In this document: positions 1 through 64,000 of the stretch, piece by piece | Layout: each line of letters begins with the position of its first letter | Numbering within the stretch: position 1 is the first letter of the stretch | Origin: Ardenticatenia bacterium | GTDB taxonomy: Bacteria > Chloroflexota > Anaerolineae > 4572-78 > NAK82 | DNA length: 64,000 bases | Direction: 5' to 3' | NCBI GenBank assembly: GCA_003130875.1 | Contig: QEXY01000043.1 | Location: 19,141 to 83,140, forward strand | Program-made: the position numbers and the translations under genes | The notes under the pieces: generated by a model | What the model was told of the DNA's origin: nothing | Databases searched by the model: none | Seen by the model: only the letters and a program-made list of their open reading frames with translations

Positions 1-2
1 TG

Positions 3-302
3 GTGTTGGCCGACGAGCCCACTGCCAGTCTGGATACCGAGCGTGCCTATCAGGTCGTCGAGACCTTCGCCGACCTGATCCATGGGCATCGCCGTGCCGG
101 CATCATGGTCACACACGACCTGCGCATGTGCATCTACGTCGACCGCGTCATCCAAATGCAAGATGGACGCATCGTGCGCATTCTGTCCCAGCGAGATGAG
201 ATTGACGAGCTCGCCAGCGCCAAAAGGCAACGCACGAAGACAACGGCCGTCGCTGAGGTCACCGCGGCGAGTTCGGCACCGGACGGTCAGTTTCCTCGAT
301 AA
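3..302 (+). CDS. ABC transporter ATP-binding protein, C-terminal part (5' end upstream of window)
   Basis: ORF open to the window edge. Has Walker B/D-loop 'LADEPTASLD' and H-loop 'VTHD'. MacB/LolD-like. Confidence 0.85.
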   Translation: MLADEPTASLDTERAYQVVETFADLIHGHRRAGIMVTHDLRMCIYVDRVIQMQDGRIVRILSQRDEIDELASAKRQRTKTTAVAEVTAASSAPDGQFPR

Positions 303-1146
303 TGCCCAAAACGATGCCCCGTTGCGTTGCATTGGGCAGCCCATCAGTGTTGAGCCAGACCACACGACGGCCAAACCACATAGCGGACTCGCCGAGGCGA
401 TAAGCTTCGCGCGCCGCTGACCAGTCGTGCGTACCTAGCAGGAGAGCACACGGCGCATCGCCGAAGCGATTCAGCCGCTCTGCCAACCAATTATGCGCCT
501 TGACGGGCGTGGCAAGCACTACTGGTGTGCCGGGGAAATGGAGCAGATGGGCTCCAAATCGTTCATCTGTGGCGGTGATAATCTGCTCCCAATCCCATGC
601 GCGCTGGAGTCGGGTCAGTGCATCTTTCTCGTTTTGCACCCCGAGCACCACAGCGGCAATGCCCCACAGCGGCGTCGCCGTCAGTTGAGCATCGGGCGGC
701 ACACGCCAGGCCCGTGGTGTATGATCCTCAATCAGAAAAGGTAATAACGTGCCCGGTTCCCCCGTGCCCAGATAGCCCAGAACCCACTCCAAACGCACCC
801 CATCAGGCCGGTCACGGTGCATGAAGAACGGCCCGCGCACCGCGATGCCACGTGTCGCCAAGCGTGCTAACGCGCCGGCCACATCATCCACCCGCACCGC
901 CCAGGCGCATAGACCACCATCCCCAGTGATGTGCGCATGCCACCAGGGAGAAGGTTGGCCGGCCGTGCACGTGGAGATGAGCTCCACGTAGGAACCATCA
1001 GCAAAACCGATCAGCGCCATATGGGTGACGCCATTGGAGTGTATACCTCCATAGTGCGACGGGAATCCCAGCTGGGCCAGATCATTCCTCAATTGGGCAA
1101 GATCTCGACCCGCTATAGTGACATGGTCGATAGATAGTGTGCTCAA
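259..1146 (-). CDS. glyoxalase/VOC-like domain protein
   Basis: 295-aa ORF with a TTG start preceded by AGGAG. 'IDHVTIAGRDL...GSYVELIS' resembles glyoxalase-like fold proteins. Its 3' end overlaps the convergent ABC ATPase gene. Confidence 0.55.
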   Translation of the reverse strand: MSTLSIDHVTIAGRDLAQLRNDLAQLGFPSHYGGIHSNGVTHMALIGFADGSYVELISTCTAGQPSPWWHAHITGDGGLCAWAVRVDDVAGALARLATRGIAVRGPFFMHRDRPDGVRLEWVLGYLGTGEPGTLLPFLIEDHTPRAWRVPPDAQLTATPLWGIAAVVLGVQNEKDALTRLQRAWDWEQIITATDERFGAHLLHFPGTPVVLATPVKAHNWLAERLNRFGDAPCALLLGTHDWSAAREAYRLGESAMWFGRRVVWLNTDGLPNATQRGIVLGIIEETDRPVPNSPR

Positions 1147-1221
1147 TCGTGATAGCTCCTGTGTCTATTGAGGTTTTCGGTTTGTGTGTACCTCCGCTTT
1201 GTCAACACCTTTCCGCCGTGT

Positions 1222-1250
1222 TTGTCAAATCTGGGGAGACATGTTATGAT
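1222..1250 (+). promoter_or_regulatory. sigma70-type promoter TTGTCA-17-TATGAT
   Basis: Hexamers read directly, with a 17-nt spacer, about 65 nt upstream of the 1317 start codon. Confidence 0.4.
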
Positions 1251-1316
1251 AGATTTATAGTCAGTGTCTCCATTAAGTTTGCTGTGCGGTGGCCTCATAC
1301 GTGAAGGAGGAGCTCC

Positions 1317-2345
1317 ATGAAACACTTGTTCAGAGGGTGTTGGCCATGGCAACAGTGGCTCCTGCTGGTTCTCCCAATTCTGCTTGCTATGGCCGTGGAA
1401 GGAGTCCCCTATGCTTACTCGGCAGATGGGATCGTTCAGGGAGCGACTCCCATAGCACAGCGACCGCAAAATGCCTCCACACCAACCTTGCCGGCACCTG
1501 GGGAGCCAGAAGCTCAGCTAGCCGTTGCGAGCGAGCCATCATCCATCCCATCAGGAGCAACCTCTCCCGCTCCGGGCCAACAGAGCGGCGCATTCCAGGC
1601 ATCCTTAGCGCAACCTTACAATCTCATTGTTAACGGTTCCTTTGAGGATGGATTCGTGGAGGGAGTTGCGATCGGCTGGCAGCCATTTGCCACTGCCGGG
1701 GTGCGTGCCGGCTGGCATGACGACACCTGGCGACCTGTCCTGTATGACGGCAATCACGCTCAGCTGTTGGCACTCAAGGATGCTCAGGAGCGCGATCGTT
1801 ATGTGGGGATCTTTCAGACAGTGCCAGTTGTGCCAAACGTTGATTACCTTTTAACTCTTCACGGTCTGGTGCGCTCCGATGAGGGATCGGTCACAGCCTC
1901 CGACTACGGTTACCGGTTGCAATATGGTATCGACTATGCGGGTGGCAACGACTGGCGATCACCCCAGATTGAGTGGGTCGAGTTGCCGTGGGATGAACAA
2001 CCGCGTACCGCTCCACCCCCAGGAGGATATCGCATCGAGACCTATACAACCACCATTCGGGCGCAGAGTCTGATGTTGACCCTTTTCGTCCGTGGATGGA
2101 AGAAGTGGGTTAACACTGCCGAGGGCAACTACAATGTGGATGGCATCAGCTTGGTAATGGCACAGGCAGCTGTCCCCACAGCCAGCATAACCGCCCCTGA
2201 GAGTGCCCCGTCCGCACCGCCGTCATCGATGCCCCAGACGGGTGCGTCGGTGACTGAGAGCGGTCGATTGGTGCCGGCCAGCATCGCACTGGTTATCCTG
2301 CTGGTGGTCGGTGTCCTCTGGCGATCGAGGCAGCGCCATGGGTGA
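1317..2345 (+). CDS. secreted beta-sandwich (CBM4/9-like) protein with C-terminal MPQTG + TM + basic tail (sortase-type sorting signal)
   Basis: GAAGGAGG RBS and an N-terminal signal peptide. 'NLIVNGSFEDGF' jelly-roll start. C-terminus is 'MPQTGASVTESGRLVPASIALVILLVVGVLWRSRQRHG'. Confidence 0.7.
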   Translation: MKHLFRGCWPWQQWLLLVLPILLAMAVEGVPYAYSADGIVQGATPIAQRPQNASTPTLPAPGEPEAQLAVASEPSSIPSGATSPAPGQQSGAFQASLAQPYNLIVNGSFEDGFVEGVAIGWQPFATAGVRAGWHDDTWRPVLYDGNHAQLLALKDAQERDRYVGIFQTVPVVPNVDYLLTLHGLVRSDEGSVTASDYGYRLQYGIDYAGGNDWRSPQIEWVELPWDEQPRTAPPPGGYRIETYTTTIRAQSLMLTLFVRGWKKWVNTAEGNYNVDGISLVMAQAAVPTASITAPESAPSAPPSSMPQTGASVTESGRLVPASIALVILLVVGVLWRSRQRHG

Positions 2346-2426
2346 TGGAACATCCCTTGCTGGTCGTTCATTTGAAAGGCCGGTTCATACCGGTCTGTTC
2401 CTATCTCTGGCCAAGGAGGACCTGGA

Positions 2427-3563
2427 GTGAAACTCTCTTGTCTGCAAGAGAACCTGGCTCATGGATTGGGTGTTGTAGGACGTGCAGTCTCGAGCCGTAG
2501 CACGCTACCTGTGCTTGCCAATGTGCTGTTGGCCACCGATGGTGGTCGTCTCAAGATCGCTGCGACCAACCTAGAAATTGGCATCAGCTGTTGGGTAGGT
2601 GCCAAGGTCGCCGAGGAGGGAGCCATTACCGTACCGGCGCGGCTGCTAACCGAGTTTGTCAATTCGTTGCCCCCTGAACCGATTGACATGGAGCTTTCGG
2701 TGCGCACGCAGACGCTCCACCTGCGCTGTGCCCGCTTCGAGGCGAACATCAAGGGCATCGATGCACAAGAATTCCCGATTGTGCTCACTGCCGAGGAGGG
2801 CACGCCCTTCGCCACGATCCCTCCGGATGCGTTGCGCCAGATGATCACGCGGATTGTGTTCGCCGCCGCCACCGACGAGAGCCGCCCCATCCTGACGGGT
2901 GTGTTGACCACCTTCGAAGGCGATCGGCTGACCATGGCGGCGGCCGATGGCTATCGGTTGTCGGTCGAGCACATCACGCTCGAAAGGAGTGTGCCAGAGA
3001 AAGTGGAAGTGCTGGTGCCGGCACGTGCACTGGCCGAACTGGCCCGCATCTCCGCCGATCAGACGGAACCGATTGGGGTCATCATCACACCGACGCGCAA
3101 TCAAATTCTCTTCCATCTGCAAAACATCGATCTGGTCTCTCAGCTCATTGAGGGACGTTTTCCTGACTATCGCCAGATCATTCCGGCCAGCTACACCAAT
3201 CGCGCCATCCTGGACGTGCAGAGCTTCCTGAAGGCGACCCGCGTCGCCCACCTCTTCGCGCGCGATTCGGCCAACATCGTGCGACTTGAGATCACCGCCG
3301 GCGACGAGCTGATGCCTGGACGGGTGACCCTGACGGCCACCAGCAATCAGCTGGGCGATAATGTCGGCCAGCTGGATGCGATTGTAGAAGGAGAACCGAT
3401 TCAGATTGCATTTAACGCCAAATATCTCATCGACGTGCTCTCGGTGATCGACAGCGCGCAGGTCGCCCTGGACACCATCTCGCCATCCAGCCCGGGAGTG
3501 CTGCGCCGGACGAGCGATGACCGCTTCGTGCACGTGATTATGCCGATGCACCTGTCGCACTGA
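2427..3563 (+). CDS. dnaN: DNA polymerase III subunit beta (sliding clamp)
   Basis: 378 aa, GTG start after AAGGAGG. 'LPVLANVLL...LKIAATNLEIGI' and C-terminal 'VIMPM' are typical of DnaN. Confidence 0.95.
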   Translation: MKLSCLQENLAHGLGVVGRAVSSRSTLPVLANVLLATDGGRLKIAATNLEIGISCWVGAKVAEEGAITVPARLLTEFVNSLPPEPIDMELSVRTQTLHLRCARFEANIKGIDAQEFPIVLTAEEGTPFATIPPDALRQMITRIVFAAATDESRPILTGVLTTFEGDRLTMAAADGYRLSVEHITLERSVPEKVEVLVPARALAELARISADQTEPIGVIITPTRNQILFHLQNIDLVSQLIEGRFPDYRQIIPASYTNRAILDVQSFLKATRVAHLFARDSANIVRLEITAGDELMPGRVTLTATSNQLGDNVGQLDAIVEGEPIQIAFNAKYLIDVLSVIDSAQVALDTISPSSPGVLRRTSDDRFVHVIMPMHLSH

Positions 3564-3585
3564 ACCGATGTCAGGGATAATGACA

Positions 3586-3621
3586 AGAGCGAGGCTGTAG
3601 TACGCCTCGCTCTATTTGTTT
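3586..3621 (+). terminator. intrinsic terminator after dnaN (10-bp perfect stem + T-rich tail)
   Basis: AGAGCGAGGC-tgtagtac-GCCTCGCTCT followed by ATTTGTTT. Lies between convergent dnaN and trxB. Confidence 0.7.
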
Positions 3622-3623
3622 CG

Positions 3624-4586
3624 TCACCGTGGGAGTGTCCTATCTTCTGCTGATGCGGGCATGCTTGCCTCTAGCTCGGCTAACCAGCGAGTGGCTTCGA
3701 TGGCCGCGCGCGCTCCTTCGCCCGCCGAGGTGACATTCTGACGGAAGATGGGATCAGCCACTTCGCCAGCGGCAAACACACCTGGAATGTTGGTGCGGGT
3801 GCGTTTGTCAGTGATGATGTACCCGTTCTCGTCCATATCCAGCTGGCCGCGGAAAATCTCGCTGTTAGGGGTATGTCCGATAAAAATGAAGACCCCATCT
3901 GTGGGCAATCGTGAGACCTCGCCGGTGACCACATTGCGCAGCGTGACCGCGGTCACCTCCTGCGGCCCGTGGATTTCCGTGACAACCGAATTCCAGACGA
4001 ACTCGATCTTCTCATTGCGCCGGGCACGTTCCTGCAGGATGTAGCTGGCACGCAGCTGATCGCGACGGTGGATGATACGCACGCGCGTCACATAGCGTGT
4101 CAGGAAGAGCGCTTCTTCCAATGCGGAGTCCCCGCCGCCTACTACTACAACCTCTTTGCCACGAAAGAAGAAGCCATCACACGTGCCACAGTAGCTGACT
4201 CCATGGCCGGTGAGCTCCACCTCGCCTGGAACCCCTAGCTTGCGCGGCGAGGCACCGCTGGCCACGATCACCGCTTTGGCATAGTACTCCGCGCCATAGG
4301 TCTTGATCCAAAAGGGATGCCCCCGCAGATTGACTTCAATGGCCTCATCGTACACCATGCGGGCACCAAAGCGTTCCGCCTGACGATGGACGCGCTCCAC
4401 CAGCTCAGCACCTGTAATGCCATCTGGGAAGCCTGGAAAGTTCTCGATCTCGTTGGTGATAGCTGGCTGTCCCCCCACCATAGCCCCAGTCAGCACAACA
4501 GGGCTGAGATTGGCGCGCCCGGCGTAGATAGCTGCAGCCATCCCTGCCGGGCCAGAGCCAATAATGACAAGGTTTTCGACCGTCAT
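3624..4586 (-). CDS. trxB: thioredoxin-disulfide reductase
   Basis: 320 aa. Has 'VIIGSGPAG' FAD motif, redox 'CGTCDG', and a second dinucleotide motif 'VVGGGDSA'. Confidence 0.9.
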
Positions 4587-4773
4587 AGGATTATCACCTG
4601 CCTGTATCTCACTTTTTTATTTAGGCGTATTTTTTATTGAAGCATAGCGCACCGGCATATGATCGACGCTGGAGCGAAGCTAGAATCGCGCAAGAAACCC
4701 TGCTGGATGTTGAGATAGATACTTGGCTGCTCCACATGTTCCTCTGGGCACTGCCCGTTCATCCTTCGACACC

Positions 4774-6042
4774 CTACTGCTTGCGATACGGCTGCCCGTC
4801 GGCGGCGGGCGGGGTCGTGCGACCGATCACTCCGGCGACGGCGATCATAGTGAGGATGAAGGGCAGCATGCCGATAAACTGATAAGGAACGTTCACCTCC
4901 AGGATCTGGAATTTGAAGTTGAGCGCGTCGGCGAAACCGAACAGCAAAGCACCAGCGGCGCCGCCGAGCGGGTTCCAGTTGCCAAAAATCATCGCTGCCA
5001 GTGCGATAAAGCCACGATTGTTGGTCATCAGGTCATCGAAATGGCCTACCGTCTCTAATGAGAACCAGGCGCCACCCAACCCAGCCACGCAGCCGGCCAG
5101 GATAACGTTCACATAGCGAATCTTAAACACGTCGATGCCCACTGTGTCTGCAGCGCGCGGATGCTCCCCCACCGCCCGTGTGCGCAATCCCCACGGTGTG
5201 CGAAAGAGCACGAACCACACCAACGGCACTAACACCAGCGCGGCATACACCATGGGCTGGTACTGAAACAGGATGGTGCCAAGGATAGGGATATCCCACA
5301 AAGGCGTCCCCTGAAAGACATACGGGAAGAGTCCTGGGGCGCCGAAGGGGTTCTTGAGCAGAAAAGCGGCGCGGATGTATCCGCTGACGCCCACCGCCAG
5401 GATGTTGATGCATGTGCCGCTGATGATGTGGTCCACCATAAGCTGAATAGTCAGCAGCGCGTGCAGGGTGGCCATAAAGCCCCCCGCTAGGATGGCGGCC
5501 AGCAATCCTAACCACATGTTTTGCGCATACAAGGAGACCATATACCCCACCGCAGCGGCGGTGAGCATCATACCCTCGATGCCGATGTTGATAATGGCAC
5601 ATCGCTCGCACATCACGCCGGCGAGCATACCCAGCATAATCGGCGTGGCCAGCCGCACGCTGTCCTTGATTAGCCCTACCAGGTCGATGCTCTTGTCCGT
5701 AGCAGCGGCGATGATGGCACCCAACACGATCAATACAGCGCCGCCGCCGAGCAACATACTGGTGGCACGTTCCGGGGGTGAGCAAAATAGGGCATACAGG
5801 CCAGTCAGCCCTAGCAACAGTCCGATCACGATCAGGCTGGGCTGGGTAGGCACTGTCAGACGCAGCGGTGGGGGTTGCAGGATGACCCCCAATCCCAGGC
5901 GCGAGAGGGAGTCCGGCGGGCTGGCACGCAGCGTCCAGACCAGAATGATGATCGCCAGCACCAAGTAGAACAATCCCAGGCCGCGCGCCCGATTGAGGAA
6001 GCGTTTTCGTCCGCCGGGGTTGATTTGTGCAACCGGGTTCAT
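4774..6042 (-). CDS. ABC transporter permease (BMP/nucleoside-type, BPD_transp_2 family)
   Basis: 422-aa polytopic membrane protein. Start lies 4 nt after the stop of the upstream permease gene. Confidence 0.85.
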   Translation of the reverse strand: MNPVAQINPGGRKRFLNRARGLGLFYLVLAIIILVWTLRASPPDSLSRLGLGVILQPPPLRLTVPTQPSLIVIGLLLGLTGLYALFCSPPERATSMLLGGGAVLIVLGAIIAAATDKSIDLVGLIKDSVRLATPIMLGMLAGVMCERCAIINIGIEGMMLTAAAVGYMVSLYAQNMWLGLLAAILAGGFMATLHALLTIQLMVDHIISGTCINILAVGVSGYIRAAFLLKNPFGAPGLFPYVFQGTPLWDIPILGTILFQYQPMVYAALVLVPLVWFVLFRTPWGLRTRAVGEHPRAADTVGIDVFKIRYVNVILAGCVAGLGGAWFSLETVGHFDDLMTNNRGFIALAAMIFGNWNPLGGAAGALLFGFADALNFKFQILEVNVPYQFIGMLPFILTMIAVAGVIGRTTPPAADGQPYRKQ

Positions 6043-6045
6043 CGC

Positions 6046-8190
6046 TTATCCTCCCCATCCGCGTGTGAAGACCACCTCTTTTTCCTCGCGCGCTCGGAGC
6101 CGATACAGCCAGCGGATGATCTGATCGGCAGCGATGAACATGATCACCAACCCCTGAATGATATTGACCAGGTCAATTGAGATCGCCTGGGCGCGCACTT
6201 GCATCAGACCGGCGCCATTGCGCAAGGCGCCCCACAAAAAAGCTGCGGGGAAGATGCCAAGTGGATGGCTTTTGGCGAGCATAGCGACCGCGATGCCATC
6301 AAACCCGAACCCGGTGGAAAACGCAGCTTTCAGTGCATACTCGCTCGGACGACCCAGCACCACGTCCAGCCCCCCTATACCGGCTAGCATCCCAGAAAGC
6401 GCCATAGCCAACACAAAATTGCGCTTCACACTAATGCCGGCATAGCGCGCTGCGCTGGGGTTTGCGCCTACTGTGCGAATCTCAAAGCCCCAGGTGGTCT
6501 TGAACAGGAAATACCACACCAGCCCGATGGCCGCGAGCGCCACCAGCACGGCGGAGTGGATGTTGAGCTCGGGCACCAACAAGGGAAAACGCGCCGACTC
6601 GGCAACAAAGGGAGTGCGGTCTAGTGTCGCCGTCACATCCTTGAGCGGATTCTTGACCAAGTAATCCACCGTCTTGACCGCGATGTAGTTCATCATAATC
6701 GTGTTGATCACTTCATGCGCACCAGTGATCGCCTTGAGCGCGCCGGGGATCGCGCCCCAGATGGCGCCTCCCAACGCGCCGGCGGCGACCGCTAGCGGCA
6801 GATGAATATAGATGGGCAAGCCGGTGACGGAAAAGCCGACGATTGTGGCGCAAAGCGCCCCCATATACAGCTGACCTTCCACCCCGATGTTGAACAAGCC
6901 ACACTGAAATCCTAACGCGACGGCAAGGCCGGCCATGATGTACGGAGTGGAGTAGATCAAGCTGCCTGCCAAGGCACGCGCCGAGCCGATGGCACCCTCA
7001 TATAATCCACCGTAAGCGGAGAGCACCAGGGCGCTCGCTTCGGGGATCACCTGCTCCCACGGCTGTCCAGTGCCGCGCAGATCCGCCGCACGGGTCACCC
7101 AGATGACAATGGCGCCGATCAGCAATGCAGTGATCACAGCCAGCACCAGGACGGCCAGCTCACTCCAGTTCCACACGCGCAGCCACTCCCAGAGTGTCTC
7201 CATCTGATCCTCGCCTGCAGGGCCGACGCGCGTCTGCAGTGTGCCATCGCGCAAGCGCCTGGACACCTCGTTCAGGCGAGCACGGATCTCTGGCGAGATA
7301 GCTCGTTCTGCCGCGTGGAACGGTGCCAGGCCGATGCCGTCATTGCGCAAGCTGCCCAGCCAATTGCTCCCACCGCCGAAACGCCCTGCCACCCAGTCGC
7401 GCACTGCCCTCTCAACCGCTACATCCACCCGCTTCACCGCGCTGGAGAGCAGCCGGTCGCTGCCGGGTACACGTCCTCCTGCAAACGTGGTGAACCACTC
7501 GTCTTGATCCACCCCAATCACCCAGGCGCCTGCCTCGGCAGCGGCGCGGATGGCACCGCTGCCCGTGCGCCCGCCGGCGCCGAAGATGACATCCGCGCCA
7601 CGTTCGATGAAGGAGAGCGCCACCGAACGCCCCTTGTCCGGGTCGTCGAAGGATTCCACATGTTCGCTCAGGACGCGCACTTTGGGGTTAACGTAGCGAG
7701 CGCCACGGGCAAACCCTTTGCGGAAACGTACCACCGGAGGCACCGACTCACCGGCAACCACCCCGACCACGTTGCTCTTGGTGACACATCCGGCCAGAGC
7801 GCCGGCCAGGAATCCCGCCTGGTCCTCGGCAAACACCACGCTCAGCACGTTAGGCAGCGATGGCTGGACGACAAAATCCACCGTGACGAAGGCCACGTGC
7901 GGGTGCTCCTTCGCCACCCGTTCTACCACCTTGCCCAATCCACTGCCTACTGTGATGATCAGCCCACACTGCTCCTCGATCAGGATGAGCAGGTTGACCT
8001 CATGATCCTCAGGACGCCGCGTTTCGATATACGTGTATTCCAAGCCCAACTCGGCGACAGCACGCTGGATTCCCTCGTGAGCATATTGATTGAAGGTGCC
8101 ATCGTCAATGCGGCCCACATCAGTGACCAAACCGACCCGCATCGGTTTGTCCGTTCTTCTCAATCCCGCATCACGATTGAACACTTGCAC
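6046..8190 (-). CDS. fusion protein: N-terminal BMP-family (PnrA/Med-like) substrate-binding domain + C-terminal ABC permease
   Basis: 714 aa. Residues ~17-330, 'VGLVTDVGRIDDGTFNQ...VIGVDQDE', match BMP-family binding proteins. Residues ~340-714 are a polytopic permease ('GLFNIGVEGQLYMGA'). No signal peptide or lipobox at the N-terminus. Confidence 0.8.
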   Translation of the reverse strand: MQVFNRDAGLRRTDKPMRVGLVTDVGRIDDGTFNQYAHEGIQRAVAELGLEYTYIETRRPEDHEVNLLILIEEQCGLIITVGSGLGKVVERVAKEHPHVAFVTVDFVVQPSLPNVLSVVFAEDQAGFLAGALAGCVTKSNVVGVVAGESVPPVVRFRKGFARGARYVNPKVRVLSEHVESFDDPDKGRSVALSFIERGADVIFGAGGRTGSGAIRAAAEAGAWVIGVDQDEWFTTFAGGRVPGSDRLLSSAVKRVDVAVERAVRDWVAGRFGGGSNWLGSLRNDGIGLAPFHAAERAISPEIRARLNEVSRRLRDGTLQTRVGPAGEDQMETLWEWLRVWNWSELAVLVLAVITALLIGAIVIWVTRAADLRGTGQPWEQVIPEASALVLSAYGGLYEGAIGSARALAGSLIYSTPYIMAGLAVALGFQCGLFNIGVEGQLYMGALCATIVGFSVTGLPIYIHLPLAVAAGALGGAIWGAIPGALKAITGAHEVINTIMMNYIAVKTVDYLVKNPLKDVTATLDRTPFVAESARFPLLVPELNIHSAVLVALAAIGLVWYFLFKTTWGFEIRTVGANPSAARYAGISVKRNFVLAMALSGMLAGIGGLDVVLGRPSEYALKAAFSTGFGFDGIAVAMLAKSHPLGIFPAAFLWGALRNGAGLMQVRAQAISIDLVNIIQGLVIMFIAADQIIRWLYRLRAREEKEVVFTRGWGG

Positions 8191-8357
8191 ACCTGTCCTC
8201 GCGAACTTTCATGAACAAGTTTCTGGGCGCAGAATGGCATTATCACCAGCACCCCGAGCCTTTACCTTCCCACATACCCATCATACACTTTCCTCGCTTG
8301 CAGGTTCGGAATCCATGGGGAGATTTCCAGGTGTTCCATCGAGACATCTGGTGCTGG

Positions 8358-9911
8358 CTATGCACGCGGCTCCGCTGCACCCACTGCCTCGGTAATCGGA
8401 TGGGACATAACGCCGGCCATCCACAAGCCCAGTTCAGCACGGTCGACTTGCTCCGCTTCAACTGTGGCGACGATGCGACCTTTGTACATGACCGCGATGC
8501 GGTCAGCCAGCGACATGATCTCGTCTAGCTCTGCCGAGACTAGCAACACAGCCACCCCCTGATCGCGTGCTTGGATCAGCCGCTTGTGGATGAATTCAAT
8601 CGATCCGACATCCAGGCCACGGGTGGGCTGGGCAGCGATTAACAGCTTGATGGGACGCGAGAACTCGCGCGCCACGATCATCTTCTGCTGATTGCCCCCC
8701 GACAAGTTGTTCGCTGGCACATAGACACTCGGCGTACGGATGTCGAACTCATGCACCAACCGCCAGGCGTGCTCTTCGATAGCCCGATGGTTGAGGACGA
8801 ATCCCTGGGCGAAGGGCGGACGGTAATACGTGTTCAGCACCAGGTTGTCGGCGACAGGATATTTGCCCACCATGCCATGCTCGTGACGGTCTTCGGGGAT
8901 ATGCGCGACGCCTTGCTCGGAAATGCGACGCGGTGAGACATTTGTCACCTCAACGCCGTCAATCATCACGTGTCCGGCGACACTGGGCCGCAGGCCGGTG
9001 AGCGCTTCTACCAATTCGGTCTGGCCGTTGCCTTGCACCCCAGCAATCCCCAACACTTCTCCAGCGCGCACTTCGAACGTGGCGCCGTTGACCACCATCG
9101 AACCTCGGTCGTCCAAAACCTTGAGATCTCGCACCTCTAGCACCGTTCTTCCCGGCCGCGCCGGCTGTTTCTCCACCGTGAGGATCACCTCACGCCCCAC
9201 CATCATGGCAGCCAGTGAGCTTTGGGTGGCGTCGGATGGCCGGGTGGTGCCCACTACGCGACCGTTGCGCAACACCGTGATGCGGTCGGCCACCGCAAAC
9301 ACCTCGCCCAGCTTGTGCGTGATGAAGATGATGCTCTTCCCTTGCGCTGCCAGCTCGCGCATAATGGTGAACAGATCATCCACTTCTTGGGGAGTCAGCA
9401 CTGCGGTGGGCTCATCGAGGATGAGAATGTTGGCCTGACGGTAGAGTGCTTTGACGATCTCCACACGCTGCTGGACGCCCACCGGCAAGTCTTTGATGTA
9501 GGCGTTCGGATCGACCTCTAAGCCATATTGGCGTGAGATCTCACGAATGCGTTGCGCGGCAGTGTTCCGGTCGAGCACAAAGCCACCCTTCACGATCTCT
9601 GTGCCCAGCATGATGTTTTCGGCCACTGTCATAACCGGGATGAGCATAAAGTGCTGGTGTACCATGCCGATGCCCAACCGGATGGCATCGGTGGGCGCGC
9701 CGATATGCACTTCATGGCCGTTCAGAAAAATGTGCCCTTCATCAGGGCGGTAGAGACCATAGAGGATGTTCATCAGAGTGGATTTTCCGGCACCGTTCTC
9801 GCCCAACAGGCAATGAATCTCACCCTTCTCCAGGGCGAAATCGACGTGGTCGTTGGCCAGGACACCCGGAAACCGTTTAGTGATGCCGCGCATCTCCAGA
9901 GCGAAGGTCAT
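8358..9911 (-). CDS. ABC transporter ATP-binding protein, duplicated ATPase (sugar/nucleoside-importer type)
   Basis: 517 aa. Walker A 'GENGAGKST'; two ABC signatures ('LPVGVQQRVEI', 'LSGGNQQKMIV') and two Walker B motifs. Confidence 0.9.
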   Translation of the reverse strand: MTFALEMRGITKRFPGVLANDHVDFALEKGEIHCLLGENGAGKSTLMNILYGLYRPDEGHIFLNGHEVHIGAPTDAIRLGIGMVHQHFMLIPVMTVAENIMLGTEIVKGGFVLDRNTAAQRIREISRQYGLEVDPNAYIKDLPVGVQQRVEIVKALYRQANILILDEPTAVLTPQEVDDLFTIMRELAAQGKSIIFITHKLGEVFAVADRITVLRNGRVVGTTRPSDATQSSLAAMMVGREVILTVEKQPARPGRTVLEVRDLKVLDDRGSMVVNGATFEVRAGEVLGIAGVQGNGQTELVEALTGLRPSVAGHVMIDGVEVTNVSPRRISEQGVAHIPEDRHEHGMVGKYPVADNLVLNTYYRPPFAQGFVLNHRAIEEHAWRLVHEFDIRTPSVYVPANNLSGGNQQKMIVAREFSRPIKLLIAAQPTRGLDVGSIEFIHKRLIQARDQGVAVLLVSAELDEIMSLADRIAVMYKGRIVATVEAEQVDRAELGLWMAGVMSHPITEAVGAAEPRA

Positions 9912-10183
9912 AAATACACCATCCTTCTCGGACTTTTTTCAAGGCTTCCCAATTGTCGCGCCTCTGGTGATGGGGTAGGCACTGAGATGAAGCATAGACA
10001 TATCCGCGCCCGGGGCAGGCACATCCCGCGGTTGTTCCCTGGGGTGGCTATGATCATTGACTCGTCAGACCTCGGTGTGCCTTGAGCTCAGAACAAAAAT
10101 CATCCGCAACGGGGATAAGAGATGCCGCTTCGCCTTGCACAACCCAATCTCTCTTGCCACGAGCTGCCCCGTCGGACATCTCT

Positions 10184-10212
10184 ATGATAACAGAGCTGTC
10201 AAGGTATGTCAA
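10184..10212 (-). promoter_or_regulatory. sigma70-type promoter TTGACA-17-TATCAT for the BMP ABC operon
   Basis: Minus strand reads TTGACA-taccttgacagctctgt-TATCAT. It lies ~265 nt upstream of the ATPase start and 2 nt from repeat copy 1. Confidence 0.45.
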
Positions 10213-10214
10213 TC

Positions 10215-10304
10215 GAGAGTATTGAAAAACTCTTTAGTTACACGCTTTATTGGCCCATTTTCCTATGAAAATCTGAGCGGTCAAGGGACTTTTTCAACAC
10301 CCTC
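10215..10304 (+). repeat. ~90-nt hairpin repeat, copy 1
   Basis: GAGAGTATTGAAAAACTCTTTAGTTACACGC...GGTCAAGGGACTTTTTCAACACCCTC. Near-identical to copies at 21817, 41138 and 57557. Flanked by direct GTCAATC(G). Confidence 0.9.
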
Positions 10305-10516
10305 GTCAATCGGCGCAAGAAAGGGGCATTTCACCTTTGGGAAAGCTAGGTCAAACCAGGTCGCGTGTATGTAAACGTCGCGTATTCACCACCGCGCATG
10401 CGGAAAGAGATATGGAAAACTCTGCGGACCTCTGGACCCTCTGTAGTGAAAAAAACTTTCTATCAGCCGCCACTCCAATTCACCCCCAAATGGAAATATC
10501 CTCATTTCTCCATCAT

Positions 10517-11344
10517 TCATTTCACGCCGTTATTTTCCCGCTCCGATGTTTTCCGACGCAGAGTCACATCTCCGACGAGAATGGAGATCGTACGGCCATC
10601 GGGGAGGTGAAGGAGTAACGCTCCCGTTTCGTCTACCGATTCGGCAAATCCTGAGAAGGTACCCTCAGGTGCGACCACAGTGACCTCTTGGCCCAATGGT
10701 AACAAATGCGCCGCCCACTCAGACACAGGGCTATGTCCTGCACGCAATGCCTCGTAGCGTCTCTCCACATGTGAGAGCAAAGAGGTTAGCAAGGGCAAAC
10801 GGGCGACCGGACGACCTATTGCCTCGGAGAGGCTGATGGCAGTGCCACTCAGCTCGGGCAGCTGGCTGAAGTCTACATTGACGTTCAATCCCATACCCAC
10901 GATGACCCAGGCTATTTTGTTCTCCTGAGATATTTCGATCTCTGTGAGGATCCCGGCCAGCTTTTTGTCGCGGAGCAGCACGTCGTTGGGCCATTTGAGA
11001 TTGGGACGTAGGCCGGTCACTTCATATACAGCATCCGCTATCGCCAGCGCACAGACCATTGTCACCCACTGAGCACGGTTCGGCAGCAGAAAAGTGGGTC
11101 GGAAAAGGATGGAGAATAGAAGGCTGGACCGTGCCGGCGCGATCCATTTTCGGGCCATGCGGCCGCGACCGCACAACTGCTCGTCGGCAATAACAAGTGT
11201 CCCCTCTGTGGCTCCCTGTTCTGCCAGACGCTTGAGTTCATCCTGGGTTGAGCTGGTCGTCCTGTGAAAGACAGTCGGCCGTCCCACCCAACGTGTCATC
11301 AAGGCTGCGGTGATCACCTCTGCCGAGAGATCATATCCTGTCAT
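10517..11344 (-). CDS. birA: biotin--[acetyl-CoA-carboxylase] ligase (class I, no HTH)
   Basis: 'GRGRMARKWIAP' biotin-ligase motif. ATG at 11344 overlaps the upstream stop (ATGA). The longer ORF-track start at 11383 was rejected. Confidence 0.85.
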   Translation of the reverse strand: MTGYDLSAEVITAALMTRWVGRPTVFHRTTSSTQDELKRLAEQGATEGTLVIADEQLCGRGRMARKWIAPARSSLLFSILFRPTFLLPNRAQWVTMVCALAIADAVYEVTGLRPNLKWPNDVLLRDKKLAGILTEIEISQENKIAWVIVGMGLNVNVDFSQLPELSGTAISLSEAIGRPVARLPLLTSLLSHVERRYEALRAGHSPVSEWAAHLLPLGQEVTVVAPEGTFSGFAESVDETGALLLHLPDGRTISILVGDVTLRRKTSERENNGVK

Positions 11345-12258
11345 ATGGTTTCGCCTCTTCCTCCTGAAGCTTTCCACAACCACGAGCGCAGAATCGCCAG
11401 GGCGGCAACACCGTCCGGCGTTGTCACCCCCAATTGCTCCAGCAGCGCCTCATCTTCCTCTTTGAGCAACATCTCCCCCAGTCTCGAGTGTGCCAGGTCA
11501 CGCAGATCTTCCCACACGGCGTCCTGGACAGGATGATCATCCACTATTTTGCCATCCCGCATAGTTAAGATGCGTCGTGTGCGCCGTGCCACCCGAGGGT
11601 CGTGGGTCACCACCAAGATAGTGGTCCCCTGGGTTTGATTGATGTGTTCAAATAGGTCCATAATCTCGCTGCCGCTCTGGGTGTCGAGACTGCCGGTGGG
11701 CTCATCAGCCAGGATAATCGCAGGATCGTTGGCCAGAGCACGTGCAACCGCCACACGCTGACGTTGTCCGCCGGACAGTTGAGCAGGAATGTGGTTCATC
11801 CGGTCAGCCAGCCCCACCAGCTCCAGGAGATGTTCCGCTCGCCGACGCATTTGAGACTTGCTGATCCTCTGACCATGCATGGGAACCTCAACGTTCTCAC
11901 GCGCAGTGAGTGTGGGCAACAAGTTGTGCAGCTGGAAGACGAACCCGACAGTGCACGCGCGGAAACGGTCTACGTCCCGAATGGTGGTCAAGTCTTCGCC
12001 ATTCACGATGACGCGTCCGCTGGTAGGCCGGTCTAATGCACCGATGAGATTCAGGAGAGTGCTTTTGCCACTGCCCGAGGGCCCCATGACTGCGAGGAAC
12101 TCTCCCTTGTGAACGACCATATCCACGCCGTCCAAGGCGCGCACGACGACTCCATCGCCATAATAGCGCGTCAGCTGATAGGTGGCGACAACCACCGGCT
12201 GTTCGCAATCTTCTGTTTCGCGCTTTGCTTGCGATCCATTAGGCATCGTTTCATTCAT
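11341..12258 (-). CDS. ABC transporter ATP-binding protein (MacB/LolD type) with ~70-aa C-terminal extension
   Basis: Walker A 'GPSGSGKST', signature '[14 protein letters not shown]', Walker B 'ILADEPT'. ATG at 12258 overlaps the upstream permease stop by 8 nt. Confidence 0.85.
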
Positions 12259-14476
12259 ATCGTAATGCCTCCACCGGCTGTAGCTGTGCGGCGCGCCAGG
12301 CAGGGTACAGACCGCCCGCAAGACCCAGTAAGAGGGCAACCGCCAGCGACTGCCCAACGAGCTGAGGCGTGTAGACGGCGGTCAGGAACGCTCCAAAGTC
12401 GGGAGCTGATTGTAACGCTAGCGTGAGCCCCCAACCTGCCAGCAGACCCACCCCGCCGGCAAGCCCACTCAGCACCAGCGCTTCGCTCAGTACCATCCAG
12501 AGCACACGTGCTTTGCGCCAGCCAAGAGCGCGCAACGTGCCAATCTCACGCGTGCGCTCCATCACCGACATCACCATCGTGTTAGTTACCACAATCCCAC
12601 CCACTATTAGCGCCAATGCAAACACCGCGTTCATCATAGCTTTGGTGTTCTGGAAATCCGCCAAATTATTGCCAAATGTCGCGCTCAAGGATACGGACAC
12701 CTCACCGCCTAGCCGTGACTCAATCAGGTCACGCACAGTTTGCGCTTGGGATGGATTGTGCAACTTAATCTGATACAAGCTTACCTGATGACGTTTCTGA
12801 AATGCTCGTTGCGCCTCACGCAAGGCGATCACACCGGCAGCGTCTTCATAAGCGGTACCGGTCTCGAAGATGCCAACGACTCGGTAGACACCTCCTGGAA
12901 GGATGAGGGTATCCCCCACTTTTTTCTTCAAGTTCCGGGCCGCCGTGTGCCCGAGCATCACCTCGCGCCGGGCAACGATATGCCGTCCTTGTACAATGCG
13001 ATAGCGCGACAGCGATGGATCCGCTGGGTCAATACCCAGAATAAAAAGAAACGGCAGGTCTTCTCCGGTGCTGACCCCCCATAGGATGCCCGATACATAT
13101 GCTACCTCAGGCATCGCTGCGATCGCACGTCCCACGCGCTCGTCGACCACTGAGTAGCCCATATCGGCGACACCGGCCTGCACGACTACCAATTCTGCTC
13201 CACCCCGGCTCACAAAAGCATTCAGCTGCTGTATCGAACCTTCTGTTATGGCTCCCAGCGATAGGATCAGCGCGCTGCCGATTGTAATGCCGATCATGGT
13301 CAACAGACTGCGCGTGCGACGTCTCCAAACGGCGCGCAATGTCAGGCTCAGATGGAGCACCCAAGTGGGTTCTCTGCCTGTCTCCGCTCCCATTTCATAA
13401 CGCAACGCCTCGATGGGCCTCAAACTTGCTGCACGCCACGCCGGGTAAATCCCCCCGATGAAACCCAGGATCAGTGCCATCACAAGCCCTTGAAGGAGCA
13501 ACGCTGCTTTTAGAGAAGCTGGTGCTATACTTGCAATGGCGGGAGTCCGATTCACCCCCCATGTTAGTCCAAGCCCAATGCCTATGCCGAATAAGCCACC
13601 TAGCAGGCTCAAGGAGACAGACTGTCCCAGGATCAGTCCCAGAACACGACGACGGCGCCATCCTAGTGCCCTCAATACCCCGATTTCATGAGTCTGTTCG
13701 AACACAGCCATTATCATCGTGTTCATCATACCAAGCCCGCCGATGAGGATTGCGATCATGCTGATTCCCCACGCCATGCTGCGGATGGTCTCAACTGTCT
13801 GCTGCTCATCAGCCAGATCGCTGGCTTTTGTTACAGATACCTCGGGCGACAAATCCTCGATCAGTTGTTTTGCTTTGTCTGCCTCGGACGGGTTATATAA
13901 GCGCACCTCGAAAAAACTCACGCGGCGTGACTTCTTTAGAATGCGTTGCGCATCGCTCAAGGAGATCACGGCACCGCTATCCTCGAACAGCTGTCCGGTC
14001 TCATATATGCCAACCACAAAGAACGGTCTGCTGAACAGCCTTACCGTATCCCCAATATCCTTCTCTAGATTGGTGGCAGCCTGCCGCCCCAACAACATCT
14101 GCCCTGGACGCATAAGACGACCACCCTGGACAATGCGGAAATGCTGTATACTTGTGCCTTCTGGATCGTGACCGTTGATAAAGAAATAAGGCACCTTTTC
14201 AAGCGCCACCAATCCCACAACGACACCTGAGACGTTGCGTACTCCCGGCAGCTGGGCGATGCGCGACCCCAGCTCCTCTTCCAAGGCACTTAGGGTAATG
14301 TCGTAGACATTCGCCTGCATGACCAATAGATCGGTGTCACCTGCTATGCCGGCATAGCCTTGGGCGAGCCCCTCGGCCATGGCACCTAAAACCACAACCG
14401 CCGCTACCCCGATGGCGATTCCCAAGATGGTCAGGAAGCTGCGCACACGACGTCGCCAAAGACCGTGCCAGACCAT
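12251..14476 (-). CDS. MacB-like ABC permease, internally duplicated (two MacB_PCD + FtsX modules)
   Basis: 741 aa. Both halves begin with the same pattern ('WRRRVRSFLTILGIAIGVAAVV' and 'WRRRTRSLLTMIGITIGSALIL') and end 'PIEALRYE'/'PVEALRYE'. Confidence 0.85.
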   Translation of the reverse strand: MVWHGLWRRRVRSFLTILGIAIGVAAVVVLGAMAEGLAQGYAGIAGDTDLLVMQANVYDITLSALEEELGSRIAQLPGVRNVSGVVVGLVALEKVPYFFINGHDPEGTSIQHFRIVQGGRLMRPGQMLLGRQAATNLEKDIGDTVRLFSRPFFVVGIYETGQLFEDSGAVISLSDAQRILKKSRRVSFFEVRLYNPSEADKAKQLIEDLSPEVSVTKASDLADEQQTVETIRSMAWGISMIAILIGGLGMMNTMIMAVFEQTHEIGVLRALGWRRRRVLGLILGQSVSLSLLGGLFGIGIGLGLTWGVNRTPAIASIAPASLKAALLLQGLVMALILGFIGGIYPAWRAASLRPIEALRYEMGAETGREPTWVLHLSLTLRAVWRRRTRSLLTMIGITIGSALILSLGAITEGSIQQLNAFVSRGGAELVVVQAGVADMGYSVVDERVGRAIAAMPEVAYVSGILWGVSTGEDLPFLFILGIDPADPSLSRYRIVQGRHIVARREVMLGHTAARNLKKKVGDTLILPGGVYRVVGIFETGTAYEDAAGVIALREAQRAFQKRHQVSLYQIKLHNPSQAQTVRDLIESRLGGEVSVSLSATFGNNLADFQNTKAMMNAVFALALIVGGIVVTNTMVMSVMERTREIGTLRALGWRKARVLWMVLSEALVLSGLAGGVGLLAGWGLTLALQSAPDFGAFLTAVYTPQLVGQSLAVALLLGLAGGLYPAWRAAQLQPVEALRYE

Positions 14477-14587
14477 TCTTTCCCTCTTTTAACGGAAGTA
14501 GTGTCCCTGGTGCCTTCATTATATATCTGTGCAGAGAGGCGCGCGATCATCTTCGGTCTCTTGACCCTCACTTCAGGATGGCTTGCT

Positions 14588-14616
14588 TTGCGAGCGTCAT
14601 ACCGCTCCACTATACT
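14588..14616 (+). promoter_or_regulatory. promoter TTGCGA-17-TATACT ending 7 nt before the ATG (possible leaderless mRNA)
   Basis: Hexamers read directly. There is no Shine-Dalgarno between the -10 and ATG 14624. Confidence 0.35.
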
Positions 14617-14623
14617 GTGAACG

Positions 14624-16294
14624 ATGCATGTCGATTTTCTGACTCTGGCTTGCCTGCGAGATGAGCTGGATCGCCTGTTGGGAGCGCGCGTTCAGCACGT
14701 CATGCTGTTGGACGAGCTGTCCATCGGCTTGGAGCTTTACGCTGGACGCCGTCATTATCTGTTACTCTCAGCCCACCCCCAGCTGGCGCGCATATGCTTG
14801 CTGTCAGAACGCCCCCGGCGTGGCCCGGATGTAGAACCACCTATATTGCTCCTCCTGCGCAAATGGCTGCGCGGTGCCCGCGTGACAGATGTCACCCAAC
14901 CCCCGTGGGAACGTGTCCTCATTTTTCACTTTGAAGGGGCGCAGGGCCGTTGCCAGCTGATAGCGGAGATGATGGATCGTTACAGCAATTTAGTGCTGGT
15001 CAGCCCGGACGGGCGCGTGTTGGACGCCATCAAACGGGTCGGGCCAGAGGTGAACCGCAGGCGAGTTACGTTGCCTGGACAGCCCTATCAAATGCCGCCG
15101 CCGCAGAGCAACCGCCACCCGCCTGTGGTGGTGGACTGGGTCGCCTTGCTACGTTCTGTTTCCCCAGAGCGACCTTTGCATGCTGTACTGACGGGTCATC
15201 TGCTGGGAGTCAGTCCCACTCTGGCCCATGAAATCGCCACCCGAGCGACCGGCAATTCCCTGGCACTGGTGCGGGATGCCGACCCAAGGGTTGTGGGCAA
15301 GTGCACTGCGGATCTGTTCGCTCCACTCCTCAACGGGCAGTGGCAGCCGCACATCGGGCTGGATGAGCATGGTGAGATTGTCGCGTGGGCGCCTTACCCG
15401 CTCTTTCAGTTTCCGCGTAGCGAGCCGGTAGCGACCATCAGCGAGGCGATGGAACGTTTCTTTACCATCCGCACTGGACAAGATGCCTATGCCATAGCAC
15501 GTCGTGAAGTGCAGAACGCTATCGACGCCGCCAAACGCCAGGTCGAGCAGGCGTTGATCAAGGTGCGCACTCAGATCCCGGATGAACGGGAAGTGCAATG
15601 GTTACGCGAAGCGGGTGAATTATTGTTGATCCACCAGCACACAGTTGAGCAGGGCGCGGAGCAAGTCATGCTGCCCGACTACGAGGGCACGGTGCGGTGC
15701 ATCACCCTTGACCCGACACGATCGGTCATCGAGAACGCCCAGCTCTATTTCCAGCGCTATCGAAAAATGACTCGTGCGGCGCACGGGTTGCCGGCGCGAG
15801 TCGCGGAGCTGGAAGCGGAAATAGCCTTTCTGGAACAGCTGGCGGCCGATTTGCGCCTGGCCCAGACACGTGCAGAAATCGATGCCGTACGGGAAGAGCT
15901 GGCCGAGGCAGGCTGGATATCGCGATCACGTCATCCCAGCGCAACGAGGAGAGGACCGACGCGCCTGATAATAGACGGCTTTACCATTTATGTGGGTCGC
16001 AATGCCCGGCAAAACGAAGAGGTCACTTTTAAGCTGGCGACCCCCGACGATCTATGGCTGCATGTGCGCGGCCAACCAGGAGCTCATGTCGTTATCAAAA
16101 GTGGTGGTCGCGAAGTGCCCCAACACGTCGTTGAACGGGCTGCCCGACTGGCATTGCGTAATGGCACGATCAGCGCACCGGTGGACATCACCCAAAGACG
16201 TTTTGTGCGCCGTATGCCAGGCGGACGTCCAGGTATGGTGATCTATCGTAACGAGCGGACCTTGTGGGTCAAACCTGATGAACAGGCTGAGTGA
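14624..16294 (+). CDS. NFACT-family protein (RqcH / FbpA-like ribosome quality control factor)
   Basis: 556 aa. N-terminal NFACT-N-like region and a coiled-coil middle. C-terminal 'LWLHVRGQPGAHVVIK' matches DUF814/NFACT-R. Confidence 0.7.
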   Translation: MHVDFLTLACLRDELDRLLGARVQHVMLLDELSIGLELYAGRRHYLLLSAHPQLARICLLSERPRRGPDVEPPILLLLRKWLRGARVTDVTQPPWERVLIFHFEGAQGRCQLIAEMMDRYSNLVLVSPDGRVLDAIKRVGPEVNRRRVTLPGQPYQMPPPQSNRHPPVVVDWVALLRSVSPERPLHAVLTGHLLGVSPTLAHEIATRATGNSLALVRDADPRVVGKCTADLFAPLLNGQWQPHIGLDEHGEIVAWAPYPLFQFPRSEPVATISEAMERFFTIRTGQDAYAIARREVQNAIDAAKRQVEQALIKVRTQIPDEREVQWLREAGELLLIHQHTVEQGAEQVMLPDYEGTVRCITLDPTRSVIENAQLYFQRYRKMTRAAHGLPARVAELEAEIAFLEQLAADLRLAQTRAEIDAVREELAEAGWISRSRHPSATRRGPTRLIIDGFTIYVGRNARQNEEVTFKLATPDDLWLHVRGQPGAHVVIKSGGREVPQHVVERAARLALRNGTISAPVDITQRRFVRRMPGGRPGMVIYRNERTLWVKPDEQAE

Positions 16295-17525
16295 CCATAA
16301 CCGTCGCCAGGGCCATATCTTAGTGGTGGACGATAGTGTGCAAGAGCGCATCATGCTGACACGTTTGCTCGAGCGAATGGGGCATACCGTGGTGCCAGCT
16401 GGCAATGGACATGAAGCGCTGGAACGCCTTACCCACGACGACTTTGATCTCGTCCTCCTCGACCTTATCATGCCCGAGATGGACGGGATACAAGTGCTCG
16501 AGCGTATTCGGTCTGATCCACTGCGAAAACACATTCCAGTCTTCATAATCTCGGCGTTAGATGACATGGAGAGTATTGTGCGGTGTGTTGAACTGGGCGC
16601 CGAGGACTATTTACCCAAGCCCATTAACGAAACACTGCTGCGTGCCCACGTATCCGCTGCTCTTGAAAAGAAATGGCTGCGCGACCAAGAACGCGCATAC
16701 CTGGCTGCTATCCGGCGGGAGATGGAATTGGGCCGCCAGATCCAAGCCGACTTCATGCCGGTCGATCTGCCCCACATATCTAGCTGGGAAATTGCTGCAC
16801 GTTTCCTCCCCGCCGGTGAGGTATCAGGAGACTTTTTCGACGTATTCCAACCGTCTGATGCCTACATAAGCTTGGCGATAGGGGACGTCAGTGGCAAGGG
16901 CGTCGGTGCGGCCTTATTCGTAGCGTTGATTCGCACATTGCTACGCGCTTTCTCGGAAATCGACAATGGCAATCCGGACAGTGTTCTGAACGCGGTGCGT
17001 CTTGTTAACCGCTATATATTGCGCCACCATCAGCAACGTGCCAGCACGTTTGCTACACTCTTCCTGGGAGTCCTCACGATCCAGACAGGCGAGCTGCGGT
17101 ATATCAATGCGGGCCACGTTCCTGCTGTGTTGTCGCGCTGGGACGGTTCTCAGGAGCTGTTGTTTCCCAGCGGCCCAATGGTTGGAATAACCGAAATCCT
17201 GCCATTTGAGGAACATTCTACACAGTTGAACCCGGGAGACCTCCTTCTGCTCTATACAGATGGTGTCACAGAGGCGATGAACACAAAGTACCAGCTCTTC
17301 GGCATCGAACGATTACAAGAAGTGGTGTGCAGCGATGCCTCTTCACCAAGGCAACTGTTACAATCGATCGAGGCACATCTGATCACCCATAGCGGCGAGA
17401 CACCCTTCTCCGACGATGTGACGATGCTGGCGATTAAGCGGCTCGGAGACACTCCCGAAAAGTTGTCCGACCACCTGCCTCAAAGGAGGCCATGCCATGT
17501 TACGCAAACGCAAAACGGTCGATAA
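16278..17525 (+). CDS. response regulator receiver domain fused to PP2C/SpoIIE-type phosphatase
   Basis: 'ILVVDD...DLVLLDLIMPEMDG...KP' receiver domain, then 'GDFFDV...GDVSGKGV...YTDGVTEA' SpoIIE motifs. Confidence 0.85.
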   Translation: MNRLSDHNRRQGHILVVDDSVQERIMLTRLLERMGHTVVPAGNGHEALERLTHDDFDLVLLDLIMPEMDGIQVLERIRSDPLRKHIPVFIISALDDMESIVRCVELGAEDYLPKPINETLLRAHVSAALEKKWLRDQERAYLAAIRREMELGRQIQADFMPVDLPHISSWEIAARFLPAGEVSGDFFDVFQPSDAYISLAIGDVSGKGVGAALFVALIRTLLRAFSEIDNGNPDSVLNAVRLVNRYILRHHQQRASTFATLFLGVLTIQTGELRYINAGHVPAVLSRWDGSQELLFPSGPMVGITEILPFEEHSTQLNPGDLLLLYTDGVTEAMNTKYQLFGIERLQEVVCSDASSPRQLLQSIEAHLITHSGETPFSDDVTMLAIKRLGDTPEKLSDHLPQRRPCHVTQTQNGR

Positions 17526-17778
17526 AGACGCTGGACTGGTGTGCGTCTACGTTACTTCTGGCCTCTACCAGGCCGAGATCATCCGTGGCAAGCTGGAGGC
17601 GAACGATATTCCTGTGTTACTGAAGTACGAGAGCCTTGGCCCCGTGATGGGTCTTACCATAGATGGACTGGGTGAGGTGGAGGTATGGGTGCCGCGCGCC
17701 CTTGAACCGCAAGCACGTTCCTTGCTGGAGGAAAGTGCCCTCTCCACACCAGATGAAACAGCTGGAGAAGAAAAATAG
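17497..17778 (+). CDS. small DUF2007-like (putative signal-transducing) protein
   Basis: 93 aa. 'VCVYVTSGLYQAEIIRGKLEANDIPVLL' pattern. Overlaps the upstream gene end. Confidence 0.45.
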   Translation: MLRKRKTVDKDAGLVCVYVTSGLYQAEIIRGKLEANDIPVLLKYESLGPVMGLTIDGLGEVEVWVPRALEPQARSLLEESALSTPDETAGEEK

Positions 17779-17828
17779 TCCAGCCTGCAAGGTCATCGTG
17801 AGACAGATCGATGTCCCATCCTCACGTT

Positions 17829-18368
17829 TCACATTATCAGAGTACCAAACCAGGCCATGATGTACTGAATAGCGCCTGACATCAGCCAGGAGACAGCCAA
17901 TACAATCGCTGCCAACAACGCAGCAACTGCCACGTTGCCTTTTTGGAGCTCTGTCAGTTCATCTATTTCACCGGTCAGAAGATCGAACAACGCCACGGCT
18001 AATACGATGCCTGACAATGCCAGGACAAGCCCGACTGCCAGACCTGCCGCTTGGGTCAGCAGCGCGTAAATCGGGTAGAGACGCAGGTCCGCGTCAACGA
18101 CCGGAGGCACTGTCAGGGCCGGGCGCAGGATCAGGGCGATGCCCACAATGATACTGGCTACGACCAATCCCATCGCCACGTTGCCGCGTCGCAGCTCGGC
18201 CCACTCATCCAGATGGCGCGTTGCCCGATTGAAGAGCACCACACCCAAGTAGGTCGCGATCACCGTCATAATAATTGCCACACCGATCTGAGCGATTGAC
18301 AGAATCAGTTGCGCCATCGATTGCCTCCTCAACTCTTGGTGAGCACTATGGATTATAGCATCGAGCAT
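17829..18368 (-). CDS. DUF350-type membrane protein (tandem)
   Basis: 179 aa with 4-5 TM segments. 'ELRRGNVAMGLVVA' and 'ELQKGNVAVAALLA' repeats are typical of DUF350. Confidence 0.6.
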   Translation of the reverse strand: MLDAIIHSAHQELRRQSMAQLILSIAQIGVAIIMTVIATYLGVVLFNRATRHLDEWAELRRGNVAMGLVVASIIVGIALILRPALTVPPVVDADLRLYPIYALLTQAAGLAVGLVLALSGIVLAVALFDLLTGEIDELTELQKGNVAVAALLAAIVLAVSWLMSGAIQYIMAWFGTLIM

Positions 18369-18482
18369 ATTCCATGGCTATTGCCAAGATCTTCTCTCAC
18401 ATCGACCTGTCGGATCGAGCACAATTGACACAAAATTGTGTTGATATAAACTTAAGAATGGTGCGCTCTTGCCCGACATCAC

Positions 18483-19397
18483 TTGAAGATGAGGCGAGTG
18501 CAGGTGCTCAAGCTCGATCGATCTCAAATACTTTATTACCTGTATCGCTTGGCAGGTGAAATCGTGCCCCATATGCCACCTTGTATAGGATATCCTTTGT
18601 TCTCGGTGATCGGTGGCTTAGCATACCGGCTGAATGCTCGGGCGCGCCTTCAGGTTTGTCGCAACATCCGCTATGTCCTGGGAGATCACGCTTCGGAAGC
18701 AAGGGTTGCACGGCTGGCAAGGGCCACTTTCAATTACATTGCTTATAACTATTACGACCTATTCCGCCTGCCCACGTTGACCGATCATCAGGTGAATGCG
18801 ATGGTGCACGTGACAGGGTGGGAGAACGTGCGAGAGGCGCTCAAATTGGGAAAAGGGGTGGTGATGACATCTGCCCATTTTGGTAATATCGAGGTCGTGT
18901 TATATGCTATGCTGTTGCGTGGGGTTTCTATCACGATCCCAGCCGAGCGGGTTGAACCGCCAGAGCTGTTCGCGTATCTCACAAAACTCCGCACCAGCAA
19001 AGGGCTCAAATTGATCCCAGTCGATGGCCCTATGATTGAACTGGTGCGCACCCTGCGCCGCGGTGGGGTGGCTGGTATCGCAGGGGACCGTAATGTAGTG
19101 GGTGAGGGATGCGTCGTCACCTTCTTCGGTAGACCGGCGCGGCTTCCAGACGGTCACGTGCGGTTGGCTTTGCGCACAGGCGCGCCTTTGATGCTCGGCT
19201 TCAGTCGTCGTGTGCAACGGGATCGCTATGAGGCCACCTTTCTGCCCCATTTTCTCATCCCGGAAGAAGGGACAGAGGAAGAACGCTTCAAAGCAGGTAT
19301 GAGCTATGTTATTCGAGGACTAGAAGAGGCGATCGAAAAGTGTCCCGAACAATGGGCAATCACCGTTCCGATCTGGATTGAGGATCAGCTCCCGTGA
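18483..19397 (+). CDS. lysophospholipid/lipid A-type acyltransferase (HtrB/LpxL/PatA family)
   Basis: 304 aa. 'TSAHFGNIE' acyltransferase HX4(D/E) motif and 'GIAGDRN'. The exact start is uncertain. Confidence 0.75.
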   Translation: MKMRRVQVLKLDRSQILYYLYRLAGEIVPHMPPCIGYPLFSVIGGLAYRLNARARLQVCRNIRYVLGDHASEARVARLARATFNYIAYNYYDLFRLPTLTDHQVNAMVHVTGWENVREALKLGKGVVMTSAHFGNIEVVLYAMLLRGVSITIPAERVEPPELFAYLTKLRTSKGLKLIPVDGPMIELVRTLRRGGVAGIAGDRNVVGEGCVVTFFGRPARLPDGHVRLALRTGAPLMLGFSRRVQRDRYEATFLPHFLIPEEGTEEERFKAGMSYVIRGLEEAIEKCPEQWAITVPIWIEDQLP

Positions 19398-19463
19398 ACA
19401 GGTCTGCTGGCACGTTACATATGGCTGGCGAACATATAGATAAGGAAGAGGAACATCGCCGCA

Positions 19464-20690
19464 ATGCGTATTGGTCTGATATCGCCCTATGATTTTGCCT
19501 ATCCCGGCGGTGTTACCAAGCACATTACCAATCTAAGCGGTAAGCTGCAAGAGTTGGGACACCGAACACTTATCATAGCGCCTCTGTCCCATAATGGTGT
19601 AGTACCCCCTCCAGAGCTGATCCCACTATCGTGCGCCATTGTCCCAGTGCGTTATAATGGCTCACAAGCACGATTATGCCTATCACCGTTTATGAGGCAA
19701 GCTGTGCGTCGCATCTTGAGGCAGTATCCATTTGACGTAATCCATTTGCATGAACCAGCCAACCCGACTTTGCCCCGAGTGGTGTTGCAGGAGGTTGCCA
19801 AGTTAGCACCTGAAACCGTGATAGTGGGCACATTTCACGCATACCGCGAGAGTTATAGACTGAGTGATCTGGAGCAACTGTTGCATTATGCATATCGCAC
19901 CTTCTCTCGCAATCTCGCTGTCCGGCTTGATGGTCGCATTGCGGTGTCTTCGCTGGCTCAGGAACATGCCTCTCGTGTGTTCCCCGGTTCGTATCGGGTG
20001 ATTCCCAACGGTGTGGATGTCAATCTCTTCGGTGACACCCGAATTGTTCCCCTGCCCGAGTTCCGGGACGGGCTCAATATCCTTTTCGTGGGACGACTTG
20101 AGGCGCGTAAAGGGGTGCACTATTTGCTTGAAGCCTTTGCACGAGTTAAAAATGTACTGCCACAAACGCGCTTGCTAGTTGTCGGACCTCACTCCGCACG
20201 CGGAATACGCTCATTACAAAGCCTCCTTCGTTCATGGGGTTTGCGCGATGTCCATTTTCTTGGATACTTATCGGAGAAAGACCTTGCCCGCTGTTACCGT
20301 ACGGCCCAAGTGCTCTGTGCTCCTTCGCTTGGTTCTGAGAGCTTTGGTGTGGTGCTTCTGGAAGCAATGGCAGCTGGACTTCCCATTGTTGCGTCCGACA
20401 TTGCGGGTTACCGCGCCATCGTAAGACATCAGGAGGAAGGCTATTTGGTGCCCCCAGGCGATGGAGAAGCAATCGCCGATGCCCTGATAACTCTATTACG
20501 TCAACCCGAATTGCGCCGTTCTATAGCCGCCCGAGGACGCATCACAGCCGCGCGCTACGCTTGGGACCGGATTGCAGCTGATGTTTTGAGCTTCTATACG
20601 GCTCTATACGCGGAAAAGCGTGCTCAGCATCACAAGTTTTATCAGGCATCTCTACTTGGCATATCGCAGAGGATCGAACAGGTGAACTGA
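19464..20690 (+). CDS. GT4-family glycosyltransferase (PimA-like mannosyltransferase)
   Basis: 408 aa. 'VGRLEARKG' and 'ESFGVVLLEAMAAGLPIVASDIAGY' (EX7E). Confidence 0.8.
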   Translation: MRIGLISPYDFAYPGGVTKHITNLSGKLQELGHRTLIIAPLSHNGVVPPPELIPLSCAIVPVRYNGSQARLCLSPFMRQAVRRILRQYPFDVIHLHEPANPTLPRVVLQEVAKLAPETVIVGTFHAYRESYRLSDLEQLLHYAYRTFSRNLAVRLDGRIAVSSLAQEHASRVFPGSYRVIPNGVDVNLFGDTRIVPLPEFRDGLNILFVGRLEARKGVHYLLEAFARVKNVLPQTRLLVVGPHSARGIRSLQSLLRSWGLRDVHFLGYLSEKDLARCYRTAQVLCAPSLGSESFGVVLLEAMAAGLPIVASDIAGYRAIVRHQEEGYLVPPGDGEAIADALITLLRQPELRRSIAARGRITAARYAWDRIAADVLSFYTALYAEKRAQHHKFYQASLLGISQRIEQVN

Positions 20691-20693
20691 TCG

Positions 20694-21287
20694 ATGTTGA
20701 CCGATCTTGTGCGCGAGTGGACTCGTGGGTTCGTGTTACCCATCGCACGGTTCATCGGTTGGAGTGGGATATCACCTAACGCTATCACGCTCGCAGGCTT
20801 CTCGTTGACAGTGGCGGTTGCAGTATTACTGGCAATGGGACATGTGCAACTAGCTGGTGTCCTACTTATCCCCGCAGCCGGTTTAGATGCCATCGATGGC
20901 TCTCTGGCGAGGCTCCAAAACCGGGTGACACGTTTCGGCGCCTTCCTCGACTCAACTATAGATCGCCTCTCAGAGGCGGCACTGTTTTTGGGTGCCTTGC
21001 TCTATTACTTGGGTGGCTCGCCCACAAACGTGGAAATCATCGTTCTATTTGTAGCACTGATAGGCTCGCTGATGGTCAGCTACACCAAAGCTCGCGGCGA
21101 AGCAGTCGGGGTTGCCATCAAGGGAGGGCTGCTGACACGTTTTGAGCGTATGTTAGTGCTGATAATTGGCATGGCGCTCAACGAGTTGACTGCTGCATTG
21201 TGGATATTGGCCGTTCTCGCTCATGTAACGATGCTGCAGCGGATATGGATTACCTGGCGCAACACCCGCGATCTTAAGAACGGATAA
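20694..21287 (+). CDS. CDP-alcohol phosphatidyltransferase (phosphatidylinositol-phosphate synthase-like)
   Basis: Motif 'DGSLARLQNRVTRFGAFLDSTIDRLSE' equals DGxxARx8GxxxDxxxD. 197 aa with ~6 TM segments. Confidence 0.85.
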   Translation: MLTDLVREWTRGFVLPIARFIGWSGISPNAITLAGFSLTVAVAVLLAMGHVQLAGVLLIPAAGLDAIDGSLARLQNRVTRFGAFLDSTIDRLSEAALFLGALLYYLGGSPTNVEIIVLFVALIGSLMVSYTKARGEAVGVAIKGGLLTRFERMLVLIIGMALNELTAALWILAVLAHVTMLQRIWITWRNTRDLKNG

Positions 21288-21291
21288 CGCT

Positions 21292-21660
21292 ATGAGTTAC
21301 TTGGGAAATGCTATCTGGCTGATCTTTGGCGGTTTGCTGGCCGCCTTCGTCTACATCACCGGAGGTGCGATTATTTGTCTGACGGTAGTGGGAATTCCCT
21401 TCGGTCTCCAGTGTATTAAACTGGGTGTTGCCATGCTGGCGCCTTTTGGCAAAGAACTGCACCGGTCACCCCAAGCGAGTGACACACTATACGTCATTAT
21501 GAATCTCATTTGGTTTATTTTATTTGGCTGGCAGATTGCCTTGCTTCATCTGACATTGGCACTTGTCCTTGCCCTGACGCTTATTGGCTTGCCGTTTGCC
21601 AAGCAGCATATTAAGCTCATCCCTCTGGCCCTGTTCCCATTCGGGCACGATCTGGTCTAA
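21292..21660 (+). CDS. YccF-domain inner membrane protein
   Basis: 122 aa. Duplicated 'IWLIFGG...GIPFG' / 'IWFILFGW...GLPFA' pattern. Confidence 0.7.
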   Translation: MSYLGNAIWLIFGGLLAAFVYITGGAIICLTVVGIPFGLQCIKLGVAMLAPFGKELHRSPQASDTLYVIMNLIWFILFGWQIALLHLTLALVLALTLIGLPFAKQHIKLIPLALFPFGHDLV

Positions 21661-21816
21661 GTGTCACTTTCGTGTTCCAAGCACGTTTCATCGCTGAGCA
21701 CGCAGAGAGCGCAAAGCATAACAAGGGCGGGGAAAGATTTTGTATCCCCTGCGGTGGAAAAACCTTCTGCATGCGGTCGTTCCAATGCCCTAAGTCGAAA
21801 TACACCCCCTAAAAAT

Positions 21817-21906
21817 GAGGGTGTTGAAAAAGTCCCTTGACCACTCAGATTTTCATAGGAAAATGGGCCAATAAAGCGGGTAACTAAAGAGTTTTTCAAC
21901 TCTCTC
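21817..21906 (-). repeat. ~90-nt hairpin repeat, copy 2 (inverted relative to copies 1, 3, 4)
   Basis: GAGGGTGTTGAAAAAGTCCCTTGACCACTCAG...AAAGAGTTTTTCAACTCTCTC, the reverse complement of the family consensus. Confidence 0.9.
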
Positions 21907-21913
21907 AGATTAA

Positions 21914-21942
21914 TTGACAGCGCAATGCGGGTGACATATAAT
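21914..21942 (+). promoter_or_regulatory. consensus sigma70 promoter TTGACA-17-TATAAT for tRNA-Val
   Basis: Both hexamers are perfect with a 17-nt spacer. The -10 ends 15 nt before the tRNA 5' end. Confidence 0.65.
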
Positions 21943-21957
21943 GAAGACATCCTGAAC

Positions 21958-22031
<74 letters not shown>

Positions 22032-22047
22032 CCTACCTCTTGAGCCC

Positions 22048-22344
22048 ATGCACATCGAGGATACAGGATTGCATTCCATGCCCGGATTACCCCCCATCCC
22101 CGACGTCGATACCTTCAATCTGGGGCGCTTGCTGCTCAATATGGCCCTGGCCGTCGTCTGGACCGCGGTGGCTGGGGTGTGCTTCGCCCTCGCGCTCGCG
22201 CTGGGATTGCGTCTGCTTGCCACGTTGCTGCCGGAGATGGACTACCTGAGCGAGCTGAAGCGTGGTAACATAGCAGTGGCACTCGTGGTGAGCGTCGTGA
22301 TGGTCAGTCTAACGGCGGTCGTGGTAGCCATCCTGCTCAAGTAG
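22048..22344 (+). CDS. DUF350-type small membrane protein
   Basis: 'ELKRGNIAVALVV' motif with 2-3 TM segments. The ORF-track start at 21925 reads through the tRNA, so the start was moved to ATG 22048. Confidence 0.55.
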   Translation: MHIEDTGLHSMPGLPPIPDVDTFNLGRLLLNMALAVVWTAVAGVCFALALALGLRLLATLLPEMDYLSELKRGNIAVALVVSVVMVSLTAVVVAILLK

Positions 22345-23839
22345 TCGAGGGTACTTCCCCTTCGTGCGTGGCCTCCGGCTCGACGTGGATCACGATGCGC
22401 CCCAGCTCGGGCAGCTGACGACGCAGCGCCTGCTCCACCTGTTCCGCGATGATGTGTGCGTCCACCATCGGGGTCTCAGCTCCCACGCTGCAATGTAGGG
22501 TGACGATCATCTCCCCCTCACTATGATGCACATGGACATCGTGCGGCTGGCAGCGCACCTGATCCTGTTTTTGACATGCTTCAAGCGCCCGCAACACGCG
22601 GGCGATGTCTTCAGCGCTGGCCTGGAACACTTTCGCCGCAGCATACTCGTTCACCGGCTCGATGTGCGTCACCACGTGGCCCACCTCTGGCCGCGCGCGC
22701 TGCAACGCTGCTTCGAAATCGCTGACCAGGTTATGAGCTTTCTCGACGGAAAGGTGGTCAGGCACTTCCAGATGCAGCTCCACACCCACTCGTGGCGCGC
22801 CAGCCTCCTGAGTCGTCAGCGCGTATTGGCGGATGCTATGCGCGCCCACACCGTGTTGGGCTGCCAGCAACCGCACGCTGGTGATCAGGTCTTCTTCAGC
22901 CGAGCGCACTGGCTCGACATGCACCACGACGTCGCTATGCGGCAAGATACTGCGTACCGCCTCTTCTGCGGCAGTGGCGATGGCATGTGCCGCTTCGAGG
23001 TTAGCTTCGCGCCCGATCTGCACTGTCACATCGGCGAACGTCTCTGGACCGCTGCGGCGCAGGCGCATCCGCTCGACGCGCAGGACACCCGGCACGCCGC
23101 TCACCACTTCCATAACCTGATCGTACAGGCCGCGTGGGATGCCATCGATCAAGCTTTCCACAGCACGCCGCGCTAGCTGCCAGCTGACGAGGATGACAAT
23201 CCCGGCGACCCCAATAGCGGCCACGGCATCGGCATGCTGCAACCACGGAAGCCCCAGCCGTTCAGCGGCCCACACCAGCGCCAATCCCAGGATGACCACT
23301 ATGGAGGAATAGACATCGGTGGAAAAGTGCAGCGCATCCGCCTCCAGCGCCTGGCTGTGATATCTGCGCGCCGCCTGCGCCAATGCGCGCGAGCGCGAGA
23401 TGTCCACGACGATCGAGACACCCATCACCGCGAATGCCCACCAGCTGAGCTCGATCTCGTGGTGTCCGAAGAGCAGACGCTGCACCGCCTCATAGATGAT
23501 CCAGGCACACGTCCCTAGTAGGAGTAATGTCTCGAACAGGGCAGAAAGGTTTTCCACCTTGCCATGCCCGTAGGTGTGTTCGCGGTCCGCCGGGCGGTCC
23601 GAGACGCGCACTGCTAAAAACGTGATGCCGGCGGCGATCAGATCGAGCGCAGAATGGGTAGCTTCCGCTAAAATGCCCAGGCTGCCAGTCATGAATCCCA
23701 CCACCAGCTTCATCAAGGTAAGGAAGACGGCGGCCGCAACCGAGCTGAGCGCCACCAACCGTTTTTCACGACTTGCATGCGCGCTCTGGCTCACGGAGCT
23801 GCTTGAGAACTCTGCCATTGCCGTATAACGCGTCACCAC
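22337..23839 (-). CDS. cation diffusion facilitator (CDF) transporter with three tandem cytoplasmic ZT_dimer-like domains
   Basis: 500 aa. TM domain has 'HSALDLIAA' and 'HTYGHGKVE'. Three successive ~85-aa modules follow, each ending 'HVEP/HIEP'. Confidence 0.85.
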   Translation of the reverse strand: MVTRYTAMAEFSSSSVSQSAHASREKRLVALSSVAAAVFLTLMKLVVGFMTGSLGILAEATHSALDLIAAGITFLAVRVSDRPADREHTYGHGKVENLSALFETLLLLGTCAWIIYEAVQRLLFGHHEIELSWWAFAVMGVSIVVDISRSRALAQAARRYHSQALEADALHFSTDVYSSIVVILGLALVWAAERLGLPWLQHADAVAAIGVAGIVILVSWQLARRAVESLIDGIPRGLYDQVMEVVSGVPGVLRVERMRLRRSGPETFADVTVQIGREANLEAAHAIATAAEEAVRSILPHSDVVVHVEPVRSAEEDLITSVRLLAAQHGVGAHSIRQYALTTQEAGAPRVGVELHLEVPDHLSVEKAHNLVSDFEAALQRARPEVGHVVTHIEPVNEYAAAKVFQASAEDIARVLRALEACQKQDQVRCQPHDVHVHHSEGEMIVTLHCSVGAETPMVDAHIIAEQVEQALRRQLPELGRIVIHVEPEATHEGEVPSTT

Positions 23840-23951
23840 GACAATCCTCTATCTTACGCATTAGTGTCCCCCAATCATATCACAGGCGACTGCAACAAGA
23901 TAATTTCAGTTGCTCGAAAATATCTATGTATAGAACCTAAAAAATCGAGAA

Positions 23952-23980
23952 TTGCTCTCAAACCCGTTCTGTGGTATGAT
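23952..23980 (+). promoter_or_regulatory. promoter TTGCTC-17-TATGAT (with upstream TG)
   Basis: Read directly. Lies ~125 nt upstream of ATG 24108. Confidence 0.4.
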
Positions 23981-24107
23981 ACGCTCAGCAACGTAGCAGA
24001 GCGAAGTGATCTGCGTAGGCGAAATGTGGAGGGTTTCTCACTATTGCTCTGATGCCAGATCATGCGGTTCCGGCGGCATCGGGATGGGATGAGAGGAGGT
24101 GCCAACT

Positions 24108-24833
24108 ATGCGGGATGTGGAGGAGCTCATCCAGCGAAGCAAACCGTTTCTGAGTTACCTGCTGCGGTGGCGACAGAACTTGCAGCCAGTGGCACTCAGC
24201 GCGTTAGTGCAGGACAGCCAGAGTCCCGATCAGGTGGCGCTTATGGCGGTGGATGTGATCAATGGCTTCTGTCACACGGGGCCTCTGGCGAGTTTGCGCG
24301 TGGCGGGCATTGTGGCGCCCATCGTGCTCCTGTTTCAGAACGCCTATGCCTTGGGCGTGCGCCATTTTATCTTTCTGCACGATGCCCATGACCCTCAGGC
24401 GGTCGAGTTCGACAGCTATCCAGCGCACTGTGTGCGCGGCAGTGAAGAGAGCGCGCCGGTGCCTGAGTTGAAGGCACTCCCTTTCTTCGATAAAGTGGTT
24501 ACGATGATACCCAAAAACTCGGTGAACGCGGCAGTGGGCACCGCGCTGAACGACTGGCTGGATGCGCATCCTGAGGTGCGCACGTTCATTGTGGTAGGCG
24601 ATTGTACCGACATTTGTGTTTACATGCTTGCCATGCACTTGCGCACGCGTGCCAACGCGGCCAATCGCACGGTACGGGTGATCGTGCCGGCCAACGCGGT
24701 AGACACCTATGACTTGCCGGTAGAGGCAGCGTCGCAGACAGGAGCACTTCCCCATGACGGGGAGCTGTTGCATCTCATATTCTTGTATCACATGCGTTTG
24801 AACGGCATTGAGGTGGTGGCAGCCATCGAATAG
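24108..24833 (+). CDS. isochorismatase-family cysteine hydrolase (nicotinamidase-like)
   Basis: 'ALMAVDVINGF', 'IPKNS' and 'IVVGDCTDICV' give the Asp/Lys/Cys triad pattern. ATG 24108 lies 8 nt after GAGAGGAGG. Confidence 0.8.
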   Translation: MRDVEELIQRSKPFLSYLLRWRQNLQPVALSALVQDSQSPDQVALMAVDVINGFCHTGPLASLRVAGIVAPIVLLFQNAYALGVRHFIFLHDAHDPQAVEFDSYPAHCVRGSEESAPVPELKALPFFDKVVTMIPKNSVNAAVGTALNDWLDAHPEVRTFIVVGDCTDICVYMLAMHLRTRANAANRTVRVIVPANAVDTYDLPVEAASQTGALPHDGELLHLIFLYHMRLNGIEVVAAIE

Positions 24834-24868
24834 TCGGCTACTCGAGTAGTCAGCCACTGCAGAGGTCA

Positions 24869-24912
24869 CAGAGCACGCAGAGATTTTCTCTCTGCGCTCT
24901 CTGCGTGCTCTG
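24869..24912. terminator. 14-bp perfect hairpin between convergent genes (bidirectional terminator candidate)
   Basis: CAGAGCACGCAGAG-16 nt-CTCTGCGTGCTCTG. One arm shares an 18-mer with 21696-21713. Confidence 0.55.
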
Positions 24913-24933
24913 CAGTGAACGCCTGCAACGTCA

Positions 24934-26826
24934 TCACCAACGTGGCACGAAGCGAAGCGCATCAAAGGCGATCATACGGGTGCCGTAGAGTTCACGCGTG
25001 TTGTCGTACACCACCACAAACTCATTACCCATGGCAGCGAAGTAATACGTCCCCAAGCTTACCCATTGATCGTTGTACTGCCACTGGTTGATGATGCGGT
25101 CGTGGCGCTGGCCGGCGTGGATGATGCGATAGCGCACGCGCGTGCTGGTGGCAAACTCGCGCGGGATAAAGGCGAACACCTCGTAGTAACCGGGTGCCGC
25201 GAGACGCGGCACCCATTTGCCGAAGTTGACCGGATTGGTATAGCTGTTAAAGGTCCAATAGAGACTTCCACCGATTCCCAAATAGGCGATACGACGTGAG
25301 CCCAGCGGTCCTCCCCAGATGAAACCAGGGTCTGTGTTGTCCACCATGACCTCCACGCCGACGGGCGGTGGGTAGGGCGGGTAATAGGGTGGGTAGTAGG
25401 GGGGCACCGGAGTAGGCACCGGGGTAGGGAACACCGGGGGTGGTGCACCACCTGCGGTCCACCATACAGAGATCAGTGCGAACTGAGAACGCTCATAGTA
25501 GTCCACTTGCACGCGATGGGTGCCAATGTTAAGCGCTTTGACTCCGCAATGCACCGCCGCCGCCTGCTCGAACCACGAGTCGATCACCAGCGCGCCATCC
25601 ACGTACAGCCGCACGCCGTCGTCATGGCGGGCGCAGAAGGTGTAGGTACCATTGTCAAACCACACCTCGCGCGTCCATCGGATGGAGAAATCGTCTGCCG
25701 GCATGCCGGGAGCGGGTGGCCCCCAGCCCCAATCGAAATTGATTTCTGCATCGACGCGTGTCAGCACGGGAGGGCCGCCCAAGAAGGTATTATTGAAGTA
25801 CTCACCGTACCAGCCGGTCGCGGGCGGTGGCACCGGTGTCGGATATGGCCAGGGCCATGGAGGTGCTGGTGTAGGTGCCGGCGGAGGGGGAGGGGGCGGT
25901 GCCGGCGGCAGGGCACTGCCGGAGCTATAGGAGAAGACGATGATCGCATCGCCGCGTTTCTGCAGATAGGCCACCTGAACAGTGTGTCGCCCGGCTGTGA
26001 TATAGCGCGATGCGCAGAACGTGCGCACGCTCTGCTCGCGCCACTCATCCAGGATAAGCACGCCGTCCACCCACACGCGCACACCATCATCCACAGTGGC
26101 GCAGAAATTGTAGGTGCCCGCAGCGAAATTGATGTCGCGTGTCCAGCGCACCGAGTACTCGTAAGCAGGCAACCCAACGGCTGGCGAGTTGGTGCCCCAG
26201 TTGAAGTTGATCTGAGGATCCATGCGCACCATCACGGGCGGCTTGGCCGGCGAGACGCTGGCACCCAGCATCATGTCATCGTAGTACTCGCCGACCCAGG
26301 CCTCTGCCGGTGAGGGTGGCCACGGCACCGGCGGCCCGGGCGATGGCACCGGCGGCAGCGGGCCGCTCCACACCAGGCGGGCCATAGCATTGCCGGTGTC
26401 CTCGAAATAGGCCATCTGCAAGGTGTGGTTGCCTGCGGTCAGATAGGGGCTTGCGCAGTAGGTCACCGACGCACCGGTCACCCGCCACTGGTCGATAAGC
26501 AGCTGGCCATCCACCCAGAATCGCACCCCATCGTCCACTGTGGCACAGAAATTGTAAGTGCCAGCATTGAAGCTCATCGTGCGTGTCCAGCGCACGGAGA
26601 ACTGATCGATGGGCACTGCTGCACTGGGCGAACCTGTGCCCCACACGTAGTCAATGCTGGGCTCATAGCGGGTGAGGACAGGTGGCCCTGCCAGGCTGTG
26701 ATTGGCGAAATACTCGGCAAACCAGCCCGGGTCCTGAGCAGGTGGAGAGGCCATCACCGCTGCCGGCAACGTGTTCGCCAACAGTGCCAGAAGTACCACA
26801 AGCCATGTGAGTATGCGTTTCATCAT
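24934..26826 (-). CDS. secreted protein with three PA14 domains, Pro-rich linkers and a C-terminal golvesin-C-like beta-sandwich domain
   Basis: Signal peptide. Three ~125-aa repeats ('F.EY...P...R.D..I.F.WG...P......FSVRWTR...F.AGTY.FCA..DDGVR.WVDG') separated by PPxP linkers. Confidence 0.8.
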   Translation of the reverse strand: MMKRILTWLVVLLALLANTLPAAVMASPPAQDPGWFAEYFANHSLAGPPVLTRYEPSIDYVWGTGSPSAAVPIDQFSVRWTRTMSFNAGTYNFCATVDDGVRFWVDGQLLIDQWRVTGASVTYCASPYLTAGNHTLQMAYFEDTGNAMARLVWSGPLPPVPSPGPPVPWPPSPAEAWVGEYYDDMMLGASVSPAKPPVMVRMDPQINFNWGTNSPAVGLPAYEYSVRWTRDINFAAGTYNFCATVDDGVRVWVDGVLILDEWREQSVRTFCASRYITAGRHTVQVAYLQKRGDAIIVFSYSSGSALPPAPPPPPPPAPTPAPPWPWPYPTPVPPPATGWYGEYFNNTFLGGPPVLTRVDAEINFDWGWGPPAPGMPADDFSIRWTREVWFDNGTYTFCARHDDGVRLYVDGALVIDSWFEQAAAVHCGVKALNIGTHRVQVDYYERSQFALISVWWTAGGAPPPVFPTPVPTPVPPYYPPYYPPYPPPVGVEVMVDNTDPGFIWGGPLGSRRIAYLGIGGSLYWTFNSYTNPVNFGKWVPRLAAPGYYEVFAFIPREFATSTRVRYRIIHAGQRHDRIINQWQYNDQWVSLGTYYFAAMGNEFVVVYDNTRELYGTRMIAFDALRFVPRW

Positions 26827-26924
26827 TTCCCTCCTTCACTGGGAGTACTGAACGCCCGGTGGGCACACCCGGTTGAGACAGCGCAACATGTGTTCATCGC
26901 CACCGTTTCCTCTTGCCCACCCTT

Positions 26925-26953
26925 ACCATACCAATTCTTTAGCAATATGTCCA
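26925..26953 (-). promoter_or_regulatory. promoter TGGACA-17-TATGGT (TG-extended) for the PA14 gene
   Basis: Read on the minus strand. Lies ~100 nt upstream of ATG 26826 and downstream of the terminator at 26997-27032. Confidence 0.35.
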
Positions 26954-26995
26954 CTAATCATGATGCCAGACGCGCGCGTGTCACGCGCCTTTAGT

Positions 26996-27106
26996 CAAAA
27001 AAGCCCCCTTTCCTATTTGTGGGAGAAGGGGGATAGCCATTGGAATGTCAAAGAACCGTGTTTACGCCTTTCAATGGGCTGAAGCTAGATACTTCTTATG
27101 TCTAGC
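26996..27106 (-). ncRNA. candidate ~110-nt small RNA (own promoter, 5' hairpin, intrinsic terminator)
   Basis: Bounded by promoter 27113-27141 and terminator 26997-27032. 5' hairpin GCTAGA-11 nt-TCTAGC (27084-27106). No credible ORF. Confidence 0.4.
26997..27032 (-). terminator. rho-independent terminator (minus strand)
   Basis: Minus strand reads CCCCCTTCTCC-cacaaata-GGAAAGGGGG followed by CTTTTTTGA. The stem is about 10 bp with one bulge. Confidence 0.65.
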
Positions 27107-27112
27107 ATTCTC

Positions 27113-27141
27113 ATTATACATCACAATTTGGATTCATGCAA
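27113..27141 (-). promoter_or_regulatory. promoter TTGCAT-17-TATAAT (minus strand)
   Basis: Perfect -10 and exact 17-nt spacer, in an ORF-free AT-richer region. Confidence 0.5.
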
Positions 27142-27556
27142 TAGCTTGACCATAACTTTTTGGGTGTATTGAGGCGCAGAATGGACCAACCACTGCAATA
27201 CGACCTGCTGCGTTGCTCTTTCAGAAGAACCCCTCGCAATTTTAATGGCTATTTTAAGGTCTAAACAACCTGCTCACAACAAGGCAAGTGCTTATCCTTA
27301 CTCCCCAGTAACACGCAAAATGTTTCCGTGTTAGCCGTGATTTTTGCGGCTGCCCTCAAAGCTTTGGAGATTGTCCCTGTGGCGTTTGTCCTCAGAAATC
27401 CTGAACTCGCCTGGACATATTTTCCTTGCCAGCACGGATGGAATCCTGTCTAACTTGGGGTATCATGAGTTATAAGACGATCTGCCTTGCCTTGGCGGGG
27501 AGGATTTCAGTTTGTCGTAAGCAGCATTGCACAGGATCTTAAAGGAGGCAAGCGAG

Positions 27557-27955
27557 ATGAACAAGAGGCTGGTCGGTGTCGCGCTGGGTCTGGCCGTCTT
27601 CATCACCCTGCTGACGGTTGGCTGGGCGTTTGCGCAGGGGCCTTATTGGGGATATCCCTATGGGTATCCGTACTACGGGTATCCATACTACGGTTATCCC
27701 CAATATGTCTCCAACGTGCCCTATCGTTATCCCAATCTCACGGGCTCTTACGCCTATACCAACCCCTCTCTAGCGGGCGGTTACTATGGTGGCGTCCGTG
27801 GGGGGTTCTACAGCGGCCCCTACTATTGCTATCATGAACCCTACCGTGGGGTAGGGGTTGATGTGTACCGCTATGCCGGAGGCAACTACTTTTATAGGGG
27901 TTATCGTTATTCTGGATGCCCCGAAGTGGGAGGCTACTACTATCAAGTGCCCTGA
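27557..27955 (+). CDS. secreted Tyr/Gly/Pro-rich low-complexity protein
   Basis: AAAGGAGG RBS 7 nt upstream. Signal peptide 'MNKRLVGVALGLAVFITLLTVGWAFA'. The mature 106 aa contains 31 Tyr, with (GYPYY)3 encoded by 15-nt tandem repeats near 27649-27705. Confidence 0.7.
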   Translation: MNKRLVGVALGLAVFITLLTVGWAFAQGPYWGYPYGYPYYGYPYYGYPQYVSNVPYRYPNLTGSYAYTNPSLAGGYYGGVRGGFYSGPYYCYHEPYRGVGVDVYRYAGGNYFYRGYRYSGCPEVGGYYYQVP

Positions 27956-28023
27956 TTTGCGGGTGTGGGAGTGGGTAATCTAGCATCATCCCGCGTGGGG
28001 CGGTAAGAACCAGAACGCAACGC

Positions 28024-29562
28024 TCACAGCTCCAGGGCGGCCAGCATTTCGCCCAGTTCGGCCTGATGCTGTGCTGCCCGGATAAATACGGGCAGCAGGC
28101 GCTCATATATAGCGACGTGATGTGGGATGGGGCGCGTGATGTGCTCGATTTTGTGAATCGCATCGATCTGGTGGAAATCACGCCATAGACCTGCACCGAC
28201 AGCTGCCACGGCTGCGGCTCCCAGGGCGGCGGCTTCTTGGTCGATCTGGGTCTTTACCAGTGTCATGTTATACACATCAGCGCAAATCTGACGCCACAGG
28301 GCGCTTCGGCTTCCACCCCCGAAGATCAGCATTTCGTCCTCGATGCGGGTGAGGCGACGCAGCACATCGAGCGCGCGGCGCAGCCCCATCGCAATGCCCT
28401 CCATAGCGGCCCGGATGAGGTCGGCCTGCGTATGGCGAAGATCCAACCCGACGTAAGCGCCGCGGATGTTCTGGCCTCCTTCCAAAGCCGTGCCACCCCC
28501 CAGACTAGGGTTGAACAACAAGCGATTAGCCCCAACCGGGGACTCCGCTGCCAGAGCGGTCATCAGCTCATAGGTGCTCACCTGTTGCCGGGCCGCTTGT
28601 GTAACCAGGTTCTGACATAGCTGATCACGTACCCACCGAAAGCTGGTGCCTGCCGAGAAGATGGAAACCGCTGAGGTAAACATACCGGGGATCACATGGG
28701 CAAACACATAGGGGCGTGCATGGTTGTCGAGAAGGGGTTCTGTCGAGGAGACAGCAATCCAGCTGGAGGATCCCAGAGAGTTGTACACACGACCCGGCTG
28801 TATGTTTCGGGCACCCAATGCCATACATGAATTGTCCACACCACCCGCAACGACCTTGAGGTCGCAGGGCAATCCCAACGCCTCGGCTGCTTCGGCACTC
28901 AGCTCTCCGATCACTTCGGTCGAGGGGACGATGTCTGGGAAGATCTCACGCGGCAAACCGCTCGCCGCGATGAGCTTCTCGGAGTAGTCCCCCTGCAATA
29001 AGTCATAAATGCCACTTCCAGAGGCATACGAGTGATCGGTAACAACCCGGCCGGTTAGCTTGAGATTGATAAAGTCTTTGGTACCGATGACCTTGTTGAT
29101 CCGCTTGAACATCTCCGGTTCGTGGTCCCGGTACCACATGATCTTAAAAACTGCATAGAGAGGTGGAGGGAAGCCATTCCCGGTCATCCGGTACCATTCA
29201 CCTTCTTCAATAACCTGGAAGAAGTGTTCCGCCTGAGCACTCGCACGCGCATCAGACCAAATCGGCACTCGGTCACGCAACAATTGACCCTTCTGGTCGA
29301 TAGGCACCACCCCCAGGCTGTGGCCGGAGATACCGCAACAGGCGATCTCGTCGCGCGGAACATTGCTTGTCGCCAGCAGCTGACGTGTGCCTGTGACGAC
29401 GGCGTGCCACCAGTCCATAGGCCGCTGCTCATGCCAGCCCAGGGCGGGGTATTCTGTCGAGTAGGGAACCAGGCAGCTGGCCAGGCAATTCCCCTCGATG
29501 TCGAAGAGAGCGGTCTTACAACCGCTGGTGCCCAGGTCCCAGGCCAAGATATGCCACTTCAT
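28024..29562 (-). CDS. FGGY-family carbohydrate kinase (xylulokinase-like)
   Basis: 512 aa. 'LAWDLGTSGCKTALFD' N-terminal ATPase motif and 'GGGSRSALWRQI' C-terminal motif. Confidence 0.85.
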   Translation of the reverse strand: MKWHILAWDLGTSGCKTALFDIEGNCLASCLVPYSTEYPALGWHEQRPMDWWHAVVTGTRQLLATSNVPRDEIACCGISGHSLGVVPIDQKGQLLRDRVPIWSDARASAQAEHFFQVIEEGEWYRMTGNGFPPPLYAVFKIMWYRDHEPEMFKRINKVIGTKDFINLKLTGRVVTDHSYASGSGIYDLLQGDYSEKLIAASGLPREIFPDIVPSTEVIGELSAEAAEALGLPCDLKVVAGGVDNSCMALGARNIQPGRVYNSLGSSSWIAVSSTEPLLDNHARPYVFAHVIPGMFTSAVSIFSAGTSFRWVRDQLCQNLVTQAARQQVSTYELMTALAAESPVGANRLLFNPSLGGGTALEGGQNIRGAYVGLDLRHTQADLIRAAMEGIAMGLRRALDVLRRLTRIEDEMLIFGGGSRSALWRQICADVYNMTLVKTQIDQEAAALGAAAVAAVGAGLWRDFHQIDAIHKIEHITRPIPHHVAIYERLLPVFIRAAQHQAELGEMLAALEL

Positions 29563-29585
29563 TTGTTGTTCACCTGTCCTGCTGA

Positions 29586-30269
29586 CTATCCAATTCGCGG
29601 TGCTGCGTGCTCGAATATGCGCGTTGCCGAGCGGAGTCCGATGCCAAAGCGACGTGCTCCGCGACGATACATCTCTATCAGCGTCTCAAGCCCGCGGATG
29701 CCGCCAGAAGCTTTGATGCCGATCGCGTCGCCCACGCACGCCTTAATTAGTGCGACATTTTCCAGGGTAGCGCCTGTGGGTGCCCAACCGGTGCCTGTCT
29801 TGATGAAAGCGGCACCAGCCTGAATGCACAGTTCACATGCCCGGCGAATCTCATCCTCGTTGAGATAGTGGCATTCCAGGATCACCTTAACAGGCATTCC
29901 ATCGGCGACCTCGACCACACCCCGAATGTCATCCAGGACGCGCCGGTATTGCCCTGAGCGCAGCCATCCTAGATTGATCACCATATCCAGCTCATCACAT
30001 CCCATCTGAAGTAACTCTTTCGCCTCGGCGATCTTCATTGCGCTGGTGGCTGCCCCAGAGGGGAAGGCTACATTGCCGCTGACGCGGATATCGGGTGTGT
30101 CGGCCAGCAGCTCCTTGAGCAAAGGGGTAAAGGCGGGCAAGGTGGTGGCACAAAAACAACGGTAATGCCGGGCTGCCTGTGCCAAAGATCTGACCATCGT
30201 CTCGTCTGTATCGGCATAGACGGCACTCAAATCGGTCATCCTAGCAGCTTCATCAATGGTTAATCTCAT
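29586..30269 (-). CDS. DeoC/LacD-family class I aldolase (deoxyribose-phosphate aldolase-like)
   Basis: 'KVILE', 'GAAFIKTGTGW' and 'IGIKASGGIR' motifs. ATG 30269 is preceded by CAGGAGG; the longer ORF-track start was rejected. Confidence 0.8.
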   Translation of the reverse strand: MRLTIDEAARMTDLSAVYADTDETMVRSLAQAARHYRCFCATTLPAFTPLLKELLADTPDIRVSGNVAFPSGAATSAMKIAEAKELLQMGCDELDMVINLGWLRSGQYRRVLDDIRGVVEVADGMPVKVILECHYLNEDEIRRACELCIQAGAAFIKTGTGWAPTGATLENVALIKACVGDAIGIKASGGIRGLETLIEMYRRGARRFGIGLRSATRIFEHAAPRIG

Positions 30270-30355
30270 ACTGATGACCTCCTGTACGGACGGCACCACC
30301 CGCGTGGATACAGCTCTAGAGATTACATTCGATCCGTTACTTGAGCAAAAACCTC

Positions 30356-30384
30356 TTGACAAGTACACGGAATCATGTTATAAT
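30356..30384 (+). promoter_or_regulatory. consensus sigma70 promoter TTGACA-17-TATAAT
   Basis: Both hexamers are perfect. Lies upstream of the eda-iclR-kinase-SDR-ABC unit. Confidence 0.6.
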
Positions 30385-30394
30385 TTTTTTGTCT

Positions 30395-30428
30395 CATGAA
30401 ATAGTTTTTCATACAATGAAAAATGATG
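30395..30428 (+). promoter_or_regulatory. candidate operator: ATGAAA/TTTCAT half-sites including perfect TTTTCAT-aca-ATGAAAA
   Basis: Inverted repeat at 30406-30422 plus a third half-site at 30396-30401, immediately downstream of the -10. Confidence 0.4.
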
Positions 30429-30556
30429 GTTTCTGAGGTAAGGGGCGAGATGTGACAACCCTCTTCGTCAAATATAGTGCGACCCTTACCAAAACCCCCC
30501 AGTGTTGAAACCATCATCCTTACCTATATCGCAGACAATCGGGGACATCGGATAGC

Positions 30557-31228
30557 ATGACAAAGGAAGAGCGGTTGGCACTACTGCTTGAAACAGGTGT
30601 GATTGCAATTATGCGAGCGAAGAGCTCGGAACAGCTGCTGGCCGCAGCGGACGCAATCCAGGCAGGTGGAGTGAACGCCATTGAGGTGACGATGACCACA
30701 CCCGGTGCGCTGGAGGTGATTGGTCAGGCAGTTGCTCGATACGGTGGTGATGTGCTGTTCGGGGCCGGCACCGTGTTGGATCCTGAAAGCGCCCGTGCGG
30801 CAATTCTAGCCGGCGCGCAGTTTATTGTGGCGCCATCGCTCAACCTAAAAACCATCGAGTTATGTCACCGATACGCAGTTCCGGTAATACCAGGAGCCTA
30901 TACCCCAACCGAGATCCTCACTGCGTGGGAGGCCGGTGCCGACTTGGTGAAAGTCTTTCCAGCGAGTGTGGGTGGTCCGGAATATATCAAAGCGCTCAAA
31001 GCACCCTTTCCCCAGATCAGGTTGATGCCAGTGGGAGGCGTCGACCTTGACACAGTGGCTGCCTTCATTCGCGCTGGTGCAGATATGGTGGCCGTCGGAA
31101 ACGCCTTGATCGACCAAAAGGTCTTGGACGCGCGAGACTTTGACACGATTACTGAACGCGCTCGCCGTTTTCGGGAAGAAGTGTTGAGAGGCAGGGGAAC
31201 GCATAAACAAGAGAAGTGCGCGGATTAA
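30557..31228 (+). CDS. eda: KDPG / 4-hydroxy-2-oxoglutarate aldolase
   Basis: 223 aa. 'IEVTMTTPGALEVI', 'GAGTVLD', 'PGAYTPTEI' and 'VKVFPA' motifs. Confidence 0.85.
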   Translation: MTKEERLALLLETGVIAIMRAKSSEQLLAAADAIQAGGVNAIEVTMTTPGALEVIGQAVARYGGDVLFGAGTVLDPESARAAILAGAQFIVAPSLNLKTIELCHRYAVPVIPGAYTPTEILTAWEAGADLVKVFPASVGGPEYIKALKAPFPQIRLMPVGGVDLDTVAAFIRAGADMVAVGNALIDQKVLDARDFDTITERARRFREEVLRGRGTHKQEKCAD

Positions 31229-31260
31229 ACTTGGTGTATACCTGGAGGATGTGCGCCTGA

Positions 31261-32133
31261 ATGCCGAAGAGCAAATCTTCTGAGAGCCAGGATCAGGCGA
31301 CAAGTCGTTATAGTATTCGTGCCGTCGAGCGAACTTTACGCCTGCTATCGATGCTGAGCGACGGCAAGCGCCGTACCCTGACCGAGCTGAGTGAAGCGAT
31401 CGGTTTGAGCAGCAGCACAACCTTTCGCATCCTGGTCACCTTGGAACGCAACCGCTATGTAGAGCGCGATGGGCAGTCGGGTTATTACCAGTTGGGTCTG
31501 GCATGCCTAGAGCTGGCACAGGCATATCACATAGGTTCAGATATTCGTCAAGCCGCTCTACCTGAGCTGGAAAAGTTGCGGGATGAGACAAAGGAAACGG
31601 TCCACTTGGCCGTACTAGATAAGATGGAAGTGGTGTACATTGAGAAGCTCAGTGGATTGTGCGCCGTTCAGGTCATGTCCTCGCGCGTGGGAGGACGGCT
31701 GCCAGCCTATTGTACTGGTCTGGGCAAAGTGTTATTGGCTTACTCGGACCCGCAGCGGGTGCGTGCGCACTTCGAACAGACCGGGCTTGTCCCATACACT
31801 GCGGCCACGATCCAAAAAGTGGACGACTTGATGGCCCATCTCGAAGAAGTGCGTCGCCAGGGCTACGCCTTAGACCGGGGTGAGCACGAGGCAGAGGTGC
31901 GTTGTGTGGCAGCGCCCGTTTTTGATGGAACAGGCGAAGTAGTGGCAGCGATCAGTGTCGCGGGCCCGGCTGGACGTATGGAGCCCTTGGCAAGTCGAAC
32001 CGATATCATCGAGAGAACCTTAAGCGCAGCCCGCACTATCTCCAGTCGACTGGGGCATCGCGAGGTCAGGCAAGAAGTGCATCCCTACTCATCGCAGGAT
32101 GGTCACAAAGGAAGGTCCTCTGGGCTCGGGTGA
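31261..32133 (+). CDS. IclR-family transcriptional regulator
   Basis: N-terminal wHTH ('AVERTLRLLSML...LTELSEAIGLSSSTTFRIL') plus an IclR effector domain. Confidence 0.85.
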   Translation: MPKSKSSESQDQATSRYSIRAVERTLRLLSMLSDGKRRTLTELSEAIGLSSSTTFRILVTLERNRYVERDGQSGYYQLGLACLELAQAYHIGSDIRQAALPELEKLRDETKETVHLAVLDKMEVVYIEKLSGLCAVQVMSSRVGGRLPAYCTGLGKVLLAYSDPQRVRAHFEQTGLVPYTAATIQKVDDLMAHLEEVRRQGYALDRGEHEAEVRCVAAPVFDGTGEVVAAISVAGPAGRMEPLASRTDIIERTLSAARTISSRLGHREVRQEVHPYSSQDGHKGRSSGLG

Positions 32134-32137
32134 GACG

Positions 32138-33295
32138 ATGAACATCCCAGCGATGAAGTACGACATCACTCAAGATGATCTGGGACATCTGAGAAAAGGG
32201 GGACCGGTGTTCGTCACCTTTGGTGAGACGATGGTACGCGATACGCCGGCAGATATGCAACGCCTGGAATGCACCCGATTGGTGCACATCTCTATGGCCG
32301 GCAGCGAGTATACCCTGGCCATCCTCCTAGCACGTTTCGGGGTACCCTCGGCATACGTCACCCGAGTGCCCGATAACCCGTACGGATGGCAGGTGCGTGA
32401 TACCGCCCGCGCGCATGGGGTTAACACGGACTATATCGTATGGGCACCTAAAAGTGAACCCATCGGTCGCTTCCTATACGAGATCGGCCGTACCCCGCGC
32501 CGCGATGTCGCCTGGTATCAGCGCATGTATTCCGCAGCCAGCCGGCTGGGTGCGGGGATGGTGGATTGGAAGAATCTCCTGCGCGATTGTCGGCTCCTCC
32601 ACACATCTGGCATCACTTTCGGTCTGGCAACGCACAGCCGCTATGAGCGCAACTATCTCCTGGAAGCTTTTCACGAGGCGCTGGCTGCCAAGCCTGATAC
32701 CTGTATGGTGGGGCTCGACTTCAACTATCGGGCCACATTGTGGAACAAGGAGCAATGTGCTGCGGTGATGACCCCCCTTGTGACCGAGCACGTGGACATC
32801 CTCATCACCACCATCGAGGATATGGCACAGGTGTATGGAATGGGTTGCGGTTGTTACAGCGCCAAGCAAATTGACAACGGTGAGATCGGCGAGCTGCGAG
32901 ATGAAGACATTCGGGCCTTTGCTATGGAGATCAATCAGCGCTTCAAAACAAAGGTGGTGGCCATCACGATCCGGTATCCTGACTCCTTTGAACAGCATCG
33001 CTGGGAGTCGGCGGTTATGGACAGTGCGGGCAACTTCTATCGCTCGTCCGCAGTTCGGCCGATCGTGTTATTAGACCGTCTGGGAGGCGGCGATACTTGG
33101 AATGCCGGTTTTTATTATGGCTTGCTCACGGAGGGATTCACTCCTGCAGGCATGGAAAAAGGGTTATTGGTGGGCGATGCGGCCACACGCATTAAACAAA
33201 CCTTGATGTTCGATCTTCCTATCGTGACCAAATCCGAGGTGCAAGCTCTGATGGAGGCGGATGTGCTGGGTGGCGGGAAGCGCACGGTTCGTTAG
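32138..33295 (+). CDS. PfkB-family sugar kinase (2-keto-3-deoxygluconate kinase-like, with insertion)
   Basis: 'DRLGGGDTWNAGF' PfkB signature. ATG 32138 lies 4 nt after the iclR stop. ~385 aa, longer than typical KdgK. Confidence 0.75.
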   Translation: MNIPAMKYDITQDDLGHLRKGGPVFVTFGETMVRDTPADMQRLECTRLVHISMAGSEYTLAILLARFGVPSAYVTRVPDNPYGWQVRDTARAHGVNTDYIVWAPKSEPIGRFLYEIGRTPRRDVAWYQRMYSAASRLGAGMVDWKNLLRDCRLLHTSGITFGLATHSRYERNYLLEAFHEALAAKPDTCMVGLDFNYRATLWNKEQCAAVMTPLVTEHVDILITTIEDMAQVYGMGCGCYSAKQIDNGEIGELRDEDIRAFAMEINQRFKTKVVAITIRYPDSFEQHRWESAVMDSAGNFYRSSAVRPIVLLDRLGGGDTWNAGFYYGLLTEGFTPAGMEKGLLVGDAATRIKQTLMFDLPIVTKSEVQALMEADVLGGGKRTVR

Positions 33296-33347
33296 TGTCG
33301 CATGAGCGGCTGTCAAAGCGCGTGAAGAAGCGGAAGGGGGAGCTCCA

Positions 33348-34109
33348 ATGAAGCTGAAAGGCAAAGTCGCGATTATCACCGGTGGCGCCATCGGCATCGG
33401 CGCCGCCACAGCAAGATTGTTTGCCCAGGAGGGCGCTGAGATCGCCCTGACAGATGTGGACGCTGTCCGCGGTGAAGAAACCTGCCGCGCAATTCGCGAG
33501 GCTGGGGGCGTTTGTCGCTTTTATGAAATGGACGTTTCGAATGCCCAACACGTAGCGCGTGTCATCTCGCAGATCATCCAGGACTTCAAGCGCGTGGATA
33601 TCCTGGTGAACAATGCGGCAATCTGGCGGCCAGGTCGTGTCACTGACCTGGATGAGGAGACCTGGGACCGGGTGCTGGACACGAATTTAAAGGGCATCTT
33701 CCTCGTCTCCAAGTATGTCCTGCCGGTTATGATGGAAGCCAAACGCGGCGTAGTGATCAACGTCGCGTCGGTTGCTGGTTTGGTTGGCGCTCCGGACGCC
33801 TCGGCCTACGCTGCGTCCAAGGGCGGGGTGGTTAACTTATCGCGCAGTATGGCTCTGGACTTTGCCCCCTACAACATTCGGGTCAATTGTCTCTGTCCAG
33901 GGCTGACCGACACCGCTCAAGGGGACAGCGTCGTGAAACACTACAAACCCAATATGGATCCGACGGAGGCCAAGCGCACGTGGCAACCGTTACAACGGGT
34001 GGGGACCGCCGAAGACATGGCCAAAGCCGCGCTCTACATCGCCTCCGACGACGCCGAGTTCATGACAGGTTCCATATTTGTGATCGACGGTGGTCTGATC
34101 GCCCAGTAG
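33348..34109 (+). CDS. SDR-family oxidoreductase (KduD/FabG-like)
   Basis: 'TGGAIGIGAA' and 'YAASKGG' motifs. 253 aa. Confidence 0.85.
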   Translation: MKLKGKVAIITGGAIGIGAATARLFAQEGAEIALTDVDAVRGEETCRAIREAGGVCRFYEMDVSNAQHVARVISQIIQDFKRVDILVNNAAIWRPGRVTDLDEETWDRVLDTNLKGIFLVSKYVLPVMMEAKRGVVINVASVAGLVGAPDASAYAASKGGVVNLSRSMALDFAPYNIRVNCLCPGLTDTAQGDSVVKHYKPNMDPTEAKRTWQPLQRVGTAEDMAKAALYIASDDAEFMTGSIFVIDGGLIAQ

Positions 34110-34292
34110 AATCTCCGCCGCTCAGGATGGGAAGGTGTTACTTTTCCAAGGATGAAAGGAGGTGAGCGAAGGAGCACAAAGTTGCGTCACATTCCCAATG
34201 GTTGAGATAGTCGTTGTATGATCGACAGTGGATCAGATTGGGCGAGTTTTCTGGAGCGGAAAGGAAATTCTTAGGAAAAGGAGGAAAGGGCG

Positions 34293-35708
34293 ATGAACAA
34301 GAAAGGTACGTTCAATCGGAAGCTGTCTCGTCGCGAGGCACTGAAGTTGTTCGGTGCAGGTGGACTGGGTTTGTATCTGGCCAGCTACGTTCCCGGCGTG
34401 GCGGCAGCCTCGGCGCAACCTAGCTGGTCATTTCCGAAGAATATTATCGCACAGCCACGCAAGTACAAGTTCCCCGCCGAGGGCAAACCCTATGCCGGCA
34501 CCAAGATCAATGTGAGCATGGTGGCCGAGGCCAAGCCGGACGCGCTCAAGAAGGTACTGCCGCGATTCACCGAGAAGACCGGCATCGAGGTCAACCTCGA
34601 TATTTTGCCCTACCCCACCCTGCAGGAAAAGCAGTTCACCGTGATGACGCAACAGACAGGCGCTCTCGATGGCGTCCATGTGGACTGCGTGTGGATGGGG
34701 CAATATGCCGGACAGGGCTGGATCGCGCCGGTGGATGACCTGGTTGCCGAGACCGATCCAGAGTACCTGATGCTGGAGGACTTCCATCCCGCCATCCTCG
34801 CCGAGCAGTGCATGTGGGAGGACAAGCTCTACGGTCTGCCCTTCATTAATGCCATCCACACTTTGTACTACCGTACGGACATCTTCGACAAGCACGGGCT
34901 CAAGCCACCCGAAACGTGGGAGGAATTGCGCGAGGCAGCCAAGCTGATCACCGAGGCAGAGTCCAAGAACGGGGTCTATGGTGTGACTTTTATGGGCAAG
35001 CGTGGTGTGCAGCTTCTGTGCACGTATGTGAACTTCCTCGGCGCCTTCGGCTCGTACTTCTATGACAAAAACTATGTAGCCACCTTGGACAGCCCAGAGG
35101 CCATCGCCGCACTCGAATTCTTCGTGTCGTTGGTGCCCTATGCCAACCCGGGTGTGCTGTCTCAGGACTGGGATGAGTGCTTCGCCACTTTCGCTGCCGG
35201 TAACGCCGCTATGAACATTCAATGGCAGAACGCCGCACCCGGCTTTGCTGATCCCTCCAAGTCGAAGATCATCGGCAAGTGGGGCATCACTCTAACACCT
35301 GGCAACAAGCTGCCCGACGGCACCATTCGCCGTTCGCCCACTTTCGGCGGTTGGTGCATCGGTATTGCCACCGATTCCAAGAATCGCGAGGCGGTGTGGG
35401 AGCTCATGCTGTGGGCTACCAGTCTGGAAATGGAGCGCGAGCTCGCCTATGCGATGCCCAGCTCGCGCAAGTCCGTCCTGGGCGATCCTGAGTTCCAGAA
35501 GAAGTACATCGAGTATGAAACCATGCTCAAGTCGTACGACTATGCCTTGGGGCGCCCGCGCATCCCCGAGTGGCCGCAAATGGCCGACCTGATCGAGGCG
35601 GCGCTATCCGAGGCGATGACGGGTGCCAAGACCCCTGAACAGGCCCTGAAGGACGTGAACCCACTGCTCAATGAGATACTCATGAGCGCAGGGTATCAGA
35701 AGGCATAA
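34293..35708 (+). CDS. CUT1-type ABC sugar-binding protein (Tat-like signal)
   Basis: 471 aa. 'SRREALKLFGAGGLG' signal. Family-1 extracellular solute-binding pattern. Confidence 0.85.
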   Translation: MNKKGTFNRKLSRREALKLFGAGGLGLYLASYVPGVAAASAQPSWSFPKNIIAQPRKYKFPAEGKPYAGTKINVSMVAEAKPDALKKVLPRFTEKTGIEVNLDILPYPTLQEKQFTVMTQQTGALDGVHVDCVWMGQYAGQGWIAPVDDLVAETDPEYLMLEDFHPAILAEQCMWEDKLYGLPFINAIHTLYYRTDIFDKHGLKPPETWEELREAAKLITEAESKNGVYGVTFMGKRGVQLLCTYVNFLGAFGSYFYDKNYVATLDSPEAIAALEFFVSLVPYANPGVLSQDWDECFATFAAGNAAMNIQWQNAAPGFADPSKSKIIGKWGITLTPGNKLPDGTIRRSPTFGGWCIGIATDSKNREAVWELMLWATSLEMERELAYAMPSSRKSVLGDPEFQKKYIEYETMLKSYDYALGRPRIPEWPQMADLIEAALSEAMTGAKTPEQALKDVNPLLNEILMSAGYQKA

Positions 35709-35732
35709 GCGCCTCGCAACACTTACTAGGAG

Positions 35733-35763
35733 GTGGGGAGGGAGGTGCTGCCTTCCTCCCCAC
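35733..35763 (+). terminator. 13-bp GC-rich hairpin between SBP and permease genes (attenuator/RNA-stabiliser candidate)
   Basis: GTGGGGAGGGAGG-tgctg-CCTTCCTCCCCAC, with one G.U pair. Confidence 0.5.
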
Positions 35764-35927
35764 ACATTTATAGAGCGGGATCGCTATTTGATCGCATAGA
35801 TTTATACAGGAAAACAAGCAGATAATCTGGTAATTCGGACACTTTTTGGATTACAGACTTGCTCAGTTGTGTAACGTGTACTATTATGACAGTAAGAGAT
35901 AATGGTCTAATATCAGGCAAAGAAGCG

Positions 35928-36860
35928 ATGACCTCCACGACAACAGTAACCGCCCAGCGGCGACAGCGCCCGCTGTTCAGAACGCGATTCTGGGCACATT
36001 GGTCGGCACCCGCTATTATGCTCATCCCGGCCGTTGTGATCTTAGTGGCACTCTCGTTATTCCCAATGTTCTACTCTTTATGGCTCAGCTTCAATGAGTG
36101 GAATCTGGGAGACCGCACGGCGACATGGCGATTTGTCGGTCTTAAGAACTTCATCACGATCTTTACAACTGATCCATTCTTCTGGCCCTCCGTCCGCGTG
36201 AGCGTGACTTTCACCGGTGTCACGGTCGCCGTGCAAACGCTCCTGGGATTGGGCATTGCCTTGCTTTTCAGTGAGGAGTTCCGTGGCCGCGGGCTCCTCC
36301 GCACTTTGATCGTGCTGCCTCTTATGATCTCCCCGGTGGTGGCCGGCCTGATCTGGCGATTTATGTATAACACAGACCTGGGGATGGTTAACTATCTACT
36401 CTATCTTTTGGGCATCGACAAAGTGGACTGGTTGGGGCGGCAAGTTTCAGCTATGCCCGCTGTGATGCTGGCCGATATTTGGCAGTGGACCCCATTTGTT
36501 GCTCTGATTCTCATGGCCGCCATCCAGGCCCTGCCGGATGAACCTTTCGAAGCCGCCCTAATAGATGGTGCCAACAGGTGGCAAACGTTCCGTTACCTGA
36601 CATTGCCGATGATCCGTCCGGCGCTGATGGTTGCTATCCTTATCCGTACGATGGACTCCTTCAAAATTTTTGATCTGATCTACGTGCTCACCTTGGGTGG
36701 ACCGGGGGTGAGCACGCAAGTGCTGGGATTGTATACTTACAAGTGGGGCTTCAAGTTCTTCCAGATGGGTTATGCTTCCGCTCTATCCTATCTGATGATC
36801 TTTATGATGGTGGTGTTCGCGAATATCATAGTCTTCTTTATGCGACGGCGGGTGGATTGA
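35928..36860 (+). CDS. CUT1 ABC sugar permease (MalF-like)
   Basis: Polytopic membrane protein. EAA-loop 'EAALIDGANRWQTFRYLTLP'. Start uncertain (35886 or 35928). Confidence 0.8.
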   Translation: MTSTTTVTAQRRQRPLFRTRFWAHWSAPAIMLIPAVVILVALSLFPMFYSLWLSFNEWNLGDRTATWRFVGLKNFITIFTTDPFFWPSVRVSVTFTGVTVAVQTLLGLGIALLFSEEFRGRGLLRTLIVLPLMISPVVAGLIWRFMYNTDLGMVNYLLYLLGIDKVDWLGRQVSAMPAVMLADIWQWTPFVALILMAAIQALPDEPFEAALIDGANRWQTFRYLTLPMIRPALMVAILIRTMDSFKIFDLIYVLTLGGPGVSTQVLGLYTYKWGFKFFQMGYASALSYLMIFMMVVFANIIVFFMRRRVD

Positions 36861-36890
36861 GAGCGAAACGAGTACTGGAGAGGTTGAACT

Positions 36891-37721
36891 ATGGGACTTG
36901 GGTGGCAAAGGATCGCCTGGCTTGCTGCTAAAAGATTGCTCATTGCCATTATCATTGTCTTCTTTGTGGCGCCTATCATTCTGATCTTTCTCACCTCGAT
37001 CAAGTCGCGCGTGGATGCGTTGGCCTTTCCACCCGTTTGGATCTTCTCACCCACCTTCATGAACTTCGAGGAGATCTTCGAGCTCTATGACTTTGGCCTC
37101 TATTTCCGCAACACTTTGGTGGCTGCCACTGCGAGCACTATCGTTGCAATGGCGTTAGGCGTGCCAGCTGCCTATAGCCTCGCCCGATATAAGTTTCGTG
37201 GCCATTCTAACCTGGCCTTTTGGATCCTTTCCATCCGCATCACGCCACCGATAGCGGCAATGATCCCTGTGTTCATCCTGTTTCGCAATCTGCGTCTTCT
37301 CGACAGCATTCCAGGACTTGTGCTGATCTACTGCACGTTCAACCTGCCGTTTGTCGTGTGGATGATGCGCGGCTTCTTCGAGGACTTGCCTATCGATCTA
37401 GAAGAAAGCGCGATGGTAGACGGTTGCTCACGGTTTGGCGCTTTTGCTCGCGTGGCGCTCATCTTGGCTGCACCGGGCCTGGCGAGCACCGCGATCCTCA
37501 CATTCCTCTTCACCTGGAACGAGTTTATCTTCGCCCTGATCCTGACGGGCACCAACGCCAGGACGATGCCCGTTGCTGTGCAGCTGTTTATGCGAGAAAC
37601 GGGCATCTTGTGGGGACATATGACGGCCGCCGCGGTGATCATGATGCTCCCCACTGTGGTGCTTACTTTCTTCATCCAGCGCTATCTGGTGCGCGGCCTG
37701 ACATTCGGTGCCATCAAGTGA
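36891..37721 (+). CDS. CUT1 ABC sugar permease (MalG-like)
   Basis: EAA-loop 'ESAMVDGCSRFGAFARVALILAAP'. 276 aa. Confidence 0.85.
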   Translation: MGLGWQRIAWLAAKRLLIAIIIVFFVAPIILIFLTSIKSRVDALAFPPVWIFSPTFMNFEEIFELYDFGLYFRNTLVAATASTIVAMALGVPAAYSLARYKFRGHSNLAFWILSIRITPPIAAMIPVFILFRNLRLLDSIPGLVLIYCTFNLPFVVWMMRGFFEDLPIDLEESAMVDGCSRFGAFARVALILAAPGLASTAILTFLFTWNEFIFALILTGTNARTMPVAVQLFMRETGILWGHMTAAAVIMMLPTVVLTFFIQRYLVRGLTFGAIK

Positions 37722-37751
37722 GCCACCCTCGCTGCCGGGGCGTCGACCATC

Positions 37752-38591
37752 CTACTTTACCGCTCCGCTGACCAGCCCGCGGATGAAGTATTTCTGCCCA
37801 AACATGTAGAGCACCACGATGGGCAACGTGGCGATGAACAATCCGGCCATCGTCACCGGGATGTCCACGTAGTGCTTGGAACGCAACGCCGTGATGCCTA
37901 CCATAAGGGTCTTAAGCTCATCTTTCTGCATGAACACCAGGGCGATCAACAGCTCGTTCCACACCCACAGCGCATTGACCACAATCAGGGTGATAACCGC
38001 CGGCGCCGAGAGCGGCATCATAATGCGCCAGAACACCCCGAAACTCGAAGCGCCGTCGATGTGTGCTGCCTCCATGATCTCCCGGGGGATGGTGCGGAAG
38101 AAGTTGGTCATCAAGTAGACTGAGAAAGGAAGCAACAATCCCACATAAATCAATATGGTGCCCGGATAGGTGTTCACCAGCTTGAGGCGCACCATCGAGA
38201 CAAAGAGGGGCACCAACATAACCACCGGCGGCACCACCATCAGGGATAGCAACACGTTGAATATGGCGCGCTTGCCAGGGAAATCCATGCGCGCAAAGGC
38301 GTAAGCGGCCAGGCAGGCGATGATCAGCGAGATGCCCACCGAACCCACCGTCAAAATGGTGCTGTTGGCAAAGCGAATGAGAAACTTCTCGCCGGCAAAA
38401 GCGATGGCAAAGTTGTCCAGGATGGGCGTAGTGGGTAACCCCCACTTATTGGCGATGTACTCGCCCCGCGTCTTGAACGCCGAAACCACCATGAAGTATA
38501 CTGGAAACAGCGACATCAAGGTCGCCAGGATCACGACCGCCTGGCGGACAATCCTCCCCACCCAACGCCCCAATTTGTCGGAAGGTTTCAT
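37752..38591 (-). CDS. CUT1 ABC sugar permease (MalG-like)
   Basis: EAA-loop 'EAAHIDGASSFGVFWRIMMP'. 279 aa. Confidence 0.85.
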   Translation of the reverse strand: MKPSDKLGRWVGRIVRQAVVILATLMSLFPVYFMVVSAFKTRGEYIANKWGLPTTPILDNFAIAFAGEKFLIRFANSTILTVGSVGISLIIACLAAYAFARMDFPGKRAIFNVLLSLMVVPPVVMLVPLFVSMVRLKLVNTYPGTILIYVGLLLPFSVYLMTNFFRTIPREIMEAAHIDGASSFGVFWRIMMPLSAPAVITLIVVNALWVWNELLIALVFMQKDELKTLMVGITALRSKHYVDIPVTMAGLFIATLPIVVLYMFGQKYFIRGLVSGAVK

Positions 38592-39463
38592 GCGAACGTC
38601 TCCTCCTCGCCGGCGCGTTCGCGCAGTCGGAACTGCACAAAGATCAGGATGCCGGTGATCACCAGGATGAGCACCGAAGCAGCGGCTGCCAGGTTCATCT
38701 GATTATAGCGAAAGCCCTGCAAGTAGACGTACAGCTCGGTCACCATGGTGGAATTACCCGGCCCGCCAGCCGTCATCACATACACATAATTGAACACCCA
38801 TGACAGCATCGTGATGACCGAGATGACAGTGAAGAACTCGATCACTGTGGACAATTGGGGGATAGTGATATGCCACTGAATACGCCACCAGCTGGCGCCA
38901 TCGATGCGCGCAGCATCGAACAGTTCCTCTTCGACCGACATCAGACGTGCCAGGAAGAGCACCACCCCCAGGCCTACCTCCTTCCAGATGATCACGAACA
39001 TGATCGTCCAGAGCGCCAGCTTAGGGCTGCCTAGCCAGTCAAGCGCCAGCTGGGGCAATCCGATAGCGATCAAAGCCTCGTTCAACACACCGCTCAGCTG
39101 AAAGATGTAGGAGAAGATGAGACCGACGACCACGATCGGCAACAGATAAGGCAGAAAGAGCGTCGTCTGATAGATCTTCCAACCGCGGATGCGCTCGAAG
39201 AGGAAGATTGCCAGCAGAAGTGCCGCCGCCACCATGATGGGCACGTTCAGCACTAACGTCAGGTTGTTCCGGACAGCACGGATGAACACTTCATCCTGGA
39301 ACAACGCCATATAGTTGGTCAGGCCGACAAAGACCTCCTGCCCCTTGGAGGTGCGCTGAAAACTCATCATAATCAAGCGTACCACCGGGTAGCCGAACAC
39401 GAACAGCAGCGCCACCGTCATCGGGGCCAGATATAACCATGGTTCATATGCTCGATGTCGCAT
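38588..39463 (-). CDS. CUT1 ABC sugar permease (MalF-like)
   Basis: EAA-loop 'DAARIDGASWWRIQWHITIP'. Overlaps the downstream permease by 4 nt. Confidence 0.85.
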   Translation of the reverse strand: MRHRAYEPWLYLAPMTVALLFVFGYPVVRLIMMSFQRTSKGQEVFVGLTNYMALFQDEVFIRAVRNNLTLVLNVPIMVAAALLLAIFLFERIRGWKIYQTTLFLPYLLPIVVVGLIFSYIFQLSGVLNEALIAIGLPQLALDWLGSPKLALWTIMFVIIWKEVGLGVVLFLARLMSVEEELFDAARIDGASWWRIQWHITIPQLSTVIEFFTVISVITMLSWVFNYVYVMTAGGPGNSTMVTELYVYLQGFRYNQMNLAAAASVLILVITGILIFVQFRLRERAGEEETFA

Positions 39464-39563
39464 CGTACGTACTTATACGGGAGAACAAGGTAAGATTTTG
39501 CGTTTTGGAACTCTTAGCGGAAACAAGCAGAACAGCGACGCAACCATGTTGGTACAATGGGAA

Positions 39564-39586
39564 GGTGGCCGGCATTCCCGGCCACC
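39564..39586 (-). terminator. 9-bp GC hairpin between SBP and permease genes
   Basis: GGTGGCCGG-5 nt-CCGGCCACC. Confidence 0.45.
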
Positions 39587-39642
39587 TCAGAAATGGGTTA
39601 TCCCTGTTCGTAACCTCTCAGAATCATCAGACTACATGCCAC

Positions 39643-40953
39643 CTACTGTGCCCACTTGGTGAAGTTCTCCAGCGCTTCGGGATTCTGTGAGGCCCACTTG
39701 TCGATGACATCCTGGGTCATCTGGGCAAGCTCTTCGGGTGTCTTCTCGCCGGCGAAGAGCAGCTGTGTGCCGGCAAAGTTGGCCTGCTCGTCCATCATGC
39801 TAGGTATGAAGTTCTCCAGGTTGGGCCCTGGGATCGTGGTCGCCCATTCATAAATCTGCTTGAGCTGGGGTTGCTCGATCAGTGACACATCCAGCCGGTC
39901 ATCCGCTGGCAGGACACCAGTGTACTGGAACCAAGCATTCAACCGATCCTGAGTGTGCATGAACATCAAGAAATCCGCCGCCTCCTGCTTATGTTTTGAC
40001 CAGGAGGTGATCCCCAGTCCTTGGGCAGTGACAATATACTGACTGGCCATCTTGCCGTCGGCGTACTTCGGCACCAGCATTACCCCGATGTTGTCCCAGC
40101 TGCCCATTGTGTCGGCCCAACCCTTCAGGAAGGTGTCATTGCCGAAGATCATGGCGGCCTGGCCCTGCACAAAGCGGTCCATCCCCTGCTGGTAGTCGAG
40201 TGAGTTGATGTCCTCGTTCCAGCAGCCGGCATCGCGCAGCTCGGCCAACCGTTTCCACCACTCGACGTGCTTAGGGTCGGTGAACTTGGTCTTGCCGATC
40301 ACCGCTGCCATTATGTCCTTCTCGCTGTCGTGAGGCTGACGTCCCAGAATGGAATAGAGCCAGCCACCGAACCAGCCATCCTTGAGCCCGCCGGAAATGG
40401 GGATGACGTTGATCGCTCTGAGTTTGCCACAAGCATCGATCAACGCATCCCAGGTCTCCAAGGGTTTCTTGGGATCGAGACCAGCTTTCTCGAAGAGGGA
40501 GGGGTTGTAGACGAACGGGTTACCGGAGAGATACCACGGCACGCCCCAGATCTTGCCATCGAAGGTGCGCTCGAAGTTATTGATATAATGGGCGAGCTCA
40601 TCAGCGGGGATGAGGTCGTCAATGGGTGCTACTCCACCACCCCAGGCAAATTCGAGCGTCCAAACACCACCCCAAAAGTATTGGATATCTGGGCCTTCCT
40701 GAGCAGCCATTGCCGACTGGAAGGAGGGGATCAAACTGTCGGTCGATTGCAAGACTTCCTCGATGGTGACATTGGGGTGCTTTTCCTGATAGAGCTGGAT
40801 GGTTTCATCGAGCCACTTCTGAGCACCGGGGGCTTCTTGCTCACCCCACCACCACATCACCAGCTTGACCGGCTCAGCTGCCTGGACCGTCAAGGGGGAT
40901 GTTGTCAACATACACAGTGTTACGACGAGCAGGGCATACAGGAAACGCTTCAT
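39643..40953 (-). CDS. CUT1-type ABC sugar-binding protein
   Basis: ATG 40953 is preceded by AAAGGAGGAAAAGG. Signal peptide 'MKRFLYALLVVTLCMLTTSPLTVQA'. Confidence 0.85.
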   Translation of the reverse strand: MKRFLYALLVVTLCMLTTSPLTVQAAEPVKLVMWWWGEQEAPGAQKWLDETIQLYQEKHPNVTIEEVLQSTDSLIPSFQSAMAAQEGPDIQYFWGGVWTLEFAWGGGVAPIDDLIPADELAHYINNFERTFDGKIWGVPWYLSGNPFVYNPSLFEKAGLDPKKPLETWDALIDACGKLRAINVIPISGGLKDGWFGGWLYSILGRQPHDSEKDIMAAVIGKTKFTDPKHVEWWKRLAELRDAGCWNEDINSLDYQQGMDRFVQGQAAMIFGNDTFLKGWADTMGSWDNIGVMLVPKYADGKMASQYIVTAQGLGITSWSKHKQEAADFLMFMHTQDRLNAWFQYTGVLPADDRLDVSLIEQPQLKQIYEWATTIPGPNLENFIPSMMDEQANFAGTQLLFAGEKTPEELAQMTQDVIDKWASQNPEALENFTKWAQ

Positions 40954-41094
40954 TGTCCTTTTCCTCCTTTGGTTTAAAATTAAGGACCTGTCTCTGTACC
41001 TCACAATGAAATTGGTTATCGCAGGAACCACAAAACAACAAACTCGCCGGCGACAACGTGGGATGATTGGGGAAGCCGGCTACTACTTTTACAG

Positions 41095-41124
41095 CATCTT
41101 AGCACCCTTACAGGACAAAGTCAA
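41095..41124 (-). promoter_or_regulatory. promoter TTGACT-18-TAAGAT
   Basis: Read on the minus strand. Lies 13 nt from repeat copy 3 and ~140 nt upstream of the SBP start. Confidence 0.4.
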
Positions 41125-41137
41125 GGGAAAATAGTAG

Positions 41138-41226
41138 GAGGGTGTTGAAAAACTCTTTAGTTACCCGCTTTATTGGCCCATTTTCCTATGAAAATCTGAG
41201 CGGTCAAGGGATTTTTCAACACCCTC
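41138..41226 (+). repeat. ~90-nt hairpin repeat, copy 3
   Basis: GAGGGTGTTGAAAAACTCTTTAGTTACCCGCTTTATTGGCCCATTTTCCTATGAAAATCTGAGCGGTCAAGGGATTTTTCAACACCCTC, with perfect 15-nt terminal inverted repeats. Confidence 0.9.
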
Positions 41227-41396
41227 AAGAGCACTTGCGCCGGATCACAATAACCTTAACAGGCAGAGTAGAAACAACGCGTCGCAGCTGGGATCAGCTG
41301 CGCGATGTGGAACGTAGGTGAAGAGCGTATATTATGTCGGGTACAGCCCTCCCGTAGAGTCAAGAGCTATGGGAGGGCCAATGTACCATTGGACGC

Positions 41397-42419
41397 CTAT
41401 AGGTCGACCGGACGACCAGTGGCAGCCGATTCTTCAATGGCGGCAGCCACCCGAACCGCTGCCAATCCCTCTTCGCCTGTGGCAAGGACAGGCTCGTTGT
41501 ACACAACTGCATCCACAAAGCGAGCAATCGCTTCCAATGCGAATCCACCGATGCGGTGTCGGCTAGTAGGAGTCGCCCCCAGCACATCGGCATAGGAAAT
41601 TGTGCCGCCGATGTGCTTTTCGATCGCCCCATGATGGGATGTGTTCACATATAGCGCTCCTTGGCTACCTAGCAGCTGCATACGGAACTCATAGACCATG
41701 GGATGGCTGCGAGGCAAGATCCAGGCGTTCTCAAAGGTCACCACCGTGCCCTTTTCGAACTCAGCGATTGCAACATGGAAGTCCTTGGTATTTACCCCCA
41801 TGCCTCGCAGGATACCGGCGCGATCCACTGCATACACGCGCCGCACCCTATCCTGCAACAGGTAATGCATAATATCGATGGTATGGCTACCCAGGAACCA
41901 CAGGGCAGAGCTTTTGCTTCCCCAGGTCAACATTTCCATGGGCACCCAGGTGGTGTTGCTGAGGCGGATGTAGCCGTATGCAGGTGTGCCGATCTCACCC
42001 GCATCAACGCTTTGTTTGGCTGCCACAAAGGGAGGACTAACACGGTTATGGTAATCTACCATGAGTTTGACACCTGCACGGCGCGTTGCCTCCAAGATGT
42101 CCTGGGCATCCTGAACGTTGGTCGCCAGCGGTTTCTCACACAAGATGTGCTTGCCTGCCTGTGCGGCTGCTACAGCGATGTCGCGGTGCGCAAAGTCGGG
42201 TGTGGCGATGGACACCGCCTGAATGTCTGGGTGTTTCAGCAGCTGCTCGTAATCAGTGTACCAGGTACGCGCACCGTATTTCTCCGCGACAGCGCGTGCT
42301 CGCTTCGCATCGAGATCGCACACTGCCACTAGCTCTGCCTCCGGCAGGCGACTGTATACCAGAGCATGATTCTCACCGAAGATGCCGGTACCGATGACAC
42401 CAAATCCTACCTTGTCCAT
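41397..42419 (-). CDS. Gfo/Idh/MocA-family NAD(P)-dependent oxidoreductase
   Basis: 'GFGVIGTGIFG' Rossmann start and 'EKPLA' motif. 340 aa. Confidence 0.85.
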   Translation of the reverse strand: MDKVGFGVIGTGIFGENHALVYSRLPEAELVAVCDLDAKRARAVAEKYGARTWYTDYEQLLKHPDIQAVSIATPDFAHRDIAVAAAQAGKHILCEKPLATNVQDAQDILEATRRAGVKLMVDYHNRVSPPFVAAKQSVDAGEIGTPAYGYIRLSNTTWVPMEMLTWGSKSSALWFLGSHTIDIMHYLLQDRVRRVYAVDRAGILRGMGVNTKDFHVAIAEFEKGTVVTFENAWILPRSHPMVYEFRMQLLGSQGALYVNTSHHGAIEKHIGGTISYADVLGATPTSRHRIGGFALEAIARFVDAVVYNEPVLATGEEGLAAVRVAAAIEESAATGRPVDL

Positions 42420-42473
42420 AGTCTTTTTTCCTTTCTGTTACTTGCGGTGAAGTTTATGCACAATGTTATGTTT

Positions 42474-43301
42474 TCAGCCCTTGACCGCTCCAAAGGTCAA
42501 TCCTCGCACGATGTAACGGCCCAGCACTAGGAAGATAATCATCGGTGGAAGCATTGTTACCACAGCTGTGGCTGCGATGAAGTTCCAGGTGGCACCTGTG
42601 GTCGCAAAATAATTGAGCGTGCCCACCGGCAGGGTAGCGGTGCTCTGATTACTCAACACCAGTGGAAAAATGACATTGTTCCAAGTGAATACGAAGGCAA
42701 ACATCGACGTGACGATGATGCCCGGCAAGGCGAGTGGAAAGGTGATACGTGTTAACGCCTGATACCAGCTCGCACCGTCCACCTGCGCGGCCTCTTCAAT
42801 GTCAACAGGCACCTCGTCGAAGAAGCTCTTGAGCAACCAGATCGAGAATGGGATGGTGATCGTCTGAGCGATGATAATCATGGAAAGATAGGTGCCGCGC
42901 AGCTTCAGGCTGGACATCAGGATGAAATAAGGGATAAGGAAGACCACCGGCGGTGCCATCAGCAGGCTGATGTACCACATCATGAGAAACTGTTTGGCAC
43001 GCATACGGAAACGGGAAAGCGCATAGGCGGCTGTCACCGAAAAGGGCAGGTTCAGCAACGTAGCGCCTGTGGCTACGATCAGGCTGGAAACCAGCTGCGG
43101 TGCGTTGACACCCGGATTGACAAAAGTGTAGATAAAGGCGTTCAGTGTAGGCTCGAAGAAGAACTCAGGCGGTGACGCAAAGGCGCTCGTGGGAGACCGC
43201 AGTGACAGTGCCCAAAACCAATAGATCGGCCCCAAGAAGAAGATGAGCACTAGGATGATGGCAAGATAAATCAGCACTTTACGATAAATTGGCATGCGCA
43301 T
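42474..43301 (-). CDS. CUT1 ABC sugar permease (MalG-like)
   Basis: EAA-loop 'EAAQVDGASWYQALTRITFP'. Start moved to ATG 43301, just after the upstream stop. Confidence 0.85.
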   Translation of the reverse strand: MRMPIYRKVLIYLAIILVLIFFLGPIYWFWALSLRSPTSAFASPPEFFFEPTLNAFIYTFVNPGVNAPQLVSSLIVATGATLLNLPFSVTAAYALSRFRMRAKQFLMMWYISLLMAPPVVFLIPYFILMSSLKLRGTYLSMIIIAQTITIPFSIWLLKSFFDEVPVDIEEAAQVDGASWYQALTRITFPLALPGIIVTSMFAFVFTWNNVIFPLVLSNQSTATLPVGTLNYFATTGATWNFIAATAVVTMLPPMIIFLVLGRYIVRGLTFGAVKG

Positions 43302-43303
43302 CG

Positions 43304-44203
43304 TCACCACTCCCAGCCGCGGAAAGCTACTCGTGCATAGATGTTGATCAGGATGGTGACGATGATCACGATGATCCATGTCATCGCTGCAGCCACGCCA
43401 ATGTTATAGTTGACCAATCCCTCTTGATAGAGATTGTAGCTCAGGGTGCGCGAGGCAGTACCTGGTCCACCGCGTGTCAGAACCAGTACCAGGTCGAACA
43501 TGTTAAAGAGCTGCATAAAGCGAATCATCACCACGATGATCGCTGTGCGGCTGATCGAAGGCAACGTGATCCAGGCGAACATGCGCAACCCGGTTGCGCC
43601 GTCTACGATGGCCGCTTCTTTGATGTCCTCGGGGATGGAGAGCAACCCCGCGTACAACACAATGGCGAAGAAGGGTGTCCATTGCCAGATATCTGCCAAG
43701 GCAATGGAGGCCAGTGCTGTGGTAGAGCTGCCCAACAATCCCTGCGGCGGCACCGGAAAGCCGATCTGCGTGAGCAGCCAGGTGATCAGGCCGCCCCGCT
43801 CATAGTACATGTAGCGGAAGAGAAACCCGGCCACAATGGGCGCGATCGTAGTGGGCATAATGAGGAGCGCGCGCACCGCGTTGGTACCTTTCAACTGGGA
43901 GGCAAGTAGTAACGCAATACCCATGCCAAACCAGAACTCAATGAAAGTACCCGCTATTGAGAGGATCAATGTATTGCGCAGCGCATCGAGAAATGGGGTG
44001 GTCTCGAACACCATCCGGTAGTTCAACAAGCCCACAAAACCCAGCGGCACCGGGCTGGTTTGCAGGTTCCATTGGCGAAAGCTGTTGATCAGTGAAAAAC
44101 TGATCGGATAGATGATCAGACCGATTAACATTAATATCGAGGGTAAGACTAACAGATAAGGTAGTATCCTGCGCGAGCTCAATGCATCCACGTGATGTCT
44201 CAC
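43304..44203 (-). CDS. CUT1 ABC sugar permease (MalF-like)
   Basis: EAA-loop 'EAAIVDGATGLRMFAWITLP'. 299 aa. Confidence 0.85.
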   Translation of the reverse strand: MRHHVDALSSRRILPYLLVLPSILMLIGLIIYPISFSLINSFRQWNLQTSPVPLGFVGLLNYRMVFETTPFLDALRNTLILSIAGTFIEFWFGMGIALLLASQLKGTNAVRALLIMPTTIAPIVAGFLFRYMYYERGGLITWLLTQIGFPVPPQGLLGSSTTALASIALADIWQWTPFFAIVLYAGLLSIPEDIKEAAIVDGATGLRMFAWITLPSISRTAIIVVMIRFMQLFNMFDLVLVLTRGGPGTASRTLSYNLYQEGLVNYNIGVAAAMTWIIVIIVTILINIYARVAFRGWEW

Positions 44204-44345
44204 TCCCAGGTTGCGACGTTCCGCGATCTTGAAGAGTCCTACAAATCTGAGGGTCCCCCAGTGTCAGAACCCTAGCGTCCGAGCATGACCGCCCCCTGAT
44301 GGGGACTCAGACATTTGTGTCGGTTCCGACCGGTTCGGGCCAGTT

Positions 44346-44374
44346 GGGGTAGGGAGATCCTCGCTCCCTACCCC
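44346..44374 (-). terminator. 11-bp perfect hairpin between SBP and permease genes
   Basis: GGGGTAGGGAG-7 nt-CTCCCTACCCC. Confidence 0.5.
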
Positions 44375-44395
44375 CTGACGCAAAATATCCCTGGC

Positions 44396-45901
44396 TCAAC
44401 TGGCCAGGCTATCGATCAGCTTGCGCGCGTTCTCCAGCGTATCGTCATAACTCTCCAGCTTGTAGGGCAGCATGAAATTGCCAGTCAGGGCGTTGCGGAA
44501 CAGAGCATCGGTTTCTTTCAAGCTGTCCTCTGGGGTTGCCGCACCCGATAGCACCTTGTTGATCTGAAGCCCGTAAATGGCCTCCAGGGTACTATAGATA
44601 GGCATAGGTGGACGCGAGATCTTGCCATTGCCCATTTGCATAAGCTTCAGCTGGGTGTCCAAATAGGGGTAAATCGCTTTAAGCTCGGCGTCCTGGTACA
44701 GGGAGACACGCGCAAAGTCGCTGAACTGGTAATTATAGTCCTTGACCAGCCCCATCTTCTTCTGGGTTTCAGCGCTGCAGGCCCACTTGATGAACTGCCA
44801 CGCTTCATCCTGTTTGGCCGAGCTGGAAGGAATGCCCAAGCTCCATCCACCGTTGCTGATAACCTGTGGCGCGTCGTCGCTCAGCTTGGGCAGCAAGGCT
44901 ACGGCAAACTTATCGATGATCTTGGAGGGTGTGCCGCTCATATAACCGTCGTTCTTTACCAAGTAGAAGTAGGGTGTCCACCAGAAGAATATACCAATGT
45001 CACCCTGGGAGAAGCGGGTGCCGGCATCGAACCATACATAGTTGATCGACTCAGCTGGCGAGAGATCGTAAAGGGCCTTGTAGAACTTGAGCGACTCGAC
45101 GTTTTCCGGAGAATTGATCGTTGGCTCGAAGTCCCACGGTGCCTCGGGGAAGTGCTTGAACCAGCGCACCCCACGGCTAGCAGCCAGTTGAGTATACATA
45201 TGGACAATCGGCACCGGTTGCGCACCCACGATCACGGTGCCGTAGAGCTTGGTGCCGTCCATCTCCATCCCTTGCAGCTGCTTGACGATCTCAAGATACT
45301 TATCCCACGTCCAGCCGGCTGCCTTATCTGGATCGGTCGGAGGCGGCTCCAGGCCCGCCTTCTCGAACACATCGGTACGGTACATCACCCCTTGCCCATA
45401 GGCGGCTATGGGCAGAGAGACAAAGTTGCCGCGCCACAGGTTGAGTGAGTACAACACCTCGGGGATGAAGTCCTTCAGGTTAACATCCGAGTCAGCCTTA
45501 ATGTAATCGTTCAAGGAAATGACCCAGCGGTTGTCAAAGTATTGGCCGGTCCACATGGCGTCCACAGTCACGACATCTGCATCAGGTGTCTGACTGACAA
45601 ACGAGGTCACCAAGCGCGCATTTAATGCATCGTAGGCCAAGCTCTCCAGATTGACTTTGATGCCCGTTTGAGCTGTGAAGTCGTCTAACACCTTCTCCAG
45701 CGCAAACTGGAATGGATCGCCCACCACCAACACCCTGATCTCCTTAGCTTGCTTTTTGGTGCGTGGGCGGACACCTGCCGCGAGCGCGGTCTGAGTCAGC
45801 GTCGGCTGGGCAACCACAGTGGACACACCAGCAGCCGCAATGCCAAGGCCAGCTGCCTTCAAAAACTCACGCCGCGAAATTGCCTTACGTTTCTCGCTCA
45901 T
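44396..45901 (-). CDS. CUT1-type ABC sugar-binding protein (Tat signal)
   Basis: 501 aa. 'SRREFLKAAGLGIAAAG' twin-arginine signal. Confidence 0.85.
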   Translation of the reverse strand: MSEKRKAISRREFLKAAGLGIAAAGVSTVVAQPTLTQTALAAGVRPRTKKQAKEIRVLVVGDPFQFALEKVLDDFTAQTGIKVNLESLAYDALNARLVTSFVSQTPDADVVTVDAMWTGQYFDNRWVISLNDYIKADSDVNLKDFIPEVLYSLNLWRGNFVSLPIAAYGQGVMYRTDVFEKAGLEPPPTDPDKAAGWTWDKYLEIVKQLQGMEMDGTKLYGTVIVGAQPVPIVHMYTQLAASRGVRWFKHFPEAPWDFEPTINSPENVESLKFYKALYDLSPAESINYVWFDAGTRFSQGDIGIFFWWTPYFYLVKNDGYMSGTPSKIIDKFAVALLPKLSDDAPQVISNGGWSLGIPSSSAKQDEAWQFIKWACSAETQKKMGLVKDYNYQFSDFARVSLYQDAELKAIYPYLDTQLKLMQMGNGKISRPPMPIYSTLEAIYGLQINKVLSGAATPEDSLKETDALFRNALTGNFMLPYKLESYDDTLENARKLIDSLAS

Positions 45902-46061
45902 CTTTATCCTCCTCCTTAACTGCTAAGTTGCTAAAATTTTGTGAATGTCGGTCATAAGATGTCCTCGATATCTTCGTTGTGGTGATGCACATACTCTCGC
46001 TGCTCATCACCTCCTTTTCGATTATACTCAGTTATGACGCGTACATATCTGTCTCAATCTT

Positions 46062-47273
46062 TCATACGACCCCCATCTCATGGCGCAACAACAAACCCGC
46101 CGCACCTAACAACACGATCTCAGCACCCAGGCTGGCTGTCTCGATAACCGTCTGACTGACGGTACGAGCGAGTGAACGTGCGTATACTTCCTCCTTGATA
46201 ACGTCCAAGAGAGGTTGCCCAAAGTTGGAGACGCTGCCGGCGATCAGCACGTAAGGAACGCTCAGGACACTCACCAGGTTGGCAATAGCGATGCCCAGGT
46301 AACGTCCTACCTCTGCTACCACAGGTTGCAAAGCGGGTTCTCCCGCTTCGTATGCACGCAACACTGCTCGGATGTCGAGCTCCGCTGGCGGGGGTGCGAA
46401 CACATGAAGCAGCGAGGCGGGATTGTCACGCGCGATCGCCCGTGCACGCCTGACGATGGCACGACTGCTTGCGACCGTCTCCAGACAGCCGAAGTTGCCA
46501 CACATGCAGCGTTCGCCATTTTCCACCACCACCATATGGCCAATCTCACCAGCGCCAAAACGATGGCCCAGGAAGGGTTCCCCGTTTAAGATAATCCCAG
46601 CACCCACATCGTAGCCGACCTTGACCACCACCAAGTCCGGGACATTACGACGACGACCAAAAGTATATTCAGCCAACACGGCAGCGTAACTAGCATTGGC
46701 AATGTAAACTGGGACTTGATAACGCTCTTGAAACATCTGTTGCAGCGGCAGGTCGTGCCATTCAAAATTGACCGCCCGGTGCACAATACCCTTGTCAGGG
46801 TCAATGATGCCCGGTGCACCAACGGCAATCCCCAAAATAGGACTGCTGGCGATGGACAACAAGGAATCTATGAGCTCGAATGCCACAGCTAAGGCAGCAT
46901 CTCCAACGCGCCCTCCTAAATAGATACTGCGCTGATAGAGGATCTCTCCGCGTAGATTGACCAGTGCCCCTTGAAATGATGCCTTAGCTAGGTCGAGGCA
47001 GAGCATGTGGTAGGCGTCCTTGTTGACGTGCAACATGGCAGGTGGCTTGCCACGTGGCAGGGAGGCCACGCCATCCTCGACGACAAGGCGCTTCTCCATC
47101 AGATCTGCCACAACATTCGACACAGTAGTAGGGGTTAGGTCGGTGAGGCGCGCGATATCCGCCCGGCTGATCTGTTTAGCATTGTAAATGGTGGTGAACA
47201 CCAGCCGGCGGTTATGCAGTTTGGTGAGCTCGCGCGTCGCTTTCCTTTGTGGGTGCACCGCTGCAACCTGCAT
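46062..47273 (-). CDS. ROK-family transcriptional regulator
   Basis: N-terminal wHTH ('ISRADIARLTDLTPTTVSNVV') plus a ROK sugar-kinase-like domain with 'CMCGNFGCLE' zinc motif. Confidence 0.85.
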   Translation of the reverse strand: MQVAAVHPQRKATRELTKLHNRRLVFTTIYNAKQISRADIARLTDLTPTTVSNVVADLMEKRLVVEDGVASLPRGKPPAMLHVNKDAYHMLCLDLAKASFQGALVNLRGEILYQRSIYLGGRVGDAALAVAFELIDSLLSIASSPILGIAVGAPGIIDPDKGIVHRAVNFEWHDLPLQQMFQERYQVPVYIANASYAAVLAEYTFGRRRNVPDLVVVKVGYDVGAGIILNGEPFLGHRFGAGEIGHMVVVENGERCMCGNFGCLETVASSRAIVRRARAIARDNPASLLHVFAPPPAELDIRAVLRAYEAGEPALQPVVAEVGRYLGIAIANLVSVLSVPYVLIAGSVSNFGQPLLDVIKEEVYARSLARTVSQTVIETASLGAEIVLLGAAGLLLRHEMGVV

Positions 47274-47329
47274 GACTCACAAGTGAAGAGGCGAGGGGTG
47301 GATTTATTTAGTCCAATGAATTTAATTAC

Positions 47330-47358
47330 AGGATATCACATAATCGGGCTCTTGTCAA
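47330..47358 (-). promoter_or_regulatory. promoter TTGACA-17-TATCCT for the ROK regulator
   Basis: Read on the minus strand, followed by an AT-rich leader. Confidence 0.4.
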
Positions 47359-47399
47359 GGGTTGTCTGACGGCAAATGCTTCAATTTCTGCTCAAGCCC

Positions 47400-48065
47400 T
47401 CAGCTCAGCGCATTTATTTCCTGAGCCGCTGCCTTGAGCAATAAGCTCACCAGCTGGCTGCCCAGGATGGCCAGGCCATCAGTGGGCAAATAATGGATGG
47501 CGCTGCGGTCAAAGAGCACCTGAGCTTGCGAGGGGCACTCGTCATCCCCTTCCCAGTAGACGACAGCCAGCCACACACGAGGAAGTACCTCGAAGGCATA
47601 CGCTGCACTGCCCAACGCAAGCACCTGTCCCCCAAGGCGCTGTGCTGCACGATGAAAGGTGGTCAGACCACCTGACAGCTCGCGCACCAGGCGTCCACCA
47701 GTATAGCTTTGAAAGGCCTGCACATAGAATATTCCATCCGGCAGCTCGCGGAAGCTGATCCAGATTCCAGCAGGCGGCGTGCCGTCCGCGTTGGCCAGAT
47801 AGGTGAGGATCAAGCTGCTAATAAAGGAAGATGCCTCACGATGGTCGACAGCAGAGCGCACACAGAAGTCGCCGGGTGCGATCGTGTATTCTCGGCCTAG
47901 AAAAGCCACCTGCAGGTTGCCATCCGCGTCACGTGCACAGCCGCTCAGATGTGCCACCACTTCGGCGCCGCGCGCACGTAGCGTCGCTTGAGCTGCCTGC
48001 ACCACCGGTGCCAGGCGATCCAGCCATTCACGCATGTGGGGTGTGGATTCGGTTGACCGCAGCAT
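47400..48065 (-). CDS. hypothetical protein (possibly DUF3786-like)
   Basis: 221-aa ORF with coding-like composition. Family assignment is from memory only. Start could be 48035. Confidence 0.45.
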   Translation of the reverse strand: MLRSTESTPHMREWLDRLAPVVQAAQATLRARGAEVVAHLSGCARDADGNLQVAFLGREYTIAPGDFCVRSAVDHREASSFISSLILTYLANADGTPPAGIWISFRELPDGIFYVQAFQSYTGGRLVRELSGGLTTFHRAAQRLGGQVLALGSAAYAFEVLPRVWLAVVYWEGDDECPSQAQVLFDRSAIHYLPTDGLAILGSQLVSLLLKAAAQEINALS

Positions 48066-48078
48066 CGTGCCTCAATGT

Positions 48079-48107
48079 TTGCCAGGTGTCCCTCCGACTG
48101 TTATCAT
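48079..48107 (+). promoter_or_regulatory. promoter TTGCCA-17-TATCAT
   Basis: Read directly. Lies ~115 nt upstream of ATG 48224. Confidence 0.35.
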
Positions 48108-48223
48108 AGCAGGAGTGAGGCGATGGGCACAAATACCCAAGAATAATTTCAGTTCCTGTCATTGTGCTGTTTGAAGCAGATCGTCAACAACCAGGCGAAT
48201 TATACAGAAAGGAGAGCAATCCC

Positions 48224-49264
48224 ATGCAATTATACGGACGTTCCTGGAAGCGACGTGAGCTCGAAGCACGTGCCGGCAGACTGGAGCAGATCGGCGGCAT
48301 CCGTCGTCTGGCGTTGACCGAGGGCCTTGAGGGCGGCGTGGAACAAATTCAGGTGCGCACGGGCGCTGGACTTGCCTACTACGTCACACCACAGCGTTGC
48401 CTGGACATCTCGCTGGCCGAATTCGCGGGTGTTCCTTTCAGCTGGCAGGGGCCCAATGGCGACGTGCATCCTGCCTATTATGATCCACGCGGCCTGGAGT
48501 GGTTGCGCACGGCAGCTGGCGGACTGCTCATGACCTGCGGCTTGACCCAGGTGGGTGTGCCGTGCAAAGATGGTGATCAAGAACTGGGCTTGCACGGACG
48601 CGCCCATCACTTGCCGGCACGCCACGTCGTCGCCGAAGGGCGCTGGCAGGGTGATGAGTATGAAATGCGCATCGCCGGCATCGTGGAAGAGGCGATCATC
48701 TTCGGCGAGCACCTGCGCCTGACGCGCGAAATCCGCAGCTGGCTGGGGCAGAACCGCATCGTCATCCACGACGTGGTCGAGAACCTCAGCTTCGCGCCGG
48801 TGCCACATATGATGCTCTATCACTTCAACCTGGGTTTCCCGCTGATGGGTGAGGATACACGTATGCAGTTCCCCTCACGACGCGTGCAGCCGCGCTATCC
48901 ATCCGTGCCGCTGGAGGGCTATGATCGTTTCCAGTCGCCTACCCCTGGCTATCAGGAGCGCGTCTATTACCACGAGGACCTGATCACACAGGACGGCAAG
49001 GCAACCGTGCTGGTAGAGAATCCCAATTTCCCATTGCCCGATGGGACGCGTTCACTCACCTTGGCAGTCACCTTCGACACGCGAACACTGCCACGCTTGG
49101 TGGAGTGGAAGATGCCCGGCTGTGAGACATACGTGTTGGGTGTTGAACCAGGCAATTGCTACCCGGATGGACGGGTTGCTGAGCGCGAACGTGGCACGCT
49201 GGTCATGCTGCAACCCGGCGAGGCAGTCACATACGATGTGGAGCTCGCGCTGATCCTGGGGTGA
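48224..49264 (+). CDS. aldose-1-epimerase-like protein (DUF4432 type)
   Basis: ATG 48224 follows AAAGGAGAG. 'GGIRRLALTEGLEGGVEQIQVRTGAGL' resembles the DUF4432/mutarotase-fold family. Confidence 0.6.
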   Translation: MQLYGRSWKRRELEARAGRLEQIGGIRRLALTEGLEGGVEQIQVRTGAGLAYYVTPQRCLDISLAEFAGVPFSWQGPNGDVHPAYYDPRGLEWLRTAAGGLLMTCGLTQVGVPCKDGDQELGLHGRAHHLPARHVVAEGRWQGDEYEMRIAGIVEEAIIFGEHLRLTREIRSWLGQNRIVIHDVVENLSFAPVPHMMLYHFNLGFPLMGEDTRMQFPSRRVQPRYPSVPLEGYDRFQSPTPGYQERVYYHEDLITQDGKATVLVENPNFPLPDGTRSLTLAVTFDTRTLPRLVEWKMPGCETYVLGVEPGNCYPDGRVAERERGTLVMLQPGEAVTYDVELALILG

Positions 49265-49372
49265 TCGTCGTCGTTTTGTGAGAAAGTGAGAACATCCATG
49301 CGGATTGTGGCACAGGTTCGTTCATCTCGGCCGATCTGTACCACATCCGATCAGCAGTGAGGGAATAGAACG

Positions 49373-50632
49373 ATGAGTAATGCTGAGTTTGTCATTCCCG
49401 CTGAGATGCGTGCGTTAACCCTCGAGGGTGCCGGCTTCGATCATCTGCGTGTGCAATATGTGCCGACGCCGCGGCCGGGCGCACACCAGCTGTTGGCGCG
49501 TGTGGATGCTGCCGGCATCTGTACCTCGCTGATCAAGCTGATCGAGCAAGGACCCGAGCATCCACTCCTCTATGGCTGGGACATCAGTTGTTATCCCATT
49601 ATCCTGGGGGATGAGGGTGCTGTCACATTGGTGGAGGTCGGTGAGGCGCTGCGCCATCGCTATCATGTGGGTGAACGCTATGTGATCCAGCCAGCGGTGG
49701 AATACGCGCCCATCAACCATATGGAACGTTATCGTAACGGAGGCAAGGGTGTGCAGAAGATCGCAGTGGGCTACACCTTGCCCGGTCATCTGGCCGAGTA
49801 TATCCTCATTCCTGAGGAGGTGCTGGCAGCTGACTGTCTGGTGCCACTGCCCAACGCCGATATGGCGGCAGCGCACGTGGCCATCAGCGAGCCGATGTCG
49901 TGTGTCATCTCGGCGCAGGATCACCACGTGCATCTGGTACAAGAAAAGCCCCTTGCGGAACGCAGCGTCATCAAAGGGCTCAAGCCAGGCGGAGTGACGG
50001 TAGTGATCGGCGCCGGTGCCATGGGACGCATGCACGTGGAGCTGGCGATGTACTACCGTCCGCGCGTGATCATCTGCAGCGACCTCATCCAGGAACGGCT
50101 GGACATTGTGCAACGTCTGTTTTCTGCGCGTGCGGAACAATTAGGCATCGTGTTGCTCACTGTCAATCCCGGCCAAACCGATCTGAAGAACCTGGTGAAT
50201 GAGGTCACCGGTTATCGCGGTGCCGACGACGTGATTGTGGCAGTAGGCTCGGCGAAGGCGATCGAAGCGGCGCAAACTTATGTAGGGCGCGGCGCCGTCC
50301 TGAATCTGTTCGGCGGGCTGAAACGCGGCCAGGATGTAGTCGGCTTTGATACCAGCATCATCCACTATCAAGAGATCAACGTGACAGGTTCCAGCGGCGG
50401 TTCACCGTGGGATATCGCGCGCACTCTGGAGCTGATGGCCGCCGGTGAGGTGGATGCCAGCAACCACATCACGCGCATCGGTGACTTGGAGCATGCCCCT
50501 CAGTTTCTGGAGATGATCAAAGCGCAGGCGCTGGATGGCAAGGCAGTGGTTTATCCACACCGTCGCACCGCGGAAATCTTAACGGTAGCCCGCTGGACCG
50601 CCGAGGACGAAAGGCATTACCTGCAAGGGTAA
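49373..50632 (+). CDS. MDR-superfamily (zinc-type alcohol/polyol) dehydrogenase, long form
   Basis: 419 aa. 'VDAAGICTSL' and 'GDEGAV' catalytic-domain pattern, plus 'VVIGAGAMG' Rossmann motif. Confidence 0.75.
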   Translation: MSNAEFVIPAEMRALTLEGAGFDHLRVQYVPTPRPGAHQLLARVDAAGICTSLIKLIEQGPEHPLLYGWDISCYPIILGDEGAVTLVEVGEALRHRYHVGERYVIQPAVEYAPINHMERYRNGGKGVQKIAVGYTLPGHLAEYILIPEEVLAADCLVPLPNADMAAAHVAISEPMSCVISAQDHHVHLVQEKPLAERSVIKGLKPGGVTVVIGAGAMGRMHVELAMYYRPRVIICSDLIQERLDIVQRLFSARAEQLGIVLLTVNPGQTDLKNLVNEVTGYRGADDVIVAVGSAKAIEAAQTYVGRGAVLNLFGGLKRGQDVVGFDTSIIHYQEINVTGSSGGSPWDIARTLELMAAGEVDASNHITRIGDLEHAPQFLEMIKAQALDGKAVVYPHRRTAEILTVARWTAEDERHYLQG

Positions 50633-50678
50633 GATGGCACGAGCACCGTCGGGCACAACCATATATTCCCGAATTGAT

Positions 50679-50705
50679 GAGTGGCTGCCCTTGGGGCAGC
50701 CACTC
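50679..50705. terminator. 12-bp perfect hairpin between convergent operons
   Basis: GAGTGGCTGCCC-ttg-GGGCAGCCACTC. Confidence 0.6.
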
Positions 50706-50929
50706 AATCTATGCCGCCGCTGGGCTCCTTCTTGCGCTCTGGGCCACCTGGTTTGACCCATCGAAAAGTCCCCGGCGCACTTTCTGCCAGGATGATATCA
50801 TCGGGATCTTAACATTAACCCATAAAGAAGGACAAGTGAGTACTAAGTCCGCGACCGAGAGGCTGGTAAACGATCTATTGGCCCATACACACTGGAAAAA
50901 GCAACGAGTCCGCACCGTCGGCGCGAAGA

Positions 50930-51844
50930 TCACCCCATCAGCTGCGCACGGTCGCCGGCAATGCCGAAGTAATCGCGGATGACCCAACAGGTGCGCTCGT
51001 AACAGGCGTCCTGCGCCCTGGCAATGCTGCCGGTGGCACGCCAGGCCTGCTCATACGCTTGGCGAATCTCGGTACCGATGTTAACCTTGGCAATGCCTCG
51101 CTTGATCGCCTCCAGTACATTATCGCGCTTGATGCCCGAGCCGCCGTGTAGCACCAGCGGCAGGCCGGTCGCCTGATAGAGCTTTTCGAGGTGTTCCAGG
51201 TTGAGGCGCGCCTCGACTTTGGGCTGATCGCGCGCGATGCCCGATACAGCGCCGTGGATGTTCCCGGCTGCCACGGAGAGCCAGTCACATCCACTCTCGC
51301 GCGCGAAGCGGCGCGCCTCCTCCACATCGGTGAAGCCTCGCCCGCTGGCGAACAGCTCTTCGTAGGGTGGCAAAGGCCCCGCCTCATGCCCCATCACGGC
51401 GCCCAGCTCGGCCTCAACCGGCACGCCGCGACGGTGTGCCATCTCCACCACCTGACGCGTCGCCTTGATGTTCTCCTCCAGCGGCAGGCGCGAGCCATCC
51501 ACCATCACTGACTCATACCCCAGATCGAGCGCCTCGCGGATGATTTCGAGATAGTCGACCCGCTGCCAGTCCTCATCGATGACCGGCACGTGATCCAGGT
51601 GGATGCGCATGTAATCGGGCTGCGCCCATTTCTGATACTCTTTCATGACGGCTGCGGCACTGCGCGCCTCGAACTTGATCCATTCCAGGCGCGCCGTCTC
51701 TATCAGGGCAAAACAATCCTGGTCCACAATGGCGCGCACGACCGGCTCCATCATGGGCAGATAGGGGATGTTGAAGGCGGGCACGACCAATCCCTTTTGA
51801 CGGGCAGTGCGGATAACCTGATCGGTAGTAGGAGAAGCGGGCAT
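50930..51844 (-). CDS. class II fructose/tagatose-bisphosphate aldolase family protein
   Basis: 304 aa. 'VPAFNIP', 'HLDHV' and 'LVLHGGSG' metal/substrate motifs. Confidence 0.8.
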   Translation of the reverse strand: MPASPTTDQVIRTARQKGLVVPAFNIPYLPMMEPVVRAIVDQDCFALIETARLEWIKFEARSAAAVMKEYQKWAQPDYMRIHLDHVPVIDEDWQRVDYLEIIREALDLGYESVMVDGSRLPLEENIKATRQVVEMAHRRGVPVEAELGAVMGHEAGPLPPYEELFASGRGFTDVEEARRFARESGCDWLSVAAGNIHGAVSGIARDQPKVEARLNLEHLEKLYQATGLPLVLHGGSGIKRDNVLEAIKRGIAKVNIGTEIRQAYEQAWRATGSIARAQDACYERTCWVIRDYFGIAGDRAQLMG

Positions 51845-51868
51845 CGGATATGACTCCTGAATGAGAAA

Positions 51869-53161
51869 TTAGCTCGCCAATGCATCCTGGCGTCGCCTCA
51901 ATTGTACCACAATCTGGCTTTCGTCCAACTGGACATCATCCCATGTGATGACACTGCCGGCCGCGACCGCGCGCTTCATAACAGCGCCCGGCGCCAGGCC
52001 TACCGGCAGCGCGTTGAGGCTGCGCGCCACCTCGGCGCGGTCGTTGCGCCCATAGAAGGTGTAACCGCCGAAATCGTCCAGGCGCTCGCCGGGCTTCAGG
52101 TCACGTTTGGCGATGGTCATCACCTCGGCGACGGGGTGGTCGAGCGGTACCAGTGTCACCTGGCGGTAGAGACAGGCCCGCGCCACCGAAATGGGCGCCT
52201 CTAAGAACCACAGGTGATAGGGACGGAAGAAAGTGAAGTACTTCCCCTTGCCTACTTTAAGATATTGCAGGTCGTCACGAATGCGCTGGTCGTGGACGCG
52301 CACAGTGACGAACACCCCGCCTGTCATCGCGCTGCCCTGCACGAAGTCCACCACGCCCGGGAAGGGGGTGATCCCGCCATCCTCTTGTAGCGCGAAGATC
52401 TGCGACACGGTCTCCAGGTTCGCCTCCGGACCCACCATCCCGCGCCGCATAGGAACGCAACCGGTAGCGTTGGCGGCGCAGGTCATTTCGAACATCGTCT
52501 TGGTGCCATCCACATACGAAGCCACCTGGAAGGGGTCTTTGTTGGCACGACGCGCCGCCTCGGCCACTGTGTCCGGCGTGGCGGTGGGATCGAGCGGATT
52601 GTTCTTACCCTTGCCGATCACGATGACCTCGTAGCCCAACGTGGTGACAAAGTCGACTAGCTCCATCAGACAACCGGGCTCATCGCCGGAAGAGACGGTG
52701 TAGAGCACGCCCGCCTCGCGTGCCATCCGGTGCAAAATACGCCCCACAGTCACGTCTGCCTCGATGTTGACCATGACGACATCCTTACCATGCTGGATGC
52801 AGGCATACGCCGTCTCCGCCCCGATGGCTGGAGAAGGGGTGGCGTCGGCCACGATGTCCACGTCTTCCAGTTGAGCCGCCAGCCCATAGGATGCGGTCAC
52901 CACGCGGCGGCCGGCGCGCAGTGCGTCCATCGCGTGGCCGGGTCGGTCCGCCTCGACGATTTGATCCGGTGGCACCCCGATGTTGAGGAACGCCTGACGT
53001 GCTGCTGCCACGTCCGCGTCGGCCAGCACGTTCACCGTCATGCCGGCCACGTGGGAAACGGCGGTCACGAAGCCACTACCCAGCCATCCGGCGCCGCTGA
53101 CGCCGACACGGATAGGGTGACCATGGGTGCGCTGGTATTCTAACAGATCCTGGTGTATCAT
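51869..53161 (-). CDS. NAD(P)-binding dehydrogenase with C-terminal SAF domain (COG4091-type, 'predicted homoserine dehydrogenase-like')
   Basis: 430 aa. 'IRVGVSGAGWLG' Rossmann motif and a C-terminal SAF-like beta-clip. Confidence 0.65.
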   Translation of the reverse strand: MIHQDLLEYQRTHGHPIRVGVSGAGWLGSGFVTAVSHVAGMTVNVLADADVAAARQAFLNIGVPPDQIVEADRPGHAMDALRAGRRVVTASYGLAAQLEDVDIVADATPSPAIGAETAYACIQHGKDVVMVNIEADVTVGRILHRMAREAGVLYTVSSGDEPGCLMELVDFVTTLGYEVIVIGKGKNNPLDPTATPDTVAEAARRANKDPFQVASYVDGTKTMFEMTCAANATGCVPMRRGMVGPEANLETVSQIFALQEDGGITPFPGVVDFVQGSAMTGGVFVTVRVHDQRIRDDLQYLKVGKGKYFTFFRPYHLWFLEAPISVARACLYRQVTLVPLDHPVAEVMTIAKRDLKPGERLDDFGGYTFYGRNDRAEVARSLNALPVGLAPGAVMKRAVAAGSVITWDDVQLDESQIVVQLRRRQDALAS

Positions 53162-53223
53162 AGTGTTATGCTCCTTTCGAGGAGAATTGGGCTTTGTTTG
53201 ATTGGTTGTTGGACGTGATCCAT

Positions 53224-53607
53224 ATGACAGGCGAGCTAAGCACCATTACGCCCGAGCAGATGGAAGCCTATCGCCGCACCGCTCGCCGACGTGAGGCACA
53301 AGCCGTGCGCGCGGCTGCTGCGCGTCGCGAACGCGCGCTGAGTGTGGCGCGCACGGCTGCTCAACTGCTCAAGGAGCAATATGCCGCCACGCGCGTCGTT
53401 CTCTATGGTTCGGCGCTTGACCCGAGACGGTTCGGTCAGCATTCCGACATCGACCTGGCAGCCGAGGGGATCTCGCCGGCTGACTTCTGGCGTGCATGGG
53501 GCGCGGTTGAGCAGCTGGCGCCCGAGTTCGAGATCAACCTGATCCCATTGGAGACCGCTTCTCCCAGCCTGCTGGATCACATCAACACTCAAGGCATAGA
53601 ACTATGA
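53224..53607 (+). CDS. MNT-type nucleotidyltransferase-domain protein (antitoxin-like)
   Basis: 'VVLYGSALDPRRFGQHSDIDLAAEG' minimal NTase motif (GS...DxD). Lies on the opposite strand inside a minus-strand operon. Confidence 0.7.
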   Translation: MTGELSTITPEQMEAYRRTARRREAQAVRAAAARRERALSVARTAAQLLKEQYAATRVVLYGSALDPRRFGQHSDIDLAAEGISPADFWRAWGAVEQLAPEFEINLIPLETASPSLLDHINTQGIEL

Positions 53608-53700
53608 TCGCCCGTTATCAGTCCCTCGCCGCGCGGCTGCGTGCTGATCCGAGCCGCGACCACCAGGGAGCAGATATGCCCCCGCACCCCAACCCTCTCC
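53604..53700 (+). pseudogene. probable 5' remnant of the partner (HepT/HEPN-like) toxin gene
   Basis: ATG overlaps the NTase stop (ATGA). 'MIARYQSLAARLRAD' resembles the start of HepT-like partners, then reads into hairpin-derived low complexity. Only ~200 nt remain before the transketolase gene. Confidence 0.25.
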
Positions 53701-53718
53701 ACCCGGGGAGGGAGAGGG
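53693..53718. repeat. purine/pyrimidine-arm hairpin CCCTCTCC-10 nt-GGAGAGGG
   Basis: Read directly. Same style as the hairpins at 35733 and 44346. Confidence 0.5.
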
Positions 53719-53809
53719 AGTCCTGCCTGCTCACGTGCGCGCTTTGGTTGGAGTCATCCCTCTTGTCGATGTCCCGAAAAACCCACCCCTTAAAAGGATC
53801 GAGTTCTCC

Positions 53810-54778
53810 TCACCGCTTCGCTGCCACTGCCTCGCGTGCCGCGGCCGCGATGTGCTCGGCAGTCAGGCCATACTTTCGCAGCAAATCCTCAGGGTCACCC
53901 GACTCGGTGTAGGTATCCGCCAGCCCCACAAAACGCATCGGCACCGGATGGGTGGAAGCGACGATGCGCGCGATGTTGCTGCCCATGCCACCGGTGAGCA
54001 AGTGCTCCTCGGCGGTCACGATGGCACCGGTCTCACGTGCGGCGGCGACGATCGTCTCCTTGTCCATCGGGCGCAGAGTGTGCATATCCACCACACGTGC
54101 CTGGATGCCCTCCTCGGCCAGGATAGCGGCGGCGTCCAGCGCCATCGCCACCATAATGCCGCAGCCAATGATCGTCACATCGCTGCCCTGGCGCACCACG
54201 TTGGCCTTGCCGATGGTGAACGGGCAGTCGTCTTCGGGATAGATGTGGGGCATCGCCACACGGCTGGAGCGCAACCATACCGGCCCGACGTGATCCACCG
54301 CTGCCTGCACCGCTTTGTGCATTGAGGCAGGGTCGCTGGGCACCAGCATCACAAAAGTGGGCAAGCCCCCCACGAGTGCCAAATCCTCGATGCCCATTTG
54401 GGTAGGGCCATCCTTCCCTAACGTGATACCTCCGTGGCTGCCCAAGACCTTGGCGTTGATATTCGACAAGGCGATGGCTAGTCGCAGCTGATCATAGGCA
54501 TTACATAGCAGAAAGGAGGAGAAGCTAGTGATGAAGGGGATGAACCCACAGGCAGCCAGGCCTGCCCCCACGCATACCAGGTTGCTCTCGGCAATGCCCA
54601 GATTGAAAAACCGTTCAGGAAAGGCGTGACGCACCGTCTCCGCTTTGGTGGAATTACCCAGATCTCCGTCGAGCACCACCACGCGCGGATTGCGCCGACA
54701 TACCTCTAACAGCGCGTCTCCAAAGACATCGCGCATCGGCTTGGCAGGCTTGAGTCCAGCTCTTTCTCCCAATCTCAT
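53810..54778 (-). CDS. transketolase, C-terminal subunit (pyrimidine-binding + C-terminal domains)
   Basis: 322 aa. 'FNLGIAESNLV' and 'GGITLGKDGPTQMGIEDLA' motifs. Confidence 0.9.
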   Translation of the reverse strand: MRLGERAGLKPAKPMRDVFGDALLEVCRRNPRVVVLDGDLGNSTKAETVRHAFPERFFNLGIAESNLVCVGAGLAACGFIPFITSFSSFLLCNAYDQLRLAIALSNINAKVLGSHGGITLGKDGPTQMGIEDLALVGGLPTFVMLVPSDPASMHKAVQAAVDHVGPVWLRSSRVAMPHIYPEDDCPFTIGKANVVRQGSDVTIIGCGIMVAMALDAAAILAEEGIQARVVDMHTLRPMDKETIVAAARETGAIVTAEEHLLTGGMGSNIARIVASTHPVPMRFVGLADTYTESGDPEDLLRKYGLTAEHIAAAAREAVAAKR

Positions 54779-55611
54779 CGCAACAACTCCTCTCGCGCGC
54801 GAGCCGCTTGCTCCGGGGTGAGCGCGCGGCCGTGGAATGTATAGTCCGCCTCAACGAACGAAACGCCCTTGCCCTTAACCGTGTGGGCGATGATCACCGA
54901 AGGTTGCCCCTGCACCTGTTGCACCGCTTGCAACACCTCGATCAACGCCGCGATATCGTGTCCGTCCACCTCTTCGACGTGCCAGCCGAAACCCCGCCAC
55001 TTCTCGATGAAGGGTTCCAGTGCCATCTCACGGCTGATGGGACCGGTCTCCTGGTACTTGTTATAATCCACAATGGCGTGTAGGTTGTCCGCCTTGAAGT
55101 GGGCAGCGGCCATGGCCGCCTCCCAAACCTGGCCCGCCTGGCATTCGCCATCGCCCAATAACACGTACACCCGATAGGTGAGACCGTTAAGACGTCCCCC
55201 CAGCACGTGGCCCAAGCCGAGCGAAAGCCCCTGGCCCAACGAGCCGGTGGTCGCCTCGACGCCGGGCAACAGACCCTGGATCGGATGTCCCTGAACGGGA
55301 CTGTCCACCTGGCGCAATGTCCAGAGCAAATCGCGGCTGAAATAGCCGGCCGCTGCCAACACGGCGTACAGGGCTGGCGCGGCGTGCCCCTTACTCATGA
55401 TGAAACGATCGCGTTCAGGCCACCAGGGATCATCCGGATGGTAGCGCAGGATGCCCCCGAAGTAGAGCGCAGTCAGAATCTCCACACATGACCAACTGCT
55501 GGATGGATGGCCCGAGGCCGCTTTGGTGGTCATGTCCAGGATATCTAGTCGAAAGCTGCGCGCTAATTCTTTGAGCGCATTGATGTCCACCGATTGATCT
55601 GTCACCGTCAT
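54775..55611 (-). CDS. transketolase, N-terminal (ThDP-binding) subunit
   Basis: 278 aa. 'GHPSSS', 'GSLGQGLS' and 'GDGECQAGQVWEA' motifs. Overlaps the C-subunit gene by 4 nt. Confidence 0.9.
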   Translation of the reverse strand: MTVTDQSVDINALKELARSFRLDILDMTTKAASGHPSSSWSCVEILTALYFGGILRYHPDDPWWPERDRFIMSKGHAAPALYAVLAAAGYFSRDLLWTLRQVDSPVQGHPIQGLLPGVEATTGSLGQGLSLGLGHVLGGRLNGLTYRVYVLLGDGECQAGQVWEAAMAAAHFKADNLHAIVDYNKYQETGPISREMALEPFIEKWRGFGWHVEEVDGHDIAALIEVLQAVQQVQGQPSVIIAHTVKGKGVSFVEADYTFHGRALTPEQAARAREELLR

Positions 55612-55680
55612 ATGGAATGCCTTGCTCCTTTTCTGTCGTGAATAAACGCCAAGTCTCCTCTGTGCTTGCAGCGAGACCGG

Positions 55681-56640
55681 CTATGCCACCTGGCTGAGAA
55701 ACTCCTTCACCTGTGCCGCAGTGGGCAAGGCGGGGATGACACCCACCTTCGTGGCGGTCAAGGCACCCACCGCGTTGGCGTAGCGCAAGATGGAGCGCAA
55801 ACGTTCCGGAGTCAGCTGCGCACGCCAATCTCCGACAGCGATGAGCTGCCACAGCAGACCGGCGATAAAGGCATCACCACATCCGGTCGCATCCACCGCC
55901 TCCACCCGGAAGGGGGGCACGTGCTCACCACCTTCAGAGGTTGCAAAGTAGCTGCCCAATGGCCCCAGAGTAACCACGACCAGCTGGGGACCCAGTTCGA
56001 GCAAGCGTTGGCTGGCGGCGCTTTCCTGGCTGCCCGTCAAAAGCTCCAGCTCGATCTCGTTCACCTTCACCAGGTCCACATGGGGGATCATCGATTTGAC
56101 TTGATCCAGCGCCTGTTGGGGGCTTTCCCACAGCGAGGGGCGATAATTGACATCAAAGGAGATCAGTGCACCTCCCTGGCGTGCCAGCTTGAGTGCCTCC
56201 CAAGTGGCACTGCGAATGGGTTCTGCGCCCAGACTAAGTGAGCCGAAATGGAGCACCCGCGTTCCCTGCAACAACTCGCGATCCAGCTCATCCGGGCGCA
56301 GGCGTGTGTCGGCGCCGGGATTACGGTAAAAGACGAACTCCTGTGTGTTAGCATCCGGCTTAGCAATAAAGGCCAGCGTGGTACGCGCTTCGCGGTCGAA
56401 GCGGATGCCACGCGTATCCACACCGTTAGCGCGCATCACCTCAACCAGGTGGTGGCCAAATGCGTCATCCCCCACCTTGCCGATAAAGGCGCTGCGCGCT
56501 CCCAGACGGGCAGCAGCCACAGCCGCGTTCGCTGGCGCACCCCCTGGTTTGGGCAGAAATGCCGAGACTTCCGCCAATCGGCGGCCGTACTCGGCAGGAA
56601 ACATGTCCACCAACAGCTCACCCAGGCATACGATGTCCAT
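55681..56640 (-). CDS. PfkB-family ketose/sugar kinase (fructokinase-like)
   Basis: 319 aa. 'GGAPANAA' and 'DATGCGDAFIAG' signatures. Confidence 0.85.
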   Translation of the reverse strand: MDIVCLGELLVDMFPAEYGRRLAEVSAFLPKPGGAPANAAVAAARLGARSAFIGKVGDDAFGHHLVEVMRANGVDTRGIRFDREARTTLAFIAKPDANTQEFVFYRNPGADTRLRPDELDRELLQGTRVLHFGSLSLGAEPIRSATWEALKLARQGGALISFDVNYRPSLWESPQQALDQVKSMIPHVDLVKVNEIELELLTGSQESAASQRLLELGPQLVVVTLGPLGSYFATSEGGEHVPPFRVEAVDATGCGDAFIAGLLWQLIAVGDWRAQLTPERLRSILRYANAVGALTATKVGVIPALPTAAQVKEFLSQVA

Positions 56641-56722
56641 TGCAACGCTTCTCCTTGCTTATAGAGATAATATGACCCTGTCTGTCCCGGTTTATCCGGC
56701 AGCTCAAGCGGTGCCGGATGGA

Positions 56723-57490
56723 TCAACCTTGCAGTTCAGCATAGAGCACATAACGGTCGCCACGGTGATAGTAACGCAGATACTCCACCGGCACGTCGCC
56801 CTGGGTGTAGGAAACGCGTTCCACGTATAGGAGAGGGGCGCGCGCCGGCACTTTTAGCAGGTGTGCGATGGCGTTCGGCGCCGCGATAGCACGGATGGTC
56901 TGTCGGGCACGCACCAGGCGGATGCCGTACTCGCGTTCCAGTGTCTCGCGCAGAGGTTGGGCAGCATAATCATAGCGCAGTACACCCGGGCAATAACGGT
57001 GCACTAGGTGAGATTCTTCGATGCTCATCGGCTCGTCGTCGGCCAGGCGCAGCCGTTTCAGCAGGGCTAACTCCTCCCCAGGGGATATGTGCAGGTGTGT
57101 CGCGATGTCGAGTGGTGCGCTGATGAGCTCGGCTGAGAGCACCTGAGTGCCCGGCCGCAGGCCGCGGCGGCGCATATCCTCGGTGAAGCTAATGATGCGT
57201 GTCAACCCCTGCTCCACAGTCGGATGTGCCACGAAGGAGCCGCGACCACGCTGGCGGAAGATAAGCCCTTCCTTGACCAACAGGTCCAGCACCTGACGCA
57301 CAGTGGTGCGACTTACATGGTATTGCTGCACCAATTCTGATTCAGGTGGGATCATCTCACCAGGTTGCCAAGCACCGCTGAGGATGCGCTCGCGCAGGAT
57401 CTCATAGAGCTGATGGTACAACGGTAGCTTGCTGTTGCGGTCAATGAGCAGTCCAGACAGGCTAGCAGGAGCAGAAGGCATATTCATCAT
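56723..57490 (-). CDS. GntR-family transcriptional regulator (HutC subfamily, UTRA domain)
   Basis: 'LPPESELVQQYHVSRTTVRQVLDLLVKEGLI' wHTH plus a UTRA effector domain. Confidence 0.85.
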   Translation of the reverse strand: MMNMPSAPASLSGLLIDRNSKLPLYHQLYEILRERILSGAWQPGEMIPPESELVQQYHVSRTTVRQVLDLLVKEGLIFRQRGRGSFVAHPTVEQGLTRIISFTEDMRRRGLRPGTQVLSAELISAPLDIATHLHISPGEELALLKRLRLADDEPMSIEESHLVHRYCPGVLRYDYAAQPLRETLEREYGIRLVRARQTIRAIAAPNAIAHLLKVPARAPLLYVERVSYTQGDVPVEYLRYYHRGDRYVLYAELQG

Positions 57491-57513
57491 TCCGATTGAC
57501 CAAATGTAACAAC

Positions 57514-57542
57514 ATTATAACATATACGCGCCCAAAAGTCAA
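57514..57542 (-). promoter_or_regulatory. promoter TTGACT-17-TATAAT for the GntR-kinase-transketolase unit; overlapping imperfect palindrome TGTTATAATGTTGTTACA (57505-57522)
   Basis: Read on the minus strand. The -35 lies 14 nt from repeat copy 4. The GT...AC palindrome is compatible with a GntR-type operator. Confidence 0.55.
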
Positions 57543-57556
57543 GCTCGTGGGCACTC

Positions 57557-57647
57557 GAGGGTGTTGAAAAAAGTCTTTAGTTACCCGCTTTATTGACCCA
57601 TTTTCCTATGAAAATCTGAGCGGTCAAGGGACTTTTTCAACACCCTC
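57557..57647 (+). repeat. ~90-nt hairpin repeat, copy 4
   Basis: GAGGGTGTTGAAAAAAGTCTTTAGTTACCCGCTTTATTGACCC...GGGACTTTTTCAACACCCTC. Confidence 0.9.
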
Positions 57648-57654
57648 TACATAC

Positions 57655-57922
57655 TCAGGGGAAGTAGCGGTAAATATCCTTGCGGGGCAATATCCTGACG
57701 AAAATAACCTCGTCTCCGACCACTTCCATCCCAATCCGAATAGTCCTCTATGCACAGGCGATAGAAGGTTGCATATCCTCGCAGTTTGCTCACGTTCCGG
57801 ATCTCGTGTAACCCGAGACCATTTTGACTTCGCTGATCACTCGCTCAACCTGCTCGAGCACCGCCTGGTCGTGGATCTTTTTTCAGATCGCGCGCAAAGC
57901 TCGCCTCAAAGGAGACCTTCAC
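57655..57922 (-). pseudogene. RelE/ParE-family toxin pseudogene (three frameshifts)
   Basis: Joining three frames gives 'VKVSFEASFARDLKK|IHDQAVLEQVERVISEVKMVSG|LHEIRNVSKLRGYATFYRLCIEDY|RIGMEVVGDEVIFVRILPRKDIYRYFP*'. Length is 268 nt (3n+1). One indel lies in the A6 run at 57878-57883. Confidence 0.75.
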
Positions 57923-58124
57923 GCCTGCCCTCGCAGGATGGCCAGAACCTGGTCTTCTGGCACAAACGCATCGCGTCGACCTGCGCGGTGGCATTGGCCA
58001 AACCGATCTCCTCGATGGCTTCCACCAAGACATCGAGGAACAGGTCGCGTTTTTCTTGCATCAGCTCCACCAGTACTTCCTTGAGCAGCTCTTTCGCTTG
58101 CTTTTCGCTAATGGTCAGTTCCAT
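57919..58124 (-). pseudogene. cognate antitoxin pseudogene (one frameshift)
   Basis: 'MELTISEKQAKELLKEVLVELMQEKRDLFLDVLVEAIEEIGLANA' continues in another frame as 'GRRDAFVPEDQVLAILRGQA*'. That stop overlaps the toxin GTG (GTGA). Length is 206 nt (3n-1). Confidence 0.65.
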
Positions 58125-58319
58125 TGGGCATTTCTCCTGCTTGCCATCGCAGCCTGGCCTTATCCAGCTCGATCCGCGTCGCGCTCTCCTCAAGCGTCAC
58201 TGGCCGCTAAGGACATTAGGCTTGTCGTTCCGATGACAAGCGCGTTGAGGTAGGTGGTCAAATGGGCTGAGGCAGTGGAACACTTCTCAGTGGTCTTTTT
58301 AAGGTTCTCGGAAAAGACG

Positions 58320-60116
58320 TCACGGTTGTTTTGTCGCCGGTGGGGACGTATCAAAAGGAATACGCGCTTCAACCGGTGCCTCAAACTTCAAGGGCACGAT
58401 GCGCACTTCATAATGAGCCGGTGGTGCCTTGAGGAGGTCAAAATCGGGATGATCGGGTTGTGCTCTGAGCGCCAGTTCAAAACGGCCTTCTTCTTGAACT
58501 TCGCCACGCTGTGTCTCCGGAATAGCCCACTCCACCAGCTGCCCCTCGCGCCAGAGCTCTGCCTGGATCAGTTGTCCAGGCGGCAAAGGCAACGTGCCTT
58601 CGATGTGGATCAGACCAGGTTTGATGGTCAACCTCAGATCGCGCACCGGGATCGGGATGCGGGTAGGCGTGGGTTCTATCTCGGTTGGACCAATGCTGGG
58701 GGCTTCCGCAACGTCTGGCTCGACTGACGTTGGCGTGATCAGTACACCCTCCTCAGCAATCGAGGTCAGAGTCCCCTCGGTTGGTGATACCGTGGGCACT
58801 TCGACGGGCACGATTGGGGTCTCGGTTTCGGGAGGCGCAGCCTCCACCTCCGCGGCAGGTGATGGCTCGGCCGATAGCACTTCGCCCGGAGGCGATGTTA
58901 CGGGCACTTCGGCAGGCATGGCCGGAATTTCGGTTTCGGGAGGCACCGCTTTCGCCTCCGCAGTAGGTGACGGCTCAGCCGATACCTCGGGCACTTCGAC
59001 CGGGGGCGGTGTGGTGGGAACTTCGACGGGCACGGCCGGGGTCTCGGTTTCGGGAGGTATAACCGCTGCCGCCGCGACGGGCGAGGGTTCAGCTGCTGTC
59101 TCCGGCATTTCGGTGGGCTTGACCGGTGTCGTAACGGCAGGTGGAAGATCAGATGGCGCTGCCGCTTTCTCGGCGGACGGTGTGGGTGCTGCAGGTATCG
59201 TGGTCGTCGGTGGCACGGCCGCTCCGATGGCAGCAGGTGAAGGCTCGGACGGTATCACAACCTCTTCAGTTGGGGGTTGCGCCACAGGTGCCTCGGTTGC
59301 TGCGGACACTACCATCGCCCCTGCCGTGGGTGGGATGGTAAATGACGGCTCAGGGGACGCAGCACCCACATAGCGCTGCGCACGCATGTCCTCTTCAACG
59401 GTTGCCTCCCCTGGCACTTCGGCTTGCTGTGGTGATGGCTGCGCTCCCGCAGCGCTTTCGCGTTCCGGTTGCACCACAAGCGGTGTAGGGGAAGGTGTCC
59501 CATACTCTTCTCTTGCTTCCGGTGATGGCGTGGGTATTGGCGCGGGAGGTTCACCCGGCTGACCTGGAATAGGTGAGGCCGGCATTGACCCTGGCAGGGA
59601 TGATTCAGCGGACGGGCTGAGCACATCACGCGCGACTGCAGGACTTGAGACGGTTGGGGTAGCTGTGCTTGTAACACCCGGGATTGATACGACGGTGGGT
59701 ATGCCGGGTATACTGTGGGTGACCGGCACCCGCGCGAGTGGCATCACAGGCCTGTATGAGACGATCTGGTTGTACAAGAGAACCCCTGCCAGCATGATGA
59801 TGCACATCAGTGCTGCCAGCCCAGTGGCTAAGCCCGGCACGCCAAAAAGCCAGCGCCATACCGGCGGTCTTGCCGGAGCGACCCATTCCGGGTGCAGGGT
59901 GAAGGGATAGGGCGGTGTGACGGGAGGCAACCGGTTCAGCAAACGCACCACCTGACGCAAGGATTCTAGCTCACGCTGACATACTGGACAGGTGGACAGG
60001 TGTTGCTCGACCAGGTAGCGCTCCCGATCATCCACCTGACCGTCCAGGTAGGCCGAAAGCAGCTGGGCAACCTTTTGATGGAGCAGATGATCCGAGCTAG
60101 GTTGTTTCCTCTTCAT
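58320..60116 (-). CDS. anti-sigma factor (zf-HC2), single TM, long Pro/Thr/Glu/Ala-rich extracytoplasmic region and small C-terminal domain
   Basis: 'HLSTCPVCQRELESL' zinc-finger motif. TM segment 'GLATGLAALMCIIMLAGVLLY'. ATG 60116 overlaps the sigma gene by 20 nt. Confidence 0.8.
   Translation of the reverse strand: MKRKQPSSDHLLHQKVAQLLSAYLDGQVDDRERYLVEQHLSTCPVCQRELESLRQVVRLLNRLPPVTPPYPFTLHPEWVAPARPPVWRWLFGVPGLATGLAALMCIIMLAGVLLYNQIVSYRPVMPLARVPVTHSIPGIPTVVSIPGVTSTATPTVSSPAVARDVLSPSAESSLPGSMPASPIPGQPGEPPAPIPTPSPEAREEYGTPSPTPLVVQPERESAAGAQPSPQQAEVPGEATVEEDMRAQRYVGAASPEPSFTIPPTAGAMVVSAATEAPVAQPPTEEVVIPSEPSPAAIGAAVPPTTTIPAAPTPSAEKAAAPSDLPPAVTTPVKPTEMPETAAEPSPVAAAAVIPPETETPAVPVEVPTTPPPVEVPEVSAEPSPTAEAKAVPPETEIPAMPAEVPVTSPPGEVLSAEPSPAAEVEAAPPETETPIVPVEVPTVSPTEGTLTSIAEEGVLITPTSVEPDVAEAPSIGPTEIEPTPTRIPIPVRDLRLTIKPGLIHIEGTLPLPPGQLIQAELWREGQLVEWAIPETQRGEVQEEGRFELALRAQPDHPDFDLLKAPPAHYEVRIVPLKFEAPVEARIPFDTSPPATKQP
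58780..59110 (-). repeat. in-frame imperfect tandem repeats (~108-114 nt x3, plus a degenerate fourth further upstream in the gene)
   Basis: The motif tcggtttcggg recurs at ~58822, 58930 and 59044. It encodes 'AEPSP.A....PPETE.P..P.EVP' units. Borders are approximate. Confidence 0.6.
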
Positions 60117-60726
60117 CACGTATGAGCTGACGATATTTGTCGGGCAGAAGTTCCGGGTGCGCGGCCAGAAGATAGTCGCGCAGCTTGGCGCGCGCACGAC
60201 TCAACCTTGATTTAACCGTTCCTAATGGGATACCTGTGATCTCGGCGATTTCCTGATAGGTGAACCCTTGTACATCCGAGAGGACGATAATCGCACGTTG
60301 ATCGGCCGGCAGACTGGCAATGCCGCTCTGAAGGACATCGGCGAGCTCACGGCTCATAATCTGTTCCTCTGGGCCAGCGCCTTCATGGGTCATCCAGGAG
60401 AAATGTTCGGGATTTTCCCCTGCATCCTCGCTTGTGGTCAACTCCTCCAGGGAGTGTGCTGGCCGACGGCGCTGATATCGCAGGTGGTCATAGCACATGT
60501 TGGTCACAATGCGCAACAGCCAGCTCTTGAAAGAGCTACCGCGCAGCGCACGGATATGCCTGAAGGCAGAGAGAAACGCTTCCTGGCACACATCAGCGGC
60601 AGCATCTGCATCACCCATAATGCGATAGGCCACATTATAAGCGAGATTCTGATATGCCAGAACCAAGCGGTTGAAGGCTCTCAGATCGCCGCGCTGGGCT
60701 CGCGCGACCGTCTCCATTTCATCCAT
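60097..60726 (-). CDS. ECF-type RNA polymerase sigma factor
   Basis: 209 aa. Region 2 'FNRLVLAYQNLAYNVAYRIMGDADAAADVCQEAFL' and region 4 'QEIAEITGIPLGTVKSRLSRAR'. Confidence 0.9.
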   Translation of the reverse strand: MDEMETVARAQRGDLRAFNRLVLAYQNLAYNVAYRIMGDADAAADVCQEAFLSAFRHIRALRGSSFKSWLLRIVTNMCYDHLRYQRRRPAHSLEELTTSEDAGENPEHFSWMTHEGAGPEEQIMSRELADVLQSGIASLPADQRAIIVLSDVQGFTYQEIAEITGIPLGTVKSRLSRARAKLRDYLLAAHPELLPDKYRQLIRDEEETT

Positions 60727-60768
60727 AGAGTGATACCCGCGCCCTGCTCAGGGGACAGCCGGCCAGAT

Positions 60769-60797
60769 TTGACGAACTTCCCCAACTCACCTATACT
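60769..60797 (+). promoter_or_regulatory. promoter TTGACG-17-TATACT for tRNA-Leu
   Basis: Read directly. The -10 ends 14 nt before the tRNA 5' end. Confidence 0.5.
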
Positions 60798-60811
60798 CGG
60801 TTGCGGTTGAT

Positions 60812-60894
<83 letters not shown>

Positions 60895-61056
60895 TTGTCC
60901 GTCAATGGAGACCAACCCAAACTATCGGGGTACAATTGCACTCGACTTGAGATCGTCGCATCACTGCGACTATGCGCGATATGATGGCGGGGCTTCGGGA
61001 ACAGCTCGAGCTCACATCGCGTGAAACGCAATCGATTATAGTTGTGACCAGCGGAG

Positions 61057-62109
61057 ATGCGCAAACTACATCGCAAACTTCTCTTTTTGGTGGCCGGCAT
61101 CCCAGTTGGCTGCCTGGCGGGGCTTCTCCTCGGCCTGTTCATCGGATGGCAGTTACTCCCCGTCGAATATGTGAATACTGAGATCAGCGACCTCGGTCCA
61201 GTCGAGAAAGAGGACTATGTCCTCATGGTGGCAGCCGAATACAGCGTAGATGGCGACGCCAACAAAGCACTGGCACGTCTGGAGGAGCTAAATGTCGCCA
61301 ATCCAGACCAATTTGTGGCCTACCTGGCGGAGAAATACGTCCAGGAGGGACGTGATCCCAACGATCCGGACACGGTGAACCTGGTGCGGCTGGCCGATGT
61401 GCTGGGTGTCAGCAGCCAGATGATGTTGGAGTACGTGGCGACACCCACTCCGACGGCGACCGTCACCCCAACACCGACCCATACTCCGACGCCAACTGCA
61501 ACGGCAACGCATACACCTGTGCCCACGCCAACCCCAGAGGCTACTCCGACTGAGACGCCCAAACCCACTCGGCCACCCCGGCCGACTCCTACCCCAGGCC
61601 CGCCTACCGATACGCCTACTCCAACACCACCACCGGTTGACTTCGTGGTAAAGGAAGCGCGGATGTTGTCCATCTCTGAAAACGGCGGATGTCGCGGCCG
61701 TCACGAAGTCTCCATCTCTGTGCTCGATGTCAACGGACAACCCTTATTGGGAGCAGTGGTGACCGACCTGCCGGAGTTCGGCAATTTTCGCGTGGTGACT
61801 GGCCAAAAGAACGAACCCTTCTTCGACTGGGGTGTCAAGCTGGCCGAGATCGATTTATACAAGTCTAGCACACGTCTGCTGGTGGCAGAGTATCCAGAAG
61901 GAAGGCCTGTGACCAGCGAAGTGTCTCCCACCCTGAGCACCAATGATTGGGAAATCGGTATTCCTCTGCTAATCGAAAAGGGTTACTGCAGCGATGAAGC
62001 GCAATGCCGGCGCGATTGGAACAGCGGGGTGCCCGGTGTGGGAGCCAATGCATTGTGTTGGGGACATTATTCCTGGTGGCTTGTCTTCCAGGCAACGCAT
62101 CCGTTTTAG
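61057..62109 (+). CDS. bitopic membrane protein, paralog A (N-terminal TM + helical domain, Thr/Pro linker, Cys-containing C-terminal domain)
   Basis: 350 aa. TM segment 'LLFLVAGIPVGCLAGLLLGLFIGW'. ~65-aa T/P linker (DNA 61441-61635). No family recognised. Confidence 0.7.
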   Translation: MRKLHRKLLFLVAGIPVGCLAGLLLGLFIGWQLLPVEYVNTEISDLGPVEKEDYVLMVAAEYSVDGDANKALARLEELNVANPDQFVAYLAEKYVQEGRDPNDPDTVNLVRLADVLGVSSQMMLEYVATPTPTATVTPTPTHTPTPTATATHTPVPTPTPEATPTETPKPTRPPRPTPTPGPPTDTPTPTPPPVDFVVKEARMLSISENGGCRGRHEVSISVLDVNGQPLLGAVVTDLPEFGNFRVVTGQKNEPFFDWGVKLAEIDLYKSSTRLLVAEYPEGRPVTSEVSPTLSTNDWEIGIPLLIEKGYCSDEAQCRRDWNSGVPGVGANALCWGHYSWWLVFQATHPF

Positions 62110-62127
62110 GATGCCAATACGGCTGAT

Positions 62128-63042
62128 GTGAAGAGCGGCGAGCGGATCTGGTGGATTGCAGGTTTCTTGGTCGGGCTGATGATCGGCATGAGCATGAGCC
62201 TGTTCTACACATGGGTACTGGATCCGCCTGCTTTGACCTTAGCACCACCTTCCTCGCTCAACCCGCACGACAAAGAAATCTATATGGTGCTCGTTGCAGC
62301 TAGCTATACGGCGGATGGTGATTTAGCACGCGCCGAGCGCCGGCTGGCCGCGTTACGGGATCCCCGTATTGGTGCTACGCTGGTGGCACTGGCCGAGCGG
62401 TACATCGCCGAAGAACGCGATGCGCGTGAAGTGCGTGCCCTGGCACGGCTGGCAGATGCCTTTGGTTATACTTCGGCGGCGCTGCGTGCTTTCATCCCTA
62501 CACCTACTCTCACCCACACCCCAAGTCCGACCGCAACACCTTCGCCGACTCATACCTCTACAGCATCTTCGACACCGACGCATACGGTGCCGGCAACAAC
62601 GCGTACCGTCACCCCCGTTCGGCAACCGACTTCCACTTCGACCCAGACGGTCACCCCCGCTCCAACGAAGACGTCCACCCTTACCGTGACCCCTACCGTT
62701 GAACACGACCGGTTCCGGGTGGTGCAGTCGACACCTTTGTGTGATGTGCAATCCAATGGGATGTTGCGTATCTACGTGCGGGATTCGGATGGCGAAGGGA
62801 TACGGGGTGTCCAGATCGTTGTAAGATGGCCCGAGGGTGAAGACCGCTTTTACACCGGTCTCAAACCGGATATAGACCCTGGCTACGCCGATTTTGAGAT
62901 GCAGCCAGGCCAAGTGTACGAAGTGCAGCTGGTGGACAAAAACAGTGATGTGGCCGATAATGTTGGAAACATCGCAAAGCAGACCTGCCCGGATCTCCCG
63001 GCGGATAAACGTCCTTCGTGGCAGGTGGTTTTTCAGAGATGA
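62128..63042 (+). CDS. bitopic membrane protein, paralog B
   Basis: 304 aa, GTG start. N-domain aligns with paralog A ('KEIYMVLVAASYTADGDLARAERRLAAL' against 'KEDYVLMVAAEYSVDGDANKALARLEEL'). Has a T/P/S linker. Confidence 0.7.
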   Translation: MKSGERIWWIAGFLVGLMIGMSMSLFYTWVLDPPALTLAPPSSLNPHDKEIYMVLVAASYTADGDLARAERRLAALRDPRIGATLVALAERYIAEERDAREVRALARLADAFGYTSAALRAFIPTPTLTHTPSPTATPSPTHTSTASSTPTHTVPATTRTVTPVRQPTSTSTQTVTPAPTKTSTLTVTPTVEHDRFRVVQSTPLCDVQSNGMLRIYVRDSDGEGIRGVQIVVRWPEGEDRFYTGLKPDIDPGYADFEMQPGQVYEVQLVDKNSDVADNVGNIAKQTCPDLPADKRPSWQVVFQR

Positions 63043-64000
63043 TGGGGAACGTGAGCTTGGACGAGAACTTGTTGCGGAATGTACCATTGTTTTCTGGCCT
63101 GAATGAAGCAGAATTACGCGCATGGGCGCAATGTGGGCAGTTGGTGCGCTACGATGCCGGTGAGCAGCTGTTTGTCCGAGGTGATGCCAGCAAAGCCTTT
63201 TATCTCATTCAAGAGGGATGGGTGCGCCTAACACCTCATCCGGAGGACTCTCCACTGGCGACGCTGGGGCCGGGTAGCCTTCTAGGCGAAACAGAGTTCT
63301 TCCAAGGTGCCGATCATTCGCTCTATGCGATTGCCAATACGCCTGTGCAGGCATGGAGCTTCGAACAAGATGCTGTGCAGGCTGTGATTGACCAAAACAA
63401 GGCCATAGGCCTCAAACTAGGTCTGGCTTTGGGGATCGGGATCGTGCACTACCGCCAGCATTTGCTGGAGCGGCTGGGGCGTTTGCCCTTCCTGCGCATG
63501 CTGGAGAGCGAAGAGCAACGGCGCGCCCTAGTGGAACGGTTGGTGCCTCATTCCTACCAGCCTAATGAAGTGCTCTATCGCAGTGGTGACGCGCCAAGCG
63601 GTCTCTACATTGTCGAAAGTGGCACGTTGCGCATCATCGATGACAGCGGTGACAGTGCAGAGGTGCGTCAGGGCGAGACGCTGGGTGTGCTCTCCGTCTT
63701 GGCCGGTAAATCCCATCCTGAAACGGCCCAAGCGATCACACCGGTGATCGTCTGGCGTCTCGGCCCGGCGGAGTTCGCGCGCCTGGCTGATACCTACCCG
63801 CAACTACGCTCCTTGCTGGGACGTAACCTGCGTGCGTCCCTTAGTGCAGCCGACCGGGTGCGCGCGGTTGAAATGTTGAAGCGTATGCCTCTCTTCGCTG
63901 ATCTGGAACGTGTCCATCTGGACACGGTAGCTGCAAGTCTGGTGCTGCGCTATGTGCCCGCTGGAGACACCCTCTTTGGGCCAGGCGACCCCGGCGATGC
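63039..64000 (+). CDS. multi-domain cyclic-nucleotide-binding (cNMP/CAP-type) protein, 3' end beyond window
   Basis: Absent from the ORF track because no stop occurs before the window end. ATG 63039 overlaps the upstream stop (ATGA). Repeated 'PLF..L....L......R...G..LF..GD......Y.I..G' units occur at least 3 times. Confidence 0.75.
   Translation, partial: MMGNVSLDENLLRNVPLFSGLNEAELRAWAQCGQLVRYDAGEQLFVRGDASKAFYLIQEGWVRLTPHPEDSPLATLGPGSLLGETEFFQGADHSLYAIANTPVQAWSFEQDAVQAVIDQNKAIGLKLGLALGIGIVHYRQHLLERLGRLPFLRMLESEEQRRALVERLVPHSYQPNEVLYRSGDAPSGLYIVESGTLRIIDDSGDSAEVRQGETLGVLSVLAGKSHPETAQAITPVIVWRLGPAEFARLADTYPQLRSLLGRNLRASLSAADRVRAVEMLKRMPLFADLERVHLDTVAASLVLRYVPAGDTLFGPGDPGD

Follow-up and report, generated by a model that had tools for sequence, protein, structure and literature searches.

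An IS5-related MITE of Anaerolineae and its position and orientation bias toward σ70-type promoters

Correia elements (CREE/NEMIS) carry 26-bp TIRs, duplicate a TA and contain an IHF site, whereas REPINs have no TSDs and are mobilized by Y1 (IS200/IS605-like) RAYTs. IS5 of Escherichia coli uses a 4-bp YTAR target, and its insertions lie tens to >100 bp upstream at a few loci, where they were recovered under selection. Prokaryotic MITEs derived from DDE IS include Correia/NEMIS in Neisseria, RUP in Streptococcus pneumoniae, Nezha in cyanobacteria and the IS5-related MITEs of Porphyromonas gingivalis (PMC4596501). Insertions of E. coli IS5 upstream of the glpFK, bglGFB, flhDC and fucAO promoters occur at SIDD sites (PMC5493358, PMC11894529). 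In yeast, Ty1 and Ty3 are retrotransposons targeted to Pol III genes (PMC5911963).

The repeat described here is a 90-bp nonautonomous, noncoding transposon (MITE). As in the known prokaryotic MITEs, it is ∼90 bp and noncoding, has TIRs and TSDs, occurs in many near-identical intergenic copies, has ends in common with an autonomous IS, forms a long hairpin and creates spurious open reading frames (ORFs). It differs from them in being a new sequence family in a new host lineage (Anaerolineae), and in its strong orientation- and position-specific bias for DNA just upstream of −35 boxes. Unlike those of Correia elements, its TIRs are 15 bp and its TSDs are 7 bp of varied sequence. With E. coli IS5 it shares the family of its partner transposase (IS5; DUF772, DDE_Tnp_1), insertion upstream of promoters and orientation-dependent consequences, but the TSD of the Anaerolineae element is 7 bp, its distance from the −35 box ∼11 to 13 bp, and its pattern extends across the genome with no selection known to be at work. 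The likeness to Ty1/Ty3 is an analogy of outcome only, namely, integration in a narrow window just upstream of the promoters or starts of genes with strong transcription, among them tRNA genes, as a "safe haven"; those are eukaryotic LTR retrotransposons tethered by Pol III/TFIIIB, whereas this is a bacterial DDE cut-and-paste element. A full-text literature search identified no description of the element, no bacterial IS described as targeting the −35 box and no described bacterial DDE IS whose insertions lie upstream of it in a single orientation and at an almost constant distance.

Four copies, 96 to 99% identical, were present in the window (the whole 64-kb stretch of DNA that was analyzed).

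10215 to 10304, plus strand: MITE copy 1, 90 nt; IRL-like repeat at 10215 to 10229 (GAGAGTATTGAAAAA), IRR-like repeat at 10290 to 10304; neighbors, a biotin-ligase-like gene and an ABC ATPase gene
21817 to 21906, minus strand: MITE copy 2, 90 nt, inverted; IRL-like repeat at 21892 to 21906, IRR-like repeat at 21817 to 21831; neighbors, yccF and tRNA-Val
41138 to 41226, plus strand: MITE copy 3, 89 nt, lacking the C that precedes the right repeat; neighbors, a GFO/IDH/MocA oxidoreductase gene and a solute-binding-protein gene
57557 to 57647, plus strand: MITE copy 4, 91 nt, its left A-run being longer by one A; precedes a GntR/UTRA regulator gene

These coordinates and strands had been assigned in a first-pass annotation made from the sequence alone, and a search with a 42-nt core pattern, allowing at most one mismatch, matched exactly these four sites (0 expected from 100 shuffles). 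The 15-nt terminal repeat had eight matches in the window with up to two mismatches, all of them element ends (0.05 expected), and a repeat search of the 64 kb identified no fifth copy and no related family. The intergenic placement of all four copies was likewise upheld by ORF and Pfam mapping. Copies 3 and 4 have perfect 15-bp TIRs, GAGGGTGTTGAAAAA and TTTTTCAACACCCTC. The promoter-proximal repeat had been described as diverged in copies 1 and 2, and each does carry one extra private substitution, but the difference is mostly a G/A polymorphism at TIR position 4. This is not decay, because it recurs in 6 of the 14 copies now aligned and is shared by the parent IS in its IRL (GAGAGTG).

The 14 copies comprise the four in the window and ten recovered beyond it, eight of these from loci L011 to L017 of JGI sample 3300038964 and one each from two Anaerolineae MAGs (L002 and L001). 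All are 92 to 99% identical to the consensus and lie in unrelated contexts. The eight JGI copies were found via spurious ORF calls, using the doubled 29-amino-acid peptide encoded by the element as the query, and may carry a context bias from which the four window copies are free. When one genome per GTDB species was scanned with the exact pattern, the only real copies were the two in Anaerolineae MAGs, with one chance match in Staphylococcus; the same scan of JGI metagenomes returned just a duplicate of L001 and six chance matches, and scans of IMG/VR gave no match. The window's own genome is therefore not among these collections. A separate contig of JGI sample 3300038964 (L018) shares 99.96% identity with positions 19904 to 24660 of the window.

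Perfect direct TSDs flank 7 of the 14 copies (7 bp, n = 4; 8 bp, n = 2; 6 bp, n = 1), while a 7-bp TSD is expected by chance at a rate of ∼6e−5 per copy. In the window, the TSD of copy 1 was recognized.

10208 to 10214 (left, overlapping the −35 box) and 10305 to 10311 (right): 7-bp TSD of copy 1, GTCAATC

No TSD was recognizable at the other seven copies, window copies 2 to 4 among them, despite bodies that are 96 to 99% identical. Exchange of flanks by recombination between copies was rejected as the cause, as no cross-matching flanks were found among the 14.

An autonomous partner with the same ends was identified in Anaerolineae. It is an IS5-family IS of 1,358 to 1,370 bp with the same 15-bp TIRs and a single ORF of 370 amino acids containing PF05598, PF01609 and PF13751. 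The transposase scored 149 to 166 bits against NF033581 (transpos_IS5_4, IS5 family; cutoff, 140), the only NCBIfam IS5 model whose cutoff was reached, and 194 to 218 bits against the IS1182 model, below the cutoff of 270 bits for that model. IS with these TIRs and this transposase were found at L020 to L024 and at L001:6365-7727. The L020 IS and the L002 MITE copy reside in one MAG (GCA_049969215.1), and the L001 IS, which is degraded by two in-frame stops, lies 6 bp from the L001 MITE copy. Compared with the L020 IS, the MITE matches over 19 nt at IRL and 18 nt at IRR, and its 53-bp interior is unrelated to the partner. The IS at L021 is flanked by a 7-bp TSD (GATTCTA); most full-length IS copies had none, and these are on short-read metagenome contigs in which repeat flanks may be chimeric joins. 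The TSDs of the MITE and its partner are mostly 7 bp, and those of the described IS5 subgroups in ISfinder are 2 to 4, 8 or 9 bp.

In agreement with the earlier statement that the window holds no transposase, tblastn with the partner transposase identified no relative in the 64 kb, and no transposase of this family was found on the other contigs of JGI sample 3300038964. Nor was there a relative at 1e−30 among PLSDB plasmids, and a transposase-profile scan of IMG/VR returned one distant relative (27% identity). The partner is thus known from other genomes, and for the window organism it is a candidate partner only. The repeat is identified as a MITE because it has TIRs and TSDs, exists in many almost identical copies and shares its ends with an autonomous IS of the IS5 family. 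The first-pass annotation had left the choice between a MITE/REP-like element and a structured RNA or DNA module; the MITE reading stands, while a REP/REPIN is contradicted by the TSDs and the DDE partner, and a selected RNA structure finds no support, given the lack of covariation, the equally good folding of both strands and the absence of an Rfam match.

The first-pass annotation mentioned promoters only in passing and did not see that each window copy adjoins a promoter by the same end. The promoters given here are matches to the consensus and not mapped transcription starts.

10184 to 10212, minus strand: promoter-like TTGACA-17-TATCAT (11/12, TG-extended), separated by 2 bp from the IRL of copy 1 and pointing away from that copy toward the ABC-ATPase gene at 8358 to 9911 (minus strand)
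10197 to 10202: second TTGACA, 12 bp from copy 1
21914 to 21942, plus strand: perfect promoter TTGACA-17-TATAAT (12/12) of tRNA-Val (21958 to 22033), separated by 7 bp from the IRL of copy 2
41096 to 41124, minus strand: promoter-like TTGACT-17-TAAGAT (9/12, TG-extended), preceding the solute-binding-protein gene at 39643 to 41031 (minus strand) and separated by 13 bp from the IRL of copy 3
57514 to 57542, minus strand: promoter-like TTGACT-17-TATAAT (11/12, TG-extended), preceding the GntR/UTRA regulator gene at 56723 to 57490 (minus strand) and separated by 14 bp from the IRL of copy 4

Sites matching TTGACA-N17-TATAAT in at least 11 of 12 positions occur four times in the 64 kb, and three of the four adjoin MITE copies; matches at 9/12 are common by chance, with 37 in the window. 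Across all copies, an outward promoter (≥9/12) with its −35 hexamer 2 to 18 bp from the IRL-like end was present in 9 of 14, and none of the 14 had an outward promoter at the IRR end. The control rate at a random intergenic position was ∼0.02, giving a binomial P of ∼7e−13. The promoters concerned belong to the host and include those of tRNA-Val, rplU-rpmA, a 16S-23S-5S operon and a TPP riboswitch. Of the remaining copies, one lies 89 bp from a −35 box and two have no promoter.

The same arrangement was seen in full-length IS. Promoters on the IRL side were found at 11 bp in L020 (12/12), 12 bp in L021, 12 bp in L022, 10 bp in L026, 11 bp in L031, 11 bp in L033 and 12 bp in L036. Overall, a −35-like hexamer lay 10 to 14 bp from the IRL end at 12 of 29 sites (control rate, 0.03; P of ∼1e−11), compared with 2 of 22 IRR ends. 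The L023 IS has its promoter at the IRR end instead, and a third IS lineage (P0099 type) showed the pattern in just one or two of four sites. The anatomy of the element, its TSDs, the ends it has in common with an autonomous IS, and the bias in position and orientation are thus observed features, and they suggest that this IS5 subfamily targets DNA upstream of promoters in an orientation-specific manner.

The promoter itself does not appear to travel with the element. A "mobile promoter" forming part of the mobile unit was rejected, as the TSDs directly abut the 90-bp element and the promoter spacers have no common sequence. By eye, a pseudo-IR resembling IRR could be discerned beyond the −35 hexamer in the flanks of L011 and L002 and not in those of other copies, a speculative observation.

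Taken as a whole, the account we regard as probable, and hold with good confidence, is that the MITE derives from the 1.36-kb IS5-family IS and that nonrandom integration places its IRL upstream of −35 hexamers. The MITE retains only ∼19 bp of the IRL and ∼18 bp of the IRR of the IS. The 370-amino-acid DDE transposase presumably binds the two 15-bp TIRs and could then move the MITE in trans, integration proceeding by a staggered cut that would leave the 7-bp duplication. The IS subfamily would set the IRL end ∼11 to 13 bp (range, 2 to 18) upstream of a σ70-type −35 hexamer, and transcription from the promoter would run away from the element. Such a bias would stem from target choice rather than from selection, with either the TTGACA box being recognized, which resembles a TTGAAA box within the TIR, or the promoter-bound RNA polymerase. 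The inserted element may in turn affect the neighboring promoter.

The principal alternative, which we consider unlikely, is that insertion is random and that the promoter pattern is the product of selection, either because only copies near a −35 box are tolerated or because such copies are favored for boosting or insulating the promoter. The A/T-rich end could act as an UP-like element, the internal promoter-like site could serve as a tandem promoter, or the hairpin could act against read-through. Intergenic space is indeed small (∼10% of the window) and much of it is functional, yet the free stretch before insertion would have been ∼160 to 215 nt at copies 1 to 3, and the element nevertheless lies 2 to 14 bp from the −35 box. 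Every window copy contains the internal site TTGACC-16-GAAAAT (9/12) in the same direction as the flanking promoter, a point in favor of selection, but matches of this quality are frequent by chance, as the 37 in the window indicate. Insulation would fit the finding that the gene on the IRR side is codirectional at copies 1 to 3 and at L013a and ends 100 to 210 nt away; against it, no terminator-like site (GC-rich stem plus U-tract) overlaps any of the four window copies. The 96 to 99% identity indicates young copies, with little time for the purging of neutral insertions elsewhere. A spacing of 2 to 18 bp is incompatible with an UP or activator function that depends on helical phase, and the promoters served are functionally heterogeneous. 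Finally, the same geometry recurs in full-length IS whose transposases are 54 to 73% related and that come from other organisms, where a benefit specific to the MITE would be inapplicable.

If target choice is accepted, it could take a more specific form, in which the IS5 transposase subfamily and its dependent MITE actively recognize σ70-type promoters, through the −35 TTGACA as a pseudo-end or through RNA polymerase via σ region 4 or the α-CTD, and integrate roughly one turn of the helix upstream, always facing the same way. We put this forward tentatively, as a proposal slightly more apt to fail than to hold. Were it true, bacteria would have an equivalent of the targeting of Pol III genes by Ty1/Ty3, the element would gain a safe haven beside the promoters of rRNA, tRNA and ribosomal-protein genes, and the DNA upstream of many promoters would be rewired at once; upstream of those rRNA, tRNA and ribosomal-protein promoters, transposon DNA would have taken over wholesale in these bacteria. 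A mechanistic bias would also provide a tractable system in which to study the reading of promoter DNA or RNA polymerase by a transposase, a natural tool to mark or perturb promoters, and an example of mobile DNA coexisting with compact genomes by parking harmlessly beside essential genes.

Two further readings are each very improbable. The first takes the element, rather than for a transposon derivative, mainly for a cis-regulatory or structural module in the host's DNA, for example a palindrome bound by a protein or a REP/REPIN-like repeat with a RAYT. That reading would suit the element's long and near-perfect palindrome, its exclusively intergenic location and its constant orientation to promoters, and it does resemble REP/REPIN sequences as a short, intergenic, palindromic repeat that forms a hairpin; the TSDs, the identical ends on a DDE IS and the varying distance to the promoter speak against it, and REPINs, which are paired with Y1 enzymes and lack TSDs, differ from the element in both its TSDs and its DDE partner.

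The second is that the element is or encodes a structured RNA, either a small RNA transcribed from the internal promoter-like site or a processing or stability hairpin within read-through transcripts, for which Correia elements and REP sequences acting on RNA provide precedents. The three-part hairpin drawn in the first-pass annotation is the predicted minimum free energy fold, and at −33.1 kcal/mol for RNA (z = −4.7) it is stable. However, the opposite strand folds equally well (−33.3 kcal/mol as RNA; the DNA value is −18.6 kcal/mol). The earlier claim that differences between copies preserve the fold did not hold: no pair was changed on both sides in the 14 copies, giving no compensatory changes, and base pairing (96.2%) was not above the shuffled control (mean, 96.6%), although low divergence limits the power of both comparisons. 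An A·C mismatch is present at TIR position 4 in 6 of the 14 copies, and the window copies, as noted, have no terminator. At the gathering threshold no Rfam family matched the elements, and at an E value of ≤1 copy 1 with its flanks gave none to the element, the sR24 hit in the flank (E value, 0.12) being meaningless. The long hairpin would rather be a by-product of the inverted ends than a selected RNA fold. An integron attC site was rejected, the copies being 11 to 20 kb apart among ordinary chromosomal neighbors and the TIR being unlike the core-site consensus.

As a repeat family, this is an ordinary MITE, previously unnamed, in a poorly studied phylum. Recognizing it accounts for assembly breaks and clears spurious "hypothetical proteins" from annotations. 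The element is 89 to 96 bp, and only one of its six frames is open, encoding the 29-amino-acid peptide without a start codon of its own. As the first-pass annotation had anticipated in calling such ORFs spurious, 12 "hypothetical proteins" in public annotation run through the element.

The four copies of the hairpin repeat lie exactly at the coordinates of the first-pass annotation, and ORF, Pfam and tRNA mapping confirmed that all are intergenic. A 42-nt core pattern with ≤1 mismatch matched these four copies only (0 in 100 shuffles), while the 15-nt terminal repeat with ≤2 mismatches occurred eight times in the window, always at element ends (expected, 0.05). A repeat search of the window identified no further copy and no related repeat. 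At the IRL-like end (IRL and IRR, left and right terminal inverted repeats [TIRs]), 4/4 copies adjoin a σ70-type promoter-like site directed away from the element. Promoters in all counts are consensus matches (TTGACA-17-TATAAT type).

Window copies, promoter-like site, distance from the IRL end and downstream gene
Copy 1, 10215-10304 (+): TTGACA-17-TATCAT, 11/12, 2 bp; ABC ATPase gene
Copy 2, 21817-21906 (-): TTGACA-17-TATAAT, 12/12, 7 bp; tRNA-Val
Copy 3, 41138-41226 (+): TTGACT-17-TAAGAT, 9/12, 13 bp; solute-binding protein gene
Copy 4, 57557-57647 (+): TTGACT-17-TATAAT, 11/12, 14 bp; GntR/UTRA regulator gene

Only four sites of ≥11/12 exist on both strands of the whole 64 kb, and three are those beside copies 1, 2 and 4. 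Between the copy 1 promoter and the ABC ATPase gene start is an untranslated leader of ~270 nt (9912-10183), in which Rfam found no family at E ≤ 1; it may act as a cis-regulatory leader of a kind not yet recognised.

Scanning public collections for the exact pattern returned only two real copies, both from Anaerolineae MAGs (L001, DAOTVI010000030; L002, JBMFPH010000158); metagenomes gave no copy beyond a duplicate of L001, and viral contigs none. One reading frame through the element is open, and the encoded peptide was therefore used as a protein query, retrieving 12 annotated 'hypothetical proteins' (P0001 to P0012), all from JGI metagenome 3300038964. These are annotation artefacts, spurious ORFs of 42 to 97 aa running through copies of the element; P0009 carries the name phosphopantothenoylcysteine synthetase/decarboxylase. 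Contigs for 7 of the 12 (loci L011 to L017) hold eight new copies. An eighth spurious ORF, P0002, sits on contig L018, found via the window's YccF protein and 99.96% identical to window positions 19904-24660; the window's strain is therefore present in this sample, and the other contigs are probably from the same population. The 14 copies share 92 to 99% identity with the consensus, a 6-nt internal duplication (CGCTTT, L002:4813-4818) being the sole sizeable indel. A 1,966-nt Logan contig (L019, SRR12784215), 99.85% identical to window positions 19904-21861, stops inside copy 2 and illustrates how the repeat breaks short-read assemblies.

Perfect direct duplications were found on both sides of 7 of the 14 copies: GTCAATC (window copy 1), AAAAAAC (L013b), GGTCGGC (L016), AAACTAC (L014), TCCATCCT (L017), CTTTACCA (L002) and CACGAT (L015). 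The chance of a 7-bp duplication is ~6e-5 per copy; these are therefore transposition footprints (target-site duplications [TSDs]). The seven copies without TSDs (window copies 2 to 4, L013:3931-4020, L011:10078-10167, L012:83-172 and L001:7734-7823) still have bodies 96 to 99% identical, and flank exchange among the 14 known copies does not account for the missing TSDs. Most full-length IS copies also have none, and the contigs, as short-read assemblies of a repeat, may be chimeric.

On L001, 6 bp from the MITE, a second pair of its terminal repeats encloses a 1,363-bp element whose transposase gene (DUF772 plus DDE_Tnp_1) is interrupted by two in-frame stops. A search with this protein gave 770 relatives; among the 120 matches listed, almost all were ~370 aa with PF05598 and PF01609, and nearly all also had PF13751. 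Three representative transposases scored above the NCBIfam NF033581 (IS5 family) cutoff and below that of the IS1182 model. Intact elements of 1,358 to 1,370 bp with the MITE's 15-bp ends were present at L020 to L024; L020 shares a MAG with MITE copy L002, and the L021 IS has a 7-bp duplication (GATTCTA). The MITE has 19 nt in common with the L020 IRL and 18 nt with its IRR, and its 53-nt interior is unrelated. No transposase of this type was obtained from the window's own genome. Given the TSDs and an IS with the same 15-bp ends, the element is a MITE of an IS5-family insertion sequence, which settles the choice between a MITE/REP-like element and a structured RNA or DNA module in favor of the MITE. 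It shows every MITE trait testable from sequence and does not fit the definitions of REP/REPIN or Correia elements; an intrinsic terminator and Rfam family membership were likewise rejected. The partner's 7-bp TSD is not known from the IS5 subgroups in ISfinder.

Ends of parent-IS relatives abut at L031 (IRR-ATGTTTT-IRL) and L037 (IRR-TATTAT-IRL) with a gap of TSD length (6 to 7 bp), either as tandem copies or as circle junctions of a transposition intermediate. At L025, L027 and L028 (about 1411-2669), an IS of the type carrying protein P0095 has lost part of its right end and runs straight into another, unrelated transposase gene (PF13808 DDE_Tnp_1_assoc plus PF01609), a nested or adjacent IS insertion.

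The predicted consensus fold is the hairpin originally drawn, with energies of −33.1 kcal/mol as RNA (z = −4.7), −33.3 for the complementary strand and −18.6 kcal/mol as DNA. Rfam gave no family at the gathering threshold for the window copies and none at E ≤ 1 around copy 1. The proposal that differences between copies mostly keep this fold was not confirmed: across 14 copies there were 0 compensatory changes, and pairing was not above the shuffled control. TIR position 4 forms an A·C mismatch in 6 of the 14. Because the same G/A difference sets apart the parent ISs' IRL, it is an inherited polymorphism, not decay of the terminal repeat. The hairpin is the product of two inverted ends.

Across all copies, 9/14 had an outward promoter of ≥9/12 no more than 18 bp from the IRL end, compared with a probability of ~0.02 beside a given end at a random intergenic window position (P ~7e-13). 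A further 2/14 had a −35 hexamer of ≥5/6 at 12 to 13 bp, and 0/14 a promoter at the IRR end. Spurious ORF calls led to eight of the copies; the four window copies are free of that bias, and 4/4 show the pattern. The predicted promoters are correctly placed for real genes: a 16S-23S-5S operon (L011), rplU-rpmA (L013a), a ferritin-like gene (L013b), a tRNA gene (L014, where the promoter lies 89 bp from the element), a TPP riboswitch (L015) and phosphoglucomutase (L017). Full-length ISs have the same geometry.

Promoters beside full-length ISs, distance from IRL
L020: 11 bp, 12/12
L021: 12 bp, 10/12
L022: 12 bp, 11/12
L026: 10 bp; lineage with transposase 54% identical to the query
L031: 11 bp, 11/12; same lineage as L026
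L033: 11 bp; same lineage as L026
L036: 12 bp; third IS lineage, in which the promoter pattern is weak

L023 is an exception, with its promoter 11 bp from IRR. In pooled sites, a −35-like hexamer lay 10 to 14 bp from the IRL end in 12/29 (control, 0.03; P ~1e-11) and from the IRR end in 2/22.

We infer that this IS5 subfamily picks targets a short way upstream of −35 boxes and inserts in a fixed orientation, because the promoters lie outside the mobile unit and neither tolerance of insertions alone nor a benefit specific to the MITE accounts for the adjacency. Tolerance does not explain it, as ~160 to 215 nt of free intergenic DNA was available at copies 1 to 3 before insertion, yet the element is 2 to 14 bp from the −35 box, and MITE copies are young. 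A MITE-specific benefit would leave unexplained that autonomous ISs in other organisms share this geometry. Promoters carried within the mobile unit were rejected, since the TSDs immediately border the 90-bp element and no sequence is common to the promoter spacers. Speculatively, target choice upstream of −35 boxes could arise if TTGACA served the transposase as a pseudo-end. A TTGAAA box stands 7 nt from the tip of the TIR; a box 11 to 14 bp from IRL would accordingly fall 4 to 7 bp outside the 7-bp staggered cut. Equally speculative would be a transposase tethered to promoter-bound RNA polymerase. An effect of the MITE on the adjacent promoter is possible and could act through an internal 9/12 promoter-like site, displaced upstream DNA or a hairpin in read-through RNA.

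In behavior, the closest precedent is E. coli IS5, with insertions at SIDD sites upstream of a few promoters (PMC5493358, PMC11894529); by outcome, the closest analogy is with Ty1/Ty3, which target DNA upstream of Pol III genes (PMC5911963). A full-text literature search of incomplete coverage found no description of the element and no bacterial IS targeting the −35 box. The MITE/IS5-family lineage is new, of a known kind, and the promoter-proximal target preference is apparently new.

Other repeats in the window lie within coding sequences. Three tandem 114-nt repeats (58769-59104; 67 to 70% identical) fall in ORF 58320-60197(-), whose product carries a zf-HC2 anti-sigma-type zinc finger at the N terminus, and would be 38-aa protein repeats. 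Three 121-nt repeats (25571-26603; 444 to 468 nt apart, 61 to 76% identical) in the 630-aa ORF 24934-26826(-) are probably repeated protein domains.

Follow-up and report, generated by a model that had tools for sequence, protein, structure and literature searches.

The region between the stop codon of the yccF gene and the tRNA-Val gene starting at 21958 raises the question of what kind of repeated element it carries, and why this element, which occurs four times in the 64-kb stretch of DNA that was analysed (hereafter, the window), lies immediately ahead of a strong promoter at each of its places. In a preliminary description, the element had been taken to be the whole stretch from the stop codon to the promoter, with a gene end, a repeat, and a promoter in fixed order. 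These boundaries were too wide, as the repeated unit comprises only 90 bp. The span 21661-21957 is composed of a unique spacer, the 90-bp element at 21817-21906, and the host promoter (Table 1). In copies 1 to 3, the 156 to 212 nt that follow the stop codon and precede the element are unique sequence, and pairwise local alignments of the spacers upstream of the four copies score no better than shuffled sequences. A longer composite element was therefore rejected, the upstream spacers having no similarity in common.

The other observations of the preliminary description on the window are largely confirmed. All four copies were located, copy 2 is inverted on the chromosome together with its flanking genes, and the gaps given between element and promoter (2, 7, 13, and 14 nt) are exact. 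The promoter hexamers are correct for all four copies; only the spacer of the copy 3 promoter differs, which measures 17 nt and had been given as 18. The flanking genes agree as well: Pfam matches identify a BirA-type ligase ending at 10517 (copy 1), YccF ending at 21660 (copy 2), and a GFO/IDH/MocA protein ending at 41397 (copy 3), while a RelE/ParE-like frame ending at 57655 is interrupted by an in-frame stop (copy 4). Downstream of the four copies we find an ABC ATPase, the tRNA-Val, a sugar-binding-protein gene (39643-41031), and a GntR/UTRA gene (56723-57490), respectively, with the copy 3 and copy 4 promoters lying upstream of the latter two. A profile built from all copies gives each window copy about 98 to 100 bits in one orientation and 16 to 21 bits in the other, and this gap makes the orientation of the copies unambiguous.

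Table 1. Positions of the four MITE copies in the window and of the features next to or within them.
Feature	Position	Strand	Remark
MITE copy 1	10215-10304	(-)	90 bp
Copy 1 TSD, left copy GATTGAC	10305-10311	(-)	
Copy 1 TSD, right copy GATTGAC	10208-10214	(-)	overlaps -35 hexamer
Copy 1 host promoter, TTGACA-17-TATCAT, 11/12	10184-10212	(-)	2 nt past MITE right end
Unique spacer, yccF stop to copy 2	21661-21816	(+)	outside repeat
MITE copy 2	21817-21906	(+)	90 bp; nhmmer 99.8 bits forward, 17 bits reverse
Internal promoter-like TTGACC-16-GAAAAT, 9/12, within copy 2	21837-21864	(+)	same direction as host promoter
Copy 2 host promoter, TTGACA-17-TATAAT, 12/12	21914-21942	(+)	7 nt past MITE right end
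MITE copy 3	41138-41226	(-)	89 bp; left TIR short of one G
Copy 3 host promoter, TTGACT-17-TAAGAT, 9/12	41096-41124	(-)	13 nt past MITE right end
MITE copy 4	57557-57647	(-)	91 bp
Copy 4 host promoter, TTGACT-17-TATAAT, 11/12	57514-57542	(-)	14 nt past MITE right end

Two further repeat families occur in the window. One has three 121-nt copies with a spacing of 444 to 468 nt at 25571-26603, within ORF 24934-26826 (-), and the other has three tandem units of 108 to 114 nt at 58769-59104, within ORF 58320-60197 (-), which encodes a zf-HC2 anti-sigma-like protein. Both families probably encode repeated protein domains. The RelE/ParE-like toxin pseudogene next to copy 4 (57655-57900, -) has retained an intact C-terminus (…RIGMEVVGDEVIFVRILPRKDIYRYFP*), with in-frame stops further upstream, and copy 4 begins 7 nt after its stop codon. 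At another locus, L003, the MITE TSD takes in the stop codon of a PIN-type toxin gene.

The consensus of the element is GAGGGTGTTGAAAAAGTCCCTTGACCGCTCAGATTTTCATAGGAAAATGGGCCAATAAAGCGGGTAACTAAAGAGTTTTTCAACACCCTC. Its unit length is 89 to 96 bp across all copies (89 to 91 bp in the window), and both ends of every copy carry TIRs of 16 to 19 bp, GAGGGTGTTGAAAAAG...CTTTTTCAACACCCTC. Perfect direct repeats of 6 to 9 bp, most often 7 bp, abut the ends in 13 of 21 copies and also in the diverged copy L006b (14 of 22), examples being GATTGAC at copy 1, TGGTAAAG, TGGTTTT, GTAGTTT, GCCGACC, and CTGAAGG. The copies without a TSD are older ones with decayed ends; in copy 2, the left TIR reads GAGGGTGTTGAAAAAG, the right TIR is degenerate (TTTTTCAACTCTCTC), and no TSD is recognisable. 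Apart from the TSDs, the flanks of the 22 independent loci are unrelated. The element is therefore mobile, in agreement with one of the three roles proposed for it in the preliminary description, a mobile element with a target preference just upstream of -35 boxes, and its TIRs and TSDs explain why it is repeated. The element has no transposase coding capacity, the sole open frame being a 30-codon read-through on the reverse strand across the whole element. Judged by its sequence, the repeat is a non-coding 90-bp MITE of an IS5/IS1182-superfamily IS.

The interior is 91 to 98% conserved between lineages. Phased A/T tracts and a perfect internal palindrome, ATTTTC-N4-GAAAAT, are kept in nearly all copies, and all four window copies contain a promoter-like TTGACC-16-GAAAAT that points rightward to the downstream gene, the -35-like part of which is the most variable segment among lineages. 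A further TTGACC lies subterminally at the left end and has no counterpart at the right end. The terminal pair at element positions 4 and 87 reads GAGGG/CCCTC, GAGGG/CTCTC, or GAGAG/CCCTC, and never GAGAG/CTCTC. At the level of the ends, GAGGG/CTCTC and GAGAG/CCCTC are mutual reverse complements, which suggests two end variants with the interior flipped relative to the termini.

Exact-pattern scans detected four loci in the genome collection and two in the metagenome collection, neither of which contains the window's own genome, and all six lie in Anaerolineae MAGs or on unnamed metagenome contigs. The protein collection was queried with the translation of the element's concatenated reading frames, resulting in 15 spurious "proteins" (P0001 to P0015), whose contigs yielded more copies. 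BLAST and nhmmer searches over all fetched sequence gave 22 independent copies, 4 in the window and 18 further ones, spread over at least five Anaerolineae populations. The contig of locus L021 is the window's copy 2 locus, so that JGI sample 3300038964 contains the window's organism. Twelve of the 22 copies were found via spurious ORF calls, and there is no evident reason why this route should favour promoter-adjacent copies. A scan of viral contigs with the core pattern gave no matches, and the plasmid collection has no match to the element; 29 single viral-contig matches to the 16-base TIR pattern were disregarded, as this is about the number estimated for chance.

The spurious public ORFs correspond to the open reverse-strand frame of the MITE (…RVLKNSLVTRFIGPFSYENLSGQGTFSTPS…). 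One of them, P0008, carries the JGI name "phosphopantothenoylcysteine synthetase/decarboxylase" on this frame, and the window ORF 21657-21950 (-) is P0006. The element thus seeds spurious protein predictions in public databases.

The position of the element relative to -35 boxes is non-random, as are its spacing and orientation. A promoter match of at least 9/12 starting no more than 25 nt from the right end is found for 11 of 20 evaluable copies, compared with 1.8% of the ORF-free positions of the same DNA, which served as background (binomial P ~ 8e-15), and such matches are found at only 3 of 21 left ends (right versus left, Fisher p = 0.009). The result is similar for the hexamer itself: 11 of 21 copies carry an exact TTGAC[AT] on their right flank, compared with 0.86% of background positions (P ~ 6e-18), and 1 of 22 carries one on the left flank. 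The gaps from the right end to this hexamer are 2, 7, 11, 11, 12, 12, 13, 13, 13, 14, and 18 nt, eight of the 11 falling within a 4-nt window of 11 to 14 nt. With a 7-bp duplication, the target heptamer ends 4 to 7 nt ahead of the hexamer, the centres of heptamer and -35 box being about one helical turn apart. The orientation bias amounts to about 11:1 when judged by TTGAC and to about 14:2 when judged by promoter calls. Where the gene context is co-directional it reaches 7:0, and where the context is divergent, about 8:2. Both features described for the window, the closeness to a -35 box and the biased orientation, persist in the 18 additional copies from other genomes. In the window itself, the four copies adjoin about a third of the strongest promoter matches in the 64 kb.

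Several of the promoters are credible because a tRNA, an rRNA operon, or a TPP riboswitch follows at the right distance, namely the tRNA-Val downstream of copy 2, a complete rRNA operon at L014, and a TPP riboswitch at L022. A tRNA also lies downstream at L020, where the promoter is 77 nt from the element. This locus belongs to the five or six of 21 copies that have no adjoining promoter on the right flank (L004, L007, L015, L016, and L020). L015 and L016 have a promoter at the left end, at a distance of 15 to 16 nt, and L004 and L007 are located between convergent genes, with no promoter. Copy 1 and L023 have a TTGAC at 12 nt without a canonical -10 partner, indicating that the spacing tracks the hexamer more tightly than it tracks a complete promoter.

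Some of these loci have particular features. At copy 1, the TSD GATTGAC overlaps the -35 hexamer, so that the insertion struck the -35 box itself. The target contained TTGACA twice, at a distance of 10 nt. Part of the first hexamer was duplicated by the insertion, and the second, 12 nt from the element, is the one without a -10 partner. About 270 nt (9912-10183, -) separate the copy 1 promoter from ORF 8358-9911, the first long one in the ABC operon. An Rfam scan of this region gave no match, and the region could be an unusually long leader or could contain an uncalled small gene. At L016 (6901-6990, -), the downstream gene, of 586 aa, has its called start just 36 nt past the right end of the MITE, which leaves no room for a promoter there. 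Unless this start is miscalled, transcription would have to begin inside the element or run through it, via the internal TTGACC-16-GAAAAT. At L007 (10054-10143, -), the MITE follows a multicopper-oxidase stop codon in a convergent intergenic region, and about 40 to 80 nt beyond the MITE comes a canonical hairpin with T-run (CCTCATC…GATGAGGTTTTTT); the MITE is presumably transcribed there as part of the 3'UTR.

The co-directional gene end, which had been regarded as a fixed part of the layout, is present at the four window copies but is not general among the further copies. According to gene tables and ORFs, 7 contexts are co-directional, 10 divergent, 2 convergent, and 2 unknown. The proposal that the element is an insulator or terminator, in which an RNA hairpin formed by the TIRs would halt read-through from the upstream gene, fits the co-directional gene end preceding all four window copies and the long hairpin predicted, with z scores of about -5 (-33 to -35 kcal/mol), in copies 3 and 4. 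However, the opposite strand folds just as well, and copies 1 and 2, with their decayed right TIR, fold only weakly (z of -1.4 and -0.8 for copy 2). No T-run follows the hairpin, the right arm being followed by target DNA; neither a hairpin with T-run nor any other terminator-like site was called in the four window copies. Moreover, about half of the copies (10 of 19 classifiable) have divergent neighbours, so that no upstream gene is transcribed towards the element, the element at L007 precedes a separate canonical terminator, and covariation is absent, with a covariation term of 0.13. A terminator function is therefore very improbable.

We regard it as equally improbable that the element is a small structured RNA gene or a cis-regulatory RNA leader common to several operons. 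The conservation of the interior between lineages would agree with such an RNA, and the internal promoter-like site could drive a short transcript. Nevertheless, Rfam scans at gathering thresholds of the window and 12 loci gave no family for the element, the only matches (tRNA, rRNA, riboswitch, and T-box) lying elsewhere, and a double change was seen in 1 of 29 pairs, with no compensatory changes. In addition, the host promoters are downstream of the element, placing it outside the leader, and its repetition is already accounted for by the TSDs and TIRs.

The third role considered in the preliminary description was that of an upstream promoter (UP) element, which in Escherichia coli is an A/T-rich sequence spanning roughly -38 to -59 from the start site. 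A T5 tract lies 10 to 14 nt inside the right end of the MITE, which at the modal gap corresponds to about -56 to -63. The gap between the element and the -35 box ranges from 2 to 18 nt, and the position of the tract shifts with it. The proximal UP position is occupied by target DNA instead of the element, and this role has at best weak support.

The MITE is related to longer elements that carry transposase sequences. A 1363-bp element (L001:6365-7727) has the same TIRs as the MITE and contains frameshifted DUF772 and DDE_Tnp_1 ORFs (PF05598 at 2e-19 and PF01609 at 2.7e-11). An 807-bp element (L026:2914-3720) is an internally deleted IS derivative with a right end as in the MITE, the two having only the terminal ~17 nt in common; it is oriented like the MITE and lies 8 nt ahead of TTGACA-18-TATAAT. 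A 151-bp element at L006 combines the TIRs of the MITE with a different interior. The transposase relatives are proteins of about 300 aa with DUF772 and DDE_Tnp_1 domains, and their best NCBIfam models are IS1182 (149 to 158 bits, cut-off 270) and IS5_4 (109 to 123 bits, cut-off 140). Because the scores are under both curated cut-offs, the transposase is filed at the superfamily level only. The ISs with the TIRs of the MITE were recovered only in frameshifted (L001) or internally deleted (L026) form, with no intact transposase gene among them, and as these degenerate copies are the only ones recovered, the mobilisation of the MITE in trans is a step that we infer.

The closest transposase relative, P0017, has 10 places that represent one single deletion-derivative locus. 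The relatives in the databases are mostly DUF772-only proteins of about 180 aa, with few fusions of about 300 aa, so that the transposase gene is either commonly split in these lineages (by a programmed frameshift?) or mostly decayed. Two independent head-to-tail tandems with a separation of exactly 6 nt were observed, one of a 90-bp MITE and the 1363-bp IS (L001 7823-6365, -) and one of the 151-bp MITE and a 90-bp MITE (L006 260-14, -). At L006, the final 2 nt of the upstream element form part of the TSD (TCACCTCT), showing that the 90-bp MITE was inserted later. The tandems had been considered as evidence for "TTGAAA-in-TIR" targeting, which was dropped because the downstream element is a later insertion.

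From the sequences of the 22 copies, the explanation that we consider probable is that the bias arises at insertion, with the transposase directing the element, in a preferred orientation, to sites beside -35 hexamers; later selection is less likely to be its cause. The MITE would most likely be moved in trans by a DDE transposase of about 300 aa (DUF772 and DDE_Tnp_1, IS5/IS1182 superfamily), which would recognise the shared 16- to 19-bp TIRs, cut the target with a stagger of about 7 bp, and place the element with its right end 2 to 18 nt (mode, 11 to 14 nt) upstream of TTGAC(A/T), facing the promoter. To set this pattern at insertion, the transposase might read TTGAC directly or dock on promoter-bound RNA polymerase or sigma. 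The orientation bias may come from an asymmetric transpososome, given the extra TTGACC at the left end, or from selection against the reverse orientation, in which the internal promoter-like site would fire antisense into the upstream gene. The difference between 7:0 in co-directional and about 8:2 in divergent contexts leaves room for such selection. Targeting at insertion is favoured by several observations: young copies with pristine TSDs already follow the pattern, the 807-bp IS derivative occupies the same kind of site in spite of its different interior, the downstream genes are functionally unrelated, and the spacing at copy 1 and L023 follows the hexamer and not the promoter function. 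If the pattern is set at insertion, the effects on the host promoters are probably small. The more specific reading, that this IS/MITE family practises promoter-directed integration by reading the -35 hexamer or docking on sigma-A/RNA polymerase, and inserts one turn upstream in a preferred orientation, is put forward tentatively. Several points speak against targeting: a position-dependent cis-regulatory function would yield the same preference for spacing and orientation, the near-symmetrical TIRs offer no obvious mechanical cause of an orientation bias, and five or six of 21 copies adjoin no right-flank promoter. Simple tolerance, with insertions surviving at harmless sites, was also considered and set aside, as copies 1 to 3 had 156 to 212 nt of free spacer at their disposal and landed 2 to 13 nt from the -35 box.

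The main alternative to targeting at insertion is that the MITE inserts roughly at random in intergenic DNA, and that promoter-adjacent, oriented copies are retained as a mobile cis-regulatory module. The module might act through its A/T-rich or curved DNA, through a regulator site at ATTTTC-N4-GAAAAT, or as an extra co-directional promoter by means of TTGACC-16-GAAAAT. The preservation of the A/T tracts and the palindrome in nearly all copies is consistent with this, as is the internal promoter-like site facing the downstream gene in every window copy; a position-dependent function would also need the 11- to 14-nt spacing and the orientation, and IS5 in E. coli is an example of activation from upstream. 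We nevertheless consider retention as a module unlikely. Positive selection would have to have acted in several species on more than 14 genes unrelated to one another, among them tRNA, rRNA, r-protein, transporter, regulator, and thiamine genes, whereas the pattern is already present in young copies with intact TSDs and in an IS derivative with a different interior. The gap of 2 to 18 nt corresponds to about 1.5 helical turns, leaving the A/T tracts without a fixed phase or the canonical UP position, and lineages differ most in the -35-like segment of the internal promoter. If the bias does come from selection, the element would be a portable promoter-modulating module.

As an object, the element is an ordinary bacterial MITE. 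Correia elements in Neisseria, RUP and BOX in Streptococcus pneumoniae, ERIC/IRU in enterobacteria, and Nezha in cyanobacteria are non-coding, multi-copy elements of about 100 to 150 bp with TIRs and TSDs, mostly intergenic, whose mobilisation is attributed to an IS transposase acting in trans and some of which contain promoter-like sequences. The Anaerolineae element shares the short non-coding form, the multi-copy occurrence, the TIRs, and the TSDs with them but has no sequence relationship to them and resides in a different host group, the Anaerolineae (Chloroflexota). Its TSD of about 7 bp without an internal target consensus differs from those of the named MITEs, and the 11- to 14-nt spacing to the -35 box and the orientation bias of about 11:1 are distinctive. 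A literature search on -35-targeting ISs and MITEs, Chloroflexi MITEs, and the TIR sequence found nothing relevant, and as far as this search reaches, the family is undescribed.

The 1363-bp and 807-bp elements contain fragments of DUF772 and DDE_Tnp_1, as in IS5/IS1182 transposases, although with scores below the curated cut-offs (155 against 270 and 123 against 140). The TSD of IS5 is typically 4 bp, and the 7-bp TSD of the Anaerolineae element is atypical in comparison. In E. coli, IS5 activates glpFK, flhDC, and fucAO from upstream, the effect on glpFK being orientation dependent. These E. coli cases are mutants obtained by selection at particular loci and do not amount to a genome-wide habit. 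At fucAO, the IS5 insertion is reported to create a fusion promoter (PMC11894529).

The habit of the element is unusual in that it sits, oriented and at tight spacing, about one helical turn ahead of generic -35 hexamers. If the bias is set at insertion, a simple bacterial transposase would be homing to generic promoter architecture, a rule of target selection that we did not find described for a bacterial IS or MITE in the literature searched. This would explain the high copy number (4 in 64 kb) in a compact genome without gene disruption, allow real promoters to be recognised from sequence in the Anaerolineae, a little-studied group, and offer a tractable system for how a transposase measures its distance from a -35 box. 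The element would then be a natural device marking, and possibly rewiring, sigma-A promoters genome-wide.

Defined distances and orientations are known from other transposons, which together with the IS5 effects in E. coli are the nearest functional parallels; none has the enzyme or the target in common with the Anaerolineae element. Tn7, whose TnsD acts at glmS, the "res hunters" Tn5053/Tn402, and IS1397, which inserts in REP loops, recognise protein-DNA complexes or structured sites and insert at a defined distance and in a specific orientation, in positions harmless to the host. They target one site per replicon or a dedicated repeat, whereas the apparent target of the Anaerolineae element is the generic sigma-A -35 box, at hundreds of loci. 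The retrotransposon Ty3 integrates at Pol III start sites and the Dictyostelium element TRE5-A about 48 bp upstream of tRNA genes, both at a fixed short upstream distance and in a preferred orientation, a "safe haven" that spares genes. As with these, tRNA and rRNA promoters are among the targets of the Anaerolineae element. The enzymes differ, being an integrase/LTR or non-LTR system tethered by TFIIIB/TFIIIC in Ty3 and TRE5-A and, putatively, a DDE IS transposase here; the domain of life differs as well, and the likeness is functional only. If the bias is indeed set at insertion, the Anaerolineae element would represent a bacterial DDE-transposon counterpart of the Ty3/TRE5-type "safe-haven" targeting.

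Follow-up and report, generated by a model that had tools for sequence, protein, structure and literature searches.

In lambdoid phages, the late promoter PR' yields a short transcript that is terminated at tR', just past the promoter, under antitermination control. SreA and SreB, the products of SAM riboswitches in Listeria, are riboswitch-terminated leaders that double as sRNAs. The sRNAs of the RsaE/RoxS type, which are Hfq-independent and occur in Gram-positive bacteria, have pyrimidine-rich seeds. For a Stx phage, StxS, a short promoter-proximal terminated RNA, is reported to be itself a regulatory sRNA (PMC7547250). Our literature search suggests that termination and non-coding RNA regulation are little studied in the Chloroflexota, most members of which are uncultured. 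In this limited search no described counterpart of the unit presented here surfaced, nor did any such RNA for the Chloroflexota. The unit belongs to no described RNA family and is to be classed with the terminated leaders or promoter-proximal small RNAs.

The DNA analyzed, referred to as the window, is a stretch of 64 kb with a G+C content of about 57% from an uncultured Chloroflexota bacterium. The unit is hosted by an intergenic region of ~700 nt between divergent genes. The gene downstream of the unit, on the minus strand (24934–26826), encodes a secreted protein of 630 residues in which a Pfam scan recognized three PA14 domains and one Golvesin_C domain. On the other side is an ORF on the plus strand (27527–27955) for a Tyr/Gly-rich protein with a signal peptide, and beyond it a gene for an FGGY sugar kinase. 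Close relatives of this protein are encoded in Anaerolineae/Ardenticatenia MAGs of the Chloroflexota. The protein is secreted and lectin-like and probably acts at the cell surface.

The unit was found in 10 further distinct loci, so it is conserved in relatives. The 11 loci, including the window, all belong to Anaerolineae/Ardenticatenia-type MAGs or metagenome contigs, and their PA14 proteins are 63–91% identical to that of the window. In a close group of five (L004, L002, L005, L003, and L015), with PA14 proteins of 84–91% identity, the whole unit is present. Each of the five loci of a far group (L018, L019, L020, L021, and L024), with PA14 proteins of 63–76% identity, has an equivalent arrangement. 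The unit always lies upstream of, and is co-oriented with, an orthologue of the gene with three PA14 domains and Golvesin_C. The neighbor on the upstream side varies: it is the Tyr/Gly-rich ORF with the FGGY kinase, a sigma-70 gene, tsaD, or the contig end. The long upstream intergenic region persists in the far-group loci despite these changed neighbors.

The promoter of the unit, P2, occupies 27113–27141 of the minus strand, just where the sequence-only reading had placed it. It consists of TTGCAT (27141–27136), a 17-nt spacer, and TATAAT (27118–27113). The -10 hexamer agrees with the consensus at all six positions and the -35 hexamer at three of six (TTGACA), which explains why P2 was not listed in the consensus promoter scan. 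Two tRNA genes of the same window have the promoters TTGACA-17-TATAAT and TTGACG-17-TATACT; therefore an E. coli-like consensus suits the organism. The pattern TTGCNN-17-TATAAT recurs in 11/11 loci with identical spacing and a variable spacer sequence, as expected of a sigma-70/sigma-A promoter. TGTATAAT is retained in 12 of the 13 loci aligned, the remaining one, L025, having TATACAAT instead. A scan of viral contigs for the promoter gave 0 matches.

An upstream promoter element, TTATGGTCAAGCTA (27142–27155, minus strand; consensus TTATGSnAAAGCTA), abuts the -35 hexamer on its 5' side. It is found in all 11 of these long-form loci and, as TTATGCAAA, in four short-form loci described below (L022, L025, L026, and L027). 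The element and the ACATAA at the transcript start form an inverted repeat in L020 and L021, where the TTATG...CATAA repeats around the core promoter are perfect 10-mers. Farther upstream, a second conserved block (27251–27333, minus strand) comprises the palindrome TAACACG-N11-CGTGTTA, then GGGGA, and then a P1-like site, CCTTGTTGTGA-17-TAAAAT, in the same orientation. The P1-like block occurs in L018, L020, and L021 with the same hexamer spacing and variable spacer sequence. A long inverted repeat in the window (27033–27046 and 27239–27252) was dropped; it is not kept in L004.

The predicted non-coding RNA of ~110 nt extends over 26997–27106 of the minus strand, with the start deduced from the -10 hexamer and the end from the U-tract. 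The unit measures 103–114 nt across the 11 loci, in agreement with the product of ~110 nt that had been proposed, although both of its ends are predicted ones. At the 5' end is the hairpin GCTAGA-11 nt-TCTAGC (27084–27106), which the sequence-only reading had also recognized. In the RNA it reads GCUAGA(C)...(A)UCUAGC and holds the family-wide ACAUAA motif. Within the close group the stem does not vary. In L018 it pairs only by way of G-U changes, and in the far group the homologous 5' arm pairs with a different 3' arm. The first 32 nt are more stable than shuffled sequences in the window, in four of the other five close-group loci, and in L021.

Between the two hairpins, the alignment of the 11 sequences shows one conserved block only. 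This central motif, GUUCUUUGACAU (27045–27056, minus strand; consensus GYUCYUUKMCAU), has no predicted structure beyond that of shuffled sequence. Seven of its 12 positions are conserved and five vary across the 11 loci. Its mean unpaired probability is 0.41–0.78, against whole-RNA means of 0.41–0.55, so that it is only moderately accessible. The middle segment of the RNA as a whole has fold z-scores of at least about 0 in most loci, i.e. it is no more structured than its shuffles. An additional stem between CCATTG (27077–27072) and CAATGG (27042–27037) had been suggested for this part. The letters are there, but the helix appears only in the MFE fold of the window, changes in its 3' arm are uncompensated in relatives, and RNAalifold drops it, so that this stem was rejected. 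The fold of the whole 113-nt RNA contains the 5' hairpin, the middle helix, and the terminator, with an overall z of -1.57, which is not significant alone. To judge by these folds, the layout of the segments is that of a simple sRNA or leader and not that of an aptamer.

The RNA ends with an intrinsic terminator at 26995–27032 of the minus strand, close to the 27032–26994 given before. It has a C/G-rich stem of 10 bp with one bulge and a loop of 8 nt, and then CUUUUUUGA. The stem pairs CCCCCTT-C-TCC with GGA-AAGGGGG (CCCCCTTCTCC...GGAAAGGGGG) and is followed by CTTTTTTGA. The hairpin has a folding energy of -14.5 kcal/mol and is succeeded by C and U6, the T6 run that a hairpin-plus-T-run scan detects in the DNA. 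A simple scan missed this terminator because its stem is bulged. Canonical terminator sites are scarce in the 64-kb window, 12 compared with 6 in reversed-sequence controls, and this one is the best. Since the plus strand lacks a T-run, the terminator would work on one strand only. A hairpin with U5–6 exists in 10 of the 11 loci, the exception being L019 with UUAUU, and the last 45 nt, the terminator segment, have fold z-scores of -1.9 to -4.4 in 11/11. From the terminator to the start codon of the PA14 gene the distance is 150–210 nt.

Sequence comparison separates the unit from its surroundings. The elements invariant in the close group are TGTATAAT, GCTAGACATAA, GTTCYTTGACAT, and CCCCCTTC...GGAAAGGGGGCTTTTT. 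In the far group the promoter reads TTATGSAAAGCTATTGCNN, 17 nt, and TATAAT, and the ACATAA of the transcript start lies inside the hairpin. The body of the RNA is variable there. The central motif of that group is GCTCCTTTCCA (GCTCCTTGACAT in L018 and GCACTTTTCCAT in L024), and its terminator hairpin has a C/U-rich 5' arm and precedes a U5 tract, apart from the UUAUU of L019. Far-group promoters are 66–70% identical to that of the window, compared with about 50% for shuffled sequences (L018 is an exception with 57%), and far-group RNAs are 54–61% identical, compared with 47–48%. The 135 nt upstream show 49–52% identity against 48–49% for shuffles, and the stretch from the terminator to the ATG shows 51–54% against about 50%. 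The flanks are thus at the shuffled level and the promoter and RNA above it; therefore the unit is an island under selection.

Compensatory pairs numbered 0 in the alignments of 5 and of 6 sequences. RNAalifold retains the 5' hairpin and the terminator in the close-group alignment. The 5' stem of L018, together with two pairs of its terminator, survives solely through G-U changes. Such changes keep the pairing on the minus strand only, and therefore give weak, directional support for constraint at the RNA level. A covariance model recognized the single copy in the window and no second one, none at the PA14 paralogue loci L007–L011 (35–40% identity), and in the far group, which is too diverged, only L018 with 32 bits. 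A metagenome scan with the 3' half of the RNA returned three true matches, all at the PA14 gene and in the same lineages, and three chance terminators.

The origin of P2 is suggested by more distant relatives of the PA14 gene with a short form of the upstream region. These loci are L022 (54% identity), L025, L026, and L027 (52–53%, with two PA14 domains), and L029 (42%). In L022, L025, L026, and L027, TTATGCAAA...TGTATAAT and then ACATAA stand directly before the gene; L029 has only the TATAAT-ACATAA of the homologous promoter. The short-form promoters are situated 40–100 nt before the start codon, giving a 5' UTR of 40–100 nt, and in none of the five is there a terminator between promoter and gene. 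The homologous promoter is predicted to drive the short-form genes directly, indicating that P2 is the ancestral sigma-A-type promoter of the gene family. The first bases of the ~110-nt RNA would then be the ancestral 5' end of the PA14 mRNA.

A further promoter-like site, P3, lies between the terminator and the gene (26925–26953, minus strand). It had been proposed as TGGACA-17-TATGGT, and the consensus scan also found it, with a TG extension. It is kept in the window's clade as TGGACA or TTGACA, 17 nt, and TATGGT with the TG extension. In the window, its -10 hexamer (TATGGT) sits within a decayed second copy of the TTATGGTAA element. At the equivalent place in L019, P2 is repeated in full (TTATGGTAA, 26 nt, TGTACAAT). 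By one uniform rule applied to the 11 loci, P2 is present in 11/11 and a consensus-like promoter between terminator and gene in 7/11; none was found there in L003, L018, L021, and L024. Therefore it is the distal promoter that is better conserved, even though a conserved terminator separates it from the gene. For some lineages, P2 is the sole recognizable promoter of the PA14 gene.

Our preferred reading, with a probability of about 0.5, is that the unit serves the PA14 gene as a premature-termination leader from which a discrete short RNA is released. The unit has the same orientation as the gene, is situated between it and one of its promoters, and closes with an intrinsic terminator. It would represent the promoter-proximal part of the own control region of the PA14+Golvesin_C gene. 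In the window's clade, P2 is predicted to transcribe the ~110-nt RNA with its 5' hairpin, its unstructured middle containing the 12-nt motif, and its intrinsic terminator. Most transcripts from P2 would stop at the terminator (26997–27002), so that the discrete ~110-nt RNA is released, and PA14 mRNA would come from polymerases that read through. In lineages like that of the window, P3 may also contribute PA14 mRNA. The released RNA may additionally act in trans. The start site, the efficiency of termination, and the read-through are all deduced from the nucleotide sequence.

How read-through might be set can be narrowed. Neither a conserved antiterminator exclusive of the terminator nor a conserved leader peptide was found, which lowers the probability of a classical attenuator and not that of factor-dependent read-through. 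Lacking a conserved exclusive structure, an aptamer-like fold, or a leader peptide, the unit therefore suggests that read-through, if regulated, is more likely factor-dependent. A trans-acting factor or the efficiency of the terminator would set it, rather than a metabolite-sensing RNA switch. A candidate factor would be a protein that recognizes the conserved 5' ACAUAA hairpin, the central motif, or the TTATG...CATAA repeats. In a more specific version, a regulator at the TTATG...CATAA repeats and/or the 5' ACAUAA hairpin would render the RNA polymerase resistant to the terminator. The unit would then be a checkpoint of factor-dependent, processive-type antitermination for a cellular secreted lectin-like gene, and the released 110-nt RNA would also act in trans; this full combination we regard as unlikely.

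Several observations stand against a leader. A distance of 150–210 nt from terminator to start codon is far for a classical attenuator, and neither a conserved antiterminator pairing nor compensatory base changes were found. The presence of P3 in the window's clade and of a full P2 copy in L019 indicates that the PA14 gene may not need read-through.

A possible though tentative explanation is an independent trans-acting sRNA. According to it, P2 is a duplicated PA14 promoter that now makes only the ~110-nt RNA, and P3 drives the PA14 gene. The RNA would act through the motif GYUCYUUKMCAU and/or the C/U-rich arm of the terminator, by base pairing or protein binding, and the neighbors would be merely co-regulated. 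Having its own promoter and its own terminator and no conserved ORF (sense and antisense ORFs were rejected), the unit is indeed self-contained. Its strong terminator and its constant length of 103–114 nt agree with an sRNA, and so does the typical layout of 5' stem-loop, unstructured middle, and terminator. The 12-nt motif is kept while the remaining body diverges, the window's clade preserves a downstream promoter, and a full P2 duplicate exists in L019. The report on the Shiga-toxin phage provides a precedent in which a promoter-proximal terminated transcript acts as an sRNA (PMC7547250). The sRNA explanation stays plausible because the unit is self-contained, does not change much in length, contains a single-stranded motif that is conserved, and in most loci precedes another promoter.

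Against this explanation, the unit was found only at the PA14 gene, its promoter is the gene family's own, and 4/11 loci have no recognizable downstream promoter. The motif varies at 5/12 positions and is only moderately accessible. Targets were sought at the PA14 start and in the 64-kb window. Duplex energies between the middle of the RNA and the PA14 ribosome-binding region are at the level of shuffled sequences in 9/11 loci, and the complement of the central motif has 6 matches in the window against 7.3 expected, which is no enrichment. The sequence-only reading had favored an independent transcript over a leader. That preference is weakened by the linkage to a single gene, the ancestral promoter, and a downstream promoter in only 7/11 loci; therefore the alternative it had mentioned, attenuation of the PA14 gene, is at least as likely.

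A metabolite or ion riboswitch, or a classical attenuator with alternative terminator and antiterminator structures, could also control the PA14 gene from this position, and the orientation of the leader and the intrinsic terminator at its end agree with such control. We judge it very unlikely. As had been noted before, the unit fits no known RNA family: Rfam at the gathering threshold has no match in the whole window or in the ten homologous loci. A permissive E-value scan of 26600–27600 gave only Hrs1, a chance match to the opposite strand with 18.7 bits against a gathering threshold of 56.4. The presumptive aptamer region varies in sequence and is no more structured than its shuffles (z about 0 or positive). 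When each RNA was folded without the 3' arm of the terminator, a GA-rich segment could pair with the 5' arm in L002, L005, L015, and L018. No partner was consistent in the 11 loci, however: the window, L003, L021, and L024 lack the candidate antiterminator, and where present it lies at non-homologous positions. There is no covariation, and no leader peptide is conserved; the start codon of the sense peptide MLDIRSI is not conserved, the 5' AUG/GUG being GCG in L015 and L018.

The same very low probability applies to a non-functional relic, in which the promoter was duplicated, the hairpin and T-run are fortuitous, and RNA and termination have no role. Signs of tandem promoter duplication do exist, in the second copy of L019 and the decayed copy of the window, and structural covariation is lacking. 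Such a relic is hard to reconcile with an upstream copy, a terminator, and a unit length that 11 loci have kept, even at a protein identity of only 63%, beside adjacent intergenic DNA that is randomized. The stability of the terminator hairpin is significant in 11/11 loci, and P2 is better conserved than the gene-proximal copy. A relic is unlikely because the unit is an island of conservation.

Finally, a small hydrophobic protein encoded antisense to the unit in the manner of a type I toxin-antitoxin system (ATG at 27045, 27045–27149 on the plus strand, 34 residues, MSKNRVYAFQWAEARYFLCLAFSLYITIWIHAIA) has a negligible probability and was rejected, for although the window, L004, L002, L015, and L003 all have an open ORF of 34–44 residues that starts with ATG and is hydrophobic in its C-terminal half, it is frameshifted with stop codons in L005, absent or stopped early in L020, L021, and L024, and in another frame in L018, even though the nucleotide blocks are conserved there, its variable columns show no third-position excess (10/17/13 by codon position, of about 35 each), its N-terminal half is unconserved, and the promoter, read as its reverse complement, supplies the hydrophobic part.

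As a premature-termination leader of the PA14 gene or otherwise, the locus offers a clean and comparatively well-supported candidate, for which the ends are predicted, a motif is conserved, and 11 natural variants of the sequence exist. Regulated read-through, if it occurs, would show how such organisms switch on a secreted protein with PA14 and Golvesin_C domains. An action of the RNA in trans, if there is one, would open a way into the sRNA biology of the Chloroflexota. Should both the checkpoint and the trans-acting RNA hold, it would be among the first regulatory small RNAs described in this phylum. Terminated leaders and promoter-proximal sRNAs are familiar elsewhere, so neither outcome overturns current concepts, and the PA14 leader unit has so far revealed no mechanistically unexpected feature.

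Compared with the sRNAs of the RsaE/RoxS type, the predicted RNA is similar in its ~100 nt, its 5' stem-loop, its unstructured region with a C/U-rich motif, and its terminator with a C-rich 5' arm. The far-group motif CUCCUUUCC also resembles an anti-Shine-Dalgarno sequence. In contrast, the window's clade has UUCUUUGACAU, which is not kept as an anti-Shine-Dalgarno sequence, and pairing with the PA14 ribosome-binding site is at the chance level. No similarity in sequence or model connects the two, and the strict linkage to one gene is likewise a difference. With SreA and SreB the unit shares a co-oriented 5' leader that ends at an intrinsic terminator, and its predicted product could act in trans. 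It differs from them in having no conserved aptamer, antiterminator, or Rfam match, and in the position of the terminator, 150–210 nt from the start codon.

The closest known system in logic is the terminated late promoter of lambdoid and Stx phages, which the unit resembles by analogy. Unlike the phage promoters, it has no phage context and no Q-like gene nearby, and its neighbors are cellular. What follows downstream is a single gene for a secreted PA14 lectin-like protein, and in most loci a second promoter precedes that gene. No pause or loading element is demonstrated in the Chloroflexota unit. Like the phage system, the unit shows no evident alternative RNA fold, and this points to factor-dependent read-through. 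Both in the Chloroflexota unit, as predicted, and in the lambdoid PR'-tR' and StxS arrangement, a conserved promoter is followed within about 100–200 nt by a strong intrinsic terminator, so that a short RNA would be the default and read-through would be needed.

On the minus strand, inverted repeats built on TTATG...CATAA lie on either side of the core promoter P2 of the unit (window 27155-27095). The same arrangement occurs in the far-group loci L020 (2660-2735) and L021 (2640-2710), where the repeats are the perfect 10-mers ACATGTTATG and CATAACATGT, separated by 58 bp from centre to centre. The element TTATGCAA-N5-TTGCAT is a dyad in its own right and overlaps the -35 hexamer. The repeats around the core promoter look like operator sites for a regulator. 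Within the 64-kb window, no further good match was found to the upstream motif in its 17-nt far-group form.

A second conserved block is located upstream of the unit (27251-27333, minus strand). It comprises the palindrome TAACACG-N11-CGTGTTA, the sequence GGGGA, and a promoter-like site, TTGTGA-17-TAAAAT, in the same orientation as the unit. In the far-group loci L018, L020, and L021, the spacing between the TTGnnn and TAnAnT hexamers is constant and the spacer sequence is variable; the hairpin is found in the same place, but different bases are paired. Transcripts begun at this promoter-like site would traverse P2 and reach the terminator of the unit.

The palindrome also marks the end of the JGI contig Ga0401068_004299 (L001), the sole public contig encoding an identical PA14 protein, which stops about 530 nt upstream of the PA14 gene. 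At this end, nt 1-24 form a 24-nt inverted duplication situated at the TAACACG palindrome, a probable misassembly at the hairpin.

Canonical terminators with a hairpin plus T-run are rare, numbering 12 in the 64 kb (both strands) versus 6 in reversed-sequence controls. Intrinsic termination seems to be used sparingly by this genome, and thus the textbook terminator at 26995-27032 stands out. Immediately 3' of its U-tract lies a G/C-only hairpin, GCGCG-UGACA-CGCGC (26966-26986, minus strand), which carries no U-run of its own. Among the close-group loci, L002 and L004 have this hairpin, L005 and L015 carry an altered form, and L003 lacks it.

Opposite the RNA and its promoter, and overlapping them exactly, is a 34-residue antisense ORF with a hydrophobic tail (27045-27149, plus strand). 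This ORF was rejected as spurious, since its reading frame is not conserved.

A divergently transcribed ORF (27527-27955, plus strand) encodes a 142-residue product without a Pfam match, consisting of a signal peptide followed by a repetitive mature part extremely rich in Tyr, Gly, and Pro (GYPYGYPYYGYPYYGYP...). In L002-L005, which are close relatives, the DNA sequence of this ORF is conserved, and the ORF is missing at the equivalent position of L018, L020, and L021. The upstream neighbour of the PA14 gene varies, in contrast to the isochorismatase-family gene downstream (24099-24833, plus strand). The latter lies convergent to the PA14 gene in the window and also at the distant orthologous loci L019, L020, and L022, which makes it the stable partner of the PA14 gene on the downstream side.
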